Part shown: positions 1 to 64,000 of the stretch, in pieces | How positions within the stretch are numbered: the stretch's first letter is position 1 | How the letters are laid out: each line of letters begins with the position of its first letter | Origin: a virus | Taxonomy: Duplodnaviria; Heunggongvirae; Uroviricota; Caudoviricetes | IMG/VR virus record: IMGVR_UViG_3300042946_001496 | Length of the DNA stretch: 64,000 nt | Direction: 5' to 3' (one strand) | Program-made: the position numbers and the translations under genes | Notes under the pieces: model-generated | What the model was told of the DNA's origin: nothing | Seen by the model: only the letters and a program-made list of their open reading frames with translations | Databases searched by the model: none

Positions 1-1
1 T

Positions 2-175
2 GATAAATGCAAAGATTATTTTGATTTAGAAGAAATTTATTGGTGTCAAAACAAAGAATGCCAAGAGCAATACAGATGCACAAAATGTTGTTCTTTAGAT
101 GATATTTCCGCACAATGCCTTGAGCCAGCTTCAAAGTATTCAGAAAGTCATAAAGCCTCGATTTTAAAAAAATGA
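2..175 (+). CDS. Zn-ribbon LLDSF-family small protein, 5'-truncated by window edge
   Basis: In-frame Cys-rich C-terminal half (CxxC..CxxC..CC); its TGA overlaps the next ATG (ATGA). Confidence 0.4.
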   Translation, partial: DKCKDYFDLEEIYWCQNKECQEQYRCTKCCSLDDISAQCLEPASKYSESHKASILKK

Positions 176-387
176 GTCTACTTGATAGCTTTGATCGAAA
201 TAAAACTAAGTGTAAAAATTGCAAAAAGTATTTTGATGAACTCATTTTTGCTGACGAGGGTTACACCTATACTTTTTTTTATGATTGGTGTTTGGAATGT
301 CGCACAAGAGAAAATTCAAAAAAGATTTCTATTGTTTACAGAACAATAGGCGATATAATCAAAATCAATGAACAAAAATCTAATTGA
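172..387 (+). CDS. Zn-ribbon LLDSF-family small protein
   Basis: MSLLDSFDRNKTKCKNCKKYFD N-terminus with two CxxC pairs; first full copy of the tandem paralog array. Confidence 0.6.
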   Translation: MSLLDSFDRNKTKCKNCKKYFDELIFADEGYTYTFFYDWCLECRTRENSKKISIVYRTIGDIIKINEQKSN

Positions 388-541
388 CAGTTTTGATGAA
401 AACAAAGTAAAGTGTATAGAATGTAAAAAATATACAGAAAAAAACATGTATAATATCAAATATTGCAATGACTGTGTTAACAAAATCATGACAGAATGCT
501 TCGATAGATTAAAAATGCAACCCCCTTACAAATTTAAGTAA
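368..541 (+). CDS. Zn-ribbon LLDSF-family small protein
   Basis: MNKNLIDSFDENKVKCIECKKY; 57 aa so below the ORF-track cutoff; start overlaps the previous stop. Confidence 0.5.
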   Translation: MNKNLIDSFDENKVKCIECKKYTEKNMYNIKYCNDCVNKIMTECFDRLKMQPPYKFK

Positions 542-554
542 AAAAGGAAAAACA

Positions 555-1253
555 ATGAACATTTATCAAATTAGCAAAGATGTAAAATACTCAGATGAAG
601 TAGAGTTTGACTATAATGTCGTGCATGACTGCTCTGAACAAGGTTGTCATGATGAAGGAATATGCCGTTGTGGCAAGATAGAAGACATAGAAATCAAAAA
701 AGTCAATCGAACTGTTGTCGATAGTCTTGTCAAGAAGATCAAACTCAGGAAAAATGCAAAAGTCAAAGAGACGGAAGGGCAGTTCGTTTTAGAAGACGAA
801 CAGTTTTTCATGTATTGTGTTGACAGATTGTTTACAATTAACAAGCTTTACGATGGTGATGTTTGGAACATAGATGTGCGTGGAGGATATTATGGAGAAG
901 AAATTGACAACGTTTCTCCTCCGCTTTCTTTTTCAGATGACGTTACTAAAATAGCCAAATTAGATCCACAGCAAAGAATTAAATATGTTCTTACTAGAGA
1001 GTACGGTTACCTTCACGACAAACTAAAAGATAAATCTTTCGTAGAAAGAACAGTTTCTACAAAAGATTTAGTTGTTGGAAACGAATACAGAAAAACAGAC
1101 GGCAAACTTTATGAATGTTCAGAATACCATCTTCCAATAGGAATTTATCTGAAGGACGAAAATTCAGATAAGTATGTTCTTATGGATGGGTATAATAGAT
1201 TTTATGGAATTGTTCCAAACAATAAAACTGTTCAAATTATAAGTGCAGAATAG
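555..1253 (+). CDS. hypothetical protein (232 aa)
   Basis: Long ORF with AGGA-type RBS 8 nt upstream; CxC..CxxC cluster near the N-terminus. Confidence 0.55.
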   Translation: MNIYQISKDVKYSDEVEFDYNVVHDCSEQGCHDEGICRCGKIEDIEIKKVNRTVVDSLVKKIKLRKNAKVKETEGQFVLEDEQFFMYCVDRLFTINKLYDGDVWNIDVRGGYYGEEIDNVSPPLSFSDDVTKIAKLDPQQRIKYVLTREYGYLHDKLKDKSFVERTVSTKDLVVGNEYRKTDGKLYECSEYHLPIGIYLKDENSDKYVLMDGYNRFYGIVPNNKTVQIISAE

Positions 1254-1425
1254 ATGTAGATATTACATGAGAAAAGTAACATCAGATCCTTTATCGAATA
1301 GACAAAAAAGCAAACGAGCTGGACTAGGTTTAAGTTGGTGTCATGGATGCGATCGTAACCTTATAGGAGATGGAGAAAAGTGTAAAGTTTGCGGATATCA
1401 TCATAAACCTAAAAAAATTCGTTAA
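1243..1425 (+). CDS. small basic Cys-rich (zinc-ribbon-like) protein
   Basis: CHGCDRN...CKVCGYHH; overlaps the upstream gene by a few nt. Confidence 0.4.
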   Translation: MQNRCRYYMRKVTSDPLSNRQKSKRAGLGLSWCHGCDRNLIGDGEKCKVCGYHHKPKKIR

Positions 1426-1426
1426 A

Positions 1427-1645
1427 ATGACTAATTTGCACAAAAATCTCGATAGCTTTGATGAAAATAAAGTAAAATGTAGAGACTGTAAAAAATATAT
1501 TGAAAAAGATAGTGCTTCGCCTTTTGTTGATTTAGATAAAAATTTTAATGCTATAAAAGATTATTATCTATGTGGCATCTGTATTGGCGAAAGAATGAAA
1601 AATGGTGTACCAATCCAGCCGTTTGAGCCTCCATTTTTACAGTAA
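1427..1645 (+). CDS. Zn-ribbon LLDSF-family small protein
   Basis: Internal ATG gives MTNLHKNLDSFDENKVKCRDCKKY. Confidence 0.55.
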   Translation: MTNLHKNLDSFDENKVKCRDCKKYIEKDSASPFVDLDKNFNAIKDYYLCGICIGERMKNGVPIQPFEPPFLQ

Positions 1646-1648
1646 CTT

Positions 1649-1882
1649 ATGAATAATCTCGACAGTTTTGACGAAAATAAAAAGAAGTGTGTTTCTTGTC
1701 AAAAATATTTTAATAAAGAAGATTTTAGCACAGAAAAACATGCATTAACAGGAAGAACATTAGTGGCTACTGCTTGTCCATCTTGTGAAGCAAAATCTTG
1801 GGATGAGTTTTGTAAAAAAAATAAATTAAATCGACATCTGCGACCATATACTCCAAAAAAAATCAATAATGAGCAAGCTTGA
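1649..1882 (+). CDS. Zn-ribbon LLDSF-family small protein
   Basis: MNNLDSFDENKKKCVSCQKYFNK with a second CPSC pair. Confidence 0.6.
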   Translation: MNNLDSFDENKKKCVSCQKYFNKEDFSTEKHALTGRTLVATACPSCEAKSWDEFCKKNKLNRHLRPYTPKKINNEQA

Positions 1883-2066
1883 TAGTTTTGATAAAAGTAA
1901 AAAGAAGTGTCAATATTGTGGGAAATATTTTGACAAAAAAGAGCTTAAACGATCAGCATTCCACCAGACTTCACTTTGCCCTAGCTGCTGGAAAAGAGAA
2001 AATGATATGCTGGATAATATAGTTGGCAATGATGATGATTTCTTTAACGAGTATGAATATGAGTGA
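1869..2066 (+). CDS. Zn-ribbon LLDSF-family small protein
   Basis: MSKLDSFDKSKKKCQYCGKYFDK..CPSC; overlapping junction with the previous copy. Confidence 0.6.
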   Translation: MSKLDSFDKSKKKCQYCGKYFDKKELKRSAFHQTSLCPSCWKRENDMLDNIVGNDDDFFNEYEYE

Positions 2067-2232
2067 TCTAGACAGTTTTAATAACTGTAAAATTAAATGC
2101 AAATACTGTAAACATTATTTTGATGTAGCGATAATTAACAAAAACAATTTATGTGAAAAATGTCAAGAAAAAACAGATACAGAGTTCTTGGCTAGCATCA
2201 GGCATTTAATTGGTTTGCTGAAAAATGAATAA
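2059..2232 (+). CDS. Zn-ribbon LLDSF-family small protein
   Basis: MSDLDSFNNCKIKCKYCKHYFD..CEKC. Confidence 0.55.
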   Translation: MSDLDSFNNCKIKCKYCKHYFDVAIINKNNLCEKCQEKTDTEFLASIRHLIGLLKNE

Positions 2233-2428
2233 GCTAGATAGCTTTGATAACAGTAAAGTTAAATGCACTGGCTGTTCTACTTATTTAGACAAAAAAACAT
2301 TGGTTTTTAATGTATGTGATATTTGCCTTCAAAAGGAGCTTGTGTTATGCTTCGCTCCGCTAGTTGAAAATTTAGAAAAAGATTTCTCGGGATTGCCCTA
2401 CCTGTCCGAAGGAAAAAAATGTGAGTGA
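2225..2428 (+). CDS. Zn-ribbon LLDSF-family small protein
   Basis: MNKLDSFDNSKVKCTGCSTYLDK..CDIC. Confidence 0.6.
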   Translation: MNKLDSFDNSKVKCTGCSTYLDKKTLVFNVCDICLQKELVLCFAPLVENLEKDFSGLPYLSEGKKCE

Positions 2429-2633
2429 AGATAACCTCTTGAATAGTTTCAAAGTTTGTTATTGTCCTGATTGTTTTCCTCAAAAAATAATATTACAAAA
2501 AAGCAAACCTGACTCTATGTATCTTGAAGACCGTAAGTGGCATCGAGCCATAGAAAACGACTATATCTATGAGTGTCCAGGGTGTAAATTTCTGTTTCAC
2601 AAAAATGATGCATTAGAATATTCTAATGAGTAA
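2421..2633 (+). CDS. Zn-ribbon LLDSF-family small protein (divergent)
   Basis: MSEDNLLNSFKVCYCPDCF...CPGC. Confidence 0.5.
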   Translation: MSEDNLLNSFKVCYCPDCFPQKIILQKSKPDSMYLEDRKWHRAIENDYIYECPGCKFLFHKNDALEYSNE

Positions 2634-2755
2634 ATTTAACAAAAGTCTATTAGATAATATCCCATCTTTTTTTTTGCAATGAGACAGGAAAAGTTTATTC
2701 ATGTTCATGTTGCCTAACGTATTTTAGCGAAAAATTTCTTATTGAGAGGCAAAAA

Positions 2756-3034
2756 ATGAGCAATCTTGAAAGTTTTGATGAAAGTAAAAAAAAGTGTCAT
2801 GGTTGCAAAAAATACTTTGAGGAATCATCTATTGTTGGTCTTAACGGACAATACTTATGCACACCTTGTTTAAAAGAATCTCGGGTAGCTGTTCAGCAAT
2901 TCATCGATAAAAATTATTTCAGTAAGGAAACCAGCAATTTGAATCAAGCCATGGATGAATTTTTGACATTTATGGAAAAATATGTTGAAATTCAAAAGAA
3001 TTTAATAGAAGATTTTAAAAATGAGCAAACTTGA
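2756..3034 (+). CDS. Zn-ribbon LLDSF-family small protein
   Basis: MSNLESFDESKKKCHGCKKYFEE..CTPC; C-terminus KNEQT overlaps the next start. Confidence 0.6.
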   Translation: MSNLESFDESKKKCHGCKKYFEESSIVGLNGQYLCTPCLKESRVAVQQFIDKNYFSKETSNLNQAMDEFLTFMEKYVEIQKNLIEDFKNEQT

Positions 3035-3194
3035 CAGCTTTGATTACAATAAAAAGAAGTGCCCAAATTGTAAAAATTATTTTTACAAGAAGGAAAAATT
3101 TAAATATTTTATTGATTTCTTTAATAATAAGCGTTATTTTTGTCGAAAGTGCTGGCATGGTTTTGGAGTCTCTTTAATGAAACCATTTAAATAA
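3021..3194 (+). CDS. Zn-ribbon LLDSF-family small protein
   Basis: MSKLDSFDYNKKKCPNCKNYF..CRKC; 57 aa, not in the ORF track. Confidence 0.5.
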   Translation: MSKLDSFDYNKKKCPNCKNYFYKKEKFKYFIDFFNNKRYFCRKCWHGFGVSLMKPFK

Positions 3195-3406
3195 TGAACA
3201 ATCTTGATAGTTTCGACAATAATAAGATTAAATGTAAAGTGTGTGGCAAGTATTTTGATAAAGAAAGTATCTTTTATGATCTATCTAAGTATTGTGAAAA
3301 ATGCTGGCAAGACGTAGGCTTTGACAAAAGCGTCTCAGTGTTTAGACAAAGCGGAAAGTGTATGTTAAGCTGGAACATTCTGAATGCAAAAAATGAGCAA
3401 ACTTGA
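3194..3406 (+). CDS. Zn-ribbon LLDSF-family small protein
   Basis: MNNLDSFDNNKIKCKVCGKYFDK..CEKC. Confidence 0.6.
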   Translation: MNNLDSFDNNKIKCKVCGKYFDKESIFYDLSKYCEKCWQDVGFDKSVSVFRQSGKCMLSWNILNAKNEQT

Positions 3407-3566
3407 TAGTTTCGACAACAATAAAACTAAGTGTAAAAATTGCAAAAAGTATTTTGATAAAGAAAAATTTAAATATTTCGCTCTTTGTGTAAATTGTTGG
3501 GATAGTTTTGTGCGAAATCCGTCCACGTTCCTACAGAACTATTATGATGAAAAACAAAAAATTTAA
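3384..3566 (+). CDS. Zn-ribbon LLDSF-family small protein
   Basis: MSKLDSFDNNKTKCKNCKKYFDK..CVNC. Confidence 0.6.
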   Translation: MQKMSKLDSFDNNKTKCKNCKKYFDKEKFKYFALCVNCWDSFVRNPSTFLQNYYDEKQKI

Positions 3567-3637
3567 TCTATAATGAATCTTGGAAGAAAGGTGGACACCG
3601 ACACAGAAAGTTGGTAGACTGTTTTAGTTGAAATCGA

Positions 3638-3913
3638 TCGAGAATAGTGTAATGGTAGCACAATTGACTTTTTTTTGGAGTGCTTAGAGGGAAACCTTTA
3701 ATGTAGAATCGCTTAAATTCGGTGGACGCTTAACTGCCAATACCGAGCCAAGCCTGGGTTAATTCTCAGGAAGGTGTAGAGACTTAACAGGCGACACCTA
3801 AAGTTTAAAAAACAATGGTGAAGATAAAGTCCAGACTACAAACTCATAAGAGGTAACGAAAGTTATAGTAGTATGTGGTTCAATTAGTCTAGGTCCGAAT
3901 CCTAGTTCTCGAA
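3638..3913 (+). tRNA. tRNA gene interrupted by a group I intron in the anticodon loop (about 205 nt); isotype ambiguous: Lys-UUU or Gln-UUG depending on the exact splice site
   Basis: Acceptor 5' tcgagaa pairs with 3' ttctcga plus discriminator a. D-arm gtgt/aatggta/gcac. Anticodon stem attga (3663-3667) pairs with tcaat (3880-3884) across the insert. T-arm ctagg-tccgaat-cctag. No CCA encoded. No ORF falls in this region. Confidence 0.6.
3673..3877 (+). ncRNA. group I self-splicing intron (candidate)
   Basis: S-like element aagataaagtcc (3821-3832) and R-like element gtagagacttaacag can form P7 (gactt/aagtc). 5' exon ends in U and the intron ends in G. Boundaries are +/- 2 nt. Confidence 0.45.
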
Positions 3914-3920
3914 TTTTTTT

Positions 3921-4406
3921 TTGCAGTCATCTTCAATTCTTGGAGAACCCACAATGGGCATTGATCTTAACACTTATGTTGGTTTTTATTTTACTTTAAG
4001 TAAACTTCCTACATTTGAAAAAAAGGTTAAAGTTCGTAGATGCTCTAATGAATCCCATGGCGTTTGTTACGATAATAAAATTAAATATTGCTCAACTTGT
4101 GGAGAAGCTATCGAATATTTTGAAACTATCGAAAAAGTATTTGATAGCGAATTGTTCTTAGGATCTGAATTCTATTTTACTGAATTCCATGACGAGATTT
4201 ATTTCATGCCAGACTGGAGCGGTTGCTGCACTCATAACTGCAAACATATCAACAACAAACAAGATCAAGTTGCCATAGACTTAAATGATGACTATAAAAA
4301 TAAAGCAAAAGATATATTTATTAAAAAATTAGCCAAACTACAAGAGAAACTTTCCCTTGATATTGAAATAAGTGTTAAATTTGGCGTTATTTGCTATATG
4401 AGTTGA
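3921..4406 (+). CDS. hypothetical Cys-rich protein (161 aa)
   Basis: Long ORF; CxxC-like pairs (CYDNKIKYCSTCGE; CCTHNC). Confidence 0.5.
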   Translation: MQSSSILGEPTMGIDLNTYVGFYFTLSKLPTFEKKVKVRRCSNESHGVCYDNKIKYCSTCGEAIEYFETIEKVFDSELFLGSEFYFTEFHDEIYFMPDWSGCCTHNCKHINNKQDQVAIDLNDDYKNKAKDIFIKKLAKLQEKLSLDIEISVKFGVICYMS

Positions 4407-4424
4407 ACTTTTAGGAGAAATTAA

Positions 4425-4766
4425 ATGTCAACAGTCTTTGTTATAATTACGTTGTTGTTTGGTATTTTTACTTGGTTTTTCTATAGTTCTTTAGATATGT
4501 TTCTTAATGGTGGAGAGTCACTATATAAGAATTTTTTGCAAAGCATGGGTTGGCTTTTTTCTAAAAAAAGAACACAATATATTAAAGATATGGTCAATAG
4601 ATTTGATAGTGGATATGTCGGAGAATATAGTTACCAAGAAATAAGAGAGCAAAATAGATATGCAGAAGTCGCAAATCAAGTTTTGCCAAGTCGATTTCAA
4701 ATAATTTTTATCAACTTTATAATGCCGATAATACCGGTCTTAATCTACGTTCTTTTACACCAATAA
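4425..4766 (+). CDS. small membrane protein
   Basis: AGGAGA RBS; N- and C-terminal hydrophobic helices. Confidence 0.55.
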   Translation: MSTVFVIITLLFGIFTWFFYSSLDMFLNGGESLYKNFLQSMGWLFSKKRTQYIKDMVNRFDSGYVGEYSYQEIREQNRYAEVANQVLPSRFQIIFINFIMPIIPVLIYVLLHQ

Positions 4767-4826
4767 ATGAATATATTGTTTTTCCTAAAAAATTAGCAGA
4801 AAAAATATTTCTTATGAAAACTTTCT

Positions 4827-5039
4827 ATGGTGGAAAGACTCTTGACTTTTTCGAGAAAATCCATGATCATTGAGTTCGCCAAAGAAATTGCAGTCAACTT
4901 AAAAAAATATATTGCGACGGCAGTATTATTTTTTTTATCTTTATTGGTTGTGACAGAAATTATAGAGTTTTTGGCGGGTATAGTAGCTGATAAGATTGAA
5001 TCTTTAATCAACTTTTTGTTAAAAAGGAGTTTAAAATGA
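4827..5039 (+). CDS. small membrane protein
   Basis: Hydrophobic core; chosen over the overlapping minus-strand ORF because of the plus-strand operon context. Confidence 0.35.
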   Translation: MVERLLTFSRKSMIIEFAKEIAVNLKKYIATAVLFFLSLLVVTEIIEFLAGIVADKIESLINFLLKRSLK

Positions 5040-6376
5040 ACAGCTTAACACCAACATTAGCATCATTAATATTTGGTTTAAGAGGCAAAATTTCACCAAA
5101 AGAATACAAAATTATAAAAAGACACCTTGATAGTCACAATAAAAAGTCTAAACCTAAGCCAAAGCCTGTAGTTAAATACAAGCTGCTAGATTCTATTACA
5201 GAATCTAACGATAAAAAGAAATTAATTTTTAATTTCAAGAACGATGCAAGCTTTACTTATAACTTAATAAATAAAAGTTTTAATTTAACGGGCAGTTTAT
5301 CTACTGTAGAGTTTATAAGCCCTGTATTGCCAAAAACTTTAAATTCTGAAAGAGAATTGTTTATAACATCTGCAAAAGAACCCTGGATACAAACCTTTTT
5401 TAAGATTTGTAGACATTGTGATATTTCTTTATTAAAAAGTCGTGGTGCCGGTAAAGCAACCTTAAATAGAATTGAAATAATTTCTAAAATTGAAAAATTT
5501 CAAAATCTAAGCAGCTATGATGGCATAGACAAATTAGTTAGAAACAGTAAATTTAAAACGTCGTTAAAAGACCTGGGGCTTGACTCTTGGTTTATTGACG
5601 CTGCTTTAAAAGATGGCAATCTTTGGCACCACATATCAGAATATCAGAATGCTAAAAAATCTAACTTAATTTCAGAATTTCAATTTTTATGGAACAATTA
5701 CAATTATACAAATATTTGTCGTTTGTATAAAAAGCTAGGAAGATTAATTAAAGATCATGATTATGATTTTATCAAAACAATTGATTATTTAAATGAAGGA
5801 ATGAATAATCAAGGAATTAGACCAATATTTAATCTTGATAACCATGGTATAAAGTACAAAGATGATTCACCATATTATAATTGTGATGATAACTACAAAG
5901 TAGCGATAGATCTGCTTTTAGATTATGTCAAATTTCAGACTGATAAAAATTTTGAAAAGTATCCGAGAAATTTAAAAACAGAAGTAGATAAAGCTTTTTA
6001 CAGAAAAAAATTAATTGAAAGTAAAGCTTTATACGAAGCCTCCAAAGAAAATTTTCAAAAATTAAAAGCTCTTGAATTTGAAGATGAAAATTATTGTATA
6101 ATTGCTCCGCAATCTATAGAAGATATAGTAAAAGAAGGAAGTGTTTTAAATCATTGTGTTGCAAATTATGCTCGCAAAGTAGCATCAGGAAGAAGTAGAA
6201 TACTTTTTATGAGAAAAATCACAAATAAAAATATTCCATTTATAACAATTTCGTTAAGCGGAAATAAAATTGAAATGGCTAGAAGGAAGAATAATAATTT
6301 GGTATATGATTCATCTGTAGAAAAAACATTTTTGAACAAATATACAAATCATTTAAAAAGCTTGTCTAAAAATTGA
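5036..6376 (+). CDS. protein with C-terminal PcfJ-like domain
   Basis: AAGGAG RBS. C-terminal IEDIVKEGSVLNHCVANYARKVASGRSRILFMRK...IPFITISL matches the PcfJ-like core as I recall it. Paralogous to the 37410 ORF (ILSLRDRKNIPHLTFIF..GEMKGKGN). Confidence 0.5.
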   Translation: MNSLTPTLASLIFGLRGKISPKEYKIIKRHLDSHNKKSKPKPKPVVKYKLLDSITESNDKKKLIFNFKNDASFTYNLINKSFNLTGSLSTVEFISPVLPKTLNSERELFITSAKEPWIQTFFKICRHCDISLLKSRGAGKATLNRIEIISKIEKFQNLSSYDGIDKLVRNSKFKTSLKDLGLDSWFIDAALKDGNLWHHISEYQNAKKSNLISEFQFLWNNYNYTNICRLYKKLGRLIKDHDYDFIKTIDYLNEGMNNQGIRPIFNLDNHGIKYKDDSPYYNCDDNYKVAIDLLLDYVKFQTDKNFEKYPRNLKTEVDKAFYRKKLIESKALYEASKENFQKLKALEFEDENYCIIAPQSIEDIVKEGSVLNHCVANYARKVASGRSRILFMRKITNKNIPFITISLSGNKIEMARRKNNNLVYDSSVEKTFLNKYTNHLKSLSKN

Positions 6377-6419
6377 TTTTTTGAAACAAAAACGAGTATT
6401 CTAAACTTTAGGAGAATTT

Positions 6420-7466
6420 ATGAAAGAAACTGAGCGAAAAGACGATGCGATTTCTGTAAAGTCAATGCAGATTCCAACCTTGAGTACGAATTCACCATAT
6501 TACACACATGATGAGTCCTGTTTATTAGAATTTTCTATTCGGCGTCAAAATTTAAATCTTAATACTCACAAAATTTCTATAGACATTATTACCTCTGATG
6601 GTGATCGGAAAAATATTTTAAAAGAATATTTAAGCAAAAAAAAATACACAACCATTAGTAATCAAAACGAGTTCATCGCTACCAGTGATTCTGTTTACAT
6701 TTGTCTTACCAGTGGTTTTATTAGTAATAAAACTTTTATAAAAATTGCTGGGGATTATGAGGAGGTAGAAAAAATAAAAGAAGACTTTTTAAACAAATAT
6801 GAATCAACGGAAAATCAAATTTATATTGATTGGAAATTTTTAACAGAAGAAGGTGTTAGAAATTTAAATTGTCCTTTAGATTTAGATCATACCCCTGTTC
6901 AGGAAATGTATCCTTTTTTGAATTGTTCTTTAAACGAATACTACGAAAAATTCATTCAATCAAAATCAAATATTCTAATACTCAAAGGGCCACCAGGGAC
7001 AGGAAAAACAACATTTATTAAAGGGCTATTACATTTTGCAAAAACTAGTGCTTCATTTGTTCAAGACGAATCACTATTGAATAAAGATATTCTTTTTGTT
7101 GACTTTTTTGAAAGTTCTCGAAAGTTTTTAGTTTGTGAAGATGCTGATATTTTCTTGACTCCAAGATGTAAAGGCAATCAATTCGTTCACAGATTTTTGA
7201 ATGTAGCAGAAGGTTTAATATCCAATAAAGAAAAGAAAATAATTCTAACAACTAATATTCCAAGTGTTAACGACATGGATCAAGCCTTGGTACGACCTGG
7301 GCGGTGCTTTGACATTTTAGAGTTTCCTGAACTTAACAAAGATCAAGCAGAAGCTTTAGCTAAAAAGTTTGATCTTGATTTAAACCTTTCTGATAAGACT
7401 TTTACTGTAGCAGAAATTTTAAACAACAAGAAAAATCAAAAAGTAAAATCTATTGGGTTTTGCTAA
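6420..7466 (+). CDS. AAA+ family ATPase
   Basis: Walker A GPPGTGKT, Walker B LVCEDAD, sensor-1 TTN, ALVRPGRCFD arginine-finger region; AGGAGA RBS. Confidence 0.8.
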   Translation: MKETERKDDAISVKSMQIPTLSTNSPYYTHDESCLLEFSIRRQNLNLNTHKISIDIITSDGDRKNILKEYLSKKKYTTISNQNEFIATSDSVYICLTSGFISNKTFIKIAGDYEEVEKIKEDFLNKYESTENQIYIDWKFLTEEGVRNLNCPLDLDHTPVQEMYPFLNCSLNEYYEKFIQSKSNILILKGPPGTGKTTFIKGLLHFAKTSASFVQDESLLNKDILFVDFFESSRKFLVCEDADIFLTPRCKGNQFVHRFLNVAEGLISNKEKKIILTTNIPSVNDMDQALVRPGRCFDILEFPELNKDQAEALAKKFDLDLNLSDKTFTVAEILNNKKNQKVKSIGFC

Positions 7467-7527
7467 AAACTTGACAAAAACCGTTGACTTGTTAAAATAA
7501 TTTTCCACTCTTTCAAAGGATTTTAAA

Positions 7528-8022
7528 ATGAAAAAACAAATTTTCACTGATCTTGTGTTTGTTGTTACTGTTAATTTTTTGCTCATCACAGGTAGTTTAC
7601 TATTTGTAAAATACAAAGAAGTAGGAAAAATTTCTAAAGAAGATCTTGACGAATATATTGCCACCGAATTAAATTTAAACAATGATTTTAATCTTGAAAA
7701 GCACGTTGTGGTTGAAGCAAAAACTATAGATGAAACTGTTGTTAAAGCGGTTGCTCCTCCGATAGAAGAAAAAGTTTTGACTGACGATTTGCAATCAAAG
7801 GCATATAATATTGGATACAAAAATGGACAGAGAGCTATGTATGTCCAGATGAATATGCAAGTCAACGAAGAAGAGAAGGTCACGGAATATACCAGTTTAG
7901 AAGAGTCGGAAGAAATAAAATCAGAAGAAGATAAAAAGAAGATTGAAGAAATCATCCAGAAGGGCTATGTGGATGGTTATCATCGTGCTTCTGAGAGTTT
8001 TTCTTGTCCTAGGAGTTACTGA
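7528..8022 (+). CDS. membrane-anchored acidic protein
   Basis: N-terminal TM helix then a Glu/Lys-rich region; RBS aaagga. The overlapping minus-strand ORF is rejected. Confidence 0.5.
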   Translation: MKKQIFTDLVFVVTVNFLLITGSLLFVKYKEVGKISKEDLDEYIATELNLNNDFNLEKHVVVEAKTIDETVVKAVAPPIEEKVLTDDLQSKAYNIGYKNGQRAMYVQMNMQVNEEEKVTEYTSLEESEEIKSEEDKKKIEEIIQKGYVDGYHRASESFSCPRSY

Positions 8023-8414
8023 TGAAAATTTTAAACCACATTGTAGACTTTTTTGAGCCAAAATGCTTCTGCTGGTATTGTGGCAAAAAAATGTGTAGTA
8101 TTTTTTATGGCTTCTACGACAGCCATAATGGTAAAAAAATATTTAAATATGCTTGTAGTGATGAAAAATGCAGCGGCTACGAAAAACCAAAAGATGGAAT
8201 TTTTCGTGATGGATACAACAATCCTTTAACGAAAGTGATAATGAAAATGTCTCAAAGAGACATAGTTGAAATTACCAAAGAAAACCAACAGATTAAAAAA
8301 ATCTTAATTGAATTGTTTGATTCTATCAATAATAAGTATCCCAATAAAGATCCTCAAAAATGGGACTGCCCGTATTTCCAACAACTTTCTGATCTGATCA
8401 AGTATAAAGCATGA
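8022..8414 (+). CDS. Cys-rich hypothetical protein
   Basis: CFCWYCGKKMC...ACSDEKCSGY; ATGA coupling to the upstream gene. Confidence 0.5.
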   Translation: MKILNHIVDFFEPKCFCWYCGKKMCSIFYGFYDSHNGKKIFKYACSDEKCSGYEKPKDGIFRDGYNNPLTKVIMKMSQRDIVEITKENQQIKKILIELFDSINNKYPNKDPQKWDCPYFQQLSDLIKYKA

Positions 8415-8419
8415 ACTAA

Positions 8420-8692
8420 ATGATTCATTTTAATGATATGACTACTTTGGGTTGCGATCCTGCAAATAGTGCAGAAGAGTTTTTCGAAAAACTATTGCTG
8501 TGGAAAAATGAAGAAAAGCCTTCAGAGGCTGCTGTGGCAACAGCTAAAAAATTCATTGAAATGATGCAAGAAAGACCATTGTCTTTAAGTGTGTTTGAAG
8601 ATATAATAATAATCTCTTACAAAGAAAAAAATCGTTTTAAAGAAATTGAAGTAAAAGACAGTGTTGGTGAATTTTTCACATATAAAACATGA
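8420..8692 (+). CDS. hypothetical protein
   Basis: ORF within the plus-strand operon. Confidence 0.45.
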   Translation: MIHFNDMTTLGCDPANSAEEFFEKLLLWKNEEKPSEAAVATAKKFIEMMQERPLSLSVFEDIIIISYKEKNRFKEIEVKDSVGEFFTYKT

Positions 8693-8839
8693 GTAAATTT
8701 ACCAACATAAAAATAGCTTTAAAAATTCTTAATTTTATTGACTCTTATATTTTTTATAAAAGAAAAAGAAAAGTAAAATTATTAAACACTTTCTTGAATG
8801 AAAGAATTTTGACAGAAGATACGGGACCAAGATAAATTA

Positions 8840-9472
8840 ATGACGCCAGACTTCAAACTATGTAATTCATTCGACTCATTGCGAGAAGCAATGCAGAACA
8901 CAAAACAGACAACGGAAATGTCTGTTTATGAACATGGTGTAGATGTATACAAACACTTCAATGATTTGTGTACAATCTTAAATGATTATTCTCAATCAGA
9001 TTACTGGAAAATTCCAGAATGTATTATCAATAATTCAAAACAAATTTTATCTAATCTCCACACACCAGAAGTTATATTTCAATACACTATTTGGCATGAT
9101 TGTGGCAAGCCGTTTGTAGAGACAACAGACAGTGAAGGAAAAATTCACTTCCCCAACCATGCAGAAGCATCAAAAAAACTATATTTTAGACTTACTGGAG
9201 ATGGAATTGTCTCTGATTTAATGGGTTGGGATATGGCTATTCATAGTGAGCCATCTGAGGAGATTGACCGTTTATTGAAAACCGAATGGTCAAAAAAAGA
9301 TGCTTTCACTTTACTTTTAGCCACCTTGGCTGAACTGCACAGCAATGCTAATATGTTTGGCGGAAAAGACACAACTAGTTTCAAGACTAAGTACACAAAA
9401 ATTGAAAGACGAGCCAAACAGATTTGCAAGTCGTTACTTGACGATCAACTAATGGGTATCGAAAGTTTTTAA
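8840..9472 (+). CDS. putative HD-domain phosphohydrolase
   Basis: H..(YEHGVDVYKH), HD (WHDCGKP), H/H (HFPNHAEAS) spacing resembles the HD superfamily. Confidence 0.45.
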   Translation: MTPDFKLCNSFDSLREAMQNTKQTTEMSVYEHGVDVYKHFNDLCTILNDYSQSDYWKIPECIINNSKQILSNLHTPEVIFQYTIWHDCGKPFVETTDSEGKIHFPNHAEASKKLYFRLTGDGIVSDLMGWDMAIHSEPSEEIDRLLKTEWSKKDAFTLLLATLAELHSNANMFGGKDTTSFKTKYTKIERRAKQICKSLLDDQLMGIESF

Positions 9473-9487
9473 AAAAAGGAAAAAAAA

Positions 9488-9925
9488 ATGAACTTAAACA
9501 CTATGATTGAATTTTTGAACTGCGATCTTAGAAATGAATGGAAGCATCTTCGCTTTTATCTTTATCATGCAAGTGTTGTGGTTGGCTTGCATCATGAAGA
9601 ATATAAAGAATTATTTTTAAAAGAAGCTGCGAATGAGATGCAACACGTAACAGAATTTTCTAGCCTTATTCTTGGTCTTGGTGGAACTCCTACAAATGAA
9701 TCAAACGATTTTCCTTTACTTGAAAAGCCAGAAGAAATTATTAAATATGCATTATCGATGGAAAGAGAAGTAGTTGCTAATTATGTTCGAAGAATAGATA
9801 ATGCAAATGAACTCGGAAATCAAGACAGTGTTGATGCACGTTGGATTGAAATATTTTTAGAAGGACAAATTCAAAAAAGTCGTGAAGATATTGACAAGTA
9901 TGAGCAGATAATCAAAGGGTTTTAA
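9488..9925 (+). CDS. hypothetical protein, possibly ferritin-like four-helix bundle
   Basis: ExxH-type motifs (EAANEMQH; EREVVANY); weak. Confidence 0.35.
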   Translation: MNLNTMIEFLNCDLRNEWKHLRFYLYHASVVVGLHHEEYKELFLKEAANEMQHVTEFSSLILGLGGTPTNESNDFPLLEKPEEIIKYALSMEREVVANYVRRIDNANELGNQDSVDARWIEIFLEGQIQKSREDIDKYEQIIKGF

Positions 9926-9927
9926 TA

Positions 9928-10188
9928 ATGAAAGAAAAAAAGATATCAGAAATTGCATACTTTCTTTGGCAAGAAGCTGGCTGTCCAGAAAACAAAGATT
10001 TAGATTTCTGGCTGGCTGCTGAAAAGAAATATAAGTTACTGCAAACTTTTGAAAACAATAAAACTGATGACGTTGCTCAATTTAAAAGGATTTACATTCC
10101 TCTTATTAAAAAATTAAAATTATATCCAAAGTTAATTAATTGGCAGTCCAGCTCTTCATATCAGATAGATCCTGCTGTGTTGAAGTGA
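9928..10188 (+). CDS. DUF2934-like protein
   Basis: ISEIAYFLWQEAGCPENKDLDFWLAAE matches the DUF2934 pattern IA..AY.LW...G.PEG.DL.DWL.AE; C-terminus YKLLQTFENNK. Confidence 0.65.
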   Translation: MKEKKISEIAYFLWQEAGCPENKDLDFWLAAEKKYKLLQTFENNKTDDVAQFKRIYIPLIKKLKLYPKLINWQSSSSYQIDPAVLK

Positions 10189-10195
10189 ATAAAAA

Positions 10196-10390
10196 ATGAA
10201 CAATAAAAATTTATTAACATCATTTGAAAAAAAATGTCCACTTTGCAAAAAAGGAAAATTAAAAGAAAACACGATCGAGAGAGTTCGAGTTGACGGATTA
10301 CTAACTGAGAGATATATTATCTTTAATTTTTGCGAAACATGTCCATACGCCTCCTACAAGGAGATTGAAAGTGTCCACAGCGAAAATTGA
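10196..10390 (+). CDS. Zn-ribbon LLDSF-family small protein (outlier copy)
   Basis: MNNKNLLTSFEKKCPLCKKG...CETCPY. Confidence 0.5.
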   Translation: MNNKNLLTSFEKKCPLCKKGKLKENTIERVRVDGLLTERYIIFNFCETCPYASYKEIESVHSEN

Positions 10391-10394
10391 AAAT

Positions 10395-10832
10395 ATGATA
10401 GATAAATTAAAAGAACTTGATAATAATACTTTTTCTTTAATTCAAGAAATAAATAATATTACTAAAGATATAAACCAGCGTGTAGACATTATATGGAGAA
10501 GTTTGTGCGATTTATCTGGTAGAAAAATAAATTGGTATAGTTTTAACAATGACTCTCCTCCATTCGATACAGGGGAAACCACTGGTGGTAGTTTTGATAT
10601 CAGAATACACAAAGACTTTATAAGCTTGGTTGGAGAATTTGACAAAATAGGACATGGTCATTTATATGATAACGGTTTCCCTACAGAATTTTTATATGAG
10701 TCTAACGAAAAATGGAACAAAAAAGTATTAGATGATCTTCAAAGAGTTAAAAAAGAAAAAGAAATACTCAATCAAATACAAAATAAACTATCTGCAGAAG
10801 AATGGGAGTATCTAAAAGATAGATTAAAATGA
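10395..10832 (+). CDS. hypothetical protein
   Basis: Start taken at the first ATG (MIDKLKEL); the ORF-track start is a TTG. Confidence 0.4.
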   Translation: MIDKLKELDNNTFSLIQEINNITKDINQRVDIIWRSLCDLSGRKINWYSFNNDSPPFDTGETTGGSFDIRIHKDFISLVGEFDKIGHGHLYDNGFPTEFLYESNEKWNKKVLDDLQRVKKEKEILNQIQNKLSAEEWEYLKDRLK

Positions 10833-11074
10833 ATCTTAAAGATATTGTAGAAATTTCTTACATTGCACAAACTATATGGGAAAGCTCTGGCTGTCCTTCA
10901 GAAGAAGATTCAACTATCTTAAAACAAGCAACATCTCAATATAAACTATTGAGTACATTTGAAGAAAACAAATCTGTATCTGGATCCGGTTTTGCGTGGT
11001 CGAATTATACTGTAGAAGATTTAGGCAAAATGATTAAAAGATGGTTTCCCTCAAAAAAGAACAAATTACAATAG
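10829..11074 (+). CDS. DUF2934-like protein (divergent)
   Basis: IVEISYIAQTIWESSGCPSEEDS..YKLLSTFEENK. Confidence 0.55.
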   Translation: MNLKDIVEISYIAQTIWESSGCPSEEDSTILKQATSQYKLLSTFEENKSVSGSGFAWSNYTVEDLGKMIKRWFPSKKNKLQ

Positions 11075-11113
11075 AACAGTTTAATGAACCAATGCTTTGC
11101 GAGGTAAAAGAGC

Positions 11114-11293
11114 ATGATGACTTTTTATGAATATTTATCTATAAAAGATAAAATTGAAATATCAGAAATTGCACGGTTTTTTTGGCAAGAAGCAGGCTGT
11201 CCAGAAAACAAAGATTTAGATTTCTGGCTGCTTGCTGAAAAGAAGTATAAATTATTAAAAACATTCAGTAATAGTGCCATATTGAAAATTTAA
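11114..11293 (+). CDS. DUF2934-like protein
   Basis: GAGG RBS; ISEIARFFWQEAGCPENKDLDFWLLAEKKYKLLKTF; about 65 nt nearly identical to the 9928 gene. Confidence 0.55.
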   Translation: MMTFYEYLSIKDKIEISEIARFFWQEAGCPENKDLDFWLLAEKKYKLLKTFSNSAILKI

Positions 11294-11380
11294 ATAATAA
11301 ATAAAATATTAAAAACCGCTGGACTTTCTCCTGTTTTGTGCTATAATATTGGTCTTGTTAAGGAAAAACAGGAGAAAAAA

Positions 11381-11578
11381 ATGCCTAAAAAATATGCTTT
11401 ACTTTCTGTAAAAAATGGAATAGCGACAGTAAAACATAGATGTTGGTTTTGCAAAAAAAAACATAAACTAGAATATCCTTTAGATGATGTTGGAACAAAA
11501 AATAAAGTAAATTCTTTGTGTTTAAAATGTGAAAACGATCTAGATTATTTTAAGAAAACAAATCCAGAAATTTGTTAA
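11381..11578 (+). CDS. small zinc-ribbon protein
   Basis: CAGGAG RBS; CWFCKKK...CLKCEND. Confidence 0.5.
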   Translation: MPKKYALLSVKNGIATVKHRCWFCKKKHKLEYPLDDVGTKNKVNSLCLKCENDLDYFKKTNPEIC

Positions 11579-11582
11579 ATTA

Positions 11583-11789
11583 ATGAATACCGATAATAAA
11601 GATAAATTATTTGATTCTTTTAAAAATGAAAATCTATACAAAAACGAAAATCTATACAAAAGAAAACTAAAAGCTATCTGGAGTGTTGAGACACATCAAG
11701 ATTTGCGTTCATTTTGTAATACCGAAGCAGAAGCTGAATTGTCTAAAATTTTATCAGAATTATTTCAAAGCTTAAAGGAAGAAACTTGA
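11583..11789 (+). CDS. hypothetical protein with KLFDSF N-terminus
   Basis: MNTDNKDKLFDSF; contains an 18-nt tandem duplication (NENLYK x2). Confidence 0.45.
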   Translation: MNTDNKDKLFDSFKNENLYKNENLYKRKLKAIWSVETHQDLRSFCNTEAEAELSKILSELFQSLKEET

Positions 11790-11857
11790 GCATTTGTGCA
11801 ACAACAGGTAAGACTAAGTATAACAGTGATAAAGAAGCTGCTGTTGGTCTTGAAAAT

Positions 11858-11962
11858 ATGAAAAAACATCGCCCTGAGTATGAAGGCGAACCTTATTTTT
11901 GTATGTATTGCAGCAGTTATCATTTTGGAAAAAGACCAGAAAAGAAAAAGAAAGTAAAATGA
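11858..11962 (+). CDS. small Cys-containing basic peptide (possible TTG start at 11786)
   Basis: MKKHRPEYEGEPYFCMYCSSYHFG; its TGA overlaps the downstream ATG. Confidence 0.3.
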   Translation: MKKHRPEYEGEPYFCMYCSSYHFGKRPEKKKKVK

Positions 11963-12285
11963 AAATTAAAAAATATTCGAATGATAAGATAGTTTACTGT
12001 GAGAGGTTTAATGGAGCTGAGATGATCGCGAATGTTTTCGATGACAATAGTGGATATTTTGTTATTAGTAAAAAAAACAAAGAGATATATCTTAGAGAAG
12101 ACGCTACACCAAAACACTGGCTTGCGGATATTGAATTAAAAATAAAGCAATACAACGCAGCAAAAAATTTTTTAGAAAAATTAATTGAAAATCAAAATAA
12201 AGAAAAATTAGCTAAAAAGCCTGCTGAAAAAAAACGTATAAAAGCTATAAAAAAAGTTGATAAGCCGGTTGAGGTAAAAAAGTAA
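11959..12285 (+). CDS. hypothetical Lys-rich protein
   Basis: MKIKKYSNDKIVYC...; Lys-rich C-terminus. Confidence 0.5.
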   Translation: MKIKKYSNDKIVYCERFNGAEMIANVFDDNSGYFVISKKNKEIYLREDATPKHWLADIELKIKQYNAAKNFLEKLIENQNKEKLAKKPAEKKRIKAIKKVDKPVEVKK

Positions 12286-12286
12286 A

Positions 12287-12580
12287 ATGAAAAATTTTCT
12301 TTTATTAATTTGTTGTATGTTAATAGTTGGCTGTGAGCCGCAGGATAGCAAACAAGAAAAAATTGAAGAAAATAATAAAGAAGTTGCGGGTGGCGGACAG
12401 GTTATTGCAACATTTCCAGATGGAACAAAGATTAGATGTTATATTTTAAATGTACCCTATGTTGATAATACTTGGGGAAATCGTAAGGAAACATATCTTG
12501 TTGTTGAACCAAAAGACCCTAATAGTAAAAGCATATTAATCAATGGTCAGCTTTACGCCCCTGCCGAAGAAGATAAATGA
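12287..12580 (+). CDS. lipoprotein
   Basis: Signal peptide with lipobox LIVGC (MKNFLLLICCMLIVGC). Confidence 0.6.
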   Translation: MKNFLLLICCMLIVGCEPQDSKQEKIEENNKEVAGGGQVIATFPDGTKIRCYILNVPYVDNTWGNRKETYLVVEPKDPNSKSILINGQLYAPAEEDK

Positions 12581-12611
12581 TGAAGGGTAAAAATACTTAG
12601 GAGTTTTTTTC

Positions 12612-12797
12612 ATGGAAGAAATTGAATACAAAATAAGCTTTCCTGCTACGAATGAGACAAAGTCTTTTAAAATAAATGACAAGAACAATAACTTCATAGG
12701 AAGTATTTATATTTCTAACGATGGAATATATATTACCTTAAAAGATCATGAAATAACACCGTTTAACAAAACTAGACCTAGGGAGATAAAGTATTGA
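12612..12797 (+). CDS. hypothetical protein
   Basis: AGGAG RBS. Confidence 0.45.
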   Translation: MEEIEYKISFPATNETKSFKINDKNNNFIGSIYISNDGIYITLKDHEITPFNKTRPREIKY

Positions 12798-13039
12798 TTC
12801 TTAAAGTAAATGGAAAAATTGCAGCTAAAACATTAGTTGACATGAACAAAAAAACAATTGTTTGTGTAAATTGCAAATTTTTTGAAAATTCTCCAACAAT
12901 TGAGAGAGAATTTGATTGCTACGGAATGCTAGACGATGTTTTGAAAACGGGCTGCCTAGAAGGCTTGCGGGTTGAAAAAATTGTGCTCGATTGGTTTGAA
13001 AAGGTAAAAAATGACGCTACCTCATCTAATATTGCATGA
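12794..13039 (+). CDS. hypothetical protein (TTG start)
   Basis: GGGAG about 9 nt upstream of the TTG; CVNC..C. Confidence 0.4.
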   Translation: MILKVNGKIAAKTLVDMNKKTIVCVNCKFFENSPTIEREFDCYGMLDDVLKTGCLEGLRVEKIVLDWFEKVKNDATSSNIA

Positions 13040-13137
13040 AACCTTAGTTTTTTGCATAATATATTCTTATTATAATATGTTTATGGAAGATATGAAATGC
13101 ATCAAAGAAAAAAATATGAATGACTAACTATAGTAGT

Positions 13138-13165
13138 AGTTTCTTTCTGGTACGCTGCTACTGTG
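13138..13165 (+). promoter_or_regulatory. conserved GGTACGCTG promoter-like motif (variant tttctttctggtacgctg)
   Basis: One of 13 copies; lies about 40 nt upstream of a GC-rich small gene. Confidence 0.5.
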
Positions 13166-13197
13166 TATCGGAACCATTTTCACAAAGGATATTTGCT

Positions 13198-13368
13198 ATG
13201 GCTAGCGTCGTTGGATACAATAAGTTGGTCGCCGTTATTTTTCAGAAGTATCGTGAGGGCGGCAAGTCGATCAATCTTGCAGAGGCTCGTAAGAAGGCTG
13301 ATAAGATCAGCAAGAATGTTGATTTGAACAACGACGCGGCAATTATCGCTGCTGCCGATATGGTGTGA
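13198..13368 (+). CDS. small GC-rich-codon protein
   Basis: MASVVGYNKLVAVIFQKYREGGKS...; downstream of the conserved motif. Confidence 0.5.
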   Translation: MASVVGYNKLVAVIFQKYREGGKSINLAEARKKADKISKNVDLNNDAAIIAAADMV

Positions 13369-13488
13369 ATTTTAGTCACAAGGGACAGTAGCCGCTATTC
13401 CATATAAGTATGGCGTGGGTGGCTTTGGGGTTGGATCGTAAATGACCCGCTGACCTTATTTTCATTTCATTTAACAAGGAGAATTAAA

Positions 13489-13641
13489 ATGGCTCAGATG
13501 GGTGTTATTGTTCTTGATGGTTCGATTAACGCCGAGGCATGGGCTGCTAAGGTCAAGGCTGAGACTCCCAAGGCTGTTGTCGGTAAGACAGAAACTACGA
13601 TTCAGGGCGTTAATTACATTGTTATCGACAAAGATGGTTGA
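13489..13641 (+). CDS. small GC-rich-codon protein (50 aa)
   Basis: AAGGAG RBS; MAQMGVIVLDGSINAEAWAAKVK...; followed by a terminator. Confidence 0.5.
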   Translation: MAQMGVIVLDGSINAEAWAAKVKAETPKAVVGKTETTIQGVNYIVIDKDG

Positions 13642-13694
13642 TTAAACACACTTGCTACACCGCTCCTTTTGTGATGTGTATAATTGGCAAGTTT

Positions 13695-13728
13695 AAAAGG
13701 GAGGGGTGAAAACCCCTCCCTTTTTTTG
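13695..13728 (+). terminator. rho-independent terminator
   Basis: agggaggggt-gaaa-acccctccct hairpin followed by a T7 run. Confidence 0.8.
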
Positions 13729-13764
13729 TTTTTCATTTATCAATTAAAATAAAAAGAGAATAAA

Positions 13765-14175
13765 ATGGGAATGAAACTTTTCAGTTCAAGCAGCTATGAT
13801 CGTAAAGGAGATTGTCGTTGTGATCCGCCACCGCCATCAACAACAATTAATAACTCGTCAACAATAATTAACAACTATGCAACTCTTCAAAATCCAGATC
13901 CAAACAACTACTCAATTATTGATTCTGCTTATTACTCAAAGTTGACTCATGACGTTCTAGTTGTTAGAATCAAGTATCCAGATTGCACCAATTATGAAGG
14001 AGTAAAGATTCTAGTTTATGAAAACGTGAGTTTGGATGATTTGAAGTCCCAAAAAAGCATTGATCCTCACTTTTCAGAAAACAAGAAATATTACTCCCCT
14101 ATTGCTAGATTTGAACCAACAGAAAAAGGTTGGAAGAACGCAAACAATTTTGCAAAAAGTCTTTTGTCCAATTAA
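13765..14175 (+). CDS. hypothetical protein
   Basis: ORF. Confidence 0.5.
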   Translation: MGMKLFSSSSYDRKGDCRCDPPPPSTTINNSSTIINNYATLQNPDPNNYSIIDSAYYSKLTHDVLVVRIKYPDCTNYEGVKILVYENVSLDDLKSQKSIDPHFSENKKYYSPIARFEPTEKGWKNANNFAKSLLSN

Positions 14176-14194
14176 TCTTTAAAGAAAGAATAAA

Positions 14195-14689
14195 ATGTTT
14201 ATCAGTCATATTATCGCTTGTGGGTATGGCAAGTTTCCGGTTGAAATGCTAGCCAAAGAAAATTGCTATCCAAAAGAAACTGACGATGCAATAATCATTG
14301 CAGAAACCTTTGTTAAAAATGATCATTGGAAAGTAAAACTTTACAAGATTGGAGACGGGTGGCAAACAAACGAATGGAATAAGCGAGGGGCATATCTAGT
14401 TTTTGATATTCCTGCTTCTAAACCTGATCCAGAAGATTTTGTTGGTATTCCAAAAGACAAAAGCGATGATGGTTGTAGTCCCAAGAAACCTTATTGGGTT
14501 GGTAATAACGATCCAGAAGCATTTTATAAGTGGCTGGATGAGGTTCAGCCTAAAGCTAAAGAACTTAAAGATAAGTTTTACAAAGAAGTACTTGGTAAAA
14601 CAGAAGAATTGTTTAATAGCAGTGAAAATTTTCTTAAAGAAGTTTTTGAAAATTTTGAAAAAAATATCAGAAAGTTTAAAGAAAAATGA
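14195..14689 (+). CDS. hypothetical protein
   Basis: ORF; the overlapping alternate-frame ORF is rejected. Confidence 0.5.
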   Translation: MFISHIIACGYGKFPVEMLAKENCYPKETDDAIIIAETFVKNDHWKVKLYKIGDGWQTNEWNKRGAYLVFDIPASKPDPEDFVGIPKDKSDDGCSPKKPYWVGNNDPEAFYKWLDEVQPKAKELKDKFYKEVLGKTEELFNSSENFLKEVFENFEKNIRKFKEK

Positions 14690-14928
14690 ATTGGTTTAAA
14701 AAGCCAGATCCTTTAACAAGCGAACCTGTAGTGGTTACTACTGTCAAGGGTGATAGTGTTCTTTATAGAATGGTCACAGAGGCAGATATTAGACAAGAAG
14801 CATATTTTCTATGGGAGAAAAATGGCAAAGTCGGTTCTAGTGAACGGTATTGGTATGAGGCTGAACAGAAAATAAGAAAAATTTTGCTAAATCAGAAAAA
14901 TGAACAAACCACTAAACAGTTTTCTTAA
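14686..14928 (+). CDS. DUF2934-like protein
   Basis: IRQEAYFLWEKNGKVGSSERYWYEAEQKIR; ends ..KNEQTTKQFS. Confidence 0.5.
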   Translation: MNWFKKPDPLTSEPVVVTTVKGDSVLYRMVTEADIRQEAYFLWEKNGKVGSSERYWYEAEQKIRKILLNQKNEQTTKQFS

Positions 14929-15214
14929 TCTTAAAAAGATTGATATTGTTTTAGAAATACACAACAAAGAAGATTGTTTTTTAGTAATTTGCATTAATGA
15001 TGAACTAATTTGCAAATTAAAAAAACCAGAGTTATTTGGAAGCACTCCAAACGATAGGGATCTTAGTGCCTACGAGTACTTAGTTGAAAACAACTATCTT
15101 CCTTATAGAGATCCTCTTTATCCTCTTTATCTTGAAGGTTATTGTAGAGATCATGATGTCAAATTTAGTAGTATTTCAAAAACTTACATCAAAGGATTTA
15201 AACACCAAAGATGA
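14900..15214 (+). CDS. hypothetical protein
   Basis: ORF. Confidence 0.45.
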   Translation: MNKPLNSFLNLKKIDIVLEIHNKEDCFLVICINDELICKLKKPELFGSTPNDRDLSAYEYLVENNYLPYRDPLYPLYLEGYCRDHDVKFSSISKTYIKGFKHQR

Positions 15215-15420
15215 CTCGAAAACTGCCCGCAGTTAAAGAAAGAGTAGAAACAGGAAATTTAAAATTTGGGGACGATTGGACAGGTCTTTTCATAAGAGGA
15301 GATGACGCTTTTGCTTATGCTCTATTCCTTGAAAAGGTCTTAGAAGATAAGGCAGATGTTCTAGACAAAATACAACTAAAAAGTTTGCTTGTACTTTTAA
15401 GAGGAACTTTAGAAAAGTGA
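15211..15420 (+). CDS. hypothetical protein
   Basis: ORF, ATGA-coupled. Confidence 0.45.
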   Translation: MTRKLPAVKERVETGNLKFGDDWTGLFIRGDDAFAYALFLEKVLEDKADVLDKIQLKSLLVLLRGTLEK

Positions 15421-16322
15421 ACAGATATGGAATTTGCTGCATAATTCTTTCTTTAGCAGATAATAATCCTCCAAAGAAATTTCAAAGAATTACGTATAAG
15501 AAGTTTAGTCAAACTCCAAGAAGTGAGGCAATATCTGTTCTTAGCAAGCGAATCTTAAACAATATTGATGTTACATTTCATGCAATAAAATATTGCTATG
15601 AAAGAAACTATTGCTACAGACTAAGCAGCGATCTTTTTCCGCTGATTACTTATGATAAAGCAGAATTATCTCTTGAAGATTTGCCTGATTACAACACTCT
15701 TCTTGATTTGTATGAGCAAATAAAAGCATACATACAAAAAAACAATGTTAGAATTTCTTTGCACCCAAGCGAATACAATTCACTTGCCAGTGAGAATGAA
15801 GTTGTTGTAAACAAGACTATTCGTGAACTAAATTTTTATTCTAAGTTCATGGATCAAATCGGCTGTCCTGCTGACTACAATTCGCCTGTTAATTTTCATA
15901 TTAACAACAACCAAGGAACTTGCGAAGAAATAGTAGACCGTCTTGCTAGAAATTTAGAAAAACTTGATGAAAATTGCTATAGGCGGGTGGTGTTTGAAAA
16001 TGACGATAAGCCTAAATGTTGGAGCGTCAAGAAGCTAAACGAGTATTATCACAAAGTTACAAAAAAACCAATTACATTCGACTTCTTGCACCATAAATGC
16101 CACCCGGATAACCTAACAGAAGAAGAAGCATTTAATATTTGTTATGAAACTTGGGGAAACTATAGACCTATTTTTCACTATAGTGAGAGTAGAAGTGAAA
16201 AACAAATAAGAGCACACGCAGATTATCCTGAAAATAAACCAAATACTTATGGAAAATCGTTTGATGTTGATATAGAACTTAAAATGAAAGAGAAAGCAGT
16301 AGAAAGGATTCTACAGTTATGA
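15417..16322 (+). CDS. uvsE: UV DNA damage endonuclease (UvdE/UvsE family)
   Basis: Blockwise match to Bacillus UvsE as recalled from memory: YRLSSDLFPL, RISLHPSEYNSLAS, VVFENDDK, ITFDFLHHK, SEKQIRAHADY, FDVDIELKMKEKAVERILQL. Confidence 0.85.
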   Translation: MNRYGICCIILSLADNNPPKKFQRITYKKFSQTPRSEAISVLSKRILNNIDVTFHAIKYCYERNYCYRLSSDLFPLITYDKAELSLEDLPDYNTLLDLYEQIKAYIQKNNVRISLHPSEYNSLASENEVVVNKTIRELNFYSKFMDQIGCPADYNSPVNFHINNNQGTCEEIVDRLARNLEKLDENCYRRVVFENDDKPKCWSVKKLNEYYHKVTKKPITFDFLHHKCHPDNLTEEEAFNICYETWGNYRPIFHYSESRSEKQIRAHADYPENKPNTYGKSFDVDIELKMKEKAVERILQL

Positions 16323-16717
16323 TTAAAGTTAGATTTCACCTTGGAAGAGGAGAAAATTATAAGCATTGGCAAATTGTAGAATTTCCAAATGTTAAATACT
16401 TTGATCCAAATGAAAACAACTTAATTCTTACTAATTGTCTTTTAAAAAATAATAAAAATGTAGCAGAAAAAATATACAAAGGAGAAAACAAAACAGTTTG
16501 TGCTTGGATACTTTGTGAAAAAGTTGACATTGTTTTAAACAGTAACTTCAATAAAAAGAAATATAAAAAAATATCTTACAATCCTAAAAAGTTTCCATAT
16601 TGGATTAATCTAAGCGAGAACGAACTTCTACAGACCTTTGATGACAATAGATCTATAGATAACTATAAATTTTCTGAAATAAGAAGTATTGGTAAAACTT
16701 TATACGCAATTGAATAA
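16319..16717 (+). CDS. hypothetical protein
   Basis: ORF. Confidence 0.5.
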   Translation: MIKVRFHLGRGENYKHWQIVEFPNVKYFDPNENNLILTNCLLKNNKNVAEKIYKGENKTVCAWILCEKVDIVLNSNFNKKKYKKISYNPKKFPYWINLSENELLQTFDDNRSIDNYKFSEIRSIGKTLYAIE

Positions 16718-16728
16718 TTTACCGCCGG

Positions 16729-16753
16729 TCTGGTGGTACGCTGGTCTGGTGTC
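16729..16753 (+). promoter_or_regulatory. conserved GGTGGTACGCTGG promoter-like motif
   Basis: tctggtggtacgctggtctggtgtc; 34 nt upstream of the HTH gene. Confidence 0.5.
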
Positions 16754-16786
16754 TCCTTTCAATCATCCCACATAGAGAGTATAGCC

Positions 16787-17218
16787 ATGTTCCGAGATAT
16801 TTACACCGATCATTTGGACGATAACAAGAACAGTGTTGACTATAGCAAGAGTTATAACGAGCGTAATTTTTATGCTCCTAAGAAGCGTGCGGGTAAGATG
16901 CACGTTAAGCATCGTAAATTTGTGGAAACTATCAAGCGTGTTTTCAGCGAAGGTGGTAATTATTCCGATGTTGCTCGTGAATTGATGGTTAGCCCTAGTG
17001 CCGTCTACACCAGGGTCAAGAAACTCAAGGCTCAAGGCGACAATAGTCTTCCTGCGATTTCTAGTGGTCGTAGTAGTGATGCTGCCGCTGATGCTGTTGG
17101 TATTCTTAATGAACTTGGTGTTCAAGTTGAATATACTCCTCCCGCTTCTCTTGAAAGTATGAGTGCAAGCGTGGCTGTTGAAGCGAATGAGATTCTTCGT
17201 CAGCTTGGAATGAACTAA
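16787..17218 (+). CDS. small HTH DNA-binding protein (sigma-region-4-like paralog family)
   Basis: DVARELMVSPSAVYTRVKKLKAQG plus C-terminal ANEILRQLGMN; GC-rich codons; internal ATG taken as the start. Confidence 0.6.
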   Translation: MFRDIYTDHLDDNKNSVDYSKSYNERNFYAPKKRAGKMHVKHRKFVETIKRVFSEGGNYSDVARELMVSPSAVYTRVKKLKAQGDNSLPAISSGRSSDAAADAVGILNELGVQVEYTPPASLESMSASVAVEANEILRQLGMN

Positions 17219-17225
17219 TCATTTG

Positions 17226-17268
17226 CCGGGGAGTGATGATGAAAAACTCTCACTCCCCGGCATTTTTG
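17226..17268 (+). terminator. rho-independent terminator
   Basis: ccggggagtga...tcactccccgg hairpin followed by cattttt. Confidence 0.75.
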
Positions 17269-17324
17269 GTTTTATTGCATTTGCCGAATGGTTTGCGATC
17301 AAGAAAAATTAAAAGGGTAAAACA

Positions 17325-17627
17325 ATGAAGGTAAATCCAACTGAACTTGAGTTGATTCTTGGCAAGGCAAGTCGTTTGGCAGATGAGATGGAAAGAAAGC
17401 ATCTTGATACTGCTGAACATAATCTTGAGTTGCTTAAGACTCTTGCTGTCATCAAGACCAATCTTGAACGAGCAGTAAAGCAACAGCCTAACAATCTTGC
17501 GACCGCTGTTTACGACAGTATTGATCTTGCAAGAAAGTTTACTCCCTACACTAATAACGGCAAGATTCAATATGATCCTCCTTTGACTGATGCTGAAAAA
17601 ACCTTAAACATTACTGTTGCATCATGA
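17325..17627 (+). CDS. hypothetical protein (GC-richer codons)
   Basis: ORF. Confidence 0.5.
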   Translation: MKVNPTELELILGKASRLADEMERKHLDTAEHNLELLKTLAVIKTNLERAVKQQPNNLATAVYDSIDLARKFTPYTNNGKIQYDPPLTDAEKTLNITVAS

Positions 17628-18004
17628 AAAAATTACTTAACATTAGTCTAAAACTAACATGTGGTGCAGAGAAGTTTGGTCTTTGTGATACACTCAACAT
17701 CAATTTAAATTTAGATTTGGAAGTCCAATCAAGTAATGATGAATTGTGTAGACCTGAAATTTCCAGCCATATTGTTGATTATGCTACTTTTTCTCCAAAA
17801 AAATTAAACGGACTTGAATCTTTTGTTGATAAAAACCACAAGGATATTTGGGATGATTTAACCGACGATCAAAAAGAAGATATTCATTCTTGGATAACTA
17901 AAAGATTAAAAGAAGAAGAAATAAAGGATCTAGTTGAGGAAGAATTCGTTAATAAATGTATTTCAGAGGCAGAAAGATACTACGAAAGAATTTCTGAAAG
18001 GTGA
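17624..18004 (+). CDS. hypothetical protein
   Basis: ORF. Confidence 0.5.
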   Translation: MKKLLNISLKLTCGAEKFGLCDTLNINLNLDLEVQSSNDELCRPEISSHIVDYATFSPKKLNGLESFVDKNHKDIWDDLTDDQKEDIHSWITKRLKEEEIKDLVEEEFVNKCISEAERYYERISER

Positions 18005-18198
18005 AAATGAACATAGTCAAAAGCATTTTTAAGCGAAATTATAACAAGAAAAAGATTCCAAGTTATATTTCTGCTGCTATTCGTAAAGTTCTTGAGATCA
18101 AGAAAAACAAAAGCAAAGAAGAAGAAGAGTTTCATCGTCTTTGCGAAAGTGGTTACATTCTTTTTGATGAATACAGCAATGATATGGAGGGTTACTAA
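18001..18198 (+). CDS. hypothetical protein
   Basis: ORF. Confidence 0.45.
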   Translation: MKMNIVKSIFKRNYNKKKIPSYISAAIRKVLEIKKNKSKEEEEFHRLCESGYILFDEYSNDMEGY

Positions 18199-18200
18199 AA

Positions 18201-18482
18201 ATGGGCTTCTACATTCAGTGTCAAAATAACAAAAACAAAGCAGATGAAATTATTTCCACTTTTGATGCAAGGCGTGTATCAAAAGAAATGGCTGAGGCTT
18301 TCGCTGAAAGTGAAAAGGCTGTTATTTGCGTGGTGGATAATGGTCTTTTTGAGGCGGCTGCATACTGTTACAATATGAGTGAGTTTAAAGCTTTCAACAG
18401 GGAGAGCGACAATAGACCCAAGGTATGGCTTATTGTTGACAACAAGGACTCGATTGAAAAAGCCAGCGGTAAATCAAAATGA
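18201..18482 (+). CDS. hypothetical protein
   Basis: ORF. Confidence 0.5.
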   Translation: MGFYIQCQNNKNKADEIISTFDARRVSKEMAEAFAESEKAVICVVDNGLFEAAAYCYNMSEFKAFNRESDNRPKVWLIVDNKDSIEKASGKSK

Positions 18483-19174
18483 ACACTCTTCCTAAAGACT
18501 TTATTGATAAAGCAAACAGAAATCTTAATTTGAATGATTATGCAAACAAAAGCACTCCTGTTCCTTTGTTTCTCTGTAAGGACAAGCCAGAAGTAGACAA
18601 TCAATACATTCTTAGAATGCTTGTAAAATCACCAGAAACTAATGGGTTTAAGATTCCAGAAGTTCTTGATTGGTTGAAGCCTGCAATTCTTGAGTGCGAC
18701 AATATTCAAAGAAACAACAATCTAAATAATCCTTATGTTTATGTAACCGTAAGACATGGTGAAGTTTCTTCTGTGACTGATGATGTTTGGCATGTGGGCG
18801 GCTTTTCAATGAGAACCCCCCACTACCCAGAGCAAGGATATTTTTGTTCAAATTGTTATTCTACCGAATGGCAAAATAAAGAATTTCCTATTCCAGCCGA
18901 CTTTGATCCTTTTAAACATAATCTTCATGATTATGTTGCCAGCGTTGCCGATGATAGCAATACTGTAGGGTGTTCTTCAGAAGTTGTTTACGCTTTTGAT
19001 CCTTATCTTGTTCATCGTAGACCAAATGTTCCGGTTGGCGTGAAAAGAACATTTTGGAGAATTTCTTTTATCGCAATTGAAATCGAAGATGATTCATGCA
19101 CCCAAAACCCTCTCCTTCCAGTTAAAAAGTATGGAAGAGAAGATATTAGAAAAAAACTTGTAAAGTATATTTGA
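18479..19174 (+). CDS. hypothetical protein (231 aa)
   Basis: ORF. Confidence 0.55.
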   Translation: MNTLPKDFIDKANRNLNLNDYANKSTPVPLFLCKDKPEVDNQYILRMLVKSPETNGFKIPEVLDWLKPAILECDNIQRNNNLNNPYVYVTVRHGEVSSVTDDVWHVGGFSMRTPHYPEQGYFCSNCYSTEWQNKEFPIPADFDPFKHNLHDYVASVADDSNTVGCSSEVVYAFDPYLVHRRPNVPVGVKRTFWRISFIAIEIEDDSCTQNPLLPVKKYGREDIRKKLVKYI

Positions 19175-19175
19175 A

Positions 19176-19403
19176 ATGAAAAACTTTTTGCCTGTTACTG
19201 GAAACAAAAACTTTTTGCTTATTGCTGGAAATAAAGACTATCAAAAAGCAACTGGTGATTGGATTGGATTTTTTAGTACGCATAAAGAAGCTCAGGATCA
19301 AATTTGCCCAACAATCAATGGTGGTTACTTTCATGTTTCTACAATGAAGAAGTTTGATTGGTGTGAAATTGTTGATATTTCAAAATGGACTCCCAAACCA
19401 TGA
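19176..19403 (+). CDS. hypothetical protein
   Basis: ORF with a 27-nt internal duplication. Confidence 0.45.
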   Translation: MKNFLPVTGNKNFLLIAGNKDYQKATGDWIGFFSTHKEAQDQICPTINGGYFHVSTMKKFDWCEIVDISKWTPKP

Positions 19404-19741
19404 CTACAATTGAAATTGAAGATTCTGAAAATCTTTTTGGTGAAGATTTAATTTTTGAAGTAGAAGTTGATTATCACATAACTCCTTATTTCAGCGGAAA
19501 TTATGAAAACCCACCAGAAGGTGGCGATTTAGAAATTAACAGTTTTAGTTGGTGTGTCAAATCAGAGGATGGAAAAGATAAAAATCTAATTTTATCTTTT
19601 TATAGTAAAGAGAAAATCAAAGAAATTGATGGATGGATTGAAGATAAGCTAAACAATGACAGTCGTATTTTAGAACATTTGGAGGAATATTACTCTCCAA
19701 ATGAATACGAATACGATCCAGATGATCGTTGTGATTATTGA
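19385..19741 (+). CDS. acidic hypothetical protein
   Basis: ORF; its 3' end lies in the 37-bp direct repeat. Confidence 0.45.
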   Translation: MDSQTMTTIEIEDSENLFGEDLIFEVEVDYHITPYFSGNYENPPEGGDLEINSFSWCVKSEDGKDKNLILSFYSKEKIKEIDGWIEDKLNNDSRILEHLEEYYSPNEYEYDPDDRCDY

Positions 19742-19747
19742 AAAGAC

Positions 19748-20056
19748 ATGATTACACGAGTCGCCAATCTTGTTGAGTTTCGTGGAATGGAATCAGAAGG
19801 TATGTTTTTGTTTATTGGCGATAAAGGCGAAAGGCACCATGATTTATTTTGGAAATACCTAATATCACATCAACCAGATGAGGGCGATGCATCAGAATGT
19901 GTTCAGGGATTTGTAGATGAACAAGGTAGGTTTTATGACAGAACACAAGGTGCAAAACACGCCATAGAATGCGGTCAGGTAATAAAGGATCAAGATTTAG
20001 TTGGTTGGGGACATATCTTTAACGGCTATACGCTTTATAGCGAAGATTTGTGGTAA
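19748..20056 (+). CDS. hypothetical protein
   Basis: ORF. Confidence 0.45.
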   Translation: MITRVANLVEFRGMESEGMFLFIGDKGERHHDLFWKYLISHQPDEGDASECVQGFVDEQGRFYDRTQGAKHAIECGQVIKDQDLVGWGHIFNGYTLYSEDLW

Positions 20057-20066
20057 AGGAAACAAA

Positions 20067-20264
20067 ATGTATTTTGATATTTTTGCTTTGATTGCTTTCC
20101 TTAATCTTGGCTATATTACTTGGCTTTTTAAAAACAAAATTGATAATCTTGAACATCAAGTAAATAAACTCGATAAAGTTGTTCGCAAACTCAATGGTGA
20201 GAAAATTGAATCCAAAAATGGAGTTATGATCATAACTCAAGAAAATTTCATGGAGCCTTCATGA
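20067..20264 (+). CDS. small membrane protein
   Basis: Internal ATG with aaagga RBS; one TM helix. Confidence 0.4.
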   Translation: MYFDIFALIAFLNLGYITWLFKNKIDNLEHQVNKLDKVVRKLNGEKIESKNGVMIITQENFMEPS

Positions 20265-20695
20265 ATAACGAGGAAGATGCGTCCAAGATTGCTGAAATAA
20301 AAAGAACAGCAAAGCTTCTTGATACTTTTGATAAAAGAACCAATAAGTGGGTTGTTAGTATTAAAGGAAAAGTAGAATCACAAGACTTTGAAGTTAGCGT
20401 TCTTCGTGATGACAATAAACATGGAAAATTATCTTATGGTTGGTTTGGTGATAACAAACTATTGATCATTCAGCACGGTTGCGGTGCTTATGGAATTAGA
20501 ATTACCTCGCCTCTGATAAGAAAGATTGTATTGGATAAATCTGTTAAATTTGCACAAGAATTAGCAGATGAATTGAATTTTTCTGAACTTCACGGTAGTA
20601 TTGCAAATTCATGCAACAGTTTTTGTGGTGATCTTGAATGTAATATGAATCAAGAAATAAACCCAAACATCTGCAAAAGAATACGATCCAGATGA
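20261..20695 (+). CDS. hypothetical protein (paralog of the 20724 gene)
   Basis: VSVLRDDNKHGKLSYGWFGDNKLLII...VKFAQELADELN; contains AKLLDTFDKR. Confidence 0.5.
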   Translation: MNNEEDASKIAEIKRTAKLLDTFDKRTNKWVVSIKGKVESQDFEVSVLRDDNKHGKLSYGWFGDNKLLIIQHGCGAYGIRITSPLIRKIVLDKSVKFAQELADELNFSELHGSIANSCNSFCGDLECNMNQEINPNICKRIRSR

Positions 20696-20723
20696 TCGTT
20701 GTGATTATTGAAAAGGAAAAACT

Positions 20724-20996
20724 ATGAAGGCAAAATGGGTTGTCGATGTTAAAGGTAGCGTACCACCAAACCAAGGGGTTAAAGATTCGCCCATCGACAT
20801 GGAGATTAGCGTTCTTCGTGATGATTTTGAACACGGAAAAAGATCTTGGGGTTGGTCTTGTGAAGACAAACTAATAATTAGTTGTGAGGGTGGACCTTGT
20901 AATATTATGGTAAAACAGATAATTTTGGACAAACTTGTAAAAGTAGCACAAGAAGTTGCAGACGAACTAAATCATCCACTCGCAACATTTCAATAA
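20724..20996 (+). CDS. hypothetical protein (paralog of the 20261 gene)
   Basis: ISVLRDDFEHGKRSWGWSCEDKLIIS...VKVAQEVADELN. Confidence 0.5.
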   Translation: MKAKWVVDVKGSVPPNQGVKDSPIDMEISVLRDDFEHGKRSWGWSCEDKLIISCEGGPCNIMVKQIILDKLVKVAQEVADELNHPLATFQ

Positions 20997-21009
20997 AAAA
21001 CTTATCATG

Positions 21010-21041
21010 GTTTCTTTCTGGTACGCTGGGATGGTGTGTCG
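21010..21041 (+). promoter_or_regulatory. conserved GGTACGCTGGG promoter-like motif
   Basis: tttctttctggtacgctgggatggtgtgtcg; 69 nt upstream of the HTH gene. Confidence 0.5.
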
Positions 21042-21109
21042 GTAGGTGTCGAATGAAAGCGTTTTTCATTCGATTGTTCGGATTTTTGTTTTCATAATGA
21101 GGTTTAATT

Positions 21110-21358
21110 ATGGCTGGTCGTCGTGAAGGTCAGGGTGCAGTTCCGCTTAAGGAGTTTCTTACGGTTGTTGTTCAGACGGTCAATGATGGTGGCACGGTTA
21201 AGATGGCTGCTGATGAGCTTAATCTTACCTCCTCTGCCGTTTCGGCTCGTCTTAGGTATCTGCGTGAGAAGGGCGTTAAGGTTCCTGAGTTTGCTGCAAG
21301 TCGCTCCGTGAATACGGTTGAGCAGGCTAATGCTATTCTTGAACAGTTGATGGGTTGA
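21110..21358 (+). CDS. small HTH DNA-binding protein (sigma-region-4-like paralog family)
   Basis: LKEFLTVVVQTVNDGGTVKMAADELNLTSSAVSARLRYLREKGVKVPEF..ANAILEQLMG. Confidence 0.65.
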   Translation: MAGRREGQGAVPLKEFLTVVVQTVNDGGTVKMAADELNLTSSAVSARLRYLREKGVKVPEFAASRSVNTVEQANAILEQLMG

Positions 21359-21364
21359 TTTTTT

Positions 21365-21403
21365 GCCAAGGGGGAGGTATAATCTCCCCCTTGGCAATTT
21401 TTT
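21365..21403 (+). terminator. rho-independent terminator
   Basis: gccaagggggag..ctcccccttggc hairpin followed by a T run. Confidence 0.8.
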
Positions 21404-21433
21404 GCACTAACCATAAAATAAAGGAAACTTAAA

Positions 21434-21850
21434 ATGAATAACAACACCATTCCCCCTTATACCGTCATTCAGTATATTCGCCGCAAGCGTAAGAATGAAA
21501 GTTTGATTAAGAGTGCAATTAGTAAGCTCACGATTGAAGAGCAAAAGGCTCTTGGAGTTTACAATATGAGGAATCGTACTCCTTATGGAGTTATGGTTGC
21601 TGTAAAGAATTCTGATGGTACTTTTAATACCGGATACTCTATTTGCAACAGGAAGGATCAGTTCAATAAAAAGCGAGCACTTAAGATTGCAATTGATCGT
21701 GCTGCTGCATATGAGCATCCTGGGTTTTTTCACCATGATAATGAAGGCAATAATTTTATGCCACATGATCTTGAAAAGCACTTTGCTTCATTTGTTAATC
21801 GTTGCAAGAAGTATTACAAGATTAATTCGTCCCTTGACGGGCAATCTTGA
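21434..21850 (+). CDS. hypothetical protein
   Basis: ORF; the overlapping minus-strand ORFs are rejected. Confidence 0.5.
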   Translation: MNNNTIPPYTVIQYIRRKRKNESLIKSAISKLTIEEQKALGVYNMRNRTPYGVMVAVKNSDGTFNTGYSICNRKDQFNKKRALKIAIDRAAAYEHPGFFHHDNEGNNFMPHDLEKHFASFVNRCKKYYKINSSLDGQS

Positions 21851-21926
21851 TTAAATGGTTGTGACTTGAGGGTGCCTTTGGCTTTTATGGATTTTCCAGC
21901 CCTCATGTTACAACCATACAATTACT

Positions 21927-22343
21927 TCACTTAAATTCTGCATCCTTAATGTTTTTGTTTTTATGAAGAAGTTCTAAAAAAGATAATCTACTTTTTTTTG
22001 TAGAAACTTTTACTTCATAAAAAGAACCGTTTTGTTTAAGACTAATAATTTTTCCTCCGCTATTTGAAACAATTTCTGATATTGTTTCAGGATCAACATT
22101 TTCATTAAGACCGACAACAACAGTCATTTGTTGTGTTGATGCATAGTTTAATATTGTTGTTGTTCCAATAAATAAACAAATAGCGACAGCAAGAATTAAT
22201 TGAAAAGGAAGTCTTTTTTTCTTTTCAACAATTTTTCCCATATCAACCATAACACAAGAATCTTCATTGTTTGAGCTTGATCTGTTGGAGTTTAGGTATC
22301 CCGGTAGTTTGCCAAGTGGCATTGGATTTTCGTTTTTTGACAT
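21927..22343 (-). CDS. membrane-anchored hypothetical protein
   Basis: Minus-strand ORF with one TM helix (LILAVAICLFIGTTTIL). Confidence 0.5.
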   Translation of the reverse strand: MSKNENPMPLGKLPGYLNSNRSSSNNEDSCVMVDMGKIVEKKKRLPFQLILAVAICLFIGTTTILNYASTQQMTVVVGLNENVDPETISEIVSNSGGKIISLKQNGSFYEVKVSTKKSRLSFLELLHKNKNIKDAEFK

Positions 22344-22477
22344 TTTTCCCCTTTTCTTTTATTTAGGAACTCATATGAAAGAATTTCCACTTTTTCAGCC
22401 TACTGATATTGATTTCCATGCAAAAAACTCAAAGAATATTGAGTCTAATCCTTTTGAAGAAAGCGACCCTAGACATA

Positions 22478-22759
22478 ATGAATGGATTGAATGCTTCAAC
22501 AAATGTAAAAAGCGAGCTACTAGAGACTTTTCTGCCTGAGAGTATACGTTTTGCATTTTATTCAAAACTCGCATCTGAAAGATATGGTTATGCCGTTTAT
22601 ACGAACAAAACAACCTTAGAAAACATAAAAGTTACTGGTTTGTATCAGGACATAAACGCCAAAAATTATCTTTGGGAAGATAAAGAGCTTGTAGGAGAAA
22701 TTGATTTAAACTTTTGGTATTGTTCATCTGCTCTCGGTCTAGCTCTTCGCCTCGAATGA
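22478..22759 (+). CDS. hypothetical protein with ELLETF motif
   Basis: MNGLNASTNVKSELLETFLPES; the alternative overlapping frame (22375-22539) is not excluded. Confidence 0.35.
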   Translation: MNGLNASTNVKSELLETFLPESIRFAFYSKLASERYGYAVYTNKTTLENIKVTGLYQDINAKNYLWEDKELVGEIDLNFWYCSSALGLALRLE

Positions 22760-22783
22760 ACATAAAAACTGAATGGATTCAAA

Positions 22784-23041
22784 ATGAAAAAACTTTGTTC
22801 TGATTGTGGGTCTGAGATTAAACTTGGCAAAGAAAAGTGTTGCATTTGTCAATATAGAGAAGCTAATGAAAAATTGGTTTCTTTAGAAGTCAAACTATTT
22901 GATTATCAAGTTATTTCAGAAGCTCTTGAAATCGCATCTAAAACAAAATTCAACAACACAGAAAAAACAAAAGAATTCAAAGAAGTAGCAAAGAACTGGG
23001 AAAAACTGTCTGGTAGATTTAGTCCTTTAAAGATTTATTAA
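22784..23041 (+). CDS. small zinc-ribbon protein
   Basis: MKKLCSDCGSEIKLGKEKCCICQY. Confidence 0.45.
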   Translation: MKKLCSDCGSEIKLGKEKCCICQYREANEKLVSLEVKLFDYQVISEALEIASKTKFNNTEKTKEFKEVAKNWEKLSGRFSPLKIY

Positions 23042-23048
23042 AACCGAC

Positions 23049-23075
23049 TCTGGTGGTACGCTGGGAGAGTGGAGG
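23049..23075 (+). promoter_or_regulatory. conserved GGTGGTACGCTGGG promoter-like motif
   Basis: tctggtggtacgctgggagagtggagg; the 3' ggagg doubles as an SD 7 nt before the ATG. Confidence 0.5.
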
Positions 23076-23081
23076 AAATCT

Positions 23082-23339
23082 ATGGATGACTTTATTGATT
23101 ATGGTTTTGAGGAAATAGAAGATTCTGTTAGTTCAAAAGCTAACCGAGTGCCTTTAAAAGATTTTTTGAAAGCCTACGTTCTTGTTGTTAACAAGAACGG
23201 CAACAGCGTTGATGTTGCTAGTATGTTGGGAATTAGCCCACAGGCAGTTAGGCAGCGTGTTGCTAAGTTAATTCTTGGTGGTGCTAAGCTTCCTAAACTT
23301 GGTAACATTTGTCGTAAACAACAATCGTTGGTGTCTTGA
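23082..23339 (+). CDS. small HTH DNA-binding protein (sigma-region-4-like paralog family)
   Basis: LKDFLKAYVLVVNKNGNSVDVASMLGISPQAVRQRVAKLILGGAKLPKLG. Confidence 0.6.
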   Translation: MDDFIDYGFEEIEDSVSSKANRVPLKDFLKAYVLVVNKNGNSVDVASMLGISPQAVRQRVAKLILGGAKLPKLGNICRKQQSLVS

Positions 23340-23536
23340 TGAAAAACATCTTTAGATTTTTTTTTAATTGGATCATGTTCACTTCTTGTTTTTTGCTTTT
23401 TCAGCAAATTAGCAATAGACAATACAGCGTTGCTTTTTTCACATTTTTTCTCATGTTTTGTTTGTATATTCTTCGTCATACAATTATTCACAGCCTCATT
23501 GTTGCCATGAGCGAAGATCAAAACCAGAACTATTAA
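23336..23536 (+). CDS. small hydrophobic protein
   Basis: ORF, ATGA-coupled. Confidence 0.35.
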   Translation: MMKNIFRFFFNWIMFTSCFLLFQQISNRQYSVAFFTFFLMFCLYILRHTIIHSLIVAMSEDQNQNY

Positions 23537-23552
23537 TCAAGGAGTGATAATA

Positions 23553-23825
23553 ATGAAGACTATCGTTGCTGGTAAGACTAAAAAGGGTAACAATTACTAC
23601 AAGTTCTCCATGAGCGAATCTGAATTTACTGGTCTTGATAATGACAATGAAGGAATTTGTGTTTTTTGCGGAGAAACCCAAAACGGTTGTGAGCCTGATG
23701 CAAGAATGTATGAGTGTGAAAGTTGTGAAAAGAAGGGTGTTTACGGTGCATCAGAGTTGCTTATGATGGGTCTTATTTCCTTCAGTGGGGATGATTTGGA
23801 GGAAAATAAAGATGATCAACCTTAG
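23553..23825 (+). CDS. small Cys-rich protein
   Basis: AAGGAG RBS; CVFCGE...CESCEKKG. Confidence 0.5.
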   Translation: MKTIVAGKTKKGNNYYKFSMSESEFTGLDNDNEGICVFCGETQNGCEPDARMYECESCEKKGVYGASELLMMGLISFSGDDLEENKDDQP

Positions 23826-24027
23826 TCCTTTCAACAATATTTTTGATGATCCTTTTTGGCGAAATTTCTGGAATACGCATTATAGGATCAATCTTTTCGC
23901 TATTCCATTTCTAATCGTTTTTATGTGGTATCATTCCGGATATTTTGCATATCAACTTCTTGCCTCATATGTTTTTTGTTACACTTTTGTCAACTACTCT
24001 ATCTACTGCGAGGAAAAAAACCGATGA
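23812..24027 (+). CDS. small membrane protein
   Basis: GGAGG RBS 8 nt upstream; two hydrophobic segments. Confidence 0.4.
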   Translation: MINLSPFNNIFDDPFWRNFWNTHYRINLFAIPFLIVFMWYHSGYFAYQLLASYVFCYTFVNYSIYCEEKNR

Positions 24028-24299
24028 ACAAAATCATTTACGCTAGAATTTCAGGTCGTGGTGAGTTTCCTGTTGATATGCTAAGGAGGGATCTTTGCAG
24101 TCCTGCAACCGAAGAAGATAGTGGTCTTATCAGCAGTACTTTTAAAAGTTTTGATAAGTGGGTAATCTTTGTCAAGCGACCTTTGCTTGAACGCCGACGA
24201 AAAAATGATCCAGTTTTTACTATCGGGAGATGGAACAGTTTTGGTTGTGAAATTGTTGAAGTTAGTTCGCCTTATCAAGACCGCCCAGCCTTGGTGTAA
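24024..24299 (+). CDS. hypothetical protein
   Basis: ATGA-coupled internal start MNKIIYARISGRGEF. Confidence 0.4.
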   Translation: MNKIIYARISGRGEFPVDMLRRDLCSPATEEDSGLISSTFKSFDKWVIFVKRPLLERRRKNDPVFTIGRWNSFGCEIVEVSSPYQDRPALV

Positions 24300-24301
24300 A
24301 C

Positions 24302-24988
24302 ATGCGAATTATTTCTGAATTTCATGACTATTACGATTCGGTGCAAGCGATGGGTCAAGATCAATCGCTACTCTATATTCGTAATGAAAGAGAAGATTCC
24401 GTTAGGGGTAAGGATTATCCTTTTCCTTATATGTATGATTCTCCTGATGCTCATCAATATGCCATAGGTTTTTGCGGAAAAATCTATCCTGTTATTAATG
24501 TTTTTCGTTGGGGAGGCGTTCAACCTATAAAAGCTTGGTGCTACACACTAGATGATGTAGATCAATTTGTTGAATCTCTTTTCAAAAAGAAAGAAGTTGA
24601 AGCATATCACACACGGCAAAGACGATCTCTATGGGGTAGAAGAGTATCATTGGTAAGAGAAGATGTTAAAGAGCTGTTTGATGAGTTTGAAGTTAAAAAA
24701 GAAGACTACCGGGAAATATTCATCAAGGAAAGGTGTCCAGTAATTGTTGGCAAATATCATTCGTCACACCTTGGCAAACCATGTAAAATGATATTTAATG
24801 CTTCTTTGAAGGAATATGAATTCTTTAGAGTGATGCCACATTATATGGCTTTTCAAGAAATTCAGATGTTTATGAGCAATCTGGCAGTTCCATTGAAACC
24901 TGTTCCTGAAATTTCAGATAAAATTATGGTCGATATTAAAGGTTTTGATAAATGGAGTTTCCGTAAACCACCACAGGATAAAAAATGA
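24302..24988 (+). CDS. hypothetical protein (228 aa)
   Basis: ORF. Confidence 0.55.
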   Translation: MRIISEFHDYYDSVQAMGQDQSLLYIRNEREDSVRGKDYPFPYMYDSPDAHQYAIGFCGKIYPVINVFRWGGVQPIKAWCYTLDDVDQFVESLFKKKEVEAYHTRQRRSLWGRRVSLVREDVKELFDEFEVKKEDYREIFIKERCPVIVGKYHSSHLGKPCKMIFNASLKEYEFFRVMPHYMAFQEIQMFMSNLAVPLKPVPEISDKIMVDIKGFDKWSFRKPPQDKK

Positions 24989-25242
24989 AGCATTTTGAAG
25001 AAGTTAAAACTCTTGAAGTAACAAGTATTACTTGTGATGTTTGTAACGGTGAATGCAAAAAAGAATTCAGCATAGAGTCTGCAAACATTAAAGCATCGTG
25101 GGGATATGAGTCAGACCATGATCTTGACCATTATGATTTTGACTTGTGCGAAGTTTGTTTTTTGAAAGCTGTTAGCTACCTGAAAACTATTGCAGTAAAT
25201 CCTGAAAAACTCAATCCAAAAGAATTCTCGCTAGATGGCTAA
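24985..25242 (+). CDS. hypothetical Cys-containing protein
   Basis: ORF. Confidence 0.45.
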   Translation: MKHFEEVKTLEVTSITCDVCNGECKKEFSIESANIKASWGYESDHDLDHYDFDLCEVCFLKAVSYLKTIAVNPEKLNPKEFSLDG

Positions 25243-25564
25243 AAATAAATCTTTAAATTTCACGGAGGTTCAAGCTATGATTCAGTGGGTCACTTTTGCA
25301 TTTGCTGTTATCGGATTTGTTTATAACGGATATAAGCAATCCCAAATTTTTCCTCCTCAAAATGTTCAGGGTGTAATTCAAAATTCACCTGTGGTTCACC
25401 CTGCACCTAGTGCTATGCCAGTCATGTATTGGCAAGTTGCATTTGATCCTAACAATGGAAGATTTTATCATCTTCACAGTGACGGTAAGTGGTACGATCA
25501 GCCACCTCAAATTCAAGTTCAGCAAGTTCAAAACACACAGACGATCAATCCTTGGGTTCGATGA
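25235..25564 (+). CDS. membrane-anchored Gln/Pro-rich protein
   Basis: ORF with an N-terminal TM helix. Confidence 0.45.
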   Translation: MAKNKSLNFTEVQAMIQWVTFAFAVIGFVYNGYKQSQIFPPQNVQGVIQNSPVVHPAPSAMPVMYWQVAFDPNNGRFYHLHSDGKWYDQPPQIQVQQVQNTQTINPWVR

Positions 25565-25585
25565 ACCATAAACAAAAAAAATTCT

Positions 25586-25792
25586 ATGAATTTAATTTAC
25601 TTCTTAGTTTTTGCTCCTTTTGGCTTGGTGGCAATGATTTTTTCTTTTTTTGCTATGATTTTTTGGCTTGTTGCTAGTTTTTTCAAATGGATTAGCAATA
25701 ATTTGGTAGCAGCAGCAGACTTTGTTGCAGAATATGGTTTTTCAATAACAGGTAGTTTAGTAGATATTTTTGATAAACAGAACCATCAATAA
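25586..25792 (+). CDS. small membrane protein
   Basis: Two TM helices. Confidence 0.4.
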   Translation: MNLIYFLVFAPFGLVAMIFSFFAMIFWLVASFFKWISNNLVAAADFVAEYGFSITGSLVDIFDKQNHQ

Positions 25793-26043
25793 AAAAGGAG
25801 AATCCAAATGTCTAACTATCCCTCTTTAAAGCAGTCCGTATTTTTTATTGCCTGGACCGTTTTCTGTTTTGTTGCTTTCCCATTCCTTTTGCAAATGATT
25901 TGGTAATTATTAAAAATAACCACAACTCTTTTGAAGTAACGTGTGAACGATTTCATGACCCCCCACTAATAAATAATAAGAAATCACCAGCCGTAAACAA
26001 CAACCCCCGAGCCGTAAACAGCAACCCCCGAAAGGACCAATTA

Positions 26044-26640
26044 ATGGGATACGCCACAACTAAAATTGCAATTTATGGAATTGAGATTGAAGGATTTATT
26101 GACGCCGAGGATCGAGATGCAGACCCTAGCAACAAATTGCAAGTTTTGCATAATTTGATTTATGATGAAGAAGGCGATTATTTGGTCAAACTTCCACTTT
26201 ATGTGGATGGATCTTTTGAAATTCCACATCATAAAGACCTAAGCTCTTTTGATTCCCGTATGCGTCATTTTCTAAATGGAAGAGAACCTTCCAAAACATC
26301 TGCTGACATTCTGGGTATGGACGAAAAAGATTTTGTCAAGATGGTTGAATACATTCAAAAGAACAAAATTGAATTGCGATCGGATCGCTATAAAATCGAG
26401 CTTATGGGAGACGGAGCAGACGTAAGAATTAGTGATGAGGAAGCTGGGGTTGATACTTATGCTTTTGGAATCTTATTGGCAAGTAAAGGATACGCATATA
26501 ACGATAATCTAAAGGATTACACAAATCCTGTTAATCCGATTGCTATTCAACGCTGGAATGATTATTGCGTTCCGCTTCTTACAAAAGCAGGCATCGAAAT
26601 TACTAAACCAGAAGTTGTGAAAATTTCTCAAGTTTGGTGA
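26044..26640 (+). CDS. hypothetical protein
   Basis: Internal ATG with aaagga RBS; 21-nt direct repeat upstream (25987-26030). Confidence 0.5.
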   Translation: MGYATTKIAIYGIEIEGFIDAEDRDADPSNKLQVLHNLIYDEEGDYLVKLPLYVDGSFEIPHHKDLSSFDSRMRHFLNGREPSKTSADILGMDEKDFVKMVEYIQKNKIELRSDRYKIELMGDGADVRISDEEAGVDTYAFGILLASKGYAYNDNLKDYTNPVNPIAIQRWNDYCVPLLTKAGIEITKPEVVKISQVW

Positions 26641-26664
26641 TGACCTTAAAGGAAAATAAAAACT

Positions 26665-27021
26665 ATGGCAAAATCATTTGAGCATTTAGTTAAAAAGACA
26701 GCAACCAAAAAGTCTAAAGCTACTGCTAAAAAAAGGACAAAAGAGCTTCTTGATACTTTTGACAAAAGAATCAAGACCTGCTCTTACATTGACAGCAGCG
26801 AATTGTTTAAAGATTGCGAAGAGGCATGGAATCTTTTTGTTGATTTTAGTAAGGATTGTAGTTGGGGAGATAACGATCTTAGTTTAATTGCTGCCAGCCT
26901 TATTGGTGATACTTTGGATAATAGTGATCCATCCACTAAAGAGGAAGAAAAGCAAATCAAAATTATCTTCAAAAGAATTGATGAACTTGGTTTAGATTTT
27001 TTTGTTAATTTGGAAAACTAA
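26665..27021 (+). CDS. hypothetical protein with ELLDTFDKR motif
   Basis: KKRTKELLDTFDKRIKTC. Confidence 0.5.
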   Translation: MAKSFEHLVKKTATKKSKATAKKRTKELLDTFDKRIKTCSYIDSSELFKDCEEAWNLFVDFSKDCSWGDNDLSLIAASLIGDTLDNSDPSTKEEEKQIKIIFKRIDELGLDFFVNLEN

Positions 27022-27023
27022 TA

Positions 27024-27385
27024 TGAGTGCAGAAAATATTATCTCAAAAAATGAAAAAAGAAAAGAGTTTTCAGAAAAATCAGCAGCAATTAGTGCAAAA
27101 TTGCTCGATGTCGCTACGCAGATAGTCGCTGGCGGCGTTGATAGCACTTTGCGTAATGAAGTAATTGAATTGCGTAATGAAGTAATTGAATTGCTTCAAA
27201 AAACATACCACGATTTTAATAAAGCTAGATTAGCTGCTGGGGTAGCCGCAGGAGCTTTAAATGGCGTAGCCGCTGTTATTTCTTCATATGAAAAAAATCC
27301 TGTAGCCGATCTTCTTGTTTATGCTAAATTTTTTGCAGAAAAACAAGCCTCTTTAATCAAAGAAAGTGTTACTGAGCTAGGGTGA
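27024..27385 (+). CDS. hypothetical protein
   Basis: ORF with a 21-nt tandem repeat (RNEVIEL x2). Confidence 0.45.
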
Positions 27386-27478
27386 GTGATTGACAAAGCT
27401 TGAGATTTTTGTATCTTGATTTCTTACAGTAGGCGTTCTACTGTTGTTTGTTTGTTTTTTTAACTAAGAAGGATTTAT

Positions 27479-27862
27479 ATGCGTTCTTTGATTGCTTTGA
27501 TGGTTTTGTTGATGGGTGTGTTTGGTGGACAAGTTCATGGTGCGTTGAAGATCATGAAGACTCCCGTTCCGGCAATTACCCATGTAAGCCCATCAACGAA
27601 GGGGAATATTACTATCTGGCGTGGGTGGATTACAATTCTATTTCCAGATGGACGAAAGGTATCGGGTTATGCTGATTGGAGGGGCTATCCAGACAGTGTT
27701 CCGTTGTGGGATTCTTACACCAATATCTATTCAGGGTCTGGCATGAGTTGGCATCTCCTCTCTGATAAGGAGAGGAGAGGGATTGCTGTAATCCTTGTCG
27801 AGATTGATTTGGGATACGGAAATGGACCCTACAAGCCAGGTTCTAGTTCTACTGGACTTTGA
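27479..27862 (+). CDS. secreted small protein (signal peptide), GC-richer codons
   Basis: MRSLIALMVLLMGVFGGQVHGA signal peptide; terminator follows. Confidence 0.55.
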   Translation: MRSLIALMVLLMGVFGGQVHGALKIMKTPVPAITHVSPSTKGNITIWRGWITILFPDGRKVSGYADWRGYPDSVPLWDSYTNIYSGSGMSWHLLSDKERRGIAVILVEIDLGYGNGPYKPGSSSTGL

Positions 27863-27883
27863 TCCAGTAGTTAGTTAAGATAA

Positions 27884-27920
27884 AGGGAGGTTAGCCTAAA
27901 TGGCTAACCTCCCTTTTTTT
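27884..27920 (+). terminator. rho-independent terminator
   Basis: agggaggttagcc..ggctaacctccct hairpin followed by a T7 run. Confidence 0.8.
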
Positions 27921-27932
27921 ATGTACTTATTT

Positions 27933-28232
27933 TCAGTTAAGTTTAGCTTTAATGCACATTGGGTCAATTAAAACTTTATCTCTCTCGGTTCCATCATAGT
28001 TTGGAACAGGAGTAACCATGCCTGAAATTAACACTCTATCTCCGACAGCAAATCCATAGGTATCACTAACCAAGGGTCCAATTCCAACTACTATTCCTTG
28101 AAACTCTCTCATTGTTTTTGAGTTTTCACTAACAATAAGTTTTGTTCCAAGCATTTCTTGAGGAGTAAGCATTTCAAGCAATACTTGGTTTCCACAAGGT
28201 GTGCACTTTTTTACAGGGTCTAATTTAGTCAT
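27933..28232 (-). CDS. groES: GroES-like co-chaperonin (Cpn10)
   Basis: AGGAGA RBS; aligns to E. coli GroES blocks: GIVVGIGPL~GEVLAVGNG, FAVGDRVLISG~VKVGDIVIFND, DGTERDKVLIDPMCIKA~DNEEVLIMSESDILA; 99 aa. Confidence 0.65.
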   Translation of the reverse strand: MTKLDPVKKCTPCGNQVLLEMLTPQEMLGTKLIVSENSKTMREFQGIVVGIGPLVSDTYGFAVGDRVLISGMVTPVPNYDGTERDKVLIDPMCIKAKLN

Positions 28233-28318
28233 GTTTTCTCCTAACGGTTTAAGTTAATATAGTGTAAATTTTTATTTTCAAAACTATAATAAACATACAA
28301 AACAATATATAATTTTGT

Positions 28319-28687
28319 ATGTTAAAAAAATTAACAATAGAAAATTTTGACAATTTTGTCAAAAAAACAAGAAGAATAGCATTTGAAACGCCTTTTAAAC
28401 TTGCTAAAAAACTAAAACTAGCAAAATTAGCAACTGAGGAAGACATAGAGCAAATTATATCTTTTAAAGAAGTAAAATTATTAATACTTGACCAATATTC
28501 AAAAGAATATAATGATGAATATGTAATAATTGACAATGACTATGAAAACTGTTCACAGATACTAGAAAGTGTGATTAGTAGATTGGTTAATAATGAACTA
28601 AACAAAATGGCAAGTGACGGGGAACTTGAGTGTTATTTTGATAACGAAATTAATGATTTTCGCTTTCAAATGAAAAAAGATAATTAA
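28319..28687 (+). CDS. hypothetical protein
   Basis: ORF. Confidence 0.45.
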   Translation: MLKKLTIENFDNFVKKTRRIAFETPFKLAKKLKLAKLATEEDIEQIISFKEVKLLILDQYSKEYNDEYVIIDNDYENCSQILESVISRLVNNELNKMASDGELECYFDNEINDFRFQMKKDN

Positions 28688-29574
28688 TGGGATATAAAAT
28701 ACTTCGTAGAGTTGATAATAAAAATTATATTTGGAGACCATCAACAGATGTATATAAAATATACTTTGATGGAGTAACTCCAACTCCAGATTGTCCTGCT
28801 CCTTGGATGAGAATTCTTTTAAGCAATGGAGAAAAAATTCCTGCTGGTGATCTTAAGGTTGGAATGAAGGTTAGAACTTTTCATGAAAAAACAATGGAGC
28901 ATGGTGATTATGAAGTATCTTATGTAAAGATTTTACAAAGTAATAGACTGTCTTTAAAGTTTGATCATGTAGATTTTATTTGTTCTGAAAGTCATAAATT
29001 CTTTATAAACAATGATTGGATAAAAGCAAAAGATTTAATAATAGGAAGTGTTATTAGTGGGCACAAATTGGAATCTATTTCTGATTATGATTATGGAGAA
29101 ATAGTAAAAATAACAGTAGATGAAGCACACACTTATGTTTGTGAAGATTTATTCAGCCATAATAAAGAACCACCCCCACCAACACCAACGGCTACAATAC
29201 CACCAACACCAACGGCTACAATACCACCAACACCAACGGCTACAATACCACCAACACCAACGGCTACAATACCACCAACATCGACACCTACATCGACACC
29301 TACGCCAACGCCTACAGCTACTGTGATTTGCGGTACTAGTCGATGGCTTTGCATTAATGGAAGTCCACCCAGCGTGGTAGAATACTGTGATCCTGAAAGT
29401 GGAGCGGCTTGCTATGTATCTTATGATTCGAACAATGTTCCTATTGGTTTTGATACATGTGCTGATTGCGTATCTAATAGTCCTGGACCGGGTAATGTTT
29501 GTGGTCCTAATGAGGATCCTGGTGCTAATGAAAATGATCCATATTATGTGTTTTTCCCATGCGTTCCAAGATAA
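28687..29574 (+). CDS. Hint (intein-like) domain protein with Pro/Thr tandem-repeat linker and Cys-rich C-terminal domain
   Basis: Hint-like blocks IPAGDLKVGMKVRTF and GEIVKITVDEAHTYVCEDLFSHN; 4.5 copies of PPTPTATI; 12-Cys C-terminal domain. Confidence 0.55.
   Translation: MGYKILRRVDNKNYIWRPSTDVYKIYFDGVTPTPDCPAPWMRILLSNGEKIPAGDLKVGMKVRTFHEKTMEHGDYEVSYVKILQSNRLSLKFDHVDFICSESHKFFINNDWIKAKDLIIGSVISGHKLESISDYDYGEIVKITVDEAHTYVCEDLFSHNKEPPPPTPTATIPPTPTATIPPTPTATIPPTPTATIPPTSTPTSTPTPTPTATVICGTSRWLCINGSPPSVVEYCDPESGAACYVSYDSNNVPIGFDTCADCVSNSPGPGNVCGPNEDPGANENDPYYVFFPCVPR
29165..29283 (+). repeat. 24-nt tandem repeat (ccaccaacaccaacggctacaata) x about 4.5 inside the CDS
   Basis: Perfect copies are visible in the sequence. 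Confidence 0.9.
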
Positions 29575-29771
29575 AACATAATTAAAATTAAAAACAATAA
29601 ATAATAATAACACGGAGGTTATTATTATGGATATAATTACAATTATTTATGATTTAATACTTTGGCATAAAAAAAATAAAATTCATGCCAATAAAAAACA
29701 AAAAGAAATATTTGAGATAAAAGAATATAAACTTAAAAAGATAATTAATTTAATAAAAAGCGAACAATATC

Positions 29772-29815
29772 ACTAAAATAACAAGAGCCCTGGTGATTGT
29801 TTTCACCAGGGCTCT
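29772..29815. terminator. bidirectional intrinsic terminator between convergent genes
   Basis: caagagccctggtga..tcaccagggctcttg hairpin with U-rich tracts on both sides. Confidence 0.75.
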
Positions 29816-29824
29816 TGTTTTCTT

Positions 29825-30217
29825 TCACCAAGGAACATCTTTGATATCACCACCTGCTAATGCGGGTGTTTCATTCTCAGAAACTTCCTCTTCGCTATCT
29901 TCTCTTCTAACAGGATTTAACCTTAACTCTAATTCATTAACACCAACAAAATGTTTTTGACGCTTCTTGCCAGTGTCTTTATCTTCCCATTCATTTTCCA
30001 ACAATCTTCCGGTGATAAAGACTTTTTTGCCACGCTTTAGGTAATCTACTGCACGGGTAGGATTCCACCATTCGCAGTCTATGTAGGTGGTTCGTTTTTC
30101 TCCGTTACTGACGCACAGGCGGAACTTTGCCAGTACGCTGTCTCCTATTGGCTTTGTGACGCAATCCCCGGCTAGATTTCCCTCTAGGCATAGGTTGTTA
30201 ATGTCTCTTGACTTCAT
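29825..30217 (-). CDS. ssb: single-stranded DNA-binding protein
   Basis: OB-fold blocks YLKRGKKVFITGRLLENEWEDKDTGKKRQKHFVGVN match E. coli SSB [34 protein letters not shown]; acidic C-terminal tail DIKDVPW resembles DDDIPF; AAGGAG RBS. Confidence 0.85.
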   Translation of the reverse strand: MKSRDINNLCLEGNLAGDCVTKPIGDSVLAKFRLCVSNGEKRTTYIDCEWWNPTRAVDYLKRGKKVFITGRLLENEWEDKDTGKKRQKHFVGVNELELRLNPVRREDSEEEVSENETPALAGGDIKDVPW

Positions 30218-30328
30218 TTAATATCTCCTTTTAAAAAGAATCACTACATCAATGTAGCAAAATATTTGATAGAATCAACAGTTGAAATAAAAATTATTTT
30301 ACTTTATACTTTGCTTTGGAGGTTTAAA

Positions 30329-30859
30329 ATGACACTAATAGTAAATTTTTTTGGTGGTCCAGGTTGCGGCAAAAGCACCATTGCTGCTGGTGTTTTTTAT
30401 CAACTAAAAAGAAAAATGTTTAATGCAGAGCTTGTCACAGAGTTTGCCAAAGATCTTGTTTGGGAAAAAAGAAAAAGTGCTTTAGATTGTCAACCTTATG
30501 TTTTTGGAAAACAGCTTCATAAAATAGAAAGACTAATAAATCAAACAGACGTTATTGTTACAGATTCTCCAATACTTTTAAGTGTAATTTATAACAAAAA
30601 ATATCCGGAATCTTTCACAAACTCTGTTGTTGAAATTTTCAATAATATGAATAATCTAAGCTATTTCATTGATAGAAACGAAGATAAATACGATAGTATT
30701 GGTAGAGAGCAAACAGTAGAAGAAGCAGTTGAAATAGACAATAAAATCAAAAGCTTTTTAAATTATAAAAATATAAAATATCAAAATATAATTAAGCATT
30801 ATGATAATATCGATAAGGTCATCAGTGATATAGAAAACGAAAATCCTATCGCTTATTGA
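30329..30859 (+). CDS. P-loop NTPase / nucleotide or polynucleotide kinase-like protein
   Basis: GGAGG RBS; Walker A FFGGPGCGKST; VIVTDSP Walker-B-like; start moved to the internal ATG. Confidence 0.55.
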   Translation: MTLIVNFFGGPGCGKSTIAAGVFYQLKRKMFNAELVTEFAKDLVWEKRKSALDCQPYVFGKQLHKIERLINQTDVIVTDSPILLSVIYNKKYPESFTNSVVEIFNNMNNLSYFIDRNEDKYDSIGREQTVEEAVEIDNKIKSFLNYKNIKYQNIIKHYDNIDKVISDIENENPIAY

Positions 30860-30872
30860 TATATAAATTCAT

Positions 30873-31322
30873 ATGAAAACATTCAATAAATGGCTAGAAA
30901 ATTTATCACAAGGCTGGGAGCTTTTTCACGGATCAAATAGCGAAGAGTTTGTTGGTCAAATTAGAGCTAACGAGCGTGATAGTGGTTGGTTTGGTTCCGG
31001 GTTTTATCTTAGTGCAATACCATCTTATGCTAAACGATGGGGTAAAAATGTGCACAAAATGATTGTTCCTTTCGGAAAATTTGCAAAGATTCAAGTAATT
31101 GGAAATTATAAAGAAATATTATTTGGAGACGCTGAATTTGCTAATCAAGAAGCTGGAGGGCAGGAAGCGTTTAATGATAATGAACATCTTTGGTCTAAAA
31201 AATTCACCGAAGCACTAAAAAAACAAGGATATGATGGAGTTAGAGTTGATTTTGATGAACATAAAGACGTAGAAGTAGTAATCTTTGATCCTTCAAAAAT
31301 ACAAGTGCTTGGAAAAATTTAA
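30873..31322 (+). CDS. hypothetical protein with MKTFNKWL leader; possible ADP-ribosyltransferase-like fold (weak)
   Basis: LFHGSN..GSGFYLS..E pattern is only suggestive. Confidence 0.45.
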   Translation: MKTFNKWLENLSQGWELFHGSNSEEFVGQIRANERDSGWFGSGFYLSAIPSYAKRWGKNVHKMIVPFGKFAKIQVIGNYKEILFGDAEFANQEAGGQEAFNDNEHLWSKKFTEALKKQGYDGVRVDFDEHKDVEVVIFDPSKIQVLGKI

Positions 31323-31408
31323 AACTTTCTGCTTGTCATACAATCTTTTTTATGCTATGTTTTTCGACGGAAGTTCTCCATTGTGATATTTCTATCGAAA
31401 GGGCAAAC

Positions 31409-32716
31409 ATGAAATGGCTTAATGAAAATTGGCTTAAAATATTTATGCTAATTCTTCTTGTGTTCGGGTACTCGCTAGCCTCTAATCAATATTTTTTACA
31501 GCGACAAAAAGCAGACACCTCCGTTGCTTTAGAAAATTTTCAAGAAAACAAAACACCTGAAAGAAATATCTCCAATCTAGAAAGTGGTGGATATATTTTT
31601 GGTTGGATGGTTGTGGGTCTAATTTCTTTTCTTACACTGAAAGGTTCTATTAAATTGAGTAATTCAACAAAAGTTGCCGGCATTGTTCTTCTTGCTTTAA
31701 GCACAACTGGCTGTGGACTCATAAAACCGTTTAAGCCTGTTAAACTTGAAGCTATTGAGAGTCATGAAGTAGCATTTCTGATTCCTTATCTCCAAGATGG
31801 AACAACTCAAGAAAGCTCAAAAAACGAAGAATTCTATAAGCAGCGACTTGTTTTTGCACAGCAAGTTCAAATTCCCCAGCAATGGGTTCAACAAGGTTAT
31901 GAATTTATCGGCTATAATGGTCAATGGCGAGATGCTGCTGTATTAATTAAGGTGGACACACAACCAGTGACGAGAGAATGGACTGCTGATCCTAATAGCG
32001 GTACTAGCGACAGAAATGAAGCTATTTGGGTTATGACGAGTGACCAAGTAGAATTTTCAACTGGCTGGAATGTTACTGCTAGAATTAAAGATCGTGATGA
32101 TTCTGTTAAATTCCTGTCTAACTATCCTAATGGTAGTTTGCAAAAAGTTCTAGATCAAGAAGTTCATGCTAAATTGCAAACCACGTTTGCCCTTGCTGTA
32201 ACTGATCTTCCAATGGATACTCTGAGAAAGGCAGCAACTCCAGTTATTGAGAAAACCTCTAAAGAGGTTATTGATTTCTTTGAGAAAAGAGGAGTAACTA
32301 TTACCAATCTTGGTATCACCGGCGGATTTGTCTATAAAGATAAGACAATTATGGACACTCTTGTGAAGGTATTTAATGCTGAACAAGATAAAAACATCGC
32401 CGCTGCCGCTACTGCTGCACAGGAAGAAAAGAACAAGAAAATTCTTTTAGAGGCTAGTGGTAAAGCCGACGCTCTTCTTAAGGAGAAAAAAGCGGAAGCT
32501 GATGGTATCAAAGCTATTGCTGAGGCAAAGTTTTATGAGCTTGAGAAGGCAAAGCAGAATCTACAAGATTATGTATCACTTAAGAACCTTGAATTGACTA
32601 AGGAACTTATCAATAAGTGGGATGGTAATTTTCCAGAATACTATATGGGTAGTGGTGGGGATCATCCCAACACTCTCTTGCAACTGCCCGCATTTGGAAC
32701 TCAAAAGAAAGAGTGA
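31409..32716 (+). CDS. membrane protein, possible SPFH/band-7 (flotillin-like) family
   Basis: N-terminal TM helices; C-terminal Ala/Glu/Lys coiled region (AEADGIKAIAEAKFYELEKAK). Confidence 0.4.
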   Translation: MKWLNENWLKIFMLILLVFGYSLASNQYFLQRQKADTSVALENFQENKTPERNISNLESGGYIFGWMVVGLISFLTLKGSIKLSNSTKVAGIVLLALSTTGCGLIKPFKPVKLEAIESHEVAFLIPYLQDGTTQESSKNEEFYKQRLVFAQQVQIPQQWVQQGYEFIGYNGQWRDAAVLIKVDTQPVTREWTADPNSGTSDRNEAIWVMTSDQVEFSTGWNVTARIKDRDDSVKFLSNYPNGSLQKVLDQEVHAKLQTTFALAVTDLPMDTLRKAATPVIEKTSKEVIDFFEKRGVTITNLGITGGFVYKDKTIMDTLVKVFNAEQDKNIAAAATAAQEEKNKKILLEASGKADALLKEKKAEADGIKAIAEAKFYELEKAKQNLQDYVSLKNLELTKELINKWDGNFPEYYMGSGGDHPNTLLQLPAFGTQKKE

Positions 32717-32726
32717 ATAAATATTG

Positions 32727-32762
32727 ACTTCGCCGCCCATACCAAATAGTATGGGCGGCGAA
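32727..32762 (+). terminator. strong GC hairpin (terminator-like, no T tract)
   Basis: cttcgccgcccata..tatgggcggcgaag. Confidence 0.35.
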
Positions 32763-32786
32763 GCCACCTATTAAAGAGAGATTTTT

Positions 32787-33536
32787 ATGTTTAAATTTCT
32801 TGGACCAAGATTTAGAGTTAATTACTGGAGCTGCTCTAAGCTGGCTGATAGAGTCAGAGGAACAAACAAACCAGAAGTAGGATTAACTCATGAGGGTTGG
32901 CAGGAGTGGCGTAATAACGCCAAAGCGAAACATCCTGTTAGGTTTTATATTGCAGAAGAACTACTGGACAATATTCAAGATTTTTTTTGTTTTCCCAAAG
33001 ATGTTTATAGGGCAATAAGAAATTATATTAACAACAGATATATTCATAAAACTCATTATCTAAAAACAGGGTTAAAACCTGGTAATTTTTATGAATTTGA
33101 TACTCGAATGTTACATGGACTATTCAACGAATTAGTTGATTTTGTTGAAATAGAAAAAGCCCATATGTGTTTAATCACAAATGATGATGAATCAAAGAAA
33201 TATAAATTTAAAAAAGAAAGATGTATAGAAGCAGGCTTGGACTATCTTGATTGGGAGTCGAAGCTCACATATAAAGATGAGCCTACGCCGCAAGCTGAAT
33301 CGGCTATAAAAATACTTAAGCTTTATAATTGGTGGAAAAACAGAATAAATCGACCCGATCCGATGGATGAAAGCGGCTGGAGCGAATACTGTGACAGCAC
33401 GGAGTATGAATCAAAAATAAACGATGAAGGAAGAGAAAAATTAAACAAATTGAATGAATTAGAAGAAAAATACGACCAAGAAGATGAAGATATGATGATT
33501 GAATTAATTAAAATCAGAAGAAGTTTGTGGACTTGA
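32787..33536 (+). CDS. hypothetical protein (MFKFL leader-like N-terminus)
   Basis: ORF; acidic C-terminus. Confidence 0.5.
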   Translation: MFKFLGPRFRVNYWSCSKLADRVRGTNKPEVGLTHEGWQEWRNNAKAKHPVRFYIAEELLDNIQDFFCFPKDVYRAIRNYINNRYIHKTHYLKTGLKPGNFYEFDTRMLHGLFNELVDFVEIEKAHMCLITNDDESKKYKFKKERCIEAGLDYLDWESKLTYKDEPTPQAESAIKILKLYNWWKNRINRPDPMDESGWSEYCDSTEYESKINDEGREKLNKLNELEEKYDQEDEDMMIELIKIRRSLWT

Positions 33537-33552
33537 AAACAGGAGAGTATAT

Positions 33553-33684
33553 ATGAACGGAAAAGGTTGCAAGCCAAGAAAAAGATTTGTAAATCAAAAA
33601 ACTTGGAGTGAAAATTGGGATAAGATTTTTAAGAAGGCTAAAGATGGAAAATCAATCAAAAATAATAATAAAAACAAAAGATGA
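33553..33684 (+). CDS. small basic protein (43 aa)
   Basis: Strong AGGAGAG RBS; MNGKGCKPRKRF...; overlaps the alternative-frame ORF 33608-33817. Confidence 0.35.
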   Translation: MNGKGCKPRKRFVNQKTWSENWDKIFKKAKDGKSIKNNNKNKR

Positions 33685-33944
33685 AAATGGTTGTGAGGTC
33701 AATGGTGAAGGATATATCATAAAACAGTTAAATAAAAAAACATTTGAAGTATGGAGTGAAAACCTCAATTCAGTCATAATAATTGCTGGTAGGGACTTTT
33801 CTTTTTCAGAAAATTAAAAGACCGATTCTTTCGAGAAAAAATCTAATAGCGTACCCAGACATTAACATAATCATAACTATAAAGATTAAAAATATTTCAA
33901 AAGAATGATTTTCTTTATTTTCTTGCAATGGACTCCTTGGTGAA

Positions 33945-34151
33945 CTATTTTGGTTTTTTATTGCCAATCAATATATTTCCAAAATAAGAATAATACCACT
34001 CTTTGTTTTTATCTTTATATCTTTCGCTTAATGTATATTGATGTATACTTTTTTTACCTGCCGCTATGAATGTGGGAATAGGATCCTTTTCATTAATTTC
34101 TACAATTTCGCCATCATAAGGACCGCCAACTAATTCTGCTTTATTTTGCAT
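33945..34151 (-). CDS. hypothetical protein
   Basis: Minus-strand ORF inside the minus-strand block. Confidence 0.4.
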   Translation of the reverse strand: MQNKAELVGGPYDGEIVEINEKDPIPTFIAAGKKSIHQYTLSERYKDKNKEWYYSYFGNILIGNKKPK

Positions 34152-34206
34152 AGTATAAATATATACTCATGAAATGAAATATATATTCACAGTAAGATTA
34201 TCTAAT

Positions 34207-34665
34207 CTAGTGCCAAGTAACATTTATTATACGATTGGCTGGTATATCTTCCATGATTACAAATGTTTTTGTTAAATCTATGAATTCCTCAACTAGATTT
34301 CCATCATATAGTTCTTCATAATCATATTCTTCTTCTTTAAATTTTTCTTGAACATTTGATTTTTTTTCAAAATAAAATCCATTTTCATCAATTATTGCTC
34401 CATGATCAATCAAGCTTCCTAAATCTGCACCTTTTTTAAGACCCTTAACATTAATTGTTAATTGAACACCCTCTTTATAAGAGGTTTTTGATAAACTTAA
34501 AAATATTGGCACGATTCCATAAGCTCTTTTTAACCAATCATTGGATCCCTTTGTATAAAAAGATTTTTGGTTTATTTTTAATCCTTTCTGTTTTATCTCT
34601 TCGTAATTTTCAACATTTGTTGTGTGAAAGCCTATATCTTTTAATAAATATTGTTTGAAATTCAT
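34207..34665 (-). CDS. hypothetical protein with MNFKQYL leader
   Basis: Minus-strand ORF. Confidence 0.5.
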   Translation of the reverse strand: MNFKQYLLKDIGFHTTNVENYEEIKQKGLKINQKSFYTKGSNDWLKRAYGIVPIFLSLSKTSYKEGVQLTINVKGLKKGADLGSLIDHGAIIDENGFYFEKKSNVQEKFKEEEYDYEELYDGNLVEEFIDLTKTFVIMEDIPANRIINVTWH

Positions 34666-34673
34666 TTTTAACC

Positions 34674-35105
34674 TTACTTTACGTTACCAATAGTAATATG
34701 GTATTCATTTCTTTTAACTCCACCAAAAAGAGAATCATCTCTATATCTCTGTAGACCCAACTCTTCTCTTATATCACCTATATCTTCACTGTAGGCGTTT
34801 ATCCAAAAATATTTATCGTCTCTTTGAACGTCTGTGTCATACTCGAAAGATATTTTTTTCCCTTCATGTTTTCCCCAATTTTCCATTTTAGTTGGCTGTT
34901 CTTTTTTTAACCTAACTATGGTTATATGAGCAGGATACATTTGCGGCTTTACATTATAATATTTTGGAATTAAACTTCGATAATAGTTACTTATATTTTG
35001 ATCTATATTTGCAACAACCTTAATCCCAGGACCGTATTTTACAATAGCGGTTCCTTGAAATTTATATTCTTCAAACAGCCTCATCCAATCAAGAAAATTT
35101 TGCAT
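34674..35105 (-). CDS. 2H phosphoesterase superfamily protein (LigT / cyclic phosphodiesterase-like)
   Basis: Two H-x-T-x motifs (AHITIVRL and YHITIGNV) about 80 residues apart in a 143-aa protein. Confidence 0.6.
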   Translation of the reverse strand: MQNFLDWMRLFEEYKFQGTAIVKYGPGIKVVANIDQNISNYYRSLIPKYYNVKPQMYPAHITIVRLKKEQPTKMENWGKHEGKKISFEYDTDVQRDDKYFWINAYSEDIGDIREELGLQRYRDDSLFGGVKRNEYHITIGNVK

Positions 35106-35119
35106 ATAATATATAATAT

Positions 35120-35713
35120 ATGAGAAATATTTTCTTTTATTTTCTTTTCTTTTTATTAATTCCTTTGTTTTTATTTTATCTGTTGCTCTGTCTAACTTTA
35201 CCTTTGATCAAAATTGGGAAAAAAAATAAAGAAAAAGAAGAAGTTGAGATTTACATTGTAAAAGACTTTATTCATTCTGACTTTGTGTTTAAAAGCGAAG
35301 ACATTAAAGACATTTTTAAGAGTAATGAAAAATATTTAAAGATTGGATGGGGCGATAGGAAAATATTTCTTGAAACAAAAAGTTGGAGTGAACTTAAAGT
35401 AGAAAACTTTTTAAAGGCTTTTTTTGGATTAACCAAAACTGTTCTTAGGGCAGAAGACTTAAAAGAATTACCTGAAAAGTATAAAACATTAAAAATAAGC
35501 AAAAAACAACTCGAAATACTAAAAAAATATATTAAAAACTCACACACTAATATTAAAATTGAAAAAAAAGAAGACTATTATCAATTTGGCTCTTATTATG
35601 AATCAAAACTATATTACAATTGTTTGGCTACTTGTAATAATTGGACAAATACAGGCATGAAAAAAATGAAAATTAGTAATAGAATTTGGTGTCCAATTTC
35701 ATTATATATCTGA
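35120..35713 (+). CDS. hypothetical membrane-anchored protein
   Basis: Low-complexity hydrophobic N-terminus. Confidence 0.4.
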   Translation: MRNIFFYFLFFLLIPLFLFYLLLCLTLPLIKIGKKNKEKEEVEIYIVKDFIHSDFVFKSEDIKDIFKSNEKYLKIGWGDRKIFLETKSWSELKVENFLKAFFGLTKTVLRAEDLKELPEKYKTLKISKKQLEILKKYIKNSHTNIKIEKKEDYYQFGSYYESKLYYNCLATCNNWTNTGMKKMKISNRIWCPISLYI

Positions 35714-35714
35714 T

Positions 35715-36224
35715 ATGTTAAAGTTTAAAATTTGGGTAGAATATAACGATACTATACAAGAAATTAATTCTATATTACATGAATATAGTGCATTAATCCC
35801 AAGATTGGAACTAAAATTTAATAATCTCGATAAATTAGAAGAAATAATAAAAGGCGGTTATGCAAAGGAAGTTTCAATACAAAGCAGACACGGAAGAAGA
35901 ATAGCTGAACCGGCAGCAATTGTTTTTAATAAAATAAGACATTTATTTACAAATTATGATGAAATAAGAGATAGATTAAATAAACATGTTCAACTTGGAG
36001 ACATACCAATTTGCGAAGAACTTGAAATGCTTGAAAGTATTTACTCTCAAATGAAAAAATTGGTAATAATGATAATAAACAGTATAAATTATCCTTTTAA
36101 CGTATATGATAATGTAACAATAAGAAAAAAAGACGAAATTGCAAGAGCTGCAATGAAGTATTTTAACAGAGAATCATCAAACATAGATGCTTCTCGCAAG
36201 AAATATTGCTTACAAGAAAGTTGA
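35715..36224 (+). CDS. hypothetical protein (MLKFKIWV leader-like)
   Basis: ORF. Confidence 0.45.
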   Translation: MLKFKIWVEYNDTIQEINSILHEYSALIPRLELKFNNLDKLEEIIKGGYAKEVSIQSRHGRRIAEPAAIVFNKIRHLFTNYDEIRDRLNKHVQLGDIPICEELEMLESIYSQMKKLVIMIINSINYPFNVYDNVTIRKKDEIARAAMKYFNRESSNIDASRKKYCLQES

Positions 36225-36228
36225 AATT

Positions 36229-37413
36229 ATGAACAAAATAACAGGCGAATATTGGATAATAGATGGAAGGGCTGATTTTGCTGATGGTGATGTTGGAGAT
36301 AAGAATCACGAAATGATAGCAATAGAGCATATTTGTTCTAAATATTTAGATCAAATTTATGATTGTGCCAAAGAGTTGAATTTAAATATACCTAGTTTAC
36401 ACTCAATGGAAGATGAATCCGTAGAATCTGCTCATTCTTTATTATCTTTGATTTTTGAAAAACTAAAGTCTTGGGAAATGGTACAAAAAGAATGTAATAT
36501 TGATATTGAAACGCTTAAAATAATAACAAGTAATAATAGTGATCCTAGACTTTATGTCATGAAAAGAGAAAATTGGATTGCTGTAAGAAATAATAATATA
36601 GAGCTATACAGCTTAGATCAAAAAAAATTAAAAGAATTAGGTTCTGGGCTTGATGATATTGTTGAACAGGAGTTCATGGGGGATGACATTAATGATGAAG
36701 AATTAGAATTTAATCTTTATGATCATAAAAATAACAAAAGCATATATTTAACACTTCAAGATATAAAAGAAAAAAGTGCGTTTAGACCTCAAACAGCACC
36801 CCAAACCACATACAATAGACTTGCTTTACCTGCTGCTAAAGGAAAAATGTATGGAAGAGAATTGTGGAGAGGAACAAGCGAAAGTTTTAAAAACTGGTTA
36901 AGCTTAGTCGAGAATATTCAATTGAACGAAAGCAAACACATGCAGAATAATAGTGCCGCATGTGAGCATTGCAAGAAAAGTTTAAAAGTTGTCGACATTA
37001 TTATTGGGAGACACATGTTTCCTATCGGGCAACTTTTTGAATGCGTTTGCAAAAAATCAAAAGTTTTTACCAATACTATACGAAACATTGAAAACTTATT
37101 GGAATATATTGATGGAAACAGATCAAGTTACTATAATGGTTTTTGCAATGATAGAAAGTGCGGATATTGTTTTAATTATTTAACACCTCTACTTAATGGT
37201 GTAGATGTTTCAAAAGACATGGAACTAAGCACACATGATACGAGAGCAGATAGATATGGTTGTTTAAAATGTCCTGAAAATCAAAATATACTAATAGTAG
37301 GGCAGGCTTTTTTACCAGAAGGAGATAAAACAAGTAACCATTTCATAGAGTTTTATACTAAAAACAAAGATAAAGTTGAAGCTTTGTACAAGAAATTAAA
37401 AGGAGAGACATGA
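36229..37413 (+). CDS. hypothetical Cys-rich protein (394 aa)
   Basis: Internal ATG taken as the start; several CxxC pairs in the C-terminal half. Confidence 0.5.
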   Translation: MNKITGEYWIIDGRADFADGDVGDKNHEMIAIEHICSKYLDQIYDCAKELNLNIPSLHSMEDESVESAHSLLSLIFEKLKSWEMVQKECNIDIETLKIITSNNSDPRLYVMKRENWIAVRNNNIELYSLDQKKLKELGSGLDDIVEQEFMGDDINDEELEFNLYDHKNNKSIYLTLQDIKEKSAFRPQTAPQTTYNRLALPAAKGKMYGRELWRGTSESFKNWLSLVENIQLNESKHMQNNSAACEHCKKSLKVVDIIIGRHMFPIGQLFECVCKKSKVFTNTIRNIENLLEYIDGNRSSYYNGFCNDRKCGYCFNYLTPLLNGVDVSKDMELSTHDTRADRYGCLKCPENQNILIVGQAFLPEGDKTSNHFIEFYTKNKDKVEALYKKLKGET

Positions 37414-38738
37414 ATTTCCACAAACTTTATCAATTAATTAATGAAAATACAATAAGCCAAGAACTTAAAAAGTTTGACAAAGTAATACTAAAAACTGCAG
37501 TAGACATGGCAGACAAAAAAATGAGTACACAGTTCCCAAGTCTAAACGTAAATTCAAAAAACATTTTTATAAAATGGTTTTTATTCGTAGCACTAAAAAA
37601 TCTAAACTTGGATAAAGATTCACGACATCTGACCGATCAAGAGATCGATCGACTTGATCTAATCGGTCCTTGGATAGAAGAACTAAGAGGCGAATTTGGA
37701 GATTTTATTGCACATAACATTGATGATGATGGCAATTTAAGTGCCCAACTTGCAAGTAAATTTAATAACCCAGCGTTTAAAATAGATGATTTACGTATTT
37801 TAGACCGTAAATATCATGAAGCCTTAGCTAAAGGTGCCATCGTAAAACAAGGAGCAAAAGGAAAACCAATATTAACTTTTAATGATGGTTATAGCTGGGT
37901 AGATCTTGAAAAAGGATATTGTGAAAAAGAAGGCAGAAGCATGGGTCACTGTGGTAATGTTAATACTCAACCGGGTGATAGCATTCTTAGTCTTAGAGAT
38001 AGAAAAAATATACCGCATCTTACATTTATTTTTAACAATGGTTATTTAGGAGAAATGAAAGGCAAAGGCAACAGTAAGCCCTCTCAATCTTATCACAAGT
38101 ATATTGTTGAATTGCTTAAACTTCCAATAATTAAAAATATAATTGATGGAAGATATTTAACTGAAAATGATTTTAAGCTAAGTGATTTAACTGATGAGCA
38201 AAGAGAAGAAATTTTTAATGTTAATCCTAAGTTTAAAACTAGATATATGGTTGAAAAATTAAAAGAAAACCAAAATCTTTCAAAAGAAGAGTTTAATGAA
38301 CTTGAAAGTTTTGCCTTATCCAGAACCGGGGCTTCTTTTTCAGAAAGACAAAAAGTAAAAGCAAGTTTGGCAAAAAATACTAACACTCCTGGTGAGGTTT
38401 TAACTGCTTTGTTTAATCAATCAAAAGAAGATAATTTTGATGGTGATGACAGAATGATACTGCAGTATATTGCTGGAAATCCTAACACTCCGACAAAGGT
38501 TTTAAAAGGATTGGCAGAACTTAACAGTATTCGAATCAGATCAGAATTAGCAAAAAATGACAACACACCTTTAGAAGCTTTAGAAATTCTTGCAAATGAT
38601 GTTTTTGCTAGCATAAGAATGTATGCTGCTATGAATGCCAATGTTTCAAAAGAACTTTTAATAAAATTAAGCAAAGATAAAGAACCGGATGTAAAAAACA
38701 CAGCATTGGCATACATAAAAGAGCGTGGATTCAATTAG
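37410..38738 (+). CDS. PcfJ-like domain protein with C-terminal leucine-rich-repeat-variant (LRV)-type repeats
   Basis: MNFHKLYQL leader; GRSMGHCGNV...ILSLRDRKNIPHLTFIF core; repeats LAKNTNTPGEVL / AGNPNTPTKVL / LAKNDNTPLEAL. Confidence 0.55.
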   Translation: MNFHKLYQLINENTISQELKKFDKVILKTAVDMADKKMSTQFPSLNVNSKNIFIKWFLFVALKNLNLDKDSRHLTDQEIDRLDLIGPWIEELRGEFGDFIAHNIDDDGNLSAQLASKFNNPAFKIDDLRILDRKYHEALAKGAIVKQGAKGKPILTFNDGYSWVDLEKGYCEKEGRSMGHCGNVNTQPGDSILSLRDRKNIPHLTFIFNNGYLGEMKGKGNSKPSQSYHKYIVELLKLPIIKNIIDGRYLTENDFKLSDLTDEQREEIFNVNPKFKTRYMVEKLKENQNLSKEEFNELESFALSRTGASFSERQKVKASLAKNTNTPGEVLTALFNQSKEDNFDGDDRMILQYIAGNPNTPTKVLKGLAELNSIRIRSELAKNDNTPLEALEILANDVFASIRMYAAMNANVSKELLIKLSKDKEPDVKNTALAYIKERGFN

Positions 38739-39174
38739 ACTTAGGCTTTAAACCTATTTTGCAAAGAATCTTGAAACCATCATGACCAATTGCTCCATAA
38801 TTATATTCTTTGCCTCTATACTCAAAAGTAACGTGATTTCTAAATTCTTCGCCCATCCTAATTACGAAGTTTGCAATTCCTGATTGAACTTTTGGAGGTT
38901 GAACTTTTGCCATCCATGGAGCATTTTTACTTGCCCAATATCTTTGAAATTTATTTACAACTGATCTAATTTCATCTGGGCTAATGGGTTCATAGCCAAA
39001 TTTTTCTGCGAGACTGGCTGCGATTTCATAACAATTATGATCTGCTTGGTTCCAAGCATTTGGACCTTTTATTAAATTTTGGCTAGCGGCTAACTCTGAG
39101 CCTAGTCTGTTTACATGCGGTTTTCTTTCATAACCAACACTTGAAAAATCTTCTAGCCACTGCTTAAACTTCAT
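38731..39174 (-). CDS. hypothetical protein with MKFKQWL leader
   Basis: Minus-strand ORF. Confidence 0.5.
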   Translation of the reverse strand: MKFKQWLEDFSSVGYERKPHVNRLGSELAASQNLIKGPNAWNQADHNCYEIAASLAEKFGYEPISPDEIRSVVNKFQRYWASKNAPWMAKVQPPKVQSGIANFVIRMGEEFRNHVTFEYRGKEYNYGAIGHDGFKILCKIGLKPKSN

Positions 39175-39235
39175 AATAAATATATACTATTTAAATATAT
39201 AAAATATCGTGAGTTTTTACAAATTACGGATATCA

Positions 39236-41341
39236 ATGTTAAACTTTAAACAATATATTAACGAAATTAGACAAAAAGATCTTGAAAATATAGATTTAAA
39301 CAGGAACTTATTGTTTAACAATATATTTGGAGATAAGTTAAGAGTATTAATTCCTTTAGGAGAAGATCTAGAAACCAGGGAGTTTATGGATGAGCTAGAA
39401 GACCTGGGTTATATAGTAAACTACAGTGATTTGATTCATAAAAAAATAATATACAAAAAAATAAAAACAAAAGAAGGAACAAAAGAAAGAGCTGAAAAAG
39501 TAGGAAAAGTTCTACAAAATGAAATTAAAAAATTATCATCACAGTCGCAATTAGACGTTGTGAGCAGAGATAATGTACCCCCAGAATCGTGGCAAGAATA
39601 TATTAAAAAATACACCAAAATGTTAGATTGGTGGCAAAAAAATAGTGAAAATTTAAAAAATAGTGACAGTGGCTCAAGCGTAATAATAAGCAGAAGTCCT
39701 ATCGATCTTGTTAGAATGAGTGATCATGACAATATATCAAGTTGCCATAGTCCTGATGGCAGTTATTTTAAATGTGCCAAACAAGAAGCTAAAACTGGTG
39801 GTGCTGTTGCTTATGTCGTTAAGAACAGTGATTTAAAAGACGTCGATATACAAAAGCCAGAATTGTTTGAAGACGAAGAAAGAAAAATAGAAGGAATAGT
39901 TCCTCTTGAAAGACTTAGACTAAGAAGATTCTCTAAAGGAGAGATAGATTTATTGGTTCCGGAAATAAAAACTTATGGAACATCAAATATCGGATTTTAC
40001 GGCAAAGTTAAACAATGGGCTAAAGATTCTCAAAAAGATACTTTAGAAAAGTTAGATCCAGAAAAAGATTATGAAAATTTTGATTTAAAAGGAGGAAGCT
40101 ATCAGGATAGTCCAGCAGAAAAAATTTGGAGTAATTTTTTTGACAATAGCGTTAAAGGACATAAAACAAGTTTAGACGATGAAGATGAGAATGAAGGTGA
40201 AAATACTGCGGATGATATTTATAATGCGGCTGAAGCTCAAATAAGACAACATCAAAGAGTTTGGAAGCACTTTAGTGTTCATCACGACATATATGATAAT
40301 GAAAACAATGTTTTAGACTATACCGCTTATTGTAGCATTTCTATTCCTAGAAAACTATTTACATTAGAATTTTCAGATGAATGGAATGATAAAAATTATA
40401 GAGAAATAAAAAACGTAATAGAAAGCAATATTGATATTTATAGTATTTCCGATATAAGTCTTAATGACGAAGATGATAAAAACTATCACTTTAATATATC
40501 AGTTCAGAATGAAGATCCCTATCATCAAAACAATCAACTAGTCAGGTTGGAGCACTTCTTGGATTACATTGATGACATAGACGGAAACTTTGACACACAC
40601 GTTTCAAAAGTTTATAGAGGGTTAATCAACAAAGGTTATATTAAATCTGTTGGTGGTAAACTAACGTTTAAAAACTTTACAATAGAAGAAGATGATTATG
40701 AAGGAACAACAATAAAAAGTGTAGAAGAAAAAATAGCATACTTAAAAGACTTTCCTGTAATTGAAAATATTGGTGGAAATTATAGAGACAAGCAAATGTT
40801 TACAAGTAAACAAAAAATATACATAAATGATTTTAGAAACAAACTTATAAACTCCGCTGAATTTAAAAGTCTTAAAATATTTCCTTTTAATTTAAATCAA
40901 AATGAAATAAATTTTTATTTAATAGAAGGAATAACCAAGATTGATAGAACAAAAGAGCCAGCATTTTCAGGAAGTTATAGCGATCCTGATAATTTTGATC
41001 CTATTGCTCCTAAAATAACAAAGCTTACTGGATGGGTTTATTTTGAATTAGAAAAAACAATTGGATTTGATATAACCTCAAACACAAAAACAATACAGTT
41101 CTTAAAAAATATTGATAATAATTGGGACTTTTATATTAAAAAATTAAATAAATTTTTTGAATCATTTTTAAAAATGAAATATAGTCCAATTGATCAATGG
41201 GACAACTCCATGGATAAACCTCGATCCCCGAAGCCAGAAGACCATATTAATTTTAACAAAAAAATCTTCCCTCAAAAACCAGTAGTCAAAAAATCAGAAA
41301 AACAACTAACATTCAAAGATTTCGTCAATAAAAAGCGATAA
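39236..41341 (+). CDS. large hypothetical protein (about 700 aa) with MLNFKQYI leader and a weak PcfJ-like core
   Basis: NISSCHSPDGSYFKC..GGAVAYVV; start chosen at the leader Met (the ORF track starts 27 nt upstream). Confidence 0.5.
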   Translation: MLNFKQYINEIRQKDLENIDLNRNLLFNNIFGDKLRVLIPLGEDLETREFMDELEDLGYIVNYSDLIHKKIIYKKIKTKEGTKERAEKVGKVLQNEIKKLSSQSQLDVVSRDNVPPESWQEYIKKYTKMLDWWQKNSENLKNSDSGSSVIISRSPIDLVRMSDHDNISSCHSPDGSYFKCAKQEAKTGGAVAYVVKNSDLKDVDIQKPELFEDEERKIEGIVPLERLRLRRFSKGEIDLLVPEIKTYGTSNIGFYGKVKQWAKDSQKDTLEKLDPEKDYENFDLKGGSYQDSPAEKIWSNFFDNSVKGHKTSLDDEDENEGENTADDIYNAAEAQIRQHQRVWKHFSVHHDIYDNENNVLDYTAYCSISIPRKLFTLEFSDEWNDKNYREIKNVIESNIDIYSISDISLNDEDDKNYHFNISVQNEDPYHQNNQLVRLEHFLDYIDDIDGNFDTHVSKVYRGLINKGYIKSVGGKLTFKNFTIEEDDYEGTTIKSVEEKIAYLKDFPVIENIGGNYRDKQMFTSKQKIYINDFRNKLINSAEFKSLKIFPFNLNQNEINFYLIEGITKIDRTKEPAFSGSYSDPDNFDPIAPKITKLTGWVYFELEKTIGFDITSNTKTIQFLKNIDNNWDFYIKKLNKFFESFLKMKYSPIDQWDNSMDKPRSPKPEDHINFNKKIFPQKPVVKKSEKQLTFKDFVNKKR

Positions 41342-41349
41342 ATTTAAAG

Positions 41350-41381
41350 TTTCTTTCTGGTACGCTGGGATGTTGACGGTC
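41350..41381 (+). promoter_or_regulatory. conserved GGTACGCTGGG promoter-like motif
   Basis: tttctttctggtacgctgggatgttgacggtc. Confidence 0.5.
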
Positions 41382-41471
41382 AAAGTCTGTCAAAGGACTT
41401 GATTTCTGTTTGGCTTGTTGTTATACTCAACCTGTGTCATGTTTGTGTGGCACTTATTTAAGGAGAATTGT

Positions 41472-41765
41472 ATGAAGAGTGTAATGTTTGCATGGATGGT
41501 TCTGATTGCTGGTGTTTGTTATGGTGGTCAGGAGGCTAGCGTTGTTGTTAGCCCAACTCCTGCTCCTGCTGTAGTTGTTGCTCCTGCTCCTGTTGTTGTG
41601 ACCGCAACCCCTGTTGTTGTTGGTTGTAATGGCGGTTGTTGCAGTGGTAAGTGCGACCCTGTTTACACCACAAAGACTGATGAGCGATCCAGTTGCCGTC
41701 GTACAGTTTTTGGCAAGGTAGTTCGCCGTGATGTTAGGCGAACTGTTGTTGCCCCTGTTCGCTGA
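41472..41765 (+). CDS. secreted small Pro/Val/Ala- and Cys-rich protein
   Basis: AAGGAG RBS; signal peptide MKSVMFAWMVLIAGVCYG; PAPAVVVAPAPVVV; CNGGCCSGKC; GC-rich codons; terminator follows. Confidence 0.55.
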   Translation: MKSVMFAWMVLIAGVCYGGQEASVVVSPTPAPAVVVAPAPVVVTATPVVVGCNGGCCSGKCDPVYTTKTDERSSCRRTVFGKVVRRDVRRTVVAPVR

Positions 41766-41785
41766 AAAACTAACTAATTAGTTTA

Positions 41786-41832
41786 GCCAAGCCCCCTTAA
41801 TCTTTATTGGTTAAGGGGGCTTGGTTTTTTAT
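41786..41832 (+). terminator. rho-independent terminator
   Basis: gccaagccccctta..taagggggcttgg hairpin followed by a T6 run. Confidence 0.8.
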
Positions 41833-42039
41833 TCAGTCTTTTTTCACGCTATGAAGTTTTAAATTACTCCAAGCTACTACTAAGCTATAATTCTCTACCA
41901 GCACGTTATCTACAAGTGCTATTTGAGCAATAACGTTTATCTTTGAATCTTTGTGGCTTATAACTTCCACAATGGTTCCTTCTGGTACATAGAAATCTTC
42001 GCCTACAGCAGATGCTTTCAATGTGCATAAAAGTTTCAT
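41833..42039 (-). CDS. hypothetical small protein
   Basis: Minus-strand ORF between plus-strand cassettes. Confidence 0.35.
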   Translation of the reverse strand: MKLLCTLKASAVGEDFYVPEGTIVEVISHKDSKINVIAQIALVDNVLVENYSLVVAWSNLKLHSVKKD

Positions 42040-42096
42040 ACATTTAAATTAGTTAAAATTTTAACTTTCCAAAACAAACTTCCTAACTAATACCCG

Positions 42097-42124
42097 TAGT
42101 GGTGGTACGCTGGGAGGGTGTCCG
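42097..42124 (+). promoter_or_regulatory. conserved GGTGGTACGCTGGGAGGGTGTC promoter-like motif
   Basis: Best match to the motif consensus. Confidence 0.5.
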
Positions 42125-42163
42125 ACAAAGATACTCTGTAATTCTGGAAAAGGTGGTTTTCTT

Positions 42164-42379
42164 ATGGCTACGGTAATTACCGGCGACAATATCCAACGAT
42201 TTCGACTTCAAGTAATCAAGCAAGCTCTTTACCTTGAAACTAGGGGTATGCGATCTTCAAGGGTTAGTGCCGCTGCTACTGCTAGGGATATTCTGGTTAA
42301 GGTTGGCATCAAGGCGGCTCATAACAAGGCTGCTCTTCTTGTTCAGTTTACCGATTACATCAACAATCTGGAGGGTTAA
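42164..42379 (+). CDS. small GC-rich-codon protein
   Basis: MATVITGDNIQRFRLQVIKQALYLETRG.. Confidence 0.5.
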   Translation: MATVITGDNIQRFRLQVIKQALYLETRGMRSSRVSAAATARDILVKVGIKAAHNKAALLVQFTDYINNLEG

Positions 42380-42382
42380 ATT

Positions 42383-42766
42383 ATGTGGAACTTTAGTGAA
42401 ATTACTCGTAGTGAAGATCGTGCTAAGTTGAGCCTCACTATGAAGTTTAGCCACAGCAATCCTACCGCTGTAGCTGGTGGTGTTTGGACAATTAAGTATA
42501 AGCTCCGTAACCGTCAGGGCAAGTTGACTAATTTGTTCAGCATTAGTGCTCCCGATAGGCTTAAGCCTCGTCGTGAGCATCGTCTTGATGATGTGATGGA
42601 TACTGTTAAGTTCGCTGCATTTCACGATCGCAATAACACTACTGGTCTGCTTGGGTTTAAGACCTTTAAGGTCCGGCTTCGTGAAATTGTTGGTGTTGAT
42701 CTTGCTAATCAAGTTGCTACTATGTTTGCTGAACGTATTAAGAGTGAAATTACCGTCAAAAGTTGA
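42383..42766 (+). CDS. hypothetical protein (GC-rich codons)
   Basis: ORF. Confidence 0.5.
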   Translation: MWNFSEITRSEDRAKLSLTMKFSHSNPTAVAGGVWTIKYKLRNRQGKLTNLFSISAPDRLKPRREHRLDDVMDTVKFAAFHDRNNTTGLLGFKTFKVRLREIVGVDLANQVATMFAERIKSEITVKS

Positions 42767-42777
42767 AAGGAATTACT

Positions 42778-43068
42778 ATGGACGACATTACTCGAAGAGA
42801 AGCGTTGCTTAGGCTTAAGAGAACTCTTACCAAGCAACAAATTGAAGATTTGCAAATTGTAATTAATAGTAAGAAAGCCGCAGGAGATTATACTGGAGTA
42901 GATGATGACGGCGGAAGTTTTTGGGAAGAAAGTATAAGTTCAACTCTTGCGTCTCTTGCTGCTGAACTTAATTTTGATAATGATGCTTTTGATGTTCAAA
43001 ATGAAGATGAAGATGATGATGAAGATGATGAATCTTGGGGATCAGAAGCCTGCTATGAAGGAGAATAA
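42778..43068 (+). CDS. acidic hypothetical protein
   Basis: AAGGA RBS; ATG chosen over the ORF-track TTG; poly-Asp/Glu C-terminus. Confidence 0.5.
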   Translation: MDDITRREALLRLKRTLTKQQIEDLQIVINSKKAAGDYTGVDDDGGSFWEESISSTLASLAAELNFDNDAFDVQNEDEDDDEDDESWGSEACYEGE

Positions 43069-43070
43069 AT

Positions 43071-43331
43071 ATGCACACTCTTCGATTTAGTGCTTATTGT
43101 GGTATGGGTTGGAGTATTAAGTCTGGAACTCTTGATGAATGTAGAGTTGCTGCTGCTAAAATCCTGCGTAAGCGTAAGCGTGAAGGACACAATATTGTTA
43201 AATTGAAAGAAAACAAATGGGAGTGTCAGGAACCTGAAAATTGTATGATGGTTCCAGATACAGCAGGGGTTCTTGTTTTGGAAAACAACAATAAGGATGA
43301 TGATTATGAAGAAGAGTATAACGAAGAATAA
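43071..43331 (+). CDS. hypothetical protein
   Basis: ORF. Confidence 0.5.
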   Translation: MHTLRFSAYCGMGWSIKSGTLDECRVAAAKILRKRKREGHNIVKLKENKWECQEPENCMMVPDTAGVLVLENNNKDDDYEEEYNEE

Positions 43332-43632
43332 TCTTCTTGATACTTTCGTAGAAGTTGAAAGTATTTTTATTATTGGGCGAAGATGGTTTGAAAAAACCAA
43401 TGGAAATACTTATCATACATCCGAGATTTATGTGAATAATAATTTTGTTCACAAAATCAGCATGACCTATGGTTATGGACAACAATACTTGTGGACTGCT
43501 CTTAATTGGCTTAAGAACAATAAGTATTTAAGTTCAATCTCTGAAAAAGATAACCCTTCAATTTTTTGTCGAGAAAACAACATTAAGTTAAATCACACTG
43601 TTGCTGATGTTGGTAGAAAAAAAGATTTGTAA
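43306..43632 (+). CDS. hypothetical protein with NNLLDTF motif
   Basis: MKKSITKNNLLDTFVEVE. Confidence 0.4.
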   Translation: MKKSITKNNLLDTFVEVESIFIIGRRWFEKTNGNTYHTSEIYVNNNFVHKISMTYGYGQQYLWTALNWLKNNKYLSSISEKDNPSIFCRENNIKLNHTVADVGRKKDL

Positions 43633-43677
43633 TCACTAGATTTTACTTTCTTATCAAAAACTTACTTACCAACGCGG

Positions 43678-43705
43678 GTTGGTGGTACGCTAGGGTGGTG
43701 TCGGG
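43678..43705 (+). promoter_or_regulatory. conserved GGTGGTACGCTAGGGTGGTGTCGGG promoter-like motif
   Basis: 46 nt upstream of the HTH gene. Confidence 0.5.
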
Positions 43706-43750
43706 TTGATACGGTTCAGAAAATCCTATAACACTGAAAGGTGGGTTTTT

Positions 43751-44059
43751 ATGGCTGGTCGTAAGGAGGGTCAAAAGGCTGTTGATCTTCGTAAGTTCCT
43801 CACTACTCTTGTTGAGGTTCACAACGAGGGCGGCACGCTTAAGATGGTTGCTGATGCTCTTGGTATTAGTTCGGCTGCGGTCAGTAGCCGAGTTAGCACT
43901 CTTCGCAAGAAGGGTGTTAAGCTGCCTGAGTTTCAGCGTGGACGTTCGGCAAACATTGCCGATGAGGCTACTAACATCCTTGATGAGCTGGGTTTTGCCG
44001 GCGATGAGGATGAGGATGAGGATTCCGATGAGGATGAGGATTCCGATGAGGATGAGTGA
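43751..44059 (+). CDS. small HTH DNA-binding protein (sigma-region-4-like paralog family)
   Basis: LRKFLTTLVEVHNEGGTLKMVADALGISSAAVSSRVSTLRKKGVKLPEF..ATNILDELG plus a poly-DE tail; close paralog of the 21110 gene. Confidence 0.65.
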   Translation: MAGRKEGQKAVDLRKFLTTLVEVHNEGGTLKMVADALGISSAAVSSRVSTLRKKGVKLPEFQRGRSANIADEATNILDELGFAGDEDEDEDSDEDEDSDEDE

Positions 44060-44085
44060 TCGTTAAGATCAACCCTCAAAAAAAC

Positions 44086-44125
44086 TGCCCACCCGCTTGA
44101 AATATAGCGGGTGGGCTTTTTTTTT
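44086..44125 (+). terminator. rho-independent terminator
   Basis: gcccacccgc..gcgggtgggc hairpin followed by a T9 run. Confidence 0.85.
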
Positions 44126-44173
44126 GTTGAATTGTTGATTCTTGTTTTTAATTATGATATACTAAATATCATA

Positions 44174-44386
44174 ATGATTAAACAAGAAATTTACAAATAC
44201 GCTTACAATGTTTTTAATTATTGGCAAATGGAATATGATAACCACATTGGCGATGAATTTGAAGATTTAATTAACAATCACGTATTGAGCATGATTGTTA
44301 ATGATTGCTATAAACTAAAAATAAAACCTTGCAACTGCTGTGTTGTGATTCACAATACATTTTTTAATTTTAAAGAAGAAGATTAA
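44174..44386 (+). CDS. hypothetical protein
   Basis: ORF; no clear RBS. Confidence 0.3.
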   Translation: MIKQEIYKYAYNVFNYWQMEYDNHIGDEFEDLINNHVLSMIVNDCYKLKIKPCNCCVVIHNTFFNFKEED

Positions 44387-44478
44387 CTAAAAATGAAAAA
44401 TCAATTTGAAACCGACAAAAGTTATTATACAGGGGGTTTGTCGGTTATCAGTCTGCATAATCTTAAAAAGGAGATGAC

Positions 44479-44673
44479 ATGGTTGAAAATTACACCATCA
44501 ACAGATTGTGGAACGAATGGCTAGATAAAAAACAACCTGTTGTTAATATAGGGGATAAATCTGTATCTAACAGGGAAAGATACGAGGATATAACTCAATT
44601 CATGGAACTTGCTTTCTATGCGGGATTTGAAGCAAAGTTAAAATATACAACAGAAGAAAATTTACAAAAATAA
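44479..44673 (+). CDS. hypothetical protein
   Basis: AAGGAG RBS. Confidence 0.45.
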   Translation: MVENYTINRLWNEWLDKKQPVVNIGDKSVSNRERYEDITQFMELAFYAGFEAKLKYTTEENLQK

Positions 44674-44689
44674 TTTAATCTACCCACCG

Positions 44690-44714
44690 TTCTGGTGGTA
44701 CGCTATTTCCCCGG
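44690..44714 (+). promoter_or_regulatory. conserved GGTGGTACGCT promoter-like motif (3' half divergent)
   Basis: ttctggtggtacgctatttccccgg. Confidence 0.45.
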
Positions 44715-44745
44715 AGCGACAATTTCCTCTTTAAAGGGTGAATCA

Positions 44746-45003
44746 ATGGAGTTTAGTTGCACGGCAAGAATTGCGATTGAAAGTCGTAAGAAGACCATTG
44801 TTGAGGAAATCAATAAACTCAAGGAAAAAATTGATAAGTTTGATATTGAAAAGCCCGAGCTTAGTATGATTTCGATTAACATGAGTATTGAAAATATCAA
44901 TCGTCTGTCAATCGCAATCTCTACTATCGAAAGCATGGATTGTATTCAAACTGAGTTTAGCAAAAATCCTATTTATCGATATGCTACTGTTGATGCAAAC
45001 TGA
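44746..45003 (+). CDS. hypothetical protein
   Basis: Downstream of the conserved motif. Confidence 0.5.
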   Translation: MEFSCTARIAIESRKKTIVEEINKLKEKIDKFDIEKPELSMISINMSIENINRLSIAISTIESMDCIQTEFSKNPIYRYATVDAN

Positions 45004-45038
45004 TTTTTAAACTCCATTTAACTTTGGAAAGGATTCCA

Positions 45039-45182
45039 ATGAACAACAAGTTTTGGAACGAATTAATTCGTAGTTTGTTTCTTATTCGTCTAGGGCAGGA
45101 GTTAGGAACAAATAGTCATCTTAGCCAAATCATTGCAAATAGCATTGATTTGTTTGTCAATCAATTTAGCAAAGTTTTTTGA
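45039..45182 (+). CDS. small hypothetical protein (47 aa)
   Basis: AAAGGA RBS. Confidence 0.35.
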   Translation: MNNKFWNELIRSLFLIRLGQELGTNSHLSQIIANSIDLFVNQFSKVF

Positions 45183-45208
45183 AATAAATAAACATAGGAT
45201 AAAATATC

Positions 45209-45748
45209 ATGCAGACTGTTGAAAATCTTCGTAAGAGTGGCTGGAAGGTTCGGGTTCTTCATTACCGTAATGATGAAAGTTGTGAAGGGAAAGTAAAGTC
45301 TTCACACTCGAAGGAATATAAGATCAATCCTAAGGGCGGTAAGACTGTGGTTATTCTTGATAGTCCTTTTGGGGAGCATTTTGAAGGTCTTGCAATCTGC
45401 AACGCTGGTGATCTTTACAACAAAAAGATTGGTGTTAAGATTGCTATTGGTCGAGCACTTTTCTCTAAAGATGAAGGGTCTATTGAGAATATTCATGATA
45501 AGTGGCAACGAAAAATTATCGAAAATTTCAAACTTCACCGTAAAGAAGTTCTTGAAACTTTTTGTGAAATTGCTGGCAAGTTGGCGATCTTGAAAGGAAA
45601 AATTGCCAACTTGCCCGTTTCTGTAGAAGTGTGTAATGAACTTAGGGAAATAATCAATGATTGCCAAGAGATTATGGCAATTAAAGCAGATGTTGCTCCG
45701 ATAAGGTTGATTTCGGGGGAGTTTCTCAAAAATCCAAAGGCTGATTAA
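45209..45748 (+). CDS. hypothetical protein (GC-richer codons)
   Basis: ORF; the overlapping minus-strand ORF is rejected. Confidence 0.5.
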   Translation: MQTVENLRKSGWKVRVLHYRNDESCEGKVKSSHSKEYKINPKGGKTVVILDSPFGEHFEGLAICNAGDLYNKKIGVKIAIGRALFSKDEGSIENIHDKWQRKIIENFKLHRKEVLETFCEIAGKLAILKGKIANLPVSVEVCNELREIINDCQEIMAIKADVAPIRLISGEFLKNPKAD

Positions 45749-46189
45749 ATGAAAATCACCTTTCACGCTAAAAAGCGTTTATCTGAAAGATTTCCTAAAG
45801 TAAAAGAAAAAGTTGAATCGTTAATCAACAAATCTATTCCGTTTGGTGAAGGAGAAAAAGAAAAATTTCTTTTGAATCAAGAGTATGATATTGTTTTTGT
45901 AGTATGTAAGGTTGGTAAAAGCGATCAGTTAAGAACTGTTTTGACCAAAGATCAACACTTTTCTCAAAACCCTAAAAAAATAACTAAACCATCGCTATCT
46001 GATATTGAAATTAAATTAATTGCAAAAGAGTTTTGTGAAAACTGCGACTTTTCTTGTCCAAACAAGAAAAAAAGAAAAGAGTTTACAAAAACGATAATTG
46101 AAAAAGGCATCAACCCAGAAAAAATTAATCAATTTTGGAACTGTGTAATGAAAATGATTTATCAACATCACAATAAAACTGGAGGTTAA
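45749..46189 (+). CDS. hypothetical protein
   Basis: ORF. Confidence 0.5.
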   Translation: MKITFHAKKRLSERFPKVKEKVESLINKSIPFGEGEKEKFLLNQEYDIVFVVCKVGKSDQLRTVLTKDQHFSQNPKKITKPSLSDIEIKLIAKEFCENCDFSCPNKKKRKEFTKTIIEKGINPEKINQFWNCVMKMIYQHHNKTGG

Positions 46190-46195
46190 ATAATC

Positions 46196-46564
46196 ATGTT
46201 CACCAGCTACAGTCAATATGAAGAGTGGTATAACGAAGCCAAGAAAAGATTTCCTAAGATTCGCAAGAAGACAGTAAAAGAAGTTGAATTTGAAAATTAC
46301 CATGATCTTGTGGAGTATTATCTTGTTAGTGAATACTGCACCCTTCCTTTTAGTGAAATTTTCTATGGTAATGTTTCAATAGAAGATTTTCAAAATGAAA
46401 TTATGACCCCTGCTGAATCTAAGGGTTATATGATTCAGGACCAAACTTATGGGATGATTAAAATTGGTTTTGAAGGAAAAATTAGCGTTCCTGAAACTGC
46501 TGCTAACATACATGCTTATTTGAAGCAAGTAAAAGCAGTAAAAAATAATGAAGAGATTGAATAA
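46196..46564 (+). CDS. hypothetical protein
   Basis: ORF. Confidence 0.5.
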   Translation: MFTSYSQYEEWYNEAKKRFPKIRKKTVKEVEFENYHDLVEYYLVSEYCTLPFSEIFYGNVSIEDFQNEIMTPAESKGYMIQDQTYGMIKIGFEGKISVPETAANIHAYLKQVKAVKNNEEIE

Positions 46565-46596
46565 ATAATAGAAGAACAAGAATTAAAAAAGATTGA

Positions 46597-46995
46597 TTGA
46601 AGGTATGCCCAGAAGTAACGAATGCTTCTAAAGATAGGATGAACGTGCCTTATCCTTCAATCAAATATAACATAGATTTACCTAGGATTTTTAAGGAAAG
46701 CACAATGCAAACACAAGTATGTATGCAAAAGCGTGTTTCAGTTGAATCAAATAAATGGACGCCTGTTAATGAAGCAGTTCCACAAAATAATGGCATTGAA
46801 TATTTTGTCACAGTCTGCAATCAACGAGGTGATAAAAACATTCGTTGGGTTTCCGAAGCTAAGTATCTACAAAATGATTATTGGCATTGGAGAATGAATT
46901 ATGAGGATGGAGAAGAAAGATTTCCAGAACAAGATGGGTGGAAAGTAATTGCTTGGATGCCAAAACCTTTATATCCTGAGCCGTATAGGGGTTGA
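46597..46995 (+). CDS. DUF551-domain protein
   Basis: KWTPVNEAVPQNNG ... GWKVIAWMPKPLYPEP matches the DUF551 W..V...LP / HWMPLPEPP signature. Confidence 0.6.
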   Translation: MKVCPEVTNASKDRMNVPYPSIKYNIDLPRIFKESTMQTQVCMQKRVSVESNKWTPVNEAVPQNNGIEYFVTVCNQRGDKNIRWVSEAKYLQNDYWHWRMNYEDGEERFPEQDGWKVIAWMPKPLYPEPYRG

Positions 46996-47160
46996 CTTTT
47001 TGGAAAAAGCTTTTATAAACACATAAAACAGGACAAAGCATCTTGGATAAAGAATATCGTTATATCGACAGCAAAAAGTTTAGGTGGTTCGGTAAAGACC
47101 AATTTTTCAAACATTTTAAGAAACTTGCAACCCGAATGGGTAGACGTAAAGGAAAAAATC

Positions 47161-47331
47161 ATGTCAAGGAGAAAGAAACCCACACAGAAGATTAAGCTTA
47201 ATATCCGCCCTATCTATGAATTGCCTAAAGGGCATCACAATCATATTAGTGGCAGCGGAGTTCATAATAATGCCCCTAAAAGGGAACGAACCAGGGGCGA
47301 TATTATTCGCAAAATACTTAAAGAGGAATAA
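47161..47331 (+). CDS. small basic protein
   Basis: AAAGGA RBS; MSRRKKPTQKIKLNIRP. Confidence 0.4.
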   Translation: MSRRKKPTQKIKLNIRPIYELPKGHHNHISGSGVHNNAPKRERTRGDIIRKILKEE

Positions 47332-47335
47332 AAAA

Positions 47336-47515
47336 ATGCTTGAAGGTATTCGATCTTTAAACGAACAAATTAAAAGTATGCTTGAAGCTGTTCGTTCTTT
47401 TCAAGAAGAACAAACTCTTTCACAAGCGGAAGTTGATTCTCTAATGAAATCAAAACCAAGACCTAAAATTAAACCTAAGCTATTGCCTAAGCGTCCCGAT
47501 CAACCAATATCTTAA
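47336..47515 (+). CDS. small coiled-coil / basic protein
   Basis: MLEGIRSLNEQIKSMLEAVRSF..KPRPKIKPKLLPKRP. Confidence 0.4.
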   Translation: MLEGIRSLNEQIKSMLEAVRSFQEEQTLSQAEVDSLMKSKPRPKIKPKLLPKRPDQPIS

Positions 47516-47528
47516 TTGTAGTGGCAAG

Positions 47529-47556
47529 TCTGGTGGTACGCTCGTTGGGTGTCGCC
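47529..47556 (+). promoter_or_regulatory. conserved GGTGGTACGCT..GGGTGTCGCC promoter-like motif
   Basis: 88 nt upstream of the 47644 gene. Confidence 0.5.
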
Positions 47557-47643
47557 GTATTAGTTGGTCCCCGTGGGACAAAAAGCCGATAAGTAAGATA
47601 TAGATCCCTTAATTAGTAAAACAAAAAAAGTAAAAGGAAAATT

Positions 47644-48132
47644 ATGCCTATCGACCATGAAGATCACGCACGGCTTCATTCTGCTATCAAGGTTGTCGAA
47701 AACGCTGAGTTTAAACTTCTCACAGCACATAAGAACGAAGATACTTCTTGTGCAGTTAAAAGTGTAATCAATGCTTTGGATCGTGCAAAATCTATTGCAA
47801 GCGAAATGCTTGATAAGATTGAAAACAAGGTGAACAAAGCTCCTCATCAAATTAGCGTTAAGGTTTATGATCTCGGCGGAATTGATTGCCTTGAAGGTTC
47901 GTGTCCTTTTAAAAAGGAGTGTGCTAATCACGAAACTGCTGGCGACTTTAGGAGTGAAGACGGGTTTACTCCTGAGCTTTACAAAGAAGGAGAAGTTTTC
48001 TTTTGCAAGACTAAAAACAAGCCTGCAAATGCAAAATATCCTGAACTTCCGTTTGAAACTAAAGGAAATGGATCACTTATAATTAAAAATAGTGAATTGG
48101 TAATTCATGATGACCGGCTCGAAGCGTTTTAG
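47644..48132 (+). CDS. hypothetical Cys-containing protein
   Basis: ORF downstream of the conserved motif. Confidence 0.5.
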   Translation: MPIDHEDHARLHSAIKVVENAEFKLLTAHKNEDTSCAVKSVINALDRAKSIASEMLDKIENKVNKAPHQISVKVYDLGGIDCLEGSCPFKKECANHETAGDFRSEDGFTPELYKEGEVFFCKTKNKPANAKYPELPFETKGNGSLIIKNSELVIHDDRLEAF

Positions 48133-48143
48133 GGATAAAACTA

Positions 48144-48473
48144 ATGCAACAACAAATCAATGAATGGCTTGAGGTTCTGGTTGAAAAATCCAATGATGTT
48201 CATTTGCCGCATAGAGACATTAAATATGTTCTTGAGCCTGGACGTAAATATACTAAAGTTGTAAGAGAAGAATGGTGGGATAATTCCGATAGAGTCTCAA
48301 AAAGCGTTCATGCGTTCATTGATAATTCTAACGGTGATATTTACAAAGCGGCTGGATGGAAGGCTCCTGCTAAAAATGGAGCAAGATTCAATGTAGTAAA
48401 TGACATTGAAACTTTGCTTCAAGTTTGTGATCCATTCGGTAGTTATCTTTACAAACTAAACAGGAGTTTTTAA
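48144..48473 (+). CDS. hypothetical protein
   Basis: ORF. Confidence 0.5.
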   Translation: MQQQINEWLEVLVEKSNDVHLPHRDIKYVLEPGRKYTKVVREEWWDNSDRVSKSVHAFIDNSNGDIYKAAGWKAPAKNGARFNVVNDIETLLQVCDPFGSYLYKLNRSF

Positions 48474-48652
48474 TGGAAAGTTTGGTAGGAAAAACGGTGT
48501 CTGCCGTTAGGTATGTTGATCCTTGGGAAAATGGACTAAAAATCACGTTTACTGATGGGACAACCCTTGAGGTAACAGAAGCCAGACAAGCGGGTGAAAT
48601 TAAAGTATCTATTGACAACAAAGTAATCAAATCAGAAACACCACTGACATGA
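48473..48652 (+). CDS. small hypothetical protein (59 aa)
   Basis: CAGGAG RBS; ATGA coupling at both ends. Confidence 0.4.
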   Translation: MESLVGKTVSAVRYVDPWENGLKITFTDGTTLEVTEARQAGEIKVSIDNKVIKSETPLT

Positions 48653-49167
48653 TCCCAATCAGTAAAATCAAAAAAAGTGTTGTTGAAGATGTTCGTAACT
48701 TCAAAAACAAATGGAAGTGTTGCTTTAATGATCCTCCTCCAAAGGGTTCAAATATCTTTGCACTAATGATTTGCAAAGATATTTATCCTAGCACTAAGTT
48801 TGATGAAGACAACGCCCCAGATATTGTTCATGTTTATGTTGGGGAAGAAATTCCTTATCCTTGTAGCCGATATTATTTTATCGGACATGGTGATGGAAGC
48901 GGTGGTAAAATCCCTCCTTCAAATGATAATGTGTTTGAAAGGCGTGATTATGAACTTATTCTTTGGATTGATGAGAATGATTACTACAACTTCTCAATGT
49001 CTGTGAATGAGTATAATCCTAATCCTTGGATTTTCGTAAAAGAATATAACGGAAATTACGAAGAAGCATTTCAAGAAATGGCTAAACTTCAAGAAAATGA
49101 TCCTGAATACGCCTATCGTATTTGGGATGATAGAGAAAATATCAACAATCCCATAAATCAAAAGTAA
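48649..49167 (+). CDS. hypothetical protein
   Basis: ORF. Confidence 0.5.
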   Translation: MIPISKIKKSVVEDVRNFKNKWKCCFNDPPPKGSNIFALMICKDIYPSTKFDEDNAPDIVHVYVGEEIPYPCSRYYFIGHGDGSGGKIPPSNDNVFERRDYELILWIDENDYYNFSMSVNEYNPNPWIFVKEYNGNYEEAFQEMAKLQENDPEYAYRIWDDRENINNPINQK

Positions 49168-49202
49168 TTTACTTCTTTTCATCCTAAATCTGGTAAAGAC
49201 CA

Positions 49203-49613
49203 ATGAACACTCACGCCATCTTGTTGAACTTGAATGATCTTGAGATTAAGCTGCTTCGTGATGCAACTGCTAATCTTGACACTGACTGCGTTAATAACGT
49301 CACCCTCCAACTTAAGATTGCTAATGCAATTCTTGATAGCAGTTATCGCCTTCCGCCAATTCAACAAGAACCTTTTGTTGATTTTTCCGGTCTTGGTGTT
49401 ACTAAAAGCTCGTCAATTGATACAATTAAGCCACTCGACAGGGTTAGGATCAAGTGCGGCGAAGGTCATGTAGCAAAAGTTATCAATACATGTAATGGCG
49501 ACATGATTAAAGTTGTTCTTGACCAAGCTATGGAAGTTCGTTGTTATAATGGTGATGTTGCACACCTGCACAGCGTTTGGGTTACACCCTCAGACGGCAT
49601 AAAAAAGATTTAA
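49203..49613 (+). CDS. hypothetical protein
   Basis: ORF. Confidence 0.5.
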   Translation: MNTHAILLNLNDLEIKLLRDATANLDTDCVNNVTLQLKIANAILDSSYRLPPIQQEPFVDFSGLGVTKSSSIDTIKPLDRVRIKCGEGHVAKVINTCNGDMIKVVLDQAMEVRCYNGDVAHLHSVWVTPSDGIKKI

Positions 49614-49615
49614 AT

Positions 49616-49714
49616 ATGGGCGTTATGCCATGTAGTTGCAAAAATTGTAAGAAAATCATGTGTGACTACTATTTCGAGAATATTGGCTATCTTTGCAATC
49701 ATGTCAATTCATAA
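49616..49714 (+). CDS. small Cys-rich peptide (paralog of the N-terminus of the 55240 ORF)
   Basis: MGVMPCSCKNCKKIMCDYYFENIGYLCN versus MGVMSCSRSQCYNIMCDLCIYDIGYVCS. Confidence 0.4.
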   Translation: MGVMPCSCKNCKKIMCDYYFENIGYLCNHVNS

Positions 49715-49742
49715 TGAATACTCGCAGGGAAGAGAGGTAAAT

Positions 49743-49988
49743 ATGAACTATGGAAATTGTTTAGTTTGTGCGTTTTTCATATACTTTAAGGAAAGACACA
49801 ACAATCCAAAGTTCATACTTACCAATAGACCTGGAACCTTAGTGCCACACTTTATGGTAAGATCGACAACTGGATTTCATCACTACAAAACCGTTAAAGA
49901 TATTCTTCCTTTTCCTTTTTGCTACTTGCTTTTCAAAGGCGAATTTCAAACAATCCCTGCTGTGGATGGGTGGTCACTTGAAAAGTAA
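49743..49988 (+). CDS. hypothetical protein
   Basis: AGAGAGG RBS. Confidence 0.4.
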   Translation: MNYGNCLVCAFFIYFKERHNNPKFILTNRPGTLVPHFMVRSTTGFHHYKTVKDILPFPFCYLLFKGEFQTIPAVDGWSLEK

Positions 49989-50026
49989 CCTTAACAAGGA
50001 TTGGTAACTAACCAACGAATCATCAT

Positions 50027-50236
50027 ATGTGTTCAAATTGCTTAGCACTTCAAAATAAACTTGAACACTCTAAATTTGAGAATGAGCAAAAAATAGCTCG
50101 TCAACGATATGAGCTAAAATCAAAGCTAGAACATTGTTTAAATGAAGCTCTGCTTCTTATCGACAGACCATCACCTAACCTTGATATGGCAATAAGTCGA
50201 ATTCTACTGGCTAAAGAGATTTTAAAAAACAATTAA
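50027..50236 (+). CDS. hypothetical protein
   Basis: ORF. Confidence 0.4.
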   Translation: MCSNCLALQNKLEHSKFENEQKIARQRYELKSKLEHCLNEALLLIDRPSPNLDMAISRILLAKEILKNN

Positions 50237-50246
50237 TTGCTATCGT

Positions 50247-50274
50247 AGTTGGTGGTACGCTGGGAGGGTGTCGC
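50247..50274 (+). promoter_or_regulatory. conserved GGTGGTACGCTGGGAGGGTGTCGC promoter-like motif
   Basis: Consensus copy; 74 nt upstream of the start. Confidence 0.5.
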
Positions 50275-50347
50275 TAATATCCATCACAAGCCACCTAGAA
50301 AGCCTGTAGAGGGCGAGTATAGGTGGAGAAACAAGAGGGCTACAAAA

Positions 50348-50809
50348 ATGGACAACCACGTTAGACTCGCAATCAGCAAGGTTAAAGACGATGGTGTTAG
50401 GGACAATGTTGCTCCCGGTGAGTATAATATTGATGCCACTATTAGGATTCGTGGAAATCTTGTGGTTGGCGAAGATTATGAGCGAGCCACAAGTACGGTT
50501 TTGCCGCACACTGAAGTTTTGGCTTACGCTTTGCATCTTGCTGGTATTCAGCAAGATAGGGCAATCAGCATCATCAGAGATAGCGTTAAGGCTTGTTTGA
50601 CCAATGGCGAAAGTGCCGTTGGTAAGATTAGGGATAACATTCCTACTATTGAGGCTGAGATCAATCGAATCAAGCAAGAGATCGTCAACCAACTTCCCAA
50701 GCAACAGTGTAAGGGTAATGTTAAGTTTGCTCTTACTACTATTGAGTCTGTTGAGGGGGACAAGACTATTCAGGAAGCTAACGATATTCTTCGTGAGCTT
50801 ATGGGTTAA
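50348..50809 (+). CDS. member of the HTH-paralog family, sharing the family's C-terminal signature
   Basis: C-terminal EANDILRELMG matches EQANAILEQLMG / ANEILRQLGMN / ATNILDELG. Confidence 0.5.
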   Translation: MDNHVRLAISKVKDDGVRDNVAPGEYNIDATIRIRGNLVVGEDYERATSTVLPHTEVLAYALHLAGIQQDRAISIIRDSVKACLTNGESAVGKIRDNIPTIEAEINRIKQEIVNQLPKQQCKGNVKFALTTIESVEGDKTIQEANDILRELMG

Positions 50810-50826
50810 CAACAAGGAAATAAATC

Positions 50827-51204
50827 ATGAAGGATTGGGAAGTCCAAGCTAATCGCATGATGATAGGTGTTGTTGTCTTTCTTGCTGCGTTGGTTCCGGC
50901 GACTTTTTGGTATGATGTTAATGTAAAGCAACCAAAAGACAAGATTAATTTTGAAAATCAAATCAAAGAATTAATTGAACTTCGTGCTAAAACTTTTGCG
51001 TTTGGCGGCGAAGTAGTTGGAAAGTTAAGAGATGGCAGAACCGTTACTTTGTATGTTGTAAGAACAACAAGTTTTCCCCATCATGTTTATGTAGTTGATA
51101 ACAGTTCAAGCGTTAGCACAAACAAAACAGTTCAAACCAGCAAGAATAGTTTTGAAAATCAAGTTGAAACCTTTGTAGAAAGTGAAATTGAAAGTGGACA
51201 CTAA
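50827..51204 (+). CDS. membrane-anchored hypothetical protein
   Basis: N-terminal TM helix. Confidence 0.5.
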   Translation: MKDWEVQANRMMIGVVVFLAALVPATFWYDVNVKQPKDKINFENQIKELIELRAKTFAFGGEVVGKLRDGRTVTLYVVRTTSFPHHVYVVDNSSSVSTNKTVQTSKNSFENQVETFVESEIESGH

Positions 51205-51490
51205 AACCAATTACAGTAATCTTACCACATTCAGAAACAAGCCAGTCTACAGTTTTTATGATGCTCGTTACATGATGGATCTTGGCTGTGGGGATGATGT
51301 TTGGCGTATTTGCGGCATTAGAGACGGAAAACCAATTATGCCAGGCTTTCCTATCAGTATTGATAGGGAGAGCGATACTTTTGAAACAACCAGAAGTATT
51401 TACAAAATCGAAAATTATGATTGCGATAAAACTAAGTTTTGGGATCAAGTTGAAAGTGATATGAAACGTGGTGGATTTGAAATTCACTAA
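51182..51490 (+). CDS. hypothetical protein
   Basis: ORF. Confidence 0.45.
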   Translation: MKLKVDTKTNYSNLTTFRNKPVYSFYDARYMMDLGCGDDVWRICGIRDGKPIMPGFPISIDRESDTFETTRSIYKIENYDCDKTKFWDQVESDMKRGGFEIH

Positions 51491-51529
51491 AATATTCTGC
51501 TTAAGCAGAAAAAATAAACTCTAACATAG

Positions 51530-51568
51530 AAGGTATGTTGCTTAATCGGCAACATACCTTTTTTTGTT
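51530..51568 (+). terminator. rho-independent terminator
   Basis: aaggtatgttgc..ggcaacatacctt hairpin followed by a T7 run; preceded by a smaller ctgcttaagcag hairpin. Confidence 0.8.
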
Positions 51569-51586
51569 TATAAGAAGGAAAAGAAA

Positions 51587-52138
51587 ATGATATACATTAT
51601 TAGCGATCCACATTTTGGACACTCTAATATAATTTCTTATTGTAATCGTCCATTTGATAATGTTCACGAGATGGATCAATATATCCTAGATCAGATAAAT
51701 CTTGTGGTTAAAGAGAAAGATATTCTTTATTTTCTTGGAGACTTTTGTCATAAAAACAAAAGTCCACTTGAGTACAGGAATAAAATAAAATGCAAGAAGG
51801 TTCATCTAATACTTGGAAACCATGATCTCATACATCACAAAAAAAATCTTTTTAACGAAGGTTTTGAAAGTGTTGATTTTGTAAAAGAGATAATCTATTG
51901 TAATCAAAAAATATTTATGAGTCATTATTGCCATAAGGTATGGCCCTCTAGTCATAAGGGATCATTTATGTGCTATGGTCATACACACTCAAAATTTGAT
52001 AAAGATGACAAAAAGGCTAATCTTAAAGTTTTAGATGTTGGTGTTGATAATTGTGTAAATTACAACAAACCTTTTGGGCAACCATTTAGTTTTAAAGAAA
52101 TTCAAAATATAATGTTTAAGATGAGACCACAAAATTAA
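51587..52138 (+). CDS. calcineurin-like metallophosphoesterase
   Basis: Motifs DPHFGH, GDF, GNHD, GHTH in canonical order. Confidence 0.8.
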   Translation: MIYIISDPHFGHSNIISYCNRPFDNVHEMDQYILDQINLVVKEKDILYFLGDFCHKNKSPLEYRNKIKCKKVHLILGNHDLIHHKKNLFNEGFESVDFVKEIIYCNQKIFMSHYCHKVWPSSHKGSFMCYGHTHSKFDKDDKKANLKVLDVGVDNCVNYNKPFGQPFSFKEIQNIMFKMRPQN

Positions 52139-52144
52139 ATTTTT

Positions 52145-52264
52145 ATGAAAAACAAAAATAAATTATTTAAAAGCTTTGTGAATAAAACTTGCAAAAAATG
52201 CAAAGAGAGTATAAAACTCGTTCCAGGGAGTAAGAAAATTTACTTTTGTGGTTGTTGGCGATAA
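52145..52264 (+). CDS. small Zn-ribbon LLDSF-like peptide (39 aa)
   Basis: MKNKNKLFKSFVNKTCKKCKE...CGCW. Confidence 0.4.
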   Translation: MKNKNKLFKSFVNKTCKKCKESIKLVPGSKKIYFCGCWR

Positions 52265-52317
52265 AAAGCAGTTTAGGAGAATTTGTGGCAAAATTACTAG
52301 CCCGAAACTGATCAAAA

Positions 52318-53046
52318 ATGGAATATAAAAATATTTTTAGACACAGAGGGCAGTCTTACGATCTAGCCATGAGGAACTATCCTGATGCTAGAAACGAAGA
52401 ATTTTATCAACTATTTGATAGATATCCAATTAAAAACAAAGAGACCATATTAGACATACCATCTCTTGGCGGGTATTTAAAAAAATATTGTCCAGAAGAC
52501 AGTACTGTATTATCATTAGATTTTTCTGAATCTATTAATAGTATAGCGGTAGTATCTCCTTATGAAAAATGGCCAACCCCCAAACTTGATAGAATAGTAT
52601 GCCTTGCATCAATTCATCATGTGCAAAAATTAGATTTATTTTTAGATAATATTGCATTGCACACGAAAGACAAAGGATTAATTCATTTAGCAGATGTCTC
52701 ACTTGGTAGTAATATTTCGTTTTTTTTAGACGAATTCGTTGGTAAGTACACCTCAACAGGTGAACACAAAGGACTTTACTATGATTGGAATGTGGTTAAA
52801 TTTCCCAAAGACTTGTCTATATTAAATATTTCCGACATATCGTGTCCTTGGATATTTAATTCAAAAAACGACATGATCAATTATTCTAGACTATTGTTTG
52901 ATTTACAGAATATTACTGATGGTGAGATATTGAGTGGATTAGAAAAATATATAGGGTACAAAAAAGAGGCTAATAGTTCTGTGTTTTTGAATTGGCATTT
53001 AACATATATTGATCTTGAGTATAATTTAAATGAAAAACCTACTTGA
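52318..53046 (+). CDS. hypothetical protein (possible Rossmann-like fold; weak)
   Basis: ORF; its C-terminus NEKPT-stop overlaps an LLDSF-family start. Confidence 0.5.
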   Translation: MEYKNIFRHRGQSYDLAMRNYPDARNEEFYQLFDRYPIKNKETILDIPSLGGYLKKYCPEDSTVLSLDFSESINSIAVVSPYEKWPTPKLDRIVCLASIHHVQKLDLFLDNIALHTKDKGLIHLADVSLGSNISFFLDEFVGKYTSTGEHKGLYYDWNVVKFPKDLSILNISDISCPWIFNSKNDMINYSRLLFDLQNITDGEILSGLEKYIGYKKEANSSVFLNWHLTYIDLEYNLNEKPT

Positions 53047-53101
53047 TAGTTTTGTAGACTTAAAATGTCCATGGTGTCCTTCTGTTAAGCTAGAACGTTG
53101 A
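53030..53101 (+). pseudogene. truncated Zn-ribbon LLDSF-family remnant (23 aa)
   Basis: MKNLLDSFVDLKCPWCPSVKLER-stop. Confidence 0.3.
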
Positions 53102-53150
53102 AATATATGTATAGTAGAATTATTGCTAATGATCAATATATAAAGTTATT

Positions 53151-54416
53151 ATGAACTTTTATGAATTCTACAATCTAGTCGCTGAAAACGTTGAAGAAAA
53201 TTTTGACAAATGGCTAGATGCTTTGATTAAGTATGCAAAAAAAGATGAATTAGTATTCAGCGGCTGGTTCGATGTGCGTGCATTTAATCGAGTTGTTATC
53301 ATAAATGTTCTTAAAGAGCAAAATCTTGAAAACTTTAATTGGTTTAGTTTCTGTATTGGTTACTATGCTGTCAAACCAGCGTTTAGAAAAGAAGACTTAG
53401 AGATGGCAATAACTGCAACCAAAAAAGCTGTTGATAGTGGCGAGTTGCCTAAAGCTGAGATAGGAGTCAAGGGTTGGTTTAAAATTGGCTTCGAAGCACC
53501 TGAAAGAGTAAGAAAATATCTTGCAGGTCAAAATCAATTAAGTAACAGAGAAGCTTTAAAAAGAAAAAAGCTTGGTCAAGCAGAATTAGACCGTAAGTTT
53601 GTACAATTAATAGCAAGTGAAAAAGAATATAAAATATACTATTTGCCTAAAAATGCAATAGCTTATGCTGACAATGAACTAAACGCAAATATTGAAGACA
53701 TAAAACAAAGACACCAAATATTATGCAAGTTAGGAAAAGATACCGAGTGGTGTACCGCTCAACCTAGTTGGGATGCTCACGAAAGCTACATCAATGATGA
53801 TATTTACATTATTCATCAAATAATAAATATGGATGAAATTCCAATTTATCAATTTACAGATTGTGGAAATCCTAATGAACAGTTTATGGACAATGAAAAT
53901 AATGATGTTGAATATTTGCCTGGAAAGGTTTTCAATATTTTAAAAATACACTTACCAGAAATAATAAGTTGTTATGGTTTAAAAAAAGAATTAGAAGGTG
54001 TTGAAGACTTCTTAAATAGAGAGCTTAAAGATTTAGACGGAATTAAAATAAAAGAAATGGATAAATTGCTCTTATCTTTATTCAAAAAGAAAGACATTAA
54101 TAAAATAAAAGATGTAATGAACAAACTTATTGAATACATAGACAATAAAATAAATTTTATTAAATGGTCAAGCCGGGCGATGAGGTTAACACCAAGCTAC
54201 ACCAAAATTTTAAACTTTACATACATAATTGTTAAAGAAATCGCTCAGCTATCAAGAGAGTCGGGAATCGTTTTCAATATGCCGCAAGCTGAAAAGTTAA
54301 AAGATTTGTTGAAAACAATGGTTGATCTAGACAAAGCTGTAACACACCACTGGCAGAATAAAGATCTTTATAGAAATGTTGACTCACTATTAGCAAAAGA
54401 AACTGGTGAAGATTGA
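53151..54416 (+). CDS. PcfJ-like domain protein with MNFYEFY leader
   Basis: LGKDTEWCTAQPSWDAHESYINDDIYIIHQI core. Confidence 0.5.
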   Translation: MNFYEFYNLVAENVEENFDKWLDALIKYAKKDELVFSGWFDVRAFNRVVIINVLKEQNLENFNWFSFCIGYYAVKPAFRKEDLEMAITATKKAVDSGELPKAEIGVKGWFKIGFEAPERVRKYLAGQNQLSNREALKRKKLGQAELDRKFVQLIASEKEYKIYYLPKNAIAYADNELNANIEDIKQRHQILCKLGKDTEWCTAQPSWDAHESYINDDIYIIHQIINMDEIPIYQFTDCGNPNEQFMDNENNDVEYLPGKVFNILKIHLPEIISCYGLKKELEGVEDFLNRELKDLDGIKIKEMDKLLLSLFKKKDINKIKDVMNKLIEYIDNKINFIKWSSRAMRLTPSYTKILNFTYIIVKEIAQLSRESGIVFNMPQAEKLKDLLKTMVDLDKAVTHHWQNKDLYRNVDSLLAKETGED

Positions 54417-54594
54417 TTAAAAAATTATTTGACTTCTTTAAGAAAAAAGTAGGAGCAAGCGGTAAACTAGTTATTACTGTGACGCCTTCTCCAGACAACA
54501 GGAAGAAAAAACAAGAAGAGCAAAATAAAAAATCACTTCCAACGAGACGACCTTTAAGTGGATAATAAAATCAAAAATTCTGCATAAATAATTC

Positions 54595-54735
54595 ATGTCG
54601 CTTAATTTTTATAAATTACATTTGTTGATAAACGAGTACGGTGAAAAAACAATAGAAGCTCTTGTTCAAAAGTTTAAAAAAGAAGAGCCTGGTCTTACTG
54701 ATCAGATAATAAGATCATTGTACTCGTTGTCTTGA
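54595..54735 (+). CDS. leader-only small ORF (46 aa)
   Basis: MSLNFYKLHLLINEYGEK resembles the MNFHKLYQLINEN / MNFYKL leaders of the large proteins. Confidence 0.35.
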   Translation: MSLNFYKLHLLINEYGEKTIEALVQKFKKEEPGLTDQIIRSLYSLS

Positions 54736-54787
54736 AGGATTTAACCCAAATAATCCTAAAATCAAAAAACCAAATTAAAAAATCTGC

Positions 54788-54815
54788 TCTAGTGGTACGC
54801 TGGGTTTCTGGAGAG
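54788..54815 (+). promoter_or_regulatory. conserved GTGGTACGCTGGG promoter-like motif
   Basis: tctagtggtacgctgggtttctggagag. Confidence 0.5.
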
Positions 54816-54848
54816 AGACTCTGGTTTGAGTTCTTTTAAGGAACAACA

Positions 54849-55031
54849 ATGACTAATTCAGACGAACAAGTATTGATGGGATGTTTGTATGTAGTTTTTG
54901 CGTTGTTGGTTCCGATCATCGCAATTTCGTGCACCAACACTTTATTTGGTCTTCAAATTCAGCCTACTTGGTACAATTATTTGGCTATGGCAATTCTTTT
55001 GTTCATACTTAGAGTGCCGACTGGCAGATAA
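54849..55031 (+). CDS. small membrane protein
   Basis: Two TM helices; downstream of the motif. Confidence 0.45.
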   Translation: MTNSDEQVLMGCLYVVFALLVPIIAISCTNTLFGLQIQPTWYNYLAMAILLFILRVPTGR

Positions 55032-55239
55032 AATCTAGCTTCATTGCAGATTCTAAACACTATGATTTCATAAAACAGTGTAAAAACAAAATGAACAAAA
55101 AGTTCTACTTGAGTTGGGTGTGGAATCCTTTATTCTGGACTATCGAAAAAACCAGAAGATTCAACGGCGGCAATCCTTATGATTGTTATAGGTTTGGACC
55201 GCTCTTTTTAAGAGTATATCTTTAAAAGGAACCAATTTA

Positions 55240-55482
55240 ATGGGCGTTATGTCTTGTAGCCGATCTCAATGCTATAATATCATGTGTGACCTTTGCATTT
55301 ATGACATAGGTTACGTTTGCTCTGATTGTGAAGAAGAATTCAAGGCTGGGTATACTGGTGGTGAAGGTTTCGATGAAATTCGTGAATCGCTTAAGACTTT
55401 CATGGAATCGCCTAAAGTAAAGGTTTGCGTATCTTCAAGCAAAGAGGCTGTGGAAGATTTTTTTAATACTTATCGTTCTTAG
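55240..55482 (+). CDS. small Cys-rich protein
   Basis: MGVMSCSRSQCYNIMCDLCIYDIGYVCSDCEEEF. Confidence 0.5.
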   Translation: MGVMSCSRSQCYNIMCDLCIYDIGYVCSDCEEEFKAGYTGGEGFDEIRESLKTFMESPKVKVCVSSSKEAVEDFFNTYRS

Positions 55483-55489
55483 GAAAAAA

Positions 55490-55717
55490 ATGAAAGTCTC
55501 TGACCTTATTGAACTACTTAGTAATCTTGATCCAAACTCCAGGGTTATTGTACGAAACAAAACCGAGCCAGTAATTTGGGCTGAGGGCGAAGTTACTTGG
55601 TTTCAAGAACTTGCTGTGATCGGTGATGAAGATGAACTTGGATATAGTGTTAGTTGGTGGGAAGAAACCAAACTGTTTAAGGATCTTCTTGAAGGAGAAA
55701 CAAATGAAAATGGATGA
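55490..55717 (+). CDS. hypothetical protein
   Basis: ORF. Confidence 0.45.
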   Translation: MKVSDLIELLSNLDPNSRVIVRNKTEPVIWAEGEVTWFQELAVIGDEDELGYSVSWWEETKLFKDLLEGETNENG

Positions 55718-55907
55718 CTTTAATAAAGTTGATCGGCTGAATATCAAGTTGCTATCAGGTAAAGAGTATATTGGTATGCACTGTATTCGCAATTTCACCA
55801 ATCCTGAAAGCAAAAGACTAACTTTCTTTAATCCAAAAGAAGGTTCCATCATGTCAATTAATTGGAAACTAATTGAGCATGTTTACTTTTATGAAAATGA
55901 AGATTGA
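55704..55907 (+). CDS. hypothetical protein
   Basis: AAGGAG RBS upstream of an internal ATG. Confidence 0.4.
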   Translation: MKMDDFNKVDRLNIKLLSGKEYIGMHCIRNFTNPESKRLTFFNPKEGSIMSINWKLIEHVYFYENED

Positions 55908-55914
55908 TAAAATC

Positions 55915-55941
55915 TCTGTTCGGTGGTACGCTGGTGCTAAG
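55915..55941 (+). promoter_or_regulatory. conserved GGTGGTACGCTGG promoter-like motif
   Basis: tctgttcggtggtacgctggtgctaag. Confidence 0.5.
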
Positions 55942-55973
55942 TTACAGTTTCATAACAAAAAATTGGATAAAAA

Positions 55974-56321
55974 ATGCCGCACCTTGAACGCTTTTACAAC
56001 ATCGGTCATTTGGTAAGCACTTTGCTGAAAAGTATTGAACTTCCGAACCAAAAGAATTACGATCTTCGTAATTTGACAGATGAACAAGCCACTCAAATTA
56101 TTCTTAAGGTGAAAGAATTTTTTGAGTCACGCTTTAATGATTGGTGTGATGGAACATACGATGTAATGAGATGTTGTTTTGTTGATGGTAGTTGTAGTTG
56201 GTTGCTTGACCCACCTACAGACCTCAATAACGATGAAGTTGAAAAACTGATTGATGATTGCTACGATAGCCTTGGTGAAAAAATTCTAAAGCAGAGAGGC
56301 GTGAATGAAAATCAGAATTAA
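55974..56321 (+). CDS. hypothetical protein
   Basis: Downstream of the motif. Confidence 0.5.
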   Translation: MPHLERFYNIGHLVSTLLKSIELPNQKNYDLRNLTDEQATQIILKVKEFFESRFNDWCDGTYDVMRCCFVDGSCSWLLDPPTDLNNDEVEKLIDDCYDSLGEKILKQRGVNENQN

Positions 56322-56649
56322 AGGAATTTCAGTTCCAATTGACGTTAATGATATTGAAGACCCTAATCTTTTGGGTGAATCGCTTAGGGATTTGTTTTTT
56401 GGTACTGAAAAGGGGCGTGGTTGTTATGAAAACTTTGAAGTAGAACCAGGTGTTGAGTATTTAGGTGAGGAACGAGATCCCACTGATTACACTGATCCTG
56501 AATACGCAGTTGTTTACAAAACCTATCAATTTGAAAACATCAAAATGATGTATTATTGGGATGGGGATGGAACTTTGATCTTTATTCTGGGTGATAGGAC
56601 TCTTATGAATAATGATTGCAAGAAAAACTACATTTGGGACTTTGTTTAA
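56305..56649 (+). CDS. hypothetical protein
   Basis: ORF; terminator follows. Confidence 0.5.
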   Translation: MKIRIKGISVPIDVNDIEDPNLLGESLRDLFFGTEKGRGCYENFEVEPGVEYLGEERDPTDYTDPEYAVVYKTYQFENIKMMYYWDGDGTLIFILGDRTLMNNDCKKNYIWDFV

Positions 56650-56673
56650 CACAATTATATAACTTAACGGAAA

Positions 56674-56713
56674 CTCAGGCAAGGACTAACTATCCTTGCC
56701 TGAGTTTTTTTGT
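56674..56713 (+). terminator. rho-independent terminator
   Basis: ctcaggcaagga..tccttgcctgag hairpin followed by a T8 run. Confidence 0.85.
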
Positions 56714-56728
56714 AATTAACACTAAAAA

Positions 56729-56956
56729 TTGACTAACATTAATTCTAAACTTAAAATGAATGAAACTAAAAAAGATCTACTTGACAAATTCGTTTCTTAC
56801 AATTGCCCATATTGTAAGAACATTTTAATCAAAGAGTCTAAAGAAAATTGGCGTACGTTTGATATTGAATCAGGTGAAGAAACTTTTTTTGGAGTTTATG
56901 GTTGCAAAAAGTGTGGATCTTACTTTAGTGGAAAAGTGTTATATGAATGCAAATAA
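56729..56956 (+). CDS. Zn-ribbon LLDSF-family small protein (array 2)
   Basis: KKDLLDKFVSYNCPYCKN...CKKCG; the start may be the internal Met at 56756. Confidence 0.5.
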   Translation: MTNINSKLKMNETKKDLLDKFVSYNCPYCKNILIKESKENWRTFDIESGEETFFGVYGCKKCGSYFSGKVLYECK

Positions 56957-57185
56957 AAAAAAATTGCTTGAAAGCTTTTTGGACCATAAATGTCCTTGGC
57001 ATAACAAAGAATTAGATGATAATAGTAAAATTTTATTTTGTAACGTTGTCGTAACAACTGGACAGTATTGTTGTGGAATTTGGGATAATCACAGAGTAAA
57101 CACTATTCTTGGCAGAATAAAGATTCAAGGATCTGCTTACAAAAGACTTTTAAAAATAAAAGAATACTATGAAAAACTCGCTTGA
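56943..57185 (+). CDS. Zn-ribbon LLDSF-family small protein
   Basis: MNANKKKLLESFLDHKCPWHN..; ends KEYYEKLA. Confidence 0.55.
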   Translation: MNANKKKLLESFLDHKCPWHNKELDDNSKILFCNVVVTTGQYCCGIWDNHRVNTILGRIKIQGSAYKRLLKIKEYYEKLA

Positions 57186-57402
57186 TAGTTTCACAAAACA
57201 TTTTTGCCCTAAATGTTATGAAGAAACTTATGCTCAGCTAAATCCTTCTAACGGAAATAAAATAAGGATTTGTTTGAATAATAATTGTGAAGATCTAGCC
57301 AGAGTTTACACAAAAAATTCAAACTCTCAAGTTTATGTTCACACTCATTCTGTCCCGCCCCATATTGTGCCAGAGCTAAAAAGATTGAAAGATGAACAAT
57401 AA
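57169..57402 (+). CDS. Zn-ribbon LLDSF-family small protein
   Basis: MKNSLDSFTKHFCPKCYE...CLNNNC. Confidence 0.55.
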   Translation: MKNSLDSFTKHFCPKCYEETYAQLNPSNGNKIRICLNNNCEDLARVYTKNSNSQVYVHTHSVPPHIVPELKRLKDEQ

Positions 57403-57712
57403 AAAATTGCTTGAGACTTTTGAAACAGTTTACTACTGTGGATTTTGTTCTGCGTCAATATTCCCGACAAAAACTATAGCAACATTAATTACTGATAAAG
57501 ATTTAATAAAAAAGTGTGACAAATACTGTGTTCCTTCATCAAAAGATTTAGAAAAGCTTCAAGAATCTTTTGATATTACTGAACAGCATGAAAGATTTTA
57601 TTGTAGTTTTTGTGGTAGTTATTCTGCGGTTAACTTGGAATCAAAAAGTATTCACTATATTACAAAGTCTTACAGTTTGTGGCGGTCGCTAAACGAAGGC
57701 TATGAAACATAA
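57392..57712 (+). CDS. Zn-ribbon LLDSF-family small protein
   Basis: MNNKKLLETFETVYYCGFCS...CSFCG. Confidence 0.55.
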   Translation: MNNKKLLETFETVYYCGFCSASIFPTKTIATLITDKDLIKKCDKYCVPSSKDLEKLQESFDITEQHERFYCSFCGSYSAVNLESKSIHYITKSYSLWRSLNEGYET

Positions 57713-57748
57713 ATTGCTTGAAAACTTTGTTAGTTGTTATTTATAAAA

Positions 57749-57850
57749 ATGAAGAAAAAATTACTTTCTAGTTTTTTAGAATACGAATGTCCTTGGCGTG
57801 ATGAGCCTGATAGAAAATGTACTAAAAAATTAAACATAATAAAGTCATGA
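57749..57850 (+). pseudogene. truncated Zn-ribbon LLDSF-family remnant (33 aa)
   Basis: MKKKLLSSFLEYECPWRDEPDRKC.. then a stop; an even shorter remnant MKHKLLENF lies at 57709. Confidence 0.3.
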
Positions 57851-57979
57851 ATTATATTAAAACTATAGGTGAAGAAAAGTTAGAAGAAATATTAGGCATG
57901 GATCGATCGTGGGATACACGCCCTGAATTTGAAAATTATAGTTTAGTTGATGATATTATCAAAAATTATATTGCGTAAT

Positions 57980-58210
57980 ATGAACAGAAAAAAACTGCTA
58001 AGTAGTTTTATTGAATACTGCTGTCCTTTTTCACACTGTGGTGAAAAACTAACCTTTTCAAAAGATATTTTTTATTGTAAAAAACATAAATCATGGGATC
58101 TTGATAATACTGTCTTTTTTTTACACCTTCATCCTAACCCCTCTTACTTAAATAGAGAAAGATTAATTAAACTAAAAGAATACTATGAGTCAGAAATTAG
58201 CTCGCCGTGA
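57980..58210 (+). CDS. Zn-ribbon LLDSF-family small protein
   Basis: MNRKKLLSSFIEYCCPFSHCGEK..; ends LKEYYESE. Confidence 0.5.
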   Translation: MNRKKLLSSFIEYCCPFSHCGEKLTFSKDIFYCKKHKSWDLDNTVFFLHLHPNPSYLNRERLIKLKEYYESEISSP

Positions 58211-58283
58211 GCGAGTAATAAGTAGGTCTAAATCTTATTGAAGAGCTTTTTTAAATTACTTATTTTCATTCATATATAAAAAC

Positions 58284-58928
58284 ATGGAATTCAAAAATTG
58301 GCTTATAGAACATGATTATTTAAAAGACCTTGATCCACTCTCACATGAAAAAGAAAACGATAGAGCAAACGCATTAAATAAATTTTTTCCTGACGGCGAT
58401 ACATATCCGCAAATTAATCTTGAAAACAAAAGAATTGTAATGAGTAAGTACAGGCAGCCGCCAATTGTTATACCATACAAAGGCACGCGGAGCGATAAAC
58501 CAAAAGGTGGATTGTGGTATGGAGAAGGCAATGAGTGGATTAGCTTTATACAATATAATATCCCAAATCTTATTGCCATGTTTGTTCATGAAATTTTTAT
58601 AAATCCATCAAGAATGTGTATAATTCATGATGAAAAAACATTAGAAGATTTTACTTGGAAATATCGTCTAGATGCCGAATCTGAAGTAATTGATTGGGAT
58701 AAAGTTGCTAGCGAATTTGATGGAATAGAGTGTTTTGGCAATGGATTCGATAAAGAAAATTGGCAATATAGTTGGGATGTTCCAAGCGGTTGTATTTGGA
58801 ACAACACAGCATTAAAAGATTCTAAATTGTTATCTGTCTACGATGTGCATAACAAAAAATTCAGAAAAGCAAACGAATTAGGCGTGTATGCAGGAAACGC
58901 AAGTAAAATAAAAAATCCAATTAGATAA
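58284..58928 (+). CDS. hypothetical protein with MEFKNWL leader
   Basis: ORF; interrupts the Zn-ribbon array. Confidence 0.5.
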   Translation: MEFKNWLIEHDYLKDLDPLSHEKENDRANALNKFFPDGDTYPQINLENKRIVMSKYRQPPIVIPYKGTRSDKPKGGLWYGEGNEWISFIQYNIPNLIAMFVHEIFINPSRMCIIHDEKTLEDFTWKYRLDAESEVIDWDKVASEFDGIECFGNGFDKENWQYSWDVPSGCIWNNTALKDSKLLSVYDVHNKKFRKANELGVYAGNASKIKNPIR

Positions 58929-58955
58929 AAGTAAGTATGAGCGATCGAAATCTAA

Positions 58956-59201
58956 ATGATAAAAAAATTATTAGACACTTTTGTTGAAGAAAAGATTTTT
59001 TGTCCATCTAGATGTTATACTTGGGCAGAAACTCGTGATCACACTGGTCATTATCCGACAAAAGACATTTTTTTAAAAAAGATTACCTATATTGATGGTG
59101 TAATAATTTACAAGTGTCCAGGATGTGGTGGTAAATATTCTAAAGAGTTTCTTATTGCTTATGAAATTCATCATGACATAAAGCTTTTTTTGAAACCTTA
59201 A
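58956..59201 (+). CDS. Zn-ribbon LLDSF-family small protein
   Basis: MIKKLLDTFVEEKIFCPSRC...CPGCGG. Confidence 0.55.
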   Translation: MIKKLLDTFVEEKIFCPSRCYTWAETRDHTGHYPTKDIFLKKITYIDGVIIYKCPGCGGKYSKEFLIAYEIHHDIKLFLKP

Positions 59202-59202
59202 A

Positions 59203-59538
59203 ATGAACAAACTGCTTGATAGATTTTTAGGCTTAAAGTGTCCTACCTGTGGCAAGTCTCTAGAACTAAAAACTAAAAAAGAAATTTTACTTTTTACTGC
59301 ACTGTCACCGCCCGTTTACTCTTATCTTGAAAAATTAAACTTAGAAGATAAAGTGCCTGTTTGTTTAGATCACAAAAATAAGAGCGGAAAAGAAATTGGT
59401 ATGTGGGTTTGGACACCATTTTCTACATATGCTATTGAAAAAATGCATAAACAATGTCCATCTGGTTGGGTGCTTCATCCTAACGGAATTGAACCTTTAA
59501 ACAAACTAAAAGAATACTTCAATGAACAAACTGCTTGA
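59203..59538 (+). CDS. Zn-ribbon LLDSF-family small protein
   Basis: MNKLLDRFLGLKCPTCGKS...; ends LKEYFNEQTA. Confidence 0.55.
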   Translation: MNKLLDRFLGLKCPTCGKSLELKTKKEILLFTALSPPVYSYLEKLNLEDKVPVCLDHKNKSGKEIGMWVWTPFSTYAIEKMHKQCPSGWVLHPNGIEPLNKLKEYFNEQTA

Positions 59539-59641
59539 TAGATTTTTAGATTTAAAGTGTCCTACCTGTGGCAAGTCTCTAGAACTAAAAACTAAAAAAG
59601 AAATTTTACTTTTTTTGTTCCACCTAATATTACCGGGTCGC
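59522..59641 (+). pseudogene. truncated duplicate of the 59203 gene (first about 100 nt nearly identical), reading into inserted DNA
   Basis: MNKLLDRFLDLKCPTCGKSLELKTKKEILLF then unrelated sequence and a stop. Confidence 0.45.
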
Positions 59642-59708
59642 TAAGATGGCTAACAGAAAGCTAATTTTATGGATTACTATTCATATTGAAAAGAAGTGAA
59701 GATAACAA

Positions 59709-59933
59709 ATGATTCAAGTTTATTGTGACAATCCATTAAATGCCTCATTAGAATTTGTGAAGGGGCTGCCTTCTATGAGATCGTGCCGTCTTTGGTCACG
59801 GCGGGAGTATCCAGTCGTATCTGTTAAAGTGTTTATTTCCAACAATTTTAATTTCGTCAACAAAAAAGAAGCTCAGCTACATGAAGTGTCCGATGTTGTA
59901 ATTCAGTTCAATTTGATAGAGACCTGTCATTAA
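59709..59933 (+). CDS. hypothetical protein inside the inserted segment
   Basis: ORF; GC-richer DNA. Confidence 0.3.
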   Translation: MIQVYCDNPLNASLEFVKGLPSMRSCRLWSRREYPVVSVKVFISNNFNFVNKKEAQLHEVSDVVIQFNLIETCH

Positions 59934-59980
59934 CTTGATGTGCCCGAATTTTTTGCTATACTTAGATAAGGAGAAAAATA

Positions 59981-60268
59981 ATGACCACTAAACAAAGAAT
60001 TCAAAATATCAAAAGAGAAATTGAATGGTATGGTGTTCGTAAAACTATTGCTGAGGCTATGGTTGAATGTGGCAAATTAGGATTTGAATTTTCTGGTCAT
60101 GGAGCAGGGTTTGGTGGTGAAGACTTTAATTTAGTAGATAATAAAAAAAACCTTTACATAAATTTTTGTGACAAGGGTAGAAGTTGCGAAGTTATGATAT
60201 GCGAAAATGAAATCGCCGTATTTATAGGAACGATTGGAAAGGCAATGAAGTTTCTACATAATTCATAA
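59981..60268 (+). CDS. hypothetical protein inside the inserted segment
   Basis: AAGGAG RBS; MTTKQRIQNIKREIEWYG.. Confidence 0.4.
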   Translation: MTTKQRIQNIKREIEWYGVRKTIAEAMVECGKLGFEFSGHGAGFGGEDFNLVDNKKNLYINFCDKGRSCEVMICENEIAVFIGTIGKAMKFLHNS

Positions 60269-60394
60269 TATCCATCGCCAAATAAAATTAAGAATGGTAC
60301 AAATGCCAGACAAAAAGCATACTATTGTAACGGCTATTAAAAAGCATCCAGAAATAACAAATTGTGATTGAATTTGGGTTCTTCTTTTATATTC

Positions 60395-60477
60395 TCTATA
60401 CGCTAAATAAGACCCGATTTCTACCTTAAAAAACTATCTGAACTAAAAGAATACTTCAATGAACAAACTGCTTGATA
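60395..60477 (+). pseudogene. C-terminal remnant of a Zn-ribbon LLDSF-family gene (...DFYLKKLSELKEYFNEQTA-stop)
   Basis: Matches the C-terminus of the 60736 and 59203 paralogs; no upstream body. Confidence 0.4.
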
Positions 60478-60698
60478 GTTTCTTAGATTTAAAGTGTCCT
60501 TGGCATGACACAAAAATAAGCATACAAAATGAAACTTTATTTTGTATGAAATGTGATGCGGAAACCCTCTCTGGAAATTGGAATATTAATAGAATTAATA
60601 CTCTTTTAGCCGCCACCGAATCTGTTTGGAGAAATAGAATTGAACGTTTAAAAAAACTAAAAGAATACTATAAAAAACAAGAACAAACTACTTTATAG
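60459..60698 (+). CDS. Zn-ribbon LLDSF-family small protein
   Basis: MNKLLDSFLDLKCPWHDTKIS..CMKCD; ends LKEYYKKQEQTTL. Confidence 0.55.
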   Translation: MNKLLDSFLDLKCPWHDTKISIQNETLFCMKCDAETLSGNWNINRINTLLAATESVWRNRIERLKKLKEYYKKQEQTTL

Positions 60699-60699
60699 T

Positions 60700-60927
60700 T
60701 TTTTAGATTTAAAGTGTCCTATTCATGGTTGTAAATTGAAACCGTTAGAAGGAAGTTTATTTTGTCCAACTGAAATAATACTAAAGCTCCATCCAGACGA
60801 AATTTTTTGTGGAAATTGGAATCTTGAAAGAATTGAAAACGTTTTGAGCCTCAACGGATCATATATATCCGATTTCTACCTTAAAAAACTAAATGAACTA
60901 AAAGAATACTTTAATGAACAGAAATAA
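60700..60927 (+). CDS. Zn-ribbon LLDSF-family paralog lacking an ATG (junction ATG mutated to AAG); TTG-initiated or pseudogene
   Basis: ..KLLYSFLDLKCPIHGCKLKPLEGSLFCP..; ends LKEYFNEQK. Confidence 0.35.
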   Translation, partial: FLDLKCPIHGCKLKPLEGSLFCPTEIILKLHPDEIFCGNWNLERIENVLSLNGSYISDFYLKKLNELKEYFNEQK

Positions 60928-60999
60928 ACTATTTGATAGTTTTGTTGAACGAAAACGTTTTGTTGTAGGATATGATCAAAATGGAAATTTAATTTTTAA

Positions 61000-61212
61000 A
61001 TGAAAAAATCTAACAAAGAACTGCTAGACAGCTTTAAAGTTTATTATTGTCCTAATTCTGGAAGATCCTACCCAGTAAACAACCACCCTAAAACAAAATT
61101 AATTAAAACCTTGTTTCAAAATAAATTTAATTATACTTGGTACGAAGGTTACGAGTGTCCAATTTGTCTTTGGCACTGGCTGGAGCATGAATTAAATGAA
61201 CAAACTAAGTAG
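61000..61212 (+). CDS. Zn-ribbon LLDSF-family small protein
   Basis: MKKSNKELLDSFKVYYCPNSG...CPICLWHW; preceded by a 29-aa remnant (60914-61003). Confidence 0.55.
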   Translation: MKKSNKELLDSFKVYYCPNSGRSYPVNNHPKTKLIKTLFQNKFNYTWYEGYECPICLWHWLEHELNEQTK

Positions 61213-61423
61213 TTTTATAGAAAAAAAATGTCCTTGGCACAATCTTCAATTAACAGGACCAGACTTAAGTTGTGAAAAGTGTGGATTCTGGACGAATGAA
61301 AGAGTCAATAGTTTATCCACCTGGCAAAACTATTTTTTATTTATTAAAAGTGCTATGCGCAATGTTGAAGACGGAAGTGAACTACGATTGCAATTACTTA
61401 AAGAATATTATGATGAACAATAA
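61196..61423 (+). CDS. Zn-ribbon LLDSF-family small protein
   Basis: MNKLSSFIEKKCPWHNLQ..CEKCG; ends LKEYYDEQ. Confidence 0.55.
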   Translation: MNKLSSFIEKKCPWHNLQLTGPDLSCEKCGFWTNERVNSLSTWQNYFLFIKSAMRNVEDGSELRLQLLKEYYDEQ

Positions 61424-61565
61424 AAACCAAAAACTGCTTGATTCTTTCGCCAAACCAGTGTGCAAATACTGTAATAAGGAATTGAATATTTACAAAGTCA
61501 TAATGCGTGGTATTTGTTTTAACGAAAAATGTAGCCATAGATTTAAACCTGTAAATATATCATAA
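61410..61565 (+). CDS. Zn-ribbon LLDSF-family small protein
   Basis: MMNNKNQKLLDSFAKPVCKYCNKE...NEKCSHRFK. Confidence 0.5.
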   Translation: MMNNKNQKLLDSFAKPVCKYCNKELNIYKVIMRGICFNEKCSHRFKPVNIS

Positions 61566-61622
61566 AAACTATATTCGAGAAATACGCACTAATTGTCACC
61601 GTTGGTATGGTGTCATGCAATC

Positions 61623-61856
61623 ATGAATCATTCTAACAAAAACTTATTAGATAGCTTCTCTTGGACCATTAACAATGGACAGCCTACAGATTATAAATAT
61701 ATTGAAGCCATGTCTCGCCAAGGACGTTGCTATTGCTGTGCCGTTACTCACCCCCGTCTTCTTGTGATTTTAGATAGAGATGACGATATAATTAAATACA
61801 GAGAAATTAGTATGAGAGATTATCTTAAATACCCTTTGCCCCAGCATGTAAAATGA
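61623..61856 (+). CDS. Zn-ribbon LLDSF-family small protein
   Basis: MNHSNKNLLDSFSWTINNGQ...CYCC. Confidence 0.5.
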   Translation: MNHSNKNLLDSFSWTINNGQPTDYKYIEAMSRQGRCYCCAVTHPRLLVILDRDDDIIKYREISMRDYLKYPLPQHVK

Positions 61857-62026
61857 ACGAATCTAACAAAAAACTCTTAGACAGCTTTGAAATTCCTGAA
61901 TGCTGCAGATGTGGCAGCACTTTGGTTAACCGTGTATCTACCAAGAATTTACAGCGAATTTACTATTGTCAGCCTTGCTCGTGTTACACTGTATATCCTG
62001 AAAACGAAACAAAACAAGCTTCTTAA
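61853..62026 (+). CDS. Zn-ribbon LLDSF-family small protein
   Basis: MNESNKKLLDSFEIPECCRCGS...CQPCSC; 57 aa. Confidence 0.5.
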   Translation: MNESNKKLLDSFEIPECCRCGSTLVNRVSTKNLQRIYYCQPCSCYTVYPENETKQAS

Positions 62027-62058
62027 TTAGATTTGAAAAATGAAATTATTATCAACAA

Positions 62059-62077
62059 TTTGGTGATACGCTAGGGT
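62059..62077 (+). promoter_or_regulatory. conserved GGTGATACGCTAGGGT promoter-like motif immediately abutting the start codon
   Basis: The motif's 3' half is replaced by the ATG; this would give a leaderless or very short-leader transcript. Confidence 0.4.
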
Positions 62078-62290
62078 ATGATGAACAAAAACACTAAAAA
62101 ACTACTTGACTCTTTCACTAAACCAATTTGCAAAAATTGTAATGAAGAATTAGAATTATTTGCCTTTTCTTTATCAGATGATTCAAAACCAATTAAAATC
62201 ATTGATGCCGCTGGTAATTTCGGAGGACGGTGTATTAACGAAAAATGTAGCCATAGATTTAAAACCGTTAGGATAGATAATTATCAGTGA
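62078..62290 (+). CDS. Zn-ribbon LLDSF-family small protein
   Basis: MMNKNTKKLLDSFTKPICKNCNEE...INEKCSHRFK; close paralog of the 61410 gene. Confidence 0.55.
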   Translation: MMNKNTKKLLDSFTKPICKNCNEELELFAFSLSDDSKPIKIIDAAGNFGGRCINEKCSHRFKTVRIDNYQ

Positions 62291-62347
62291 TGCTTTTTAC
62301 CTAAAAACTAAAAAACAAGTTGGCATCGAAGGGATGTAAAGATAATC

Positions 62348-64000
62348 ATGAATTTCTACAAACTAGACTTTTTATTAGAAGGATTGGCAGAAGATTTCAT
62401 AGTCAAAAATCCAGATTTAAAGGTCGCCTATGACAAAGGTATTAAAAACATAGGACTATTGACATGGTTAAATAGTGTTAAAAATCAAGAGCCAATAGAA
62501 GATATAATTCCTGTTATACTAAGTTTTAATAACAACAAACAAAGATTAAAAGAAAAAGATATTAATGCTTATAAAACGGCAGCAAATTTAAGACAAACTT
62601 TAGAAAATCTAGGTAGATCAAAAACTAAACAAGATAAAATATTAAAAAGTGAAGAAACTACTAAAATAGGTGAATTTGGAGACTGGCTTGTTGTTATGCC
62701 TCATACTAGAGAAAGTAGTTGTTTATGGGGAAAAGGAACAAGCTGGTGTACTGCTGCAACAGCATCAGGAAACTTATTTTTAAGTTATACAGGAAAAAAA
62801 CAAAGAAAGATTTTTTTATATTATTTAATTAAAAAAGGAGCAGATTCTGTAAAAGATCCTGATTCAAAGATAAGCATAGGGATCAAGAATAAAGTCATGA
62901 TAATGGATGGTATGGATGGAGGATTAACAGTTAACGCTGCAAATATTGGAATGAATGAGGAAAAACTAAAATCGGTATTAGGTTCAAATTATGATCAAAT
63001 AATCAATGCTATAAAACAGCATAATAATACTATAGAAAAACATCCTGCTCTAGATCAGATAGAAAAAATAGCAAGCAGCAAAAACCCAGAAGACTTAGAA
63101 AATTTTATTAGAGGTATGAGTGAATATGAAGCAATCGATTTTATAGAAAATTTAATGGACCACAATCTTTCACCAGAATTGTTTTTATATGTAATAAAAA
63201 GAAAAAGTGTTGGGGACAGAAGATTTAGTGGAATAAACAAAGAAGATATTGCAATTTTACTTAAAAATGAAAACTTACTGCTTTCTATACTAGAGAAAAA
63301 CTTATCTGATGATGACGTTTATGCTATTTTAGATAGTTTATATTCTAATTCTGGACTCGGATTTTCCCGTGCTCTTGTTGATCCGGAAAATATAATCTTG
63401 AATGTAGCAAAACATAAAAAAGAACTAACTCCTAGAAATGTTTACGACATATTATATTATGCTAATATTACAAACAATTCTCATAGTTTATACTTGGATT
63501 TGATCAAGATTTTAGGAAAAGAAAACTTAATCAAATTAAGAGATTATCCTGATGAAAAATTTGTTTTGATGGACATAGTTTATACTCTACTTTTAGTAGC
63601 TCCTAACAAAAAAGAAACGGCAGATATTTTAGGTAAAAAAAATATTAACAAACTAAGTTCTGATCGTGTTCTTGATCTGTTGCACTACGACTCAGATAAA
63701 AATACAATGGCAGAAATTCTTGGACAAGAAAACATAAACAAACTGAGTGATGGTGAAATTAGAAGATTTAAGAATTATAAAGATAAAGATGAAATTATAA
63801 ACATAATCATAGATTATAAAAAAGAGCTAACTTCAGACAATATTCTTTGGCTTTTACAAAATTCTTCTGACAAAGAAAATTTAGCAAGAAAAATAAAAAA
63901 AGATATTGACAAACTGAGTGGGTATGAAATTTTCATTTCAATTATGAGTACAAATAACCATAATGAAATGGTAAATCTTTTAGGAAAAGAAAACTTTGAA
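62348..64000 (+). CDS. large PcfJ-like domain protein with MNFYKL leader and C-terminal repeats (3' end beyond the window)
   Basis: ESSCLWGKGTSWCTAA...IFLYYLIKKG core; repeated ILGKENI.KLS modules; no stop before the window end. Confidence 0.55.
   Translation, partial: MNFYKLDFLLEGLAEDFIVKNPDLKVAYDKGIKNIGLLTWLNSVKNQEPIEDIIPVILSFNNNKQRLKEKDINAYKTAANLRQTLENLGRSKTKQDKILKSEETTKIGEFGDWLVVMPHTRESSCLWGKGTSWCTAATASGNLFLSYTGKKQRKIFLYYLIKKGADSVKDPDSKISIGIKNKVMIMDGMDGGLTVNAANIGMNEEKLKSVLGSNYDQIINAIKQHNNTIEKHPALDQIEKIASSKNPEDLENFIRGMSEYEAIDFIENLMDHNLSPELFLYVIKRKSVGDRRFSGINKEDIAILLKNENLLLSILEKNLSDDDVYAILDSLYSNSGLGFSRALVDPENIILNVAKHKKELTPRNVYDILYYANITNNSHSLYLDLIKILGKENLIKLRDYPDEKFVLMDIVYTLLLVAPNKKETADILGKKNINKLSSDRVLDLLHYDSDKNTMAEILGQENINKLSDGEIRRFKNYKDKDEIINIIIDYKKELTSDNILWLLQNSSDKENLARKIKKDIDKLSGYEIFISIMSTNNHNEMVNLLGKENFE

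What the first reader, a model, noticed from the sequence alone, without database searches (positions are those of the whole stretch)
9928..43632. Recurrent short peptide motif (K)LL(D/Q/E)(S/T)F(D/E) in many unrelated proteins
- The LLDSF motif occurs in the Zn-ribbon family.
- It also occurs at the C-termini of the DUF2934-like proteins (YKLLQTFENNK, YKLLSTFEENK, YKLLKTF).
- Internally it appears in 20261 (AKLLDTFDKR), 26665 (KELLDTFDKR), 43306 (NNLLDTFVE) and 22478 (SELLETF), and at the N-terminus of 11583 (KLFDSF).

A short linear motif shared across folds suggests a common docking partner. It loosely resembles clamp-binding QL[SD]LF-type motifs and could equally be a degron or packaging tag.
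Basis: inference. Interest (0 to 1): 0.6.

Follow-up and report, generated by a model that had tools for sequence, protein, structure and literature searches.

The report
Shared leader peptide on phage mini-proteins
About a quarter of the genes in this uncultured freshwater phage fragment, mostly tiny zinc-binding proteins in long tandem arrays but also about ten unrelated proteins, carry the same short peptide (K/N-rich, then L-L-D-S/T-F), which looks like a portable address or docking tag whose partner is unknown.

Summary
There are 41 credible (K/N)(L)L[DE][ST]F sites on the + strand.

Codons vary synonymously, so selection acts on the peptide.

Most sites lie outside 9928-43632, in two tandem arrays of small CxxC...CxxC genes (172-3566 and 56943-62290). 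In those genes the motif sits 3-12 residues from the start Met.

The motif is the hallmark N-terminus of an unnamed, metagenome-only zinc-ribbon family: 136 clusters at 50% identity, with LDSF as invariant as the Cys ligands. One relative has 22 copies in 4.6 kb.

In this phage lineage the same leader also sits on about ten non-zinc proteins:
- Distant homologues of the 43306 protein lack it.
- The tandem paralogue 20724 lacks it.
- 20261 and 26665 share nothing but it.

AlphaFold places the leader in a low-confidence tail.

My best reading is a portable docking or targeting leader, spread by recombination. The partner is unknown.

The host beta-clamp motif is not matched. Resemblance to T4/RB69 clamp-binding tails and to the T4 capsid-targeting sequence is only loose.

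A second N-terminal leader, closer to the T4 capsid-targeting sequence, marks the larger proteins.

The parts
172..3566 (+). Array A: 11 tandem family-A genes (starts 172, 368, 1427, 1649, 1869, 2059, 2225, 2756, 3021, 3194, 3393), 57-92 aa each. They begin M-x-x-LDSF-[DN]-x-x-K-x-K-C-x-x-C-x-x-Y and have a second CxxC. One B-like gene (2421-2633, NLLNSF) sits among them.
   Evidence: Invariant positions are S6, F7, K11, C14, C17, Y20, C37, C40. AlphaFold gives a zinc-ribbon/treble-clef-like core with the leader in a coil at pLDDT 58.
56943..62290 (+). Array B: 13 leader-bearing small Cys-rich genes (starts 56943, 57169, 57392, 57980, 58956, 59203, 59522, 60459, 61000, 61413, 61623, 61853, 62081). 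They begin M-(N/K-rich, 2-6 aa)-LL[DES][STR]F followed by a CxxC-type knuckle. Beyond that they are barely alignable.
   Evidence: A terminator-like hairpin (56669-56709) and a TTGACT-17-TAAAAT promoter-like site (56729-56757) lie just upstream.
10196..10390 (+). Isolated leader-bearing zinc-ribbon gene (MNNKNLLTSFEKKCPLC); motif at 10211-10225.
9928..10188 (+). DUF2934 domain (residues 3-33) followed directly by KLLQTFENNK (motif at 10036-10050) and an unrelated 45-aa tail.
   Evidence: Pfam DUF2934, E=3.9e-12.
10829..11074 (+). Degenerate DUF2934-like paralogue followed by KLLSTFEENK (motif at 10946-10960).
   Evidence: (clusters with 9928).
11114..11293 (+). DUF2934 protein ending in KLLKTFSNSAILKI (motif at 11252-11266). 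Its N-terminus, MMTFYEYL, resembles the second leader.
   Evidence: Pfam DUF2934, E=6.5e-8.
11583..11789 (+). Leader (MNTDNKDKLFDSF, motif at 11607-11621), then NENLYK repeats, then a 32-residue fragment of a T4-type major capsid protein.
   Evidence: Pfam Gp23, E=1e-5. Residues 27-58 are 53% identical to T4 gp23 residues 264-295.
14900..15214 (+). Non-zinc protein beginning MNKPLNSFLNLKK (a degenerate leader; motif at 14909-14923).
   Evidence: Similar non-zinc carriers occur in relatives (L005:5047, L009:1823).
16319..16717 (+). L5 gp82-like domain (residues 32-102) followed immediately by ELLQTFDDNR (motif at 16625-16639), 30 residues from the C-terminus.
   Evidence: Pfam Phage_L5_gp82, E=1.2e-6.
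20261..20695 (+). A 28-residue N-terminal extension containing RTAKLLDTFDKR (motif at 20315-20329), placed in front of a domain shared with the next gene.
   Evidence: 48% identity to 20724-20996 from residue 29 of this protein against residue 4 of the paralogue, which lacks the extension.
20724..20996 (+). Tandem paralogue of 20261 without the leader; it serves as an internal control.
22478..22759 (+). Protein with MNGLNASTNVKSELLETF (motif at 22517-22531).
26665..27021 (+). Protein sharing only the 12-residue segment RTKELLDTFDKR with 20261 (motif at 26746-26760).
   Evidence: BLASTP aligns only residues 24-35 (10 of 12 identical). The DNA codon string CTTCTTGATACTTTTGA is identical.
43306..43632 (+). 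Member of the phrog_6246 'GRRWFEKTNGNTYH' family with an added N-terminal MKKSITKNNLLDTFVE (motif at 43333-43347).
   Evidence: PHROG E=6e-18, alignment starting at residue 16. Close homologues keep the leader and distant ones start at the domain. AlphaFold gives residues 1-12 pLDDT below 50 and the domain about 90.
8689..8835 (+). 48-aa protein with KVKLLNTFLNE in its C-terminal half (motif at 8779-8793). This is a weaker, possibly coincidental instance.
   Evidence: The segment is conserved in L005 (RLLDTFLNEKISTEDTGPR).
52145..52264 (+). 39-aa leader-bearing mini-ORF (MKNKNKLFKSFVNKTCKKCKES).
53030..53101 (+). Truncated leader-bearing remnant (MKNLLDSFVDLKCPWCPSVK, then a stop). Similar remnants lie at 57749-57850 and 60914-61003.
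   Evidence: The sequences are visible in 'intergenic' stretches.

Best explanation
**What it is.** The element is a portable leader of about 10 residues. Its consensus is a K/N-rich spacer, then L-L-[D/E]-[S/T]-F, then an acidic or hydrophobic residue, then x-x-K.

**Where it comes from.** It originated as the invariant N-terminus of a large, uncharacterised family of small phage zinc-ribbon proteins. That family undergoes birth-and-death amplification in tandem arrays. In this phage lineage, DNA recombination has placed the leader in front of, or directly behind, about ten unrelated domains.

**What I infer it does.** It is a flexible docking or targeting peptide that brings a large, fast-diversifying set of small accessory proteins to one common partner. 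The constant leader supplies the address, and the variable body supplies the specificity or activity.

**Shown here**
- The peptide is under selection at the protein level.
- It lies outside the folded domains.
- It has been gained on unrelated proteins and is absent from their relatives.
- It spread at the DNA level.

**Inferred, not shown**
- That a single partner exists, and what it is.

**My ranking of partner classes (subjective)**
- A phage-encoded receptor used for routing, such as the prohead core (as with the T4 capsid-targeting sequence) or the syntenic AAA+ ATPase/PcfJ pair: about 0.25.
- A replication or transcription hub such as a phage sliding clamp: about 0.15.
- A protease or unfoldase, with the leader acting as degron or adaptor: about 0.15.
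For: - **Enrichment.** 16 sites against 0.15 expected. With the motif masked, the carriers fall into 14 clusters against 0.12 expected.
- **Peptide-level selection.** Codons vary synonymously, including AGY/TCN/ACN at the Ser/Thr position.
- **N-terminal position.** The Phe lies 6-14 residues from the nearest Met in about 78% of 76 unique carriers.
- **Conservation against a divergent background.** In array B the leader is the only well-conserved segment. In family A, LDSF is as invariant as the Cys ligands across 120 of 133 representatives from 50% identity clusters.
- **The leader is an add-on.**
  - Homologues of the 43306 protein at 56-92% identity keep it (NLLDTFVE, ELLDAFVE, TKLDSFIN). 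Those at 41-52% identity start directly at the domain.
  - The tandem paralogue 20724 lacks the leader-bearing extension of 20261.
  - 20261 and 26665 share only the 12-residue leader segment.
- **Spread by DNA recombination.** The codon string CTTCTTGATACTTT is identical in 20261, 26665 and 43306.
- **Flexible tail.** AlphaFold gives pLDDT 58 for residues 1-10 of family A and below 50 for residues 1-12 of the 43306 protein, whose domain scores about 90.
- **Same architecture in relatives.** L005, L007, L009 and L011 have leader-led zinc-ribbon arrays; all but L007 also have leader-bearing non-zinc proteins, and L005 has a DUF2934-leader fusion.
Against: - No partner has been identified, and nothing here shows binding.
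- In family A the motif sits at a fixed distance (6 residues) from the first Cys, inside a conserved 17-residue block. There it could be an integral part of the domain rather than a free tag.
- The leader on non-zinc carriers decays with divergence: ETLVEFEK at 56% identity.
- One carrier is only a fragment of a capsid gene. This fits chimeras arising by recombination without selection for a tag function.
- A few sites are internal or C-terminal (16319, 8689, and the DUF2934 fusions), which does not fit a strictly N-terminal signal.
- No conserved protease site follows the motif.
Confidence: 0.5

Rival explanations
1. The motif is a family signature that hitch-hikes. LDSF would be an intrinsic structural or ligand-binding part of the zinc-ribbon N-terminal module (LDSF-x3-K-x-K-C-x-x-C-x-x-Y). 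Its appearance on other proteins would be a by-product of rampant recombination in the arrays: new or foreign ORFs captured behind the ready-made start (RBS plus first codons) of a family gene, or fused to one. No common partner would be involved.
For: - The motif has fixed spacing and near-invariance within a 17-residue block in 120 of 133 family representatives.
- Three non-zinc carriers have identical codon strings.
- One carrier is a leader fused to a fragment of a capsid gene.
- Truncated leader remnants lie in the arrays.
- The leader decays in the more distant 43306 orthologue.
- Tandem duplications include the RBS in L025.
Against: - AlphaFold does not pack the leader onto the zinc core (pLDDT 58, coil).
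- In array B the leader is conserved while the spacing to the first Cys and the rest of the protein vary.
- The leader persists on the 43306 family across at least four diverged lineages, and on DUF2934 fusions in both the window and L005.
- Internal copies cannot be serving as translation starts.
Confidence: 0.27
2. The motif binds a sliding clamp. The leader would dock carriers onto a clamp, more plausibly a phage T4-type clamp than the host beta clamp.
For: - T4-family clamp ligands are short, interchangeable, hydrophobic and acidic peptides (PMC2988020).
- The RB69 polymerase ends in KKASLFDMFDF. T4 gp43 ends in SLDFLFG and T4 gp55 in SLDFLYEAND.
- These resemble the window's KKLLDSFDE and KLFDSFKN through the shared pattern L-hydrophobic-D-x-F-D.
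- The phage has some T4-like traits: a gp23-like fragment and leaders resembling the T4 capsid-targeting sequence.
Against: - The bacterial consensus QL[SD]LF fails at two defining positions: no Gln appears among the commonest residues at position 1, and Ser/Thr stands where a hydrophobic residue is required.
- T4-type motifs are C-terminal, whereas these are N-terminal.
- About 40 clamp ligands in 64 kb has no precedent.
- No clamp, clamp loader or polymerase is present in the window. The only replication protein there is a bacterial-type SSB whose tail is DIKDVPW.
- The T4 late promoter TATAAATA is not enriched.
Confidence: 0.12
3. The motif is the leader of a ribosomally synthesised, post-translationally modified peptide. 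The arrays would encode Cys-rich precursors, with a constant leader recognised by one maturase and a hypervariable core.
For: Tandem arrays of small Cys-rich ORFs have a conserved N-terminal leader and variable remainder.
Against: - No maturase-type domain (radical SAM, LanM/LanB, YcaO) appeared in the Pfam scans of the window proteins.
- The bodies are 50-100 residues long, with four invariant Cys at zinc-ribbon spacing and a predicted fold.
- The leader also sits on Cys-free folded domains.
Confidence: 0.03
4. The recurrence is chance or a composition effect in an AT-rich genome.
For: The K/N-rich spacer after the start codon is what A-rich 5' coding regions tend to give.
Against: 16 sites observed against 0.15 expected, with a maximum of 3 in 2000 shuffles. 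There is a strong strand and frame bias, and the motif is conserved in relatives.
Confidence: 0.01

Closest known systems
T4 capsid-targeting sequence (CTS) on the polymorphic internal proteins of T-even phages
   Same: - A leader of about 10 residues at the extreme N-terminus is the only thing shared by a diverse, fast-evolving set of small phage accessory proteins (PMC3012670).
- In family A the register is the same as in T4: a hydrophobic residue at position 4 and Phe at position 7 (MSKLDSF against IPIII MKTYQEF and IPI MKTFKEF).
   Different: - The sequence is otherwise unrelated.
- No (L/I)-x-E protease site follows the motif.
- In array B the distance from the Met varies.
- Some copies are internal or C-terminal.
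- There are about 40 carriers rather than 3-10.
- Packaging was not tested.
- A second leader in the same window resembles the CTS much more closely.
Sliding-clamp-binding tails of the T4/RB69 family (gp43, gp55, gp33) and the bacterial beta-clamp motif QL[SD]LF
   Same: It is a short hydrophobic and acidic peptide in a flexible terminus. The RB69 tail LFDMFD resembles LLDSFD and LFDSFK.
   Different: - These motifs are N-terminal, not C-terminal.
- Ser/Thr stands where the clamp motifs have a hydrophobic residue.
- No Gln appears among the commonest residues at the first position.
- No clamp gene is in view.
Leader peptides of multi-copy RiPP precursors (for example prochlorosins)
   Same: One constant leader precedes many hypervariable Cys-rich bodies encoded in tandem.
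   Different: The bodies are folded zinc-binding mini-domains. No maturase is present. The leader also sits on ordinary folded domains.
Small phage zinc-ribbon accessory proteins (for example Lar-like restriction alleviation proteins)
   Same: They are similar in size and carry CxxC...CxxC. One member gives a weak PHROG hit to the Lar-like family (E=0.002).
   Different: No significant match to any Pfam or PHROG family. No known family has the LDSF-x3-K-x-K-C block or such arrays.

Membership tests
Bacterial beta-clamp-binding motif (QL[SD]LF) | Gln at position 1 of the pentapeptide | tested here: not met
   In the logo of 73 sites, the position equivalent to Gln is L (43), K (9), N (9), S (3), T (2), R (1) among the six commonest; Gln is not among them.
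Bacterial beta-clamp-binding motif (QL[SD]LF) | Hydrophobic residue (L/M) at position 4, immediately before the terminal Phe | tested here: not met
   The residue before Phe is S (58), T (13) or R (2) in 73 sites.
Bacterial beta-clamp-binding motif (QL[SD]LF) | Binds the hydrophobic cleft of the host beta clamp | not testable with these tools
   The host is unknown and no multimer modelling was available.
T4-family sliding-clamp-binding tail | Hydrophobic and acidic peptide resembling SLDFL[FY] or SLFDMFDF | tested here: inconclusive
   LLDSFD and LFDSFK share L-hydrophobic-D-x-F-D with the RB69 tail LFDMFD. The match to T4 LDFLF is poorer.
T4-family sliding-clamp-binding tail | Located at the extreme C-terminus of the ligand | tested here: not met
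   About 78% of sites lie within 14 residues of the N-terminal Met. None of the C-termini listed carries the core motif, apart from the near-terminal copy in 11114.
T4-family sliding-clamp-binding tail | A gp45-type clamp is encoded by the phage | not tested
   No clamp turned up in the Pfam/PHROG scans of the window proteins of 75 aa or more; this was not a complete search. The rest of the genome (a 141.5 kb contig is on record) could not be fetched.
T4-type capsid-targeting sequence | Leader within the first ~10 residues of otherwise unrelated small proteins | tested here: met
   Exceptions are the internal copies in the DUF2934 fusions, 16319, 20261 and 26665.
T4-type capsid-targeting sequence | Sequence M-K-T-[YF]-x-E-F followed by an (L/I)-x-E prohead-protease site | tested here: not met
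   Only the hydrophobic-4/Phe-7 register of family A matches. An acidic residue two positions after the Phe occurs in only 12 of 37 window sites.
T4-type capsid-targeting sequence | Carriers are packaged into the head and processed | not testable with these tools
   This needs virion proteomics.
RiPP precursor leader | A cognate maturase is encoded nearby | tested here: not met
   Pfam scans of window proteins found no such domain.
Zinc-ribbon / treble-clef mini-domain (fold class only) | Two CxxC knuckles, invariant across the family, and a compatible predicted fold | tested here: met
   C14, C17, C37 and C40 are invariant. The AlphaFold core scores pLDDT 78-87. The nearest folds are FYVE, RING and zinc-ribbon, but with E above 0.4.

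The most novel reading that the evidence does not exclude
The phage carries a leader-addressed library. Dozens of hypervariable zinc-ribbon binders, plus a few other domains, would all be plugged through the LLDSF leader into one machine: a phage AAA+ unfoldase or protease adaptor, or the prohead core for injection. That would make a programmable arsenal of anti-defence or host-takeover factors, diversified by tandem birth-and-death. It would run in parallel with a second class of larger injected effectors that carry a leader resembling the T4 capsid-targeting sequence.
Probability: 0.15. Interest if true: 0.85.

Novelty: new variant of a known kind. Interest (0 to 1): 0.62.

Why it matters
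If the leader is an address tag, it gives a simple sequence handle. One could use it to list, in uncultured phages, the whole set of proteins sent to a single destination (virion, hub or protease), and to load foreign cargo there, as the T4 capsid-targeting sequence has been used.

The finding also defines a large, unnamed, hyper-amplified family of phage zinc-ribbon mini-proteins: up to 22 genes in 4.6 kb, and about a quarter of the genes in this window. Constant-head, variable-body families in arrays that turn over quickly are typical of arms-race genes.

The finding also shows exon-shuffling-like transfer of a 10-residue module between phage genes.

Tried and rejected
**Searches that found nothing**
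- Megablast of 12 kb against isolated phages gave no match.
- tblastn of a family member and of two large proteins against isolated phages gave no match.
- IMG/VR scans with the family-A profile and with the PcfJ-like protein gave nothing confirmed.
- Full-text searches for LLDSF, LDSFD and LLDTF found no relevant paper.
- Rfam gave no hit in the window.

**Attempts that failed for technical reasons**
- I tried to reach the rest of the genome, to look for a polymerase tail, clamp and head genes. The 141.5 kb contig is on record but was never returned, and locus proteins cannot be used to walk along it.
The 45-aa version found only 8 proteins.

**Ideas tested and rejected or left unsupported**
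- A DNA- or RNA-level signal is rejected, because codons vary synonymously.
- T4 late promoters are not enriched.
- Sigma-70-like sites are not enriched.
- Foldseek on the family-A model returned only generic zinc folds.
- I considered cleavage by a Prp-type or T4 gp21-type protease. No conserved site follows the motif.

Full report
**Context**

The window is 32% GC. Almost all genes are on the + strand, there is no tRNA and no Rfam family.

Exact copies of its proteins occur only in freshwater metagenome assemblies; the longest contig on record is 141.5 kb. The few recognisable genes point to a large tailed phage:
- an AAA ATPase whose best matches are in jumbo phages;
- a PcfJ-like protein and UvdE;
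- a bacterial-type SSB, Cpn10, a ferritin-like protein and an ADP-ribosyltransferase of the 'polyvalent protein' type;
- a terminase in a relative.

No isolated phage is similar at the DNA level.

Yes.

- The broader pattern hits 27 times in + strand frames and 6 times in - strand frames.
- With the motif masked, the 16 carriers fall into 14 BLAST clusters, against 0.12 expected.
- Codons vary synonymously at every motif position: six Leu codons, GAT/GAC, AGY/TCN/ACN and TTT/TTC. The conserved object is therefore the peptide, not a DNA or RNA signal.

Most of the motif lies outside 9928-43632. Of 41 credible + strand sites, 12 are in a tandem array at 172-3566 and 17 lie between 52145 and 62290 (13 intact genes at 56943-62290, plus mini-ORFs and remnants).

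The arrays encode 50-110 aa proteins with CxxC...CxxC.
- Array A is a clear paralogue family beginning M-x-x-LDSF-[DN]-x-x-K-x-K-C-x-x-C-x-x-Y.
- Array B shares little beyond M-(K/N-rich)-LLDSF and the first knuckle.

Across the window and its relatives, the Phe lies 6-14 residues from the nearest Met in about 78% of 76 unique carriers. So this is mainly an N-terminal leader.

Carriers are shorter, more basic and richer in Cys than the other + strand proteins: median 77 against 118 aa, pI 8.4 against 6.1.

**The zinc-ribbon family**

It matches no Pfam or PHROG family and no isolated phage.

The word-indexed search found only 18 relatives. The exhaustive profile search found 136 representatives from 50% identity clusters. 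All ten that I looked up are metagenomic and unnamed.

In 120 of 133 small representatives, the block L-D-S-F-[DN]-x-x-K-x-K-C-x-x-C-x-x-Y is present with fixed spacing. Counts out of 120 are L 118, D 104, S 101, F 120, K 119 and Y 112. LDSF is thus as invariant as the metal ligands.

Related contigs carry the same arrays (L005, L007, L009, L011). A more distant one has 22 copies in 4.6 kb (L025).

AlphaFold on a 19-sequence alignment gives a treble-clef/zinc-ribbon-like core (pLDDT 78-87) but leaves residues 1-10 as low-confidence coil (pLDDT 58). Foldseek returns only generic FYVE, RING and zinc-ribbon folds, none significant.

**Is the motif really on unrelated proteins?**

Partly, and informatively so. 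Ten or so carriers are not zinc ribbons:
- three DUF2934 proteins, with the motif directly after the domain;
- an L5 gp82-like protein, with the motif directly after the domain;
- a phrog_6246 protein;
- 20261, 26665, 22478, 14900 and 11583.

Three tests show that the leader is an add-on.

1. For the 43306 protein, homologues at 56-92% identity carry NLLDTFVE, ELLDAFVE, TKLDSFIN or ETLVEFEK. Homologues at 41-52% identity begin directly at the domain. AlphaFold gives the domain pLDDT about 90 and residues 1-12 below 50.
2. 20261 is 48% identical to its neighbour 20724 from residue 29 of the former against residue 4 of the latter. Only 20261 has the 28-residue extension with RTAKLLDTFDKR.
3. 20261 and 26665 share only that 12-residue segment.

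The leader is shared by descent, not by convergence.
- Ser is AGY in 20 of 24 cases, against 45% genome-wide.
- 20261, 26665 and 43306 use the identical string CTTCTTGATACTTT.
- Truncated leader-bearing remnants (53030, 57749, 60914) and a leader fused to a 32-residue piece of a T4-type capsid protein show a recombinogenic, birth-and-death setting.

**How it most likely works**

The shown facts are:
- selection at the peptide level;
- a position in flexible tails next to, but outside, different folds;
- gain on some proteins and absence from their relatives;
- extreme conservation against a hypervariable background.

These are the marks of a short linear docking or targeting motif. I therefore favour a common-partner leader, with confidence about 0.5.

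The partner is inferred only. The best documented precedent is the T4 capsid-targeting sequence, which is the only feature shared by the diverse T-even internal proteins (PMC3012670). Family A even shares its register, with a hydrophobic residue at position 4 and Phe at position 7. However, no (L/I)-x-E site follows the motif, and some copies are internal.

A phage T4-type clamp is not excluded. The RB69 polymerase ends in KKASLFDMFDF and T4 gp43 in SLDFLFG, and such tails are interchangeable docking peptides (PMC2988020). But those are C-terminal, and no clamp gene is in view.

A degron or adaptor role is equally open. A classic AAA ATPase and a PcfJ-like gene lie next to array A here and in L005, which makes them candidates worth testing.

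**Main rival**

The main rival (confidence about 0.27) is that LDSF is an integral part of the zinc module, as the fixed spacing suggests. On this view its presence elsewhere is a by-product of genes being captured behind, or fused to, family 5' ends.

**Novelty**

I found no described family or motif. The principle of a constant leader on diverse phage accessory proteins is known from T4. I therefore rate this a new variant of a known kind, of moderate to high interest.

Noticed in passing
window 30873, 34665(-), 35105(-), 35715, 37410, 39174(-), 39236, 53151, 54595, 58284, ~62348 (gene starts): There is a second N-terminal leader: M-(x)-(x)-F-[KNHY]-[QKE]-[WYF]-[LI], usually followed by [LI]-x-E. 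It sits on about 11 larger proteins that are mutually unrelated. Examples are MKTFNKWLENL, MKFKQWLEDF, MLNFKQYINEI, MNFHKLYQLINEN, MNFYEFYNLVAEN and MEFKNWLIEH. It closely resembles the T4 capsid-targeting sequence (IPIII MKTYQEFIAE|A, IPI MKTFKEFTS), including the prohead-protease site. One carrier has an ADP-ribosyltransferase domain, as the packaged T4 Alt protein does. These may be injected effectors.
   Followed up: partly
window 16735, 21020, 23055, 41359, 42104, 43684, 50254, 54794, 55925, 62065 (+ strand): The element (c)tggtGGTACGCTGGGagggtgtc occurs 10 times, all on the + strand and mostly in intergenic DNA just upstream of genes. Chance expectation is 0.58. It is a candidate phage-specific promoter or regulatory site. 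It matches no Rfam family.
   Followed up: partly
window 11583-11789: This 68-aa ORF combines the LFDSF leader, NENLYK repeats and a 32-residue segment that is 53% identical to T4 gp23 residues 264-295, a conserved stretch of the major capsid protein. It may be a capsid-gene fragment captured behind a leader, or a capsid-assembly decoy.
   Followed up: partly
L025:1-4620: A more distant relative packs 22 tandem copies of the LD[STA]F zinc-ribbon gene into 4.6 kb. Starts and stops overlap, and the upstream GGAG-containing stretch is conserved (it reads as LKIGAKM in frame). This is an extreme tandem amplification.
   Followed up: partly
window 53030-53101, 57749-57850, 60914-61003, 61213-61271: Truncated leader-bearing remnants and zinc-knuckle fragments lie in the 'intergenic' DNA of array B. 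They indicate birth-and-death turnover.
   Followed up: no
window 57100-57185, 58150-58210, 59480-59538, 60640-60698, 60880-60927: A subset of array-B proteins, and the leaderless paralogue 60736, share a C-terminal helix motif L-[KN]-[KE]-L-K-E-Y-[YF].
   Followed up: no
window 29825-30217 (-): A bacterial-type SSB has an acidic tail ending in DIKDVPW, a variant of the canonical DDDIPF hub-binding tip. A Cpn10-like gene (27933-32) lies nearby.
   Followed up: no
L005:1-970 (-), L007:6944-8122 (-): IS605 OrfB/TnpB (Cas12f-like) genes are inserted next to the zinc-ribbon arrays in two related phage contigs.
   Followed up: no
window 62348-64000: A 565-aa ORF begins at about 62348 and runs off the end of the window, so the ORF listing does not show it. 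In L011 it is followed by three more leader-bearing zinc-ribbon genes, so array B continues beyond the window.
   Followed up: partly
window 14686-14928 and L007:17692-17916: DUF2934 proteins without the leader sit next to UvdE in both phages. Only some DUF2934 paralogues carry the LLxTF extension. The DUF2934-leader fusions might hint that DUF2934 and the leader interact (a Rosetta-stone argument); this is untested.
   Followed up: no

What the first reader, a model, noticed from the sequence alone, without database searches (positions are those of the whole stretch)
13138..62077. 13 copies of a GC-rich roughly 25-nt motif (tctGGTGGTACGCTGGGagGGTGTCg) forming promoter - small gene - terminator cassettes
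- The motif always sits on the plus strand, 1-90 nt upstream of a start codon, in an otherwise roughly 30% GC genome.
- The genes it precedes use GC-rich codons (CGT, GGT, GCT, CTT) unlike the bulk genome.
- Those genes are followed by textbook intrinsic terminators (13695, 17226, 21365, 41786, 44086, 51530, 56674).

This looks like a dedicated, probably very strong, promoter class. It could serve a phage-encoded RNA polymerase or sigma factor (compare the 23-bp T7/SP6 promoters) or a late or middle class of host RNAP promoters. The promoter, recoded small gene and terminator form self-contained expression cassettes that appear inserted at many places.
Basis: seen in the sequence. Interest (0 to 1): 0.8.

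Follow-up and report, generated by a model that had tools for sequence, protein, structure and literature searches.

The report
Phage promoter class with GC-rich −10
The repeated GC-rich motif is the core of about a dozen promoters of an uncultured freshwater giant phage; its layout fits a sigma-factor-dependent bacterial RNA polymerase rather than a T7-like phage polymerase, so it is a new example of a familiar kind of phage gene control.

Summary
The 8-mer GGTACGCT occurs 12 times on the + strand in intergenic DNA (0.25 expected on both strands together). It lies 19-105 nt before start codons with Shine-Dalgarno sites. The genes behind it avoid A-ending codons, and seven strong terminators close the units.

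The conserved part is G(-16)TGG-TACGCT(-7), six or seven variable bases, then TGT.

Across related metagenomic phages the hexamer drifts (TACGCT, TACGAT, TACACT, TACGTT), but T-12, A-11 and T-7 never change. Some copies carry a perfect TTGACA 16-17 bp upstream. One copy drives a tRNA-Glu gene where another lineage has TTGAAA-16-TATAAT.

This is the anatomy of an extended -10 promoter of the sigma-70 family, not a T7-type promoter.

There are two classes, which orthologous genes keep:
- class A: tcTGGTGG-TACGCT, nine copies
- class B: GTTTCTTTCTGG-TACGCT, three copies

Syntenic relatives of 187-357 kb encode a sigma-70-family protein that diverges where sigma-70 reads the upstream end of the -10 element. 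I infer it reads these promoters. The window itself has no sigma or polymerase gene.

Verdict: a new member of a known kind, of moderate interest.

The parts
13139..13166 (+). Class B promoter: GTTTCTTTCTGG-TACGCT (hexamer 13151-13156), then gctactg-TGT
   Evidence: The orthologous class B copy is in L140 at 6841.
13198..13641 (+). Two small genes driven by the 13139 promoter: 56 aa (13198-13368, GC 0.47) and 50 aa (13489-13641)
13695..13724 (+). Intrinsic terminator: 13-bp stem, 7 GC pairs, T-run
16732..16752 (+). Class A promoter: GGTGG-TACGCT, then ggtctgg-TGT
   Evidence: The ortholog in L140 at 7737 keeps class A.
16787..17218 (+). HTH protein, 143 aa (HTH_28; GcrA-like), GC 0.43
17224..17268 (+). 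Intrinsic terminator: GCCGGGGAGUGA...UCACUCCCCGGC followed by a U-run
   Evidence: dG -30.3 kcal/mol, z -7.1
21010..21037 (+). Class B promoter: GTTTCTTTCTGG-TACGCT, then gggatgg-TGT
   Evidence: The ortholog in L140 at 9919 is also class B.
21110..21358 (+). HTH protein, 82 aa, paralog of the 43751 gene, GC 0.50
21363..21397 (+). Intrinsic terminator: 16-bp stem
23052..23072 (+). Class A promoter: GGTGG-TACGCT, then gggagag-TGG. It lies 19 nt before the ATG.
23082..23339 (+). HTH protein, 85 aa, paralog
41349..41376 (+). Class B promoter: GTTTCTTTCTGG-TACGCT
41472..41765 (+). Small Ala/Val/Pro-rich protein (97 aa) with a hydrophobic N-terminus, GC 0.50
41785..41826 (+). Intrinsic terminator: 18-bp stem
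42101..42121 (+).
   Evidence: The orthologous promoter stands before the MATVI... gene in L052, L056 and L068.
42164..43632 (+). Five-gene unit behind the 42101 promoter (42164-42379, 42383-42766, 42763-43068, 43071-43331, 43273-43632)
43681..43701 (+). Class A promoter: GGTGG-TACGCT, then agggtgg-TGT
   Evidence: Phylogenetic footprint across 8 orthologous leaders.
43751..44059 (+). HTH protein, 102 aa, with an acidic tail, GC 0.51. It is the founding member of the paralog family.
44087..44116 (.). Bidirectional intrinsic terminator
44694..44704 (+). Class A promoter core. There is no TGT downstream, and the 85-aa gene at 44746-45003 is not GC-rich.
47532..47552 (+). Class A promoter before the gene at 47644-48132
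50251..50271 (+).
50348..51490 (+). Three-gene unit (50348-50809, 50827-51204, 51182-51490)
51528..51562 (+). Intrinsic terminator
54791..54811 (+). Class A promoter variant (AGTGG-TACGCT) before the 60-aa membrane protein gene at 54849-55031
55895..55942 (+). Class A promoter with a -35-like TTGATA 17 bp upstream of TACGCT. It precedes the genes at 55974-56321 and 56305-56649.
56669..56709 (+). Intrinsic terminator: 17-bp stem
62062..62072 (+). Doubtful 13th copy (GGTGATACGCT), 5 nt before an AT-rich paralog gene

Best explanation
The motif is the -10 region of a family of strong promoters that do not need a -35 element. They are read by a sigma-dependent, bacterial-type RNA polymerase.

**Layout**
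- G-16 T-15 G-14 G-13 forms an extended -10 'TG' element.
- T-12 A-11 C-10 G-9 C-8 T-7 is the -10 hexamer.
- A G-rich discriminator of six or seven variable bases follows.
- I predict the start at the conserved G/TGT, 7-9 nt after the hexamer.

**Two classes share this core and differ only in the spacer**
- Class A: tcTGGTGG.
- Class B: GTTTCTTTCTGG.

**What they drive**
They drive short units, many of which encode small HTH proteins. Most of these genes are written in codons that avoid a final A, and strong intrinsic terminators close the units.

**Most likely reader (inferred, not shown)**
The host core enzyme carrying a phage-encoded sigma-70-family factor. Syntenic relatives encode such a factor, and it diverges where sigma-70 reads the upstream end of the -10 element. 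A canonical TTGACA/TATAAT promoter class, read by the host's own sigma, co-exists in the same genome.

**Status of each step**
- Shown: the sequence anatomy, its conservation, and its position relative to genes, a tRNA and terminators.
- Inferred: the start site, the identity of the sigma, and the expression level.
For: **1. Over-representation and orientation**
- 12 + strand intergenic copies, against 0.25 expected on both strands.
- All point the same way as the genes.

**2. Conservation pattern across lineages**
- The hexamer reads TACGCT, TACGAT, TACACT or TACGTT in different lineages.
- T-12, A-11 and T-7 are invariant. So are T-15/G-14 in class A, and G-13.

**3. Phylogenetic footprint**
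- In 8 orthologous leaders only GTGGTAC..T, a TGT 8-10 nt later, the Shine-Dalgarno site and the ATG are invariant.
- The 7 bases in between vary.

**4. -35 elements at the canonical distance in a subset**
- Class B: 2 perfect TTGACA and 2 matches of 5/6 among 18 copies. Shifted-register controls gave at most one 5/6 match and no perfect one.
- Window site 55927 has TTGATA-17.

**5. The motif drives a tRNA gene**
- tRNA-Glu is preceded by TTGACA-17-TGGTACACT in L072 and by TTGATA-17-TGGTACGAT in L056.
- In L065 the same tRNA has TTGAAA-16-TATAAT.
- So the hexamer occupies the place of a sigma-70 -10 element, and the signal acts on transcription, not translation.

**6. Initiation must be de novo**
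- In L056 terminator stems end 27-28 nt before the -10 hexamer of the next motif.

**7. Leader hairpin in relatives**
- A leader hairpin with compensatory changes begins 8-10 nt after the hexamer, at the conserved TGT. That is 1-3 nt after a start placed 7 nt downstream.

**8. A sigma-70-family protein in relatives**
- The window is syntenic with IMG/VR contig 3300027741_000022.
- That contig and a 357-kb ENA contig carry the motif and encode a 288-aa sigma-70-family protein.
- Its Sigma70_r4 score is 36 bits against a cut-off of 24.1. Its best PDB matches are SigA/HrdB at 1e-15, covering regions 1.2-2.3 and 4.2. The alignment stops where region 2.4 begins.

**9. Class identity is kept between orthologous genes**.

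**10. Canonical promoters co-exist**
- Intergenic examples are at 7471, 21355/21391, 27390 and 56729.

**11. Published precedents**
- P23-45 middle and late promoters are extended -10 promoters with TG(TG) at -14 to -17 and no -35 element (PMC5758890).
- The C. glutamicum sigma-A consensus is tgngnTA(c/t)aaTgg (PMC10024154).
Against: - No 5' ends have been mapped, so the start site is a prediction.
- The window has no sigma gene. Whether this particular phage encodes the relatives' sigma was not tested.
- C-10, G-9 and C-8 make a hexamer that should melt poorly, and they are more tightly conserved than sigma-70 recognition alone would require.
- Class B has C or T rather than T at -15, and a conserved pyrimidine spacer that no known sigma region reads.
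- Class A shows no overall -35 enrichment.
- Relatives' genomes are 187-381 kb and only about 100 kb of them was inspected, so an additional phage polymerase cannot be excluded.
Confidence: 0.6

Rival explanations
1. These are extended -10 promoters read by the host's own primary sigma holoenzyme, with no phage sigma involved. Phage proteins that disable -35 recognition might remodel the enzyme, as in Thermus phage P23-45 or T4 AsiA.
For: - The TG at -15/-14, the TAnnnT hexamer and the G-rich discriminator all fit a primary-sigma extended -10 promoter.
- The tRNA-Glu promoters combine the motif with a canonical -35 element.
- P23-45 sets the precedent (PMC5758890).
- The actinobacterial sigma-A consensus tgngnTA(c/t)aaTgg looks alike (PMC10024154).
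- The window has no sigma gene.
Against: - Positions -10 to -8 and -13, which a primary sigma reads weakly, are almost invariant within each genome and drift only between lineages. That pattern looks like co-evolution with a dedicated reader.
- Ordinary TTGACA/TATAAT promoters co-exist in the same genome.
- Relatives that carry the motif encode their own sigma-70-family protein.
Confidence: 0.25
2. One reading: a promoter for a phage-encoded single-subunit (T7-like) polymerase or another non-canonical phage polymerase, with the start inside or just after GGGAGGG.
For: - The block is compact, strictly oriented and highly conserved, and the window's consensus has GGGAG after it.
- The relatives are giant phages, and some giant phages carry their own polymerases.
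Against: - The bases directly after TACGCT vary between copies and between orthologs (ggg, agg, gtg, ctg, ttg, cgt, att). T7-type promoters are most conserved from -4 to +3 (established knowledge).
- The T/A/T invariants, the TG at -15/-14 and TTGACA at 16-17 bp are features of sigma-70-type promoters.
- No polymerase subunit was found in the 64-kb window or in about 100 kb of relatives.
Confidence: 0.07
3. The motif acts in RNA, as a processing site, a 5' stabiliser or a translation element within longer transcripts.
For: - It is always on the sense strand upstream of genes.
- Some relatives have a conserved leader hairpin nearby.
Against: - It precedes a tRNA gene.
- It sits 27-28 nt after strong terminators in L056.
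- No Rfam family matches.
- The window's leaders have no shared or unusually stable fold (z from -0.25 to -1.9).
- The motif itself is not self-complementary.
Confidence: 0.03
4. The motif is an operator, that is a binding site for the multiplied small HTH proteins encoded next to it, and not itself the polymerase recognition element.
For: - Four HTH paralogs in the window, and more in relatives, sit directly behind the motif. This would suit autoregulation.
- The class-specific spacer elements need a reader.
Against: - The core is asymmetric and strictly oriented, unlike typical dimer operators.
- It also precedes non-HTH genes and a tRNA.
- The -10 geometry and the -35 partners explain the core without any regulator.
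- HTH proteins could still read the class A or B spacer, which is compatible with the main explanation.
Confidence: 0.05

Closest known systems
Middle and late promoters of Thermus phage P23-45 (extended -10 class)
   Same: - TG(TG) lies just upstream of the -10 element (positions -14 to -17).
- There is no -35 element.
- A whole temporal class of phage genes uses them alongside ordinary -10/-35 promoters (PMC5758890).
- Class A reads GGTG-G-TACGCT at the same positions.
   Different: - P23-45 uses the host sigma-A with two small RNA-polymerase-binding proteins. Here relatives encode a sigma-70-family protein of their own.
- The hexamer here is GC-rich (TACGCT) with an invariant C-10.
- A second class replaces the TG element with a pyrimidine-rich spacer.
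Phage-encoded sigma factors with their own promoter class (T4 gp55 late TATAAATA; SPO1 gp28 and gp33/34; phiEco32 gp36). From established knowledge, not tested here.
   Same: - A phage sigma redirects the host core enzyme to a phage-specific, tightly conserved element.
- In T4 late promoters this is a -10-type element alone.
   Different: - The sigma in the relatives is much closer to group 1/2 sigmas. Regions 1.2-2.3 and 4.2 align to SigA/HrdB, and its nearest cellular homologs are from Planctomycetota.
- The consensus is GC-rich.
- That this sigma reads the motif is inferred only.
Housekeeping sigma-A promoters of Corynebacterium glutamicum: tgngnTA(c/t)aaTgg, with a weak -35
   Same: G at -16 and -14, TA(c) in the hexamer, T-7, then GG; the -35 element is poorly conserved (PMC10024154, PMC3917453).
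   Different: - That consensus is statistical and loose, whereas the phage motif is nearly invariant.
- Nothing shows that the host is an actinobacterium. The sigma's homologs point to Planctomycetota.
T7/T3/SP6 promoters
   Same: Repeated, oriented and highly conserved; G-rich sequence follows in the window's consensus.
   Different: - A T7-type promoter is one contiguous block from -17 to +6, with an AT-rich -4 to -1 and a conserved start (established knowledge).
- Here the block ends at -7 and is followed by variable bases.
- No single-subunit polymerase was found.
PeSL cassettes (promoter-early plus stem-loop) of T4-type phages (recalled from Arbiol et al. 2010; not read here)
   Same: A promoter and a terminator-like stem-loop bracket small ORFs in plastic regions.
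   Different: - PeSLs were proposed to drive gene shuffling.
- Here the units are at orthologous positions in relatives. Only paralog duplication of the HTH units suggests any mobility.

Membership tests
Sigma-70-family promoter, extended -10 class | A -10 hexamer with T-12, A-11 and T-7 as the conserved positions | tested here: met
   The hexamer reads TACGCT, TACGAT, TACACT or TACGTT in 97 distinct copies from the window and related loci. T, A and T are invariant.
Sigma-70-family promoter, extended -10 class | TG at -15/-14, one base upstream of the hexamer | tested here: met
   - Class A: GTGG-TAC is invariant in all lineages.
- Class B keeps G-14 but has C or T at -15, so this feature is met for class A only.
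Sigma-70-family promoter, extended -10 class | The -35 element is dispensable; when present it is TTGACA-like at 16-18 bp | tested here: met
   - There is no general -35 element.
- Perfect TTGACA at 16 or 17 bp occurs in 2 of 18 class B copies and in the L072 tRNA-Glu promoter.
- TTGATA-17 occurs at window 55927 and L056 11409.
Sigma-70-family promoter, extended -10 class | Transcription starts 6-9 nt downstream of the hexamer | not testable with these tools
   Indirect only:
- A conserved TGT lies 8-10 nt after the hexamer.
- In relatives a leader hairpin starts at that TGT, 8-10 nt after the hexamer.
Sigma-70-family promoter, extended -10 class | Recognition by an RNA polymerase holoenzyme that contains a sigma-70-family subunit | not testable with these tools
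   This needs in vitro transcription. A candidate phage sigma exists in syntenic relatives but not within the window.
T7-like single-subunit RNA polymerase promoter | One contiguous conserved block of about 20 bp that runs through the start site | tested here: not met
   Information content falls to near zero at -6 to -1 and rises again at the TGT. Orthologous leaders vary at these positions.
T7-like single-subunit RNA polymerase promoter | The phage encodes the matching polymerase | tested here: inconclusive
   None was found in the window or in about 100 kb of relatives. The full genomes of 187-381 kb were not available.
Sigma-70 protein family (the 288-aa protein of relatives, L107:4514-5380) | Region 2 and region 4 domains | tested here: met
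   - Sigma70_r4 scores 36 bits against a cut-off of 24.1.
- Sigma70_r2 scores 21.6 bits, below the 24 cut-off in this copy, but the domain is on record for homologs.
- NCBIfam sigma70-ECF superfamily scores 44.5 against a cut-off of 42.9.
- PDB SigA/HrdB matches at 1e-15 in two segments.
Mobile promoter cassettes (PeSL-like) | The same cassette at non-orthologous positions in related genomes | tested here: not met
   Promoters at 13146, 16732, 21017, 42101 and 43681 have orthologous counterparts before orthologous genes in L140, L052, L056, L068 and L072.

The most novel reading that the evidence does not exclude
A family of giant freshwater phages, possibly of Planctomycetota, carries a sigma-70-family factor that diverges where sigma-70 reads the upstream end of the -10 element. 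This sigma reads an unusually GC-rich -10 element (GGTACGCT).

Two different spacer signatures on this shared core would be read by separate phage factors. Candidates are the multiplied small HTH proteins that these promoters themselves express. That would give two temporal classes through a form of sigma co-activation not described before.

The coupled avoidance of A-ending codons would mark a self-contained high-expression regime tuned to a GC-rich host.
Probability: 0.2. Interest if true: 0.6.

Novelty: new member of a known kind. Interest (0 to 1): 0.4.

Why it matters
- It gives a usable promoter definition for an uncultured family of 187-381 kb freshwater phages: GTGG-TACGCT or TTTCYTCYYGG-TACGCT, then 7 bases, then TGT.
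- With that definition, transcription units and candidate highly expressed genes can be called from sequence alone.
- It links the motif to a candidate phage sigma whose nearest cellular relatives are from Planctomycetota. That yields a testable host hint and a testable sigma-promoter pair.
- A GC-rich -10 hexamer with an invariant C-10 is also a natural test case for how far -10 recognition can drift.
- It does not reveal a new kind of transcription system.

Tried and rejected
- **15-mer scans of IMG/VR.** TGGTGGTACGCTGGG gave 50 single hits, all chance matches in coding DNA. TGTTCGTGGTACGMT gave 66 stretches, and only the four from contig 3300027741_000022 proved related.
- **Similarity to known phages.** No nucleotide match to 50,697 phage records. 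The HTH protein had no tblastn match. Single-protein searches of IMG/VR were empty.
- **Huge phage LR756502.** It is the best UvdE match but lacks the motif.
- **Literature search for the motif strings.** It returned only PCR primers.
- **Rfam.** Nothing in the window.
- **Sigma-54 and ECF layouts.** Considered by eye and rejected: there is no TTGC at the -12 position, and the two GC-rich half-sites are too close together.
- **Upstream hairpin as in phage N4.** Seen at 3 sites only, so not general.
- **General -35 enrichment.** Absent for class A.
- **GGTACAAT repeats next to a 40%-identical sigma in L147/L148.** They are antisense to their genes in a 60% GC island, so they are not the same element.
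- **Motif enrichment around planctomycete sigma homologs.** 15 copies on the + strand and 13 on the - strand, against about 36 expected per strand.
- **Folding the window's 5' leaders.** No shared structure.
- **Finding the window phage's own sigma.** The two look-ups I could still spend returned other lineages.

Full report

Yes.
- The 11-mer GGTGGTACGCT is found 11 times with at most one mismatch, against 0.14 expected.
- The 8-mer GGTACGCT is found 14 times, against 0.25 expected.
- Twelve of those copies are on the + strand in intergenic DNA.
- Two are on the - strand inside ORFs (20757-20764 and 33848-33855; for the second).
It sits 5 nt before an AT-rich gene, and I treat it as doubtful.

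Each good copy lies 19-105 nt before an ATG with a Shine-Dalgarno sequence.

The first genes behind the motif have 34-51% GC, and eight of the twelve are at 43-51%. The window average is 33%.

The codon shift is real, but it is better described as avoidance of A-ending codons:

| Codon | First genes behind the motif | Other + strand genes |
|---|---|---|
| TTA | 0.03 | 0.33 |
| ATA | 0.04 | 0.32 |
| AGA | 0.11 | 0.56 |
| AAA | 0.29 | 0.78 |

**2. What kind of genome is this?**

- There is no nucleotide match to known phages.
- Nearly all ORFs are small and on the + strand. Pfam and PHROGs hits include SSB, phosphoesterase, UvdE, PcfJ-like, an AAA ATPase and ART-PolyVal.
- No sigma or polymerase was detected.
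- Distant protein relatives lie in giant phages of 235-642 kb.
- Close relatives exist only in freshwater metagenomes.
- The window is syntenic, at 40-65% protein identity over window 11.3-30.9 kb, with the 187.6-kb IMG/VR contig 3300027741_000022.
- A further relative is a 357-kb ENA contig.

**3. Anatomy of the motif, using the relatives**

The motif recurs in all relatives, almost always on the gene strand and in intergenic DNA. L056 has 17 copies in 12.8 kb.

Between lineages the flanks change, but a core stays. In the table, "GTGG-" marks the invariant bases directly upstream of the hexamer.

| Lineage | Core |
|---|---|
| Window | GTGG-TACGCT |
| L056, L068 | GTGG-TACGCT or GTGG-TACGAT |
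| L072, L054, L070 | TACACT |
| L065 | TACGTT |

If the hexamer is numbered -12 to -7, then:
- the invariant positions are G-16, T-15, G-14, G-13, T-12, A-11, C-10 and T-7;
- positions -9 and -8 drift;
- information content drops to near zero at -6 to -1, then rises again at a TGT 8-10 nt after the hexamer.

An alignment of eight orthologous leaders of the HTH gene shows the same footprint. Only GTGGTAC..T, that TGT, the Shine-Dalgarno site and the ATG are invariant.

T-12, A-11 and T-7 are the three positions that sigma-70-family factors read most strictly. T-15/G-14 is the extended -10 element (established knowledge; restated in PMC3917453 and PMC5758890). In the window the discriminator is often GGGA.

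**4. Evidence that it is a transcription start signal of the sigma-70 type**

(a) The motif drives a tRNA gene.
- In L072 tRNA-Glu is preceded by TTGACA-17-TGGTACACT.
- In L056 the same tRNA is preceded by TTGATA-17-TGGTACGAT.
- In L065 it has a textbook TTGAAA-16-TATAAT.
- So the hexamer sits where a -10 element sits, and the signal cannot be a translation element.

(b) Some copies have a -35 partner at the canonical distance.
- Among 18 distinct class B copies, two have a perfect TTGACA and two have a 5/6 match at 16-18 bp.
- Shifted-register controls gave at most one 5/6 match and no perfect one.
- Class A shows no general enrichment. This is what an extended -10 class would be expected to show.

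(c) In L056 strong terminator stems end 27-28 nt before the -10 hexamer of the next motif, so transcripts must start anew.

(d) In relatives, a leader hairpin starts 8-10 nt after the hexamer, at the conserved TGT. That is 1-3 nt after a start placed 7 nt downstream. It shows compensatory changes: GUGAG/CUCAC, GUCAG/CUGAC and GAGAG/CUCUC.

(e) The window's leaders share no fold, and Rfam finds nothing.

**5. Two classes**

- Nine window copies read tcTGGTGG-TACGCT (class A).
- Three copies (13139, 21010, 41349) read GTTTCTTTCTGG-TACGCT exactly (class B).
- Class B is the better conserved class across lineages: AAGTTTCYTCCYGG-TACGCT in L107/L145, L142 and L143.
- Orthologous genes keep their class: 13146 matches L140 6841 (B), 21017 matches L140 9919 (B), and 16732 matches L140 7737 (A).
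- In L107 a B copy and an A copy stand in tandem.

The classes are therefore functionally distinct, and they may be temporal classes. What reads the spacer is unknown.

**6. Who reads it?**

The IMG/VR relative, the 357-kb contig and a third lineage each encode a protein of about 285 aa of the sigma-70 family.
- Sigma70_r4 scores above the Pfam cut-off.
- NCBIfam matches are to RpoD, SigB and RpoS types.
- The best PDB matches are actinobacterial SigA/HrdB at 1e-15, in two segments covering regions 1.2-2.3 and 4.2.
- Region 4.2 keeps RERIRQ.
- The alignment to SigA stops after FKFSTY. The next residues, FVNVLYRNFQR, stand where E. coli sigma-70 has ATWWIRQAITR (canonical sequence recalled from established knowledge). 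That helix reads the upstream end of the -10 element.

The family is conserved in about 20 metagenomic clusters. Its nearest cellular homologs are almost all from Planctomycetota (about 75 of 80 genome hits). I take that only as a hint to the host.

No motif precedes the sigma gene itself. Canonical TTGACA/TATAAT candidates occur in other intergenic gaps of the window, at 7471, 21355/21391, 27390 and 56729.

A cascade is the simplest reading: host sigma, then phage sigma, then the motif promoters. It remains inferred, for two reasons:
- the window has no sigma gene;
- I could not recover the sigma of this very phage.

The host primary sigma acting on an extended -10 class, as in P23-45 (PMC5758890), remains a serious rival.

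**7. The cassette idea and the codon bias**

- The units do have the form promoter - one to five small genes - terminator.
- Four of them encode paralogous HTH proteins, and this family is further multiplied in relatives.
- However, the units are at conserved positions in relatives, so they are inherited rather than recently inserted.
- A gene with the same GC-rich, terminator-closed style (27479-27862) uses a canonical promoter.
- Avoidance of A-ending codons, with a preference for CGT, GGT, GCT, CTT and AAG, is what translational selection in highly expressed genes would give.
- It would also be expected if the host is much more GC-rich than the phage. That second point is inference.

**8. 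Comparison with known systems, and verdict**

- The closest functional parallel is the extended -10 middle/late promoter class of Thermus phage P23-45.
- The next closest are promoter classes read by phage sigmas (T4 gp55, SPO1, phiEco32).
- The motif fails the defining features of T7-type promoters.
- It is a new consensus, for an uncultured giant-phage family, of a known kind of element.
- The unusual points are the GC-rich hexamer with an invariant C-10 and the two spacer-defined classes on one core.
- Interest is moderate (0.4).

Noticed in passing
window 168-3566: Eleven tandem paralogous small ORFs (about 57-92 aa). They share an N-terminal M.xLDSFD...K.KC..C.KYF pattern with a CxxC motif. 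None carries the motif.
   Followed up: no
window 56753-62290: A second array of small paralogous ORFs (..KLLDSF...KCPWH/KCPTCG..), with repeats of up to 98% identity (59202-59295 against 59521-59614).
   Followed up: no
window 3567-3920: A 354-nt stretch free of ORFs and richer in GC (about 0.41), ending in a T-run. It has no Rfam match and may be a non-coding RNA.
   Followed up: partly
window 29152-29316: Tandem 24-nt repeats (CCACCAACACCAACGGCTACAATA, about 6 copies) inside overlapping ORFs on both strands (28687-29574 on + and 29149-29613 on -).
   Followed up: no
window 20757-20767 (- strand): An exact GGTGGTACGCT on the minus strand inside the + strand ORF 20724-20996, next to a duplicated gene segment (20384-20466 and 20796-20878). 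It is either an antisense promoter or a coincidence. A second minus-strand 8-mer at 33848-33855 lies inside a minus-strand ORF and looks incidental.
   Followed up: partly
window 27390-27916: A canonical TTGACA-16-TATCTT promoter, a GC-rich (0.47) gene for a secreted-looking protein (27479-27862), and a strong terminator (27882-27916). The 'GC-rich gene plus terminator' style is therefore not exclusive to the motif.
   Followed up: partly
L052 10913, L054 761, L055 1550, L056 4829/7940/12343/12605, L065 6336/13078, L068 10801, L070 7768, L072 5023/10634: A conserved 5' leader hairpin, (G)UGAG-CGAUUGAGA-CUCA(C), in front of one HTH paralog (MAGRIAGKA/MSGRP...). It has compensatory stem changes and a conserved loop, and it is absent from the window. 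It may be a stabiliser or an autoregulatory site.
   Followed up: partly
L072 10555-10625: Two motif copies in inverted orientation flank a 36-nt AT-rich spacer. The minus-strand copy points into tRNA-Glu (10456-10528) in antisense.
   Followed up: no
L148 18700-20912 (IMG/VR 3300032334_002567, 381 kb): An island of about 60% GC inside a 36% GC giant-phage contig. It carries 8 copies of CGAACACTTMTMTAGGGTACAAT, each upstream of small minus-strand genes on the opposite strand. This is a different repeated promoter-like element.
   Followed up: partly
L107:4514-5380 and homologs; loci L155-L234: The phage sigma's nearest cellular homologs share the signature peptides GFKFSTY[FC] and FRKYNYLKY. 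Almost all are from Planctomycetota (Pirellulales, Lacipirellulaceae, Phycisphaerae, Brocadiia). This is a host hint, and it points to a poorly described sigma subfamily.
   Followed up: partly
L142:3472-4032 and L145:4715-5275: A second small protein (186 aa) with a weak sigma region 4 / HTH_17 signature is encoded about 6 kb upstream of the sigma gene in relatives.
   Followed up: no

Follow-up and report, generated by a model that had tools for sequence, protein, structure and literature searches.

The 295-residue product of a gene in the window, the whole 64,000-nucleotide stretch of viral DNA analyzed here, is probably a small modular phage protein that carries a Hint domain with an intact catalytic residue set, resembling type-A bacterial intein-like (BIL) and pretoxin-HINT domains, and that would cut this domain from its flanks autocatalytically, as judged from sequence and from a structure model. 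The domain lies within a Pro/Thr linker that separates an N-module of 35 residues from a C-module of 81 residues with eight Cys. Sequence comparison further points to this protein as a miniature member of a virus-restricted clade that otherwise occurs in large virion proteins. According to established Hint chemistry, from which the proposed steps are taken, Cys36 would drive an N-to-S acyl shift at the D35–C36 bond to give a thioester, and Asn159, aided by His158 and His148, would cyclize and thereby cut the N159–K160 bond. The main outcome would be cleavage into an N-flank (4.2 kDa), the Hint domain (14.3 kDa) and the linker plus Cys-module (14.0 kDa). In a fraction of the molecules, as in type-A BILs, an amine of the freed Lys160 may attack the thioester, yielding ligated flanks of 18.2 kDa. 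Judging from the relatives, which provide the only guide to it, the biological role would be to separate, or to re-join, two parts of the chain after translation: one constant, the other C-terminal, fast-evolving and probably in contact with the host.

Organization of the gene and its locus

With a GC content of about 32%, the window is rich in AT; nearly all of its genes lie on the plus strand, and it contains matches to phage families; neither tRNAs nor structural genes were found in its 64 kb. The Hint gene is a single uninterrupted reading frame from ATG to TAA, set between two terminator-like hairpins (Table 1), and its neighbors include genes for a Cpn10-like protein, SSB, an AAA_28 kinase-like protein and an ART-PolyVal-like protein. 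ORF122, immediately upstream, gave no family match; its homologue, with 89% identity, still adjoins the Hint gene in the related contig L060. We also considered ORF49 as a conserved immunity-like partner of the Hint protein, and discarded this candidate because no homologue lies beside any relative. A defense or anti-defense role was likewise rejected, as the three operon genes had no match in PADLOC and nothing meaningful in NCBIfam. The identical protein is encoded on at least six metagenome contigs from several samples, and two DNA copies showed 0 and 1 nucleotide differences, the latter being synonymous.

Table 1. Features of the Hint gene and its surroundings, in coordinates of the window
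Feature	Position	Strand	Remarks
Terminator-like hairpin	27882..27916	+	15-bp stem plus T-run; ends the preceding plus-strand gene; upstream boundary of the neighborhood
Cpn10-like gene	27933-28232	-	between the first hairpin and ORF122
ORF122, upstream	28319..28687	+	stop codon shares bases with the start codon of the Hint gene (TAATG)
Complete Hint ORF	28687..29574	+	295 aa plus stop; precursor 32.4 kDa
N-flank, residues 1-35	28687..28791	+	ends in linker-like TPTPD; 79% identity to P0001
Hint core, C36-N159	28792..29163	+	124 aa (mini-intein size)
Cys1 (C36)	28792-28794	+	codon TGT
Block B S100	28984-28986	+	
Block B H103	28993-28995	+	
Block F H148	29128-29130	+	
Block G H158-N159	29158-29163	+	
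+1 residue Lys160	29164..29166	+	AAA; directly after the predicted Asn-cyclization cleavage site
Pro/Thr linker, residues 160-214	29164..29328	+	55 residues, 20 Pro and 20 Thr
Perfect 24-nt tandem repeat	29176..29280	+	4.4 copies; unit CCACCAACACCAACGGCTACAATA, encodes PPTPTATI
Cys-rich C-module, residues 215-295	29329..29571	+	81 aa, 8 Cys
ORF49, downstream	29627..29776	+	strong GGAGGT ribosome-binding site
Bidirectional terminator-like hairpin	29780..29819	.	17-bp stem; end of the ORF122-Hint-ORF49 unit, before the SSB gene, which is convergent

The first-pass annotation of this DNA had assigned the N-terminal 160 residues or so to the Hint domain and had quoted two strings as Hint blocks. 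Both strings are indeed present in the protein (IPAGDLKVGMKVRTF as residues 51–65 and GEIVKITVDEAHTYVCEDLFSHN as residues 137–159), and the Hint core lies within the assigned region, but the first 35 residues form a non-Hint flank, leaving a core of 124 residues from C36 to N159. The flank itself had no Pfam match. Its reading as a reduced Mtd_N fiber anchor was rejected: a MAFFT alignment was suggestive, but Pfam returned nothing and hhalign gave a probability of 1%. Furthermore, the protein had been proposed to be secreted or exposed on a surface. Neither a signal peptide nor a transmembrane segment was found in it (maximum 15-residue Kyte–Doolittle hydropathy, 1.07), so that secretion finds no support in the sequence; a surface location is plausible only for a virion or host-recognition protein, as the relatives suggest, whereas the window locus itself is within a non-structural region.

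The C-terminal module contains eight cysteines, at positions 215, 222, 234, 242, 258, 261, 272 and 292, and the whole protein contains 11, which corrects the earlier count of 12 for the C-terminal domain. The sole orthologue of the module is in P0001, at 49% identity, with all eight cysteines aligned. A word-indexed search found no homologues, the PDB gave no sequence match, and when 1.84 billion representatives were searched exhaustively with a profile, only P0001 was convincing. At the level of sequence, then, the C-module is an orphan domain. Three weak multi-stretch matches to giant surface proteins with InlB-B-repeats (Flg_new_2) were judged to be compositional and were set aside. A full-length AlphaFold2 model built from five sequences had a pLDDT of 55, and its C-module part was unusable.

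Assignment of the Hint fold

The window protein by itself gave only sub-threshold matches to Hint families: Pfam Intein_splicing was hit at E=0.063, below every Pfam threshold, the KlbA intein (2jmz) at E=0.16, and no match to PF07591 (PT-HINT) was reported at E<=10. When residues 1–161 were used as the query, four homologous proteins were recovered; a profile of the core then retrieved 38 proteins, and a scan of IMG/VR located 50 loci. Against the PT-HINT gathering score of 27.7 bits, the homologues P0004, L017 and L036 scored above it (37.7, 36.6 and 36.3 bits, respectively) and P0001 below it (25.1 bits). The family profile matched 20 Hint chains in the PDB at E<=0.01, including the DnaX mini-intein as the best (2.3e-9), BIL2 (7.8e-9) and the Clostridium thermocellum BIL (1.5e-8).

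The structure model agreed with these matches. AlphaFold2, given residues 30–168 and an alignment of 27 sequences, returned a model with a pLDDT of 91.9 and a pTM of 0.84. The top matches of this model in a Foldseek search of the PDB were all Hint domains, among them the Ssp DnaB mini-intein (E=3.2e-9, TM 0.80); the Tetrahymena BUBL BIL2 (TM 0.81), the C. thermocellum BIL (TM 0.81) and many true mini-inteins were also among the neighbors. Of two marks of the Hint superfamily, the β-fold of about 130–150 residues was seen in the model, and a significant match to Hint profiles was obtained with the family profile and the homologues, not with the window protein alone. The domain is thus a Hint fold as predicted from the homologues, the family profile and the structure model together, and the fold proposed in the first-pass annotation is borne out by the model, Foldseek and the profile comparison with the PDB.

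Catalytic residues and the junction

Residue alignments to PDB Hint domains place intein block B (TxxH) on C99-S100-E-S102-H103, with the family pattern CS-x-SH, and blocks F and G on AHTYVCEDLFSHN, with the family pattern AHTY..E..SHN. The window protein thus has the full set: Cys1, the His residues of blocks B and F, and a terminal His-Asn. T64-x-H66 was also considered as block B and was rejected because the alignments to DnaX and BIL2 put this block at S100-x-x-H103; T-x-H-E is instead an additional, family-specific motif.

Conservation was assessed with 43 distinct complete units of 124–134 residues (mean pairwise identity 48%, minimum 34%). S100, H103, E67 and three Gly are invariant in all 43; T64 is found in 42, H66 in 40, and the Asp position of block F is occupied by D or E in 36. 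Since the pattern used to extract the units included C1, H148 and H158-N159, their invariance among the 43 units is partly circular, and some of the conservation statistics, derived from loci seeded with conserved motifs, carry an ascertainment bias. In the HMMER-derived, unbiased alignment (A4), C1 and the His-Asn pair occur in every unit that reaches those positions, and H148 is conserved there too as far as the sequences go; likewise, each family member whose sequence extends to position 1 has Cys there.

The position following the terminal Asn is almost uniform. Among 77 non-redundant junctions, the +1 residue is Lys in 72, Arg in two, Leu-Lys in two and Phe-Lys in one, within the consensus SHN|K-[ST]-P; none has Cys, Ser or Thr at +1, and the window protein has Lys160. 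No homing endonuclease domain is present in these units of 124–134 residues. Type-A BILs are defined by a C-terminal His-Asn, the lack of a +1 nucleophile and the dominance of cleavage products, and they can also splice when the freed amine of the C-flank attacks the N-terminal thioester (PMC4031507). The window protein has C36 as the N-terminal nucleophile, which in type-A BILs is Cys or Ser at position 1, the H158-N159 pair and, at +1, Lys160 in place of Cys, Ser or Thr. Bacterial origin and a secreted or surface protein also belong to the type-A definition, and here the clade was seen on viral or metagenomic contigs only and the window protein has no signal peptide; we therefore term the domain BIL-like and do not count it among the bacterial BIL-A domains described so far. 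The first-pass reading of a BIL-like domain and not a true intein is upheld in that Cys1 and the terminal His-Asn are accompanied by a +1 Lys, a non-nucleophile in splicing.

Among the closest known counterparts are the type-A BILs, such as that of C. thermocellum (PDB 2lwy). These domains and the phage clade share the N-terminal Cys, the block B His, the C-terminal His-Asn and a +1 residue other than Cys, Ser or Thr, as well as a location in variable, non-essential protein regions and not in conserved enzyme motifs. Both would be expected to cleave at the N- and C-terminal ends and, to a minor extent, to ligate the flanks by aminolysis. However, the identity to the C. thermocellum BIL is only 19%, and the phage clade is viral and not bacterial, has Lys almost invariably at +1, has S-x-x-H and not T-x-x-H in block B plus the invariant T-x-H-E motif, and occurs in proteins of the phage baseplate and of host recognition, in part as tandem arrays.

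Simple cleavage leaves unexplained the near-invariant +1 Lys, the tandem Hint arrays and the extra T-x-H-E motif. In a bolder reading, which we consider unlikely, the +1 Lys would be the acceptor for the Cys1 thioester, through its ε-amine or, after Asn cyclization, its α-amine, and the clade would represent a new ligating Hint class performing 'lysine splicing'. The N- and C-flanks would then be joined by an amide or isopeptide bond with no need for Cys, Ser or Thr; in another form of this reading, baseplate or host-recognition modules would be covalently cross-linked, at several points in the case of tandem arrays. A chemical precedent for such a role of the conserved Lys is the Tetrahymena thermophila BUBL BIL2 (PDB 6tmm/6y75), which transfers its N-flank to a lysine ε-amine to form an isopeptide. 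BIL2 shares only 13% identity, however; it is eukaryotic and flanked by ubiquitin-like domains, has Met at +1 in the crystallized construct, and uses an acceptor Lys elsewhere in the substrate. As a lysine-ligating BIL is thus already known, what would be new, if the reading is true, is a conserved +1 Lys positioned in cis in virion proteins.

Distribution of the clade and its host proteins

The clade is virus-restricted and apparently undescribed. Two motif scans of 185,579 species-representative cellular genomes gave zero matches, and among cultured phages we found the clade only as one tblastn match of the Hint core, at 27%, on an unannotated contig. The window locus has no DNA similarity to cultured phages, and we found no paper that joins a Hint domain with cyanophages, pelagiphages, myophages or baseplates.

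To see the host proteins, we extended the reading frames around 49 IMG/VR matches. The module proved to lie mostly inside large proteins, in which the N-flank measures about 200–1,790 residues and the C-flank about 100–2,000, and Pro-rich linkers flank the Hint domain on both sides in nearly all relatives. Three proteins (P0015, P0017 and P0027) have C-flanks of only 1–3 residues, which simple cleavage does not explain; the role common to all members therefore cannot be to release a C-terminal module. In L011, L015 and L046, two or three Hint units per protein are joined by short linkers only. Several 'stand-alone' members of 127–160 residues turned out to be truncated gene calls that start from the internal Met of CPAPWMKILL, and in L003 Cys1 was found in frame upstream of the called start, so we make no claim of free-standing Hint proteins being common.

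P0004 and P0014, which are closely related to the window protein, carry an Mtd_N fiber domain at the N-terminus, and many host proteins of the clade carry DUF4815 / PHROG_358 (VrlC). The gene order at the latter loci (gp8-like, DUF4815 protein, gp13, gp14, gp15 and terminase) is that of T4-like phages, and in L004 a 1,217-residue collagen-repeat protein is encoded directly upstream. Aquatic T4-like myophages usually carry the module in large proteins of the baseplate, as in VrlC, or of the adjacent host recognition cluster. In pelagi- and cyanomyophages, VrlC belongs integrally to the double-layered baseplate, and the interval from vrlC to gp14 forms a hypervariable host recognition cluster with tail fibers, collagen repeats and Mtd domains (PMC7029224; PMC12379486); neither paper mentions a Hint domain. 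The relatives from which a virion role is extrapolated have only 40–56% identity in the Hint domain, and the window locus lies outside a structural module.

Alleles of VrlC that lack the Hint domain were also identified. When the Hint domain was deleted in silico from the 2,758-residue L034 protein, the remainder aligned to single ORFs of cultured cyanophages (Kyanoviridae), annotated as 'VrlC protein', 'structural protein' or 'DUF4815 domain-containing', and the alignment to phage DSL-LC03 was one unbroken piece. In the multiple alignment, the Hint-less alleles are without the entire linker-Hint-Lys-linker segment, and the insertion site is a hypervariable hinge, with a conserved half on either side (...ETLQ..IISVKN... 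and ...DPLAQSF.V...). For the window gene, we found no allele lacking the Hint domain. The first-pass statement that the domain has no extein context accordingly holds for the window gene, but not for the relatives, in which the module is inserted in VrlC and Hint-less alleles exist.

Self-removing domains in phage host-recognition proteins have a known counterpart in the Peptidase_S74-type C-terminal domains of tail fibers and spikes, which are intramolecular chaperones and cleave themselves. These have an unrelated fold and act through a Ser-Lys dyad protease, in contrast to the thioester and Asn cyclization of Hint domains, and no sequence or structure match to such a domain was seen. The setting of the family, in which a self-processing module marks off the conserved from the hypervariable parts of proteins for the baseplate and for host recognition in very abundant aquatic myophages, suggests an unrecognized post-translational step in the building or diversification of the host-recognition apparatus. 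Inteins, Hedgehog processing and numerous tools of protein engineering depend on Hint chemistry; a compact viral Hint domain of 124 residues with a conserved +1 Lys could be developed into a tool for ligation or cleavage at junctions free of Cys, Ser and Thr, and the 295-residue window protein would be a simple model for the Hint chemistry of the clade.

Alternatives to the proposed self-cleaving phage module

We also weighed a polymorphic-toxin-like effector, in which a Hint domain at the boundary of a constant carrier and an exchangeable C-terminal cargo would free the disulfide-rich eight-Cys peptide as a toxin, a bacteriocin-like or a host-manipulating factor, with ORF49 as the immunity protein or partner. 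PT-HINT is the best Pfam family of the homologues, and its members in Rhs, CdiA and MafB are likewise placed between a conserved N-terminal and a variable C-terminal part. The C-flanks of the phage clade are hypervariable after a nearly invariant junction, and divergence rises toward the C-module: identity to the P0001 locus is 89% for the upstream gene, about 73% for the Hint core and 49% for the C-module, a gradient from which the C-terminal part appears to be fast-evolving. The small ORF49, with its strong ribosome-binding site, moreover belongs to the same terminator-bounded unit. Nevertheless, we hold this effector to be improbable. The protein has neither a signal peptide nor a known trafficking domain, no toxin or immunity family was matched in Pfam, PHROGs, NCBIfam or PADLOC, and ORF49 is without a homologue next to any relative. 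Unlike PT-HINT proteins, the phage clade comes without toxin or immunity domains and secretion signals, and the 'cargo' in many relatives is the conserved C-terminal half of a baseplate protein, or just 1–3 residues. In addition, the clade is not found in cellular genomes, the home of polymorphic toxins.

A still less probable explanation is that the domain is an inert spacer or a decaying intein-like selfish element, which does not process and is tolerated in flexible linkers. It would account for the location of the domain, always in Pro-rich linkers or the hypervariable hinge and never in conserved motifs of the host protein, for the evidently functional Hint-less VrlC alleles of cultured phages, and for a unit of 124–134 residues devoid of a homing endonuclease domain. 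However, the catalytic and several additional positions are invariant across units of 34–48% identity in unrelated host proteins, which argues for purifying selection on the chemistry, and conservation extends beyond the domain to the +1 Lys.

By far the least credible is a canonical class 1 intein that is precisely excised to leave a mature protein of 171 residues and is kept as a mobile element. In its favor, the domain has Cys1, blocks B and F and a terminal His-Asn, VrlC shows presence/absence polymorphism, and many true mini-inteins are structural neighbors. However, the +1 position, with Lys in 72 of the 77 junctions, is not once occupied by Cys, Ser or Thr, so that class 1–3 inteins' branched (thio)ester intermediate cannot form; the insertion sites are non-conserved linkers (the hypervariable hinge in VrlC), some C-flanks comprise 1–3 residues, and the endonuclease domain is absent. 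Classical mini-inteins such as Ssp/Npu DnaB, gp41-1 and DnaX do share the fold, the size and all four splicing blocks with the phage module, but their +1 residue is Cys, Ser or Thr and they occupy conserved sites of essential enzymes, whereas the phage module has Lys and resides in linkers.

Length variation in the Pro/Thr linker

The linker between the Hint core and the C-module had been described as a perfect 24-nucleotide repeat of about 4.5 copies and as a site of length variation, and both descriptions proved apt. Tandem Repeats Finder reported a period of 24, 4.4 copies, 100% matches and a score of 210, and the repeat encodes (PPTPTATI)n within the linker. Anchored DNA patterns for the copy number of the repeat, verified on the window, found zero matches in metagenome_contigs and IMG/VR because these collections do not contain this phage. 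In the same 90% protein cluster, P0047 is 100% identical to the window protein except for the loss of exactly one eight-residue unit, corresponding to a 3.4-copy allele. The repeat is thus polymorphic in nature, as observed in a single assembled contig.

Hint units and C-flanks of the relatives

The putatively self-processing Hint unit, which runs from Cys1 to the terminal His-Asn, occurs more than once in several of the related proteins from IMG/VR. In each of the loci L011 and L015, one protein carries three Hint units (residues ~690-1167; units of L011 ending at aa 813, 1015, and 1162), separated by short Pro-rich linkers and nothing else, and the first unit of L011 also matched Hom_end_hint and Intein_splicing. 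The L046 protein contains two such units. In L006 (4501-6864, + strand), the C-flank, the protein part behind the terminal Asn (after residue 625), reads CVALESFVPL... directly behind SHN/KYTTGGGGG (slash, predicted cleavage site); judged from its sequence, this stretch resembles the beginning of another putative Hint-like domain, distinct from the first.

The C-flanks of the metagenome proteins P0004-P0010 and P0016, which form one subgroup, are short (17-61 aa), and all of them end in a conserved ...(V/I)(S/T)W-COOH motif. DUF4214 repeats (PF13946) are present in the C-flanks of several relatives (L049-L053 and L036).

At 7534-8537 of L003, the Hint gene P0021 was called from an internal Met, and Cys1 and ~70 further in-frame residues lie upstream of this start, overlapping another called ORF. 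The protein of L003 resembling VrlC, a baseplate protein of T4-like aquatic myophages, is seemingly broken into several ORFs, which are fused in the large Hint-containing protein of L034. L003 is a long-read ('pilon') contig, and both frameshift errors and genuine fragmentation are possible explanations of the split.

Surroundings of the Hint operon and other ORFs of the window

The Hint operon is bracketed by two isolated genes on the opposite strand, encoding a Cpn10/GroES-like protein and SSB. Of the two hairpins detected here (Table), that at 29780-29819 lies between convergent genes and reads, from its sequence, as a terminator on either strand.

Features of the window
Feature	Position	Strand	Remark
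Small paralogous CxxC ORFs	172-3566, 10211, 53039-62290	+	ORF list and regex
ORF, hydrophobic signal-peptide-like N-terminus	27479-27862	+	small
Hairpin	27882-27916		perfect, very strong; 15-bp stem, T-run
Cpn10/GroES-like gene	27933-28232	-	match slightly under Pfam threshold
Hairpin	29780-29819	both	perfect, very strong; 17-bp stem, T-run
SSB gene	29825-30217	-	other flank of Hint operon
149-aa ORF	30873-31322	+	ART-PolyVal ADP-ribosyltransferase match, sub-threshold
ORF, hydrophobic signal-peptide-like N-terminus, then Pro/Ala/Val-rich tract	41439-41765	+	small

The 149-aa ORF matched ART-PolyVal with E=1.6e-6 and 29.4 bits (threshold, 31.2 bits), and weakly matched the PADLOC candidate systems PDC-M10A and PDC-M13. 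The two ORFs with signal-peptide-like N-termini may encode secreted or envelope phage proteins. Small ORFs of about 60-110 aa also make up a large paralogous family in the window; each carries an N-terminal (K)LLDSF-like motif followed by CxxC/CPxC zinc-ribbon-like motifs. A regex picked out 14 of them on the + strand, and inspection of the ORF list by eye shows more.
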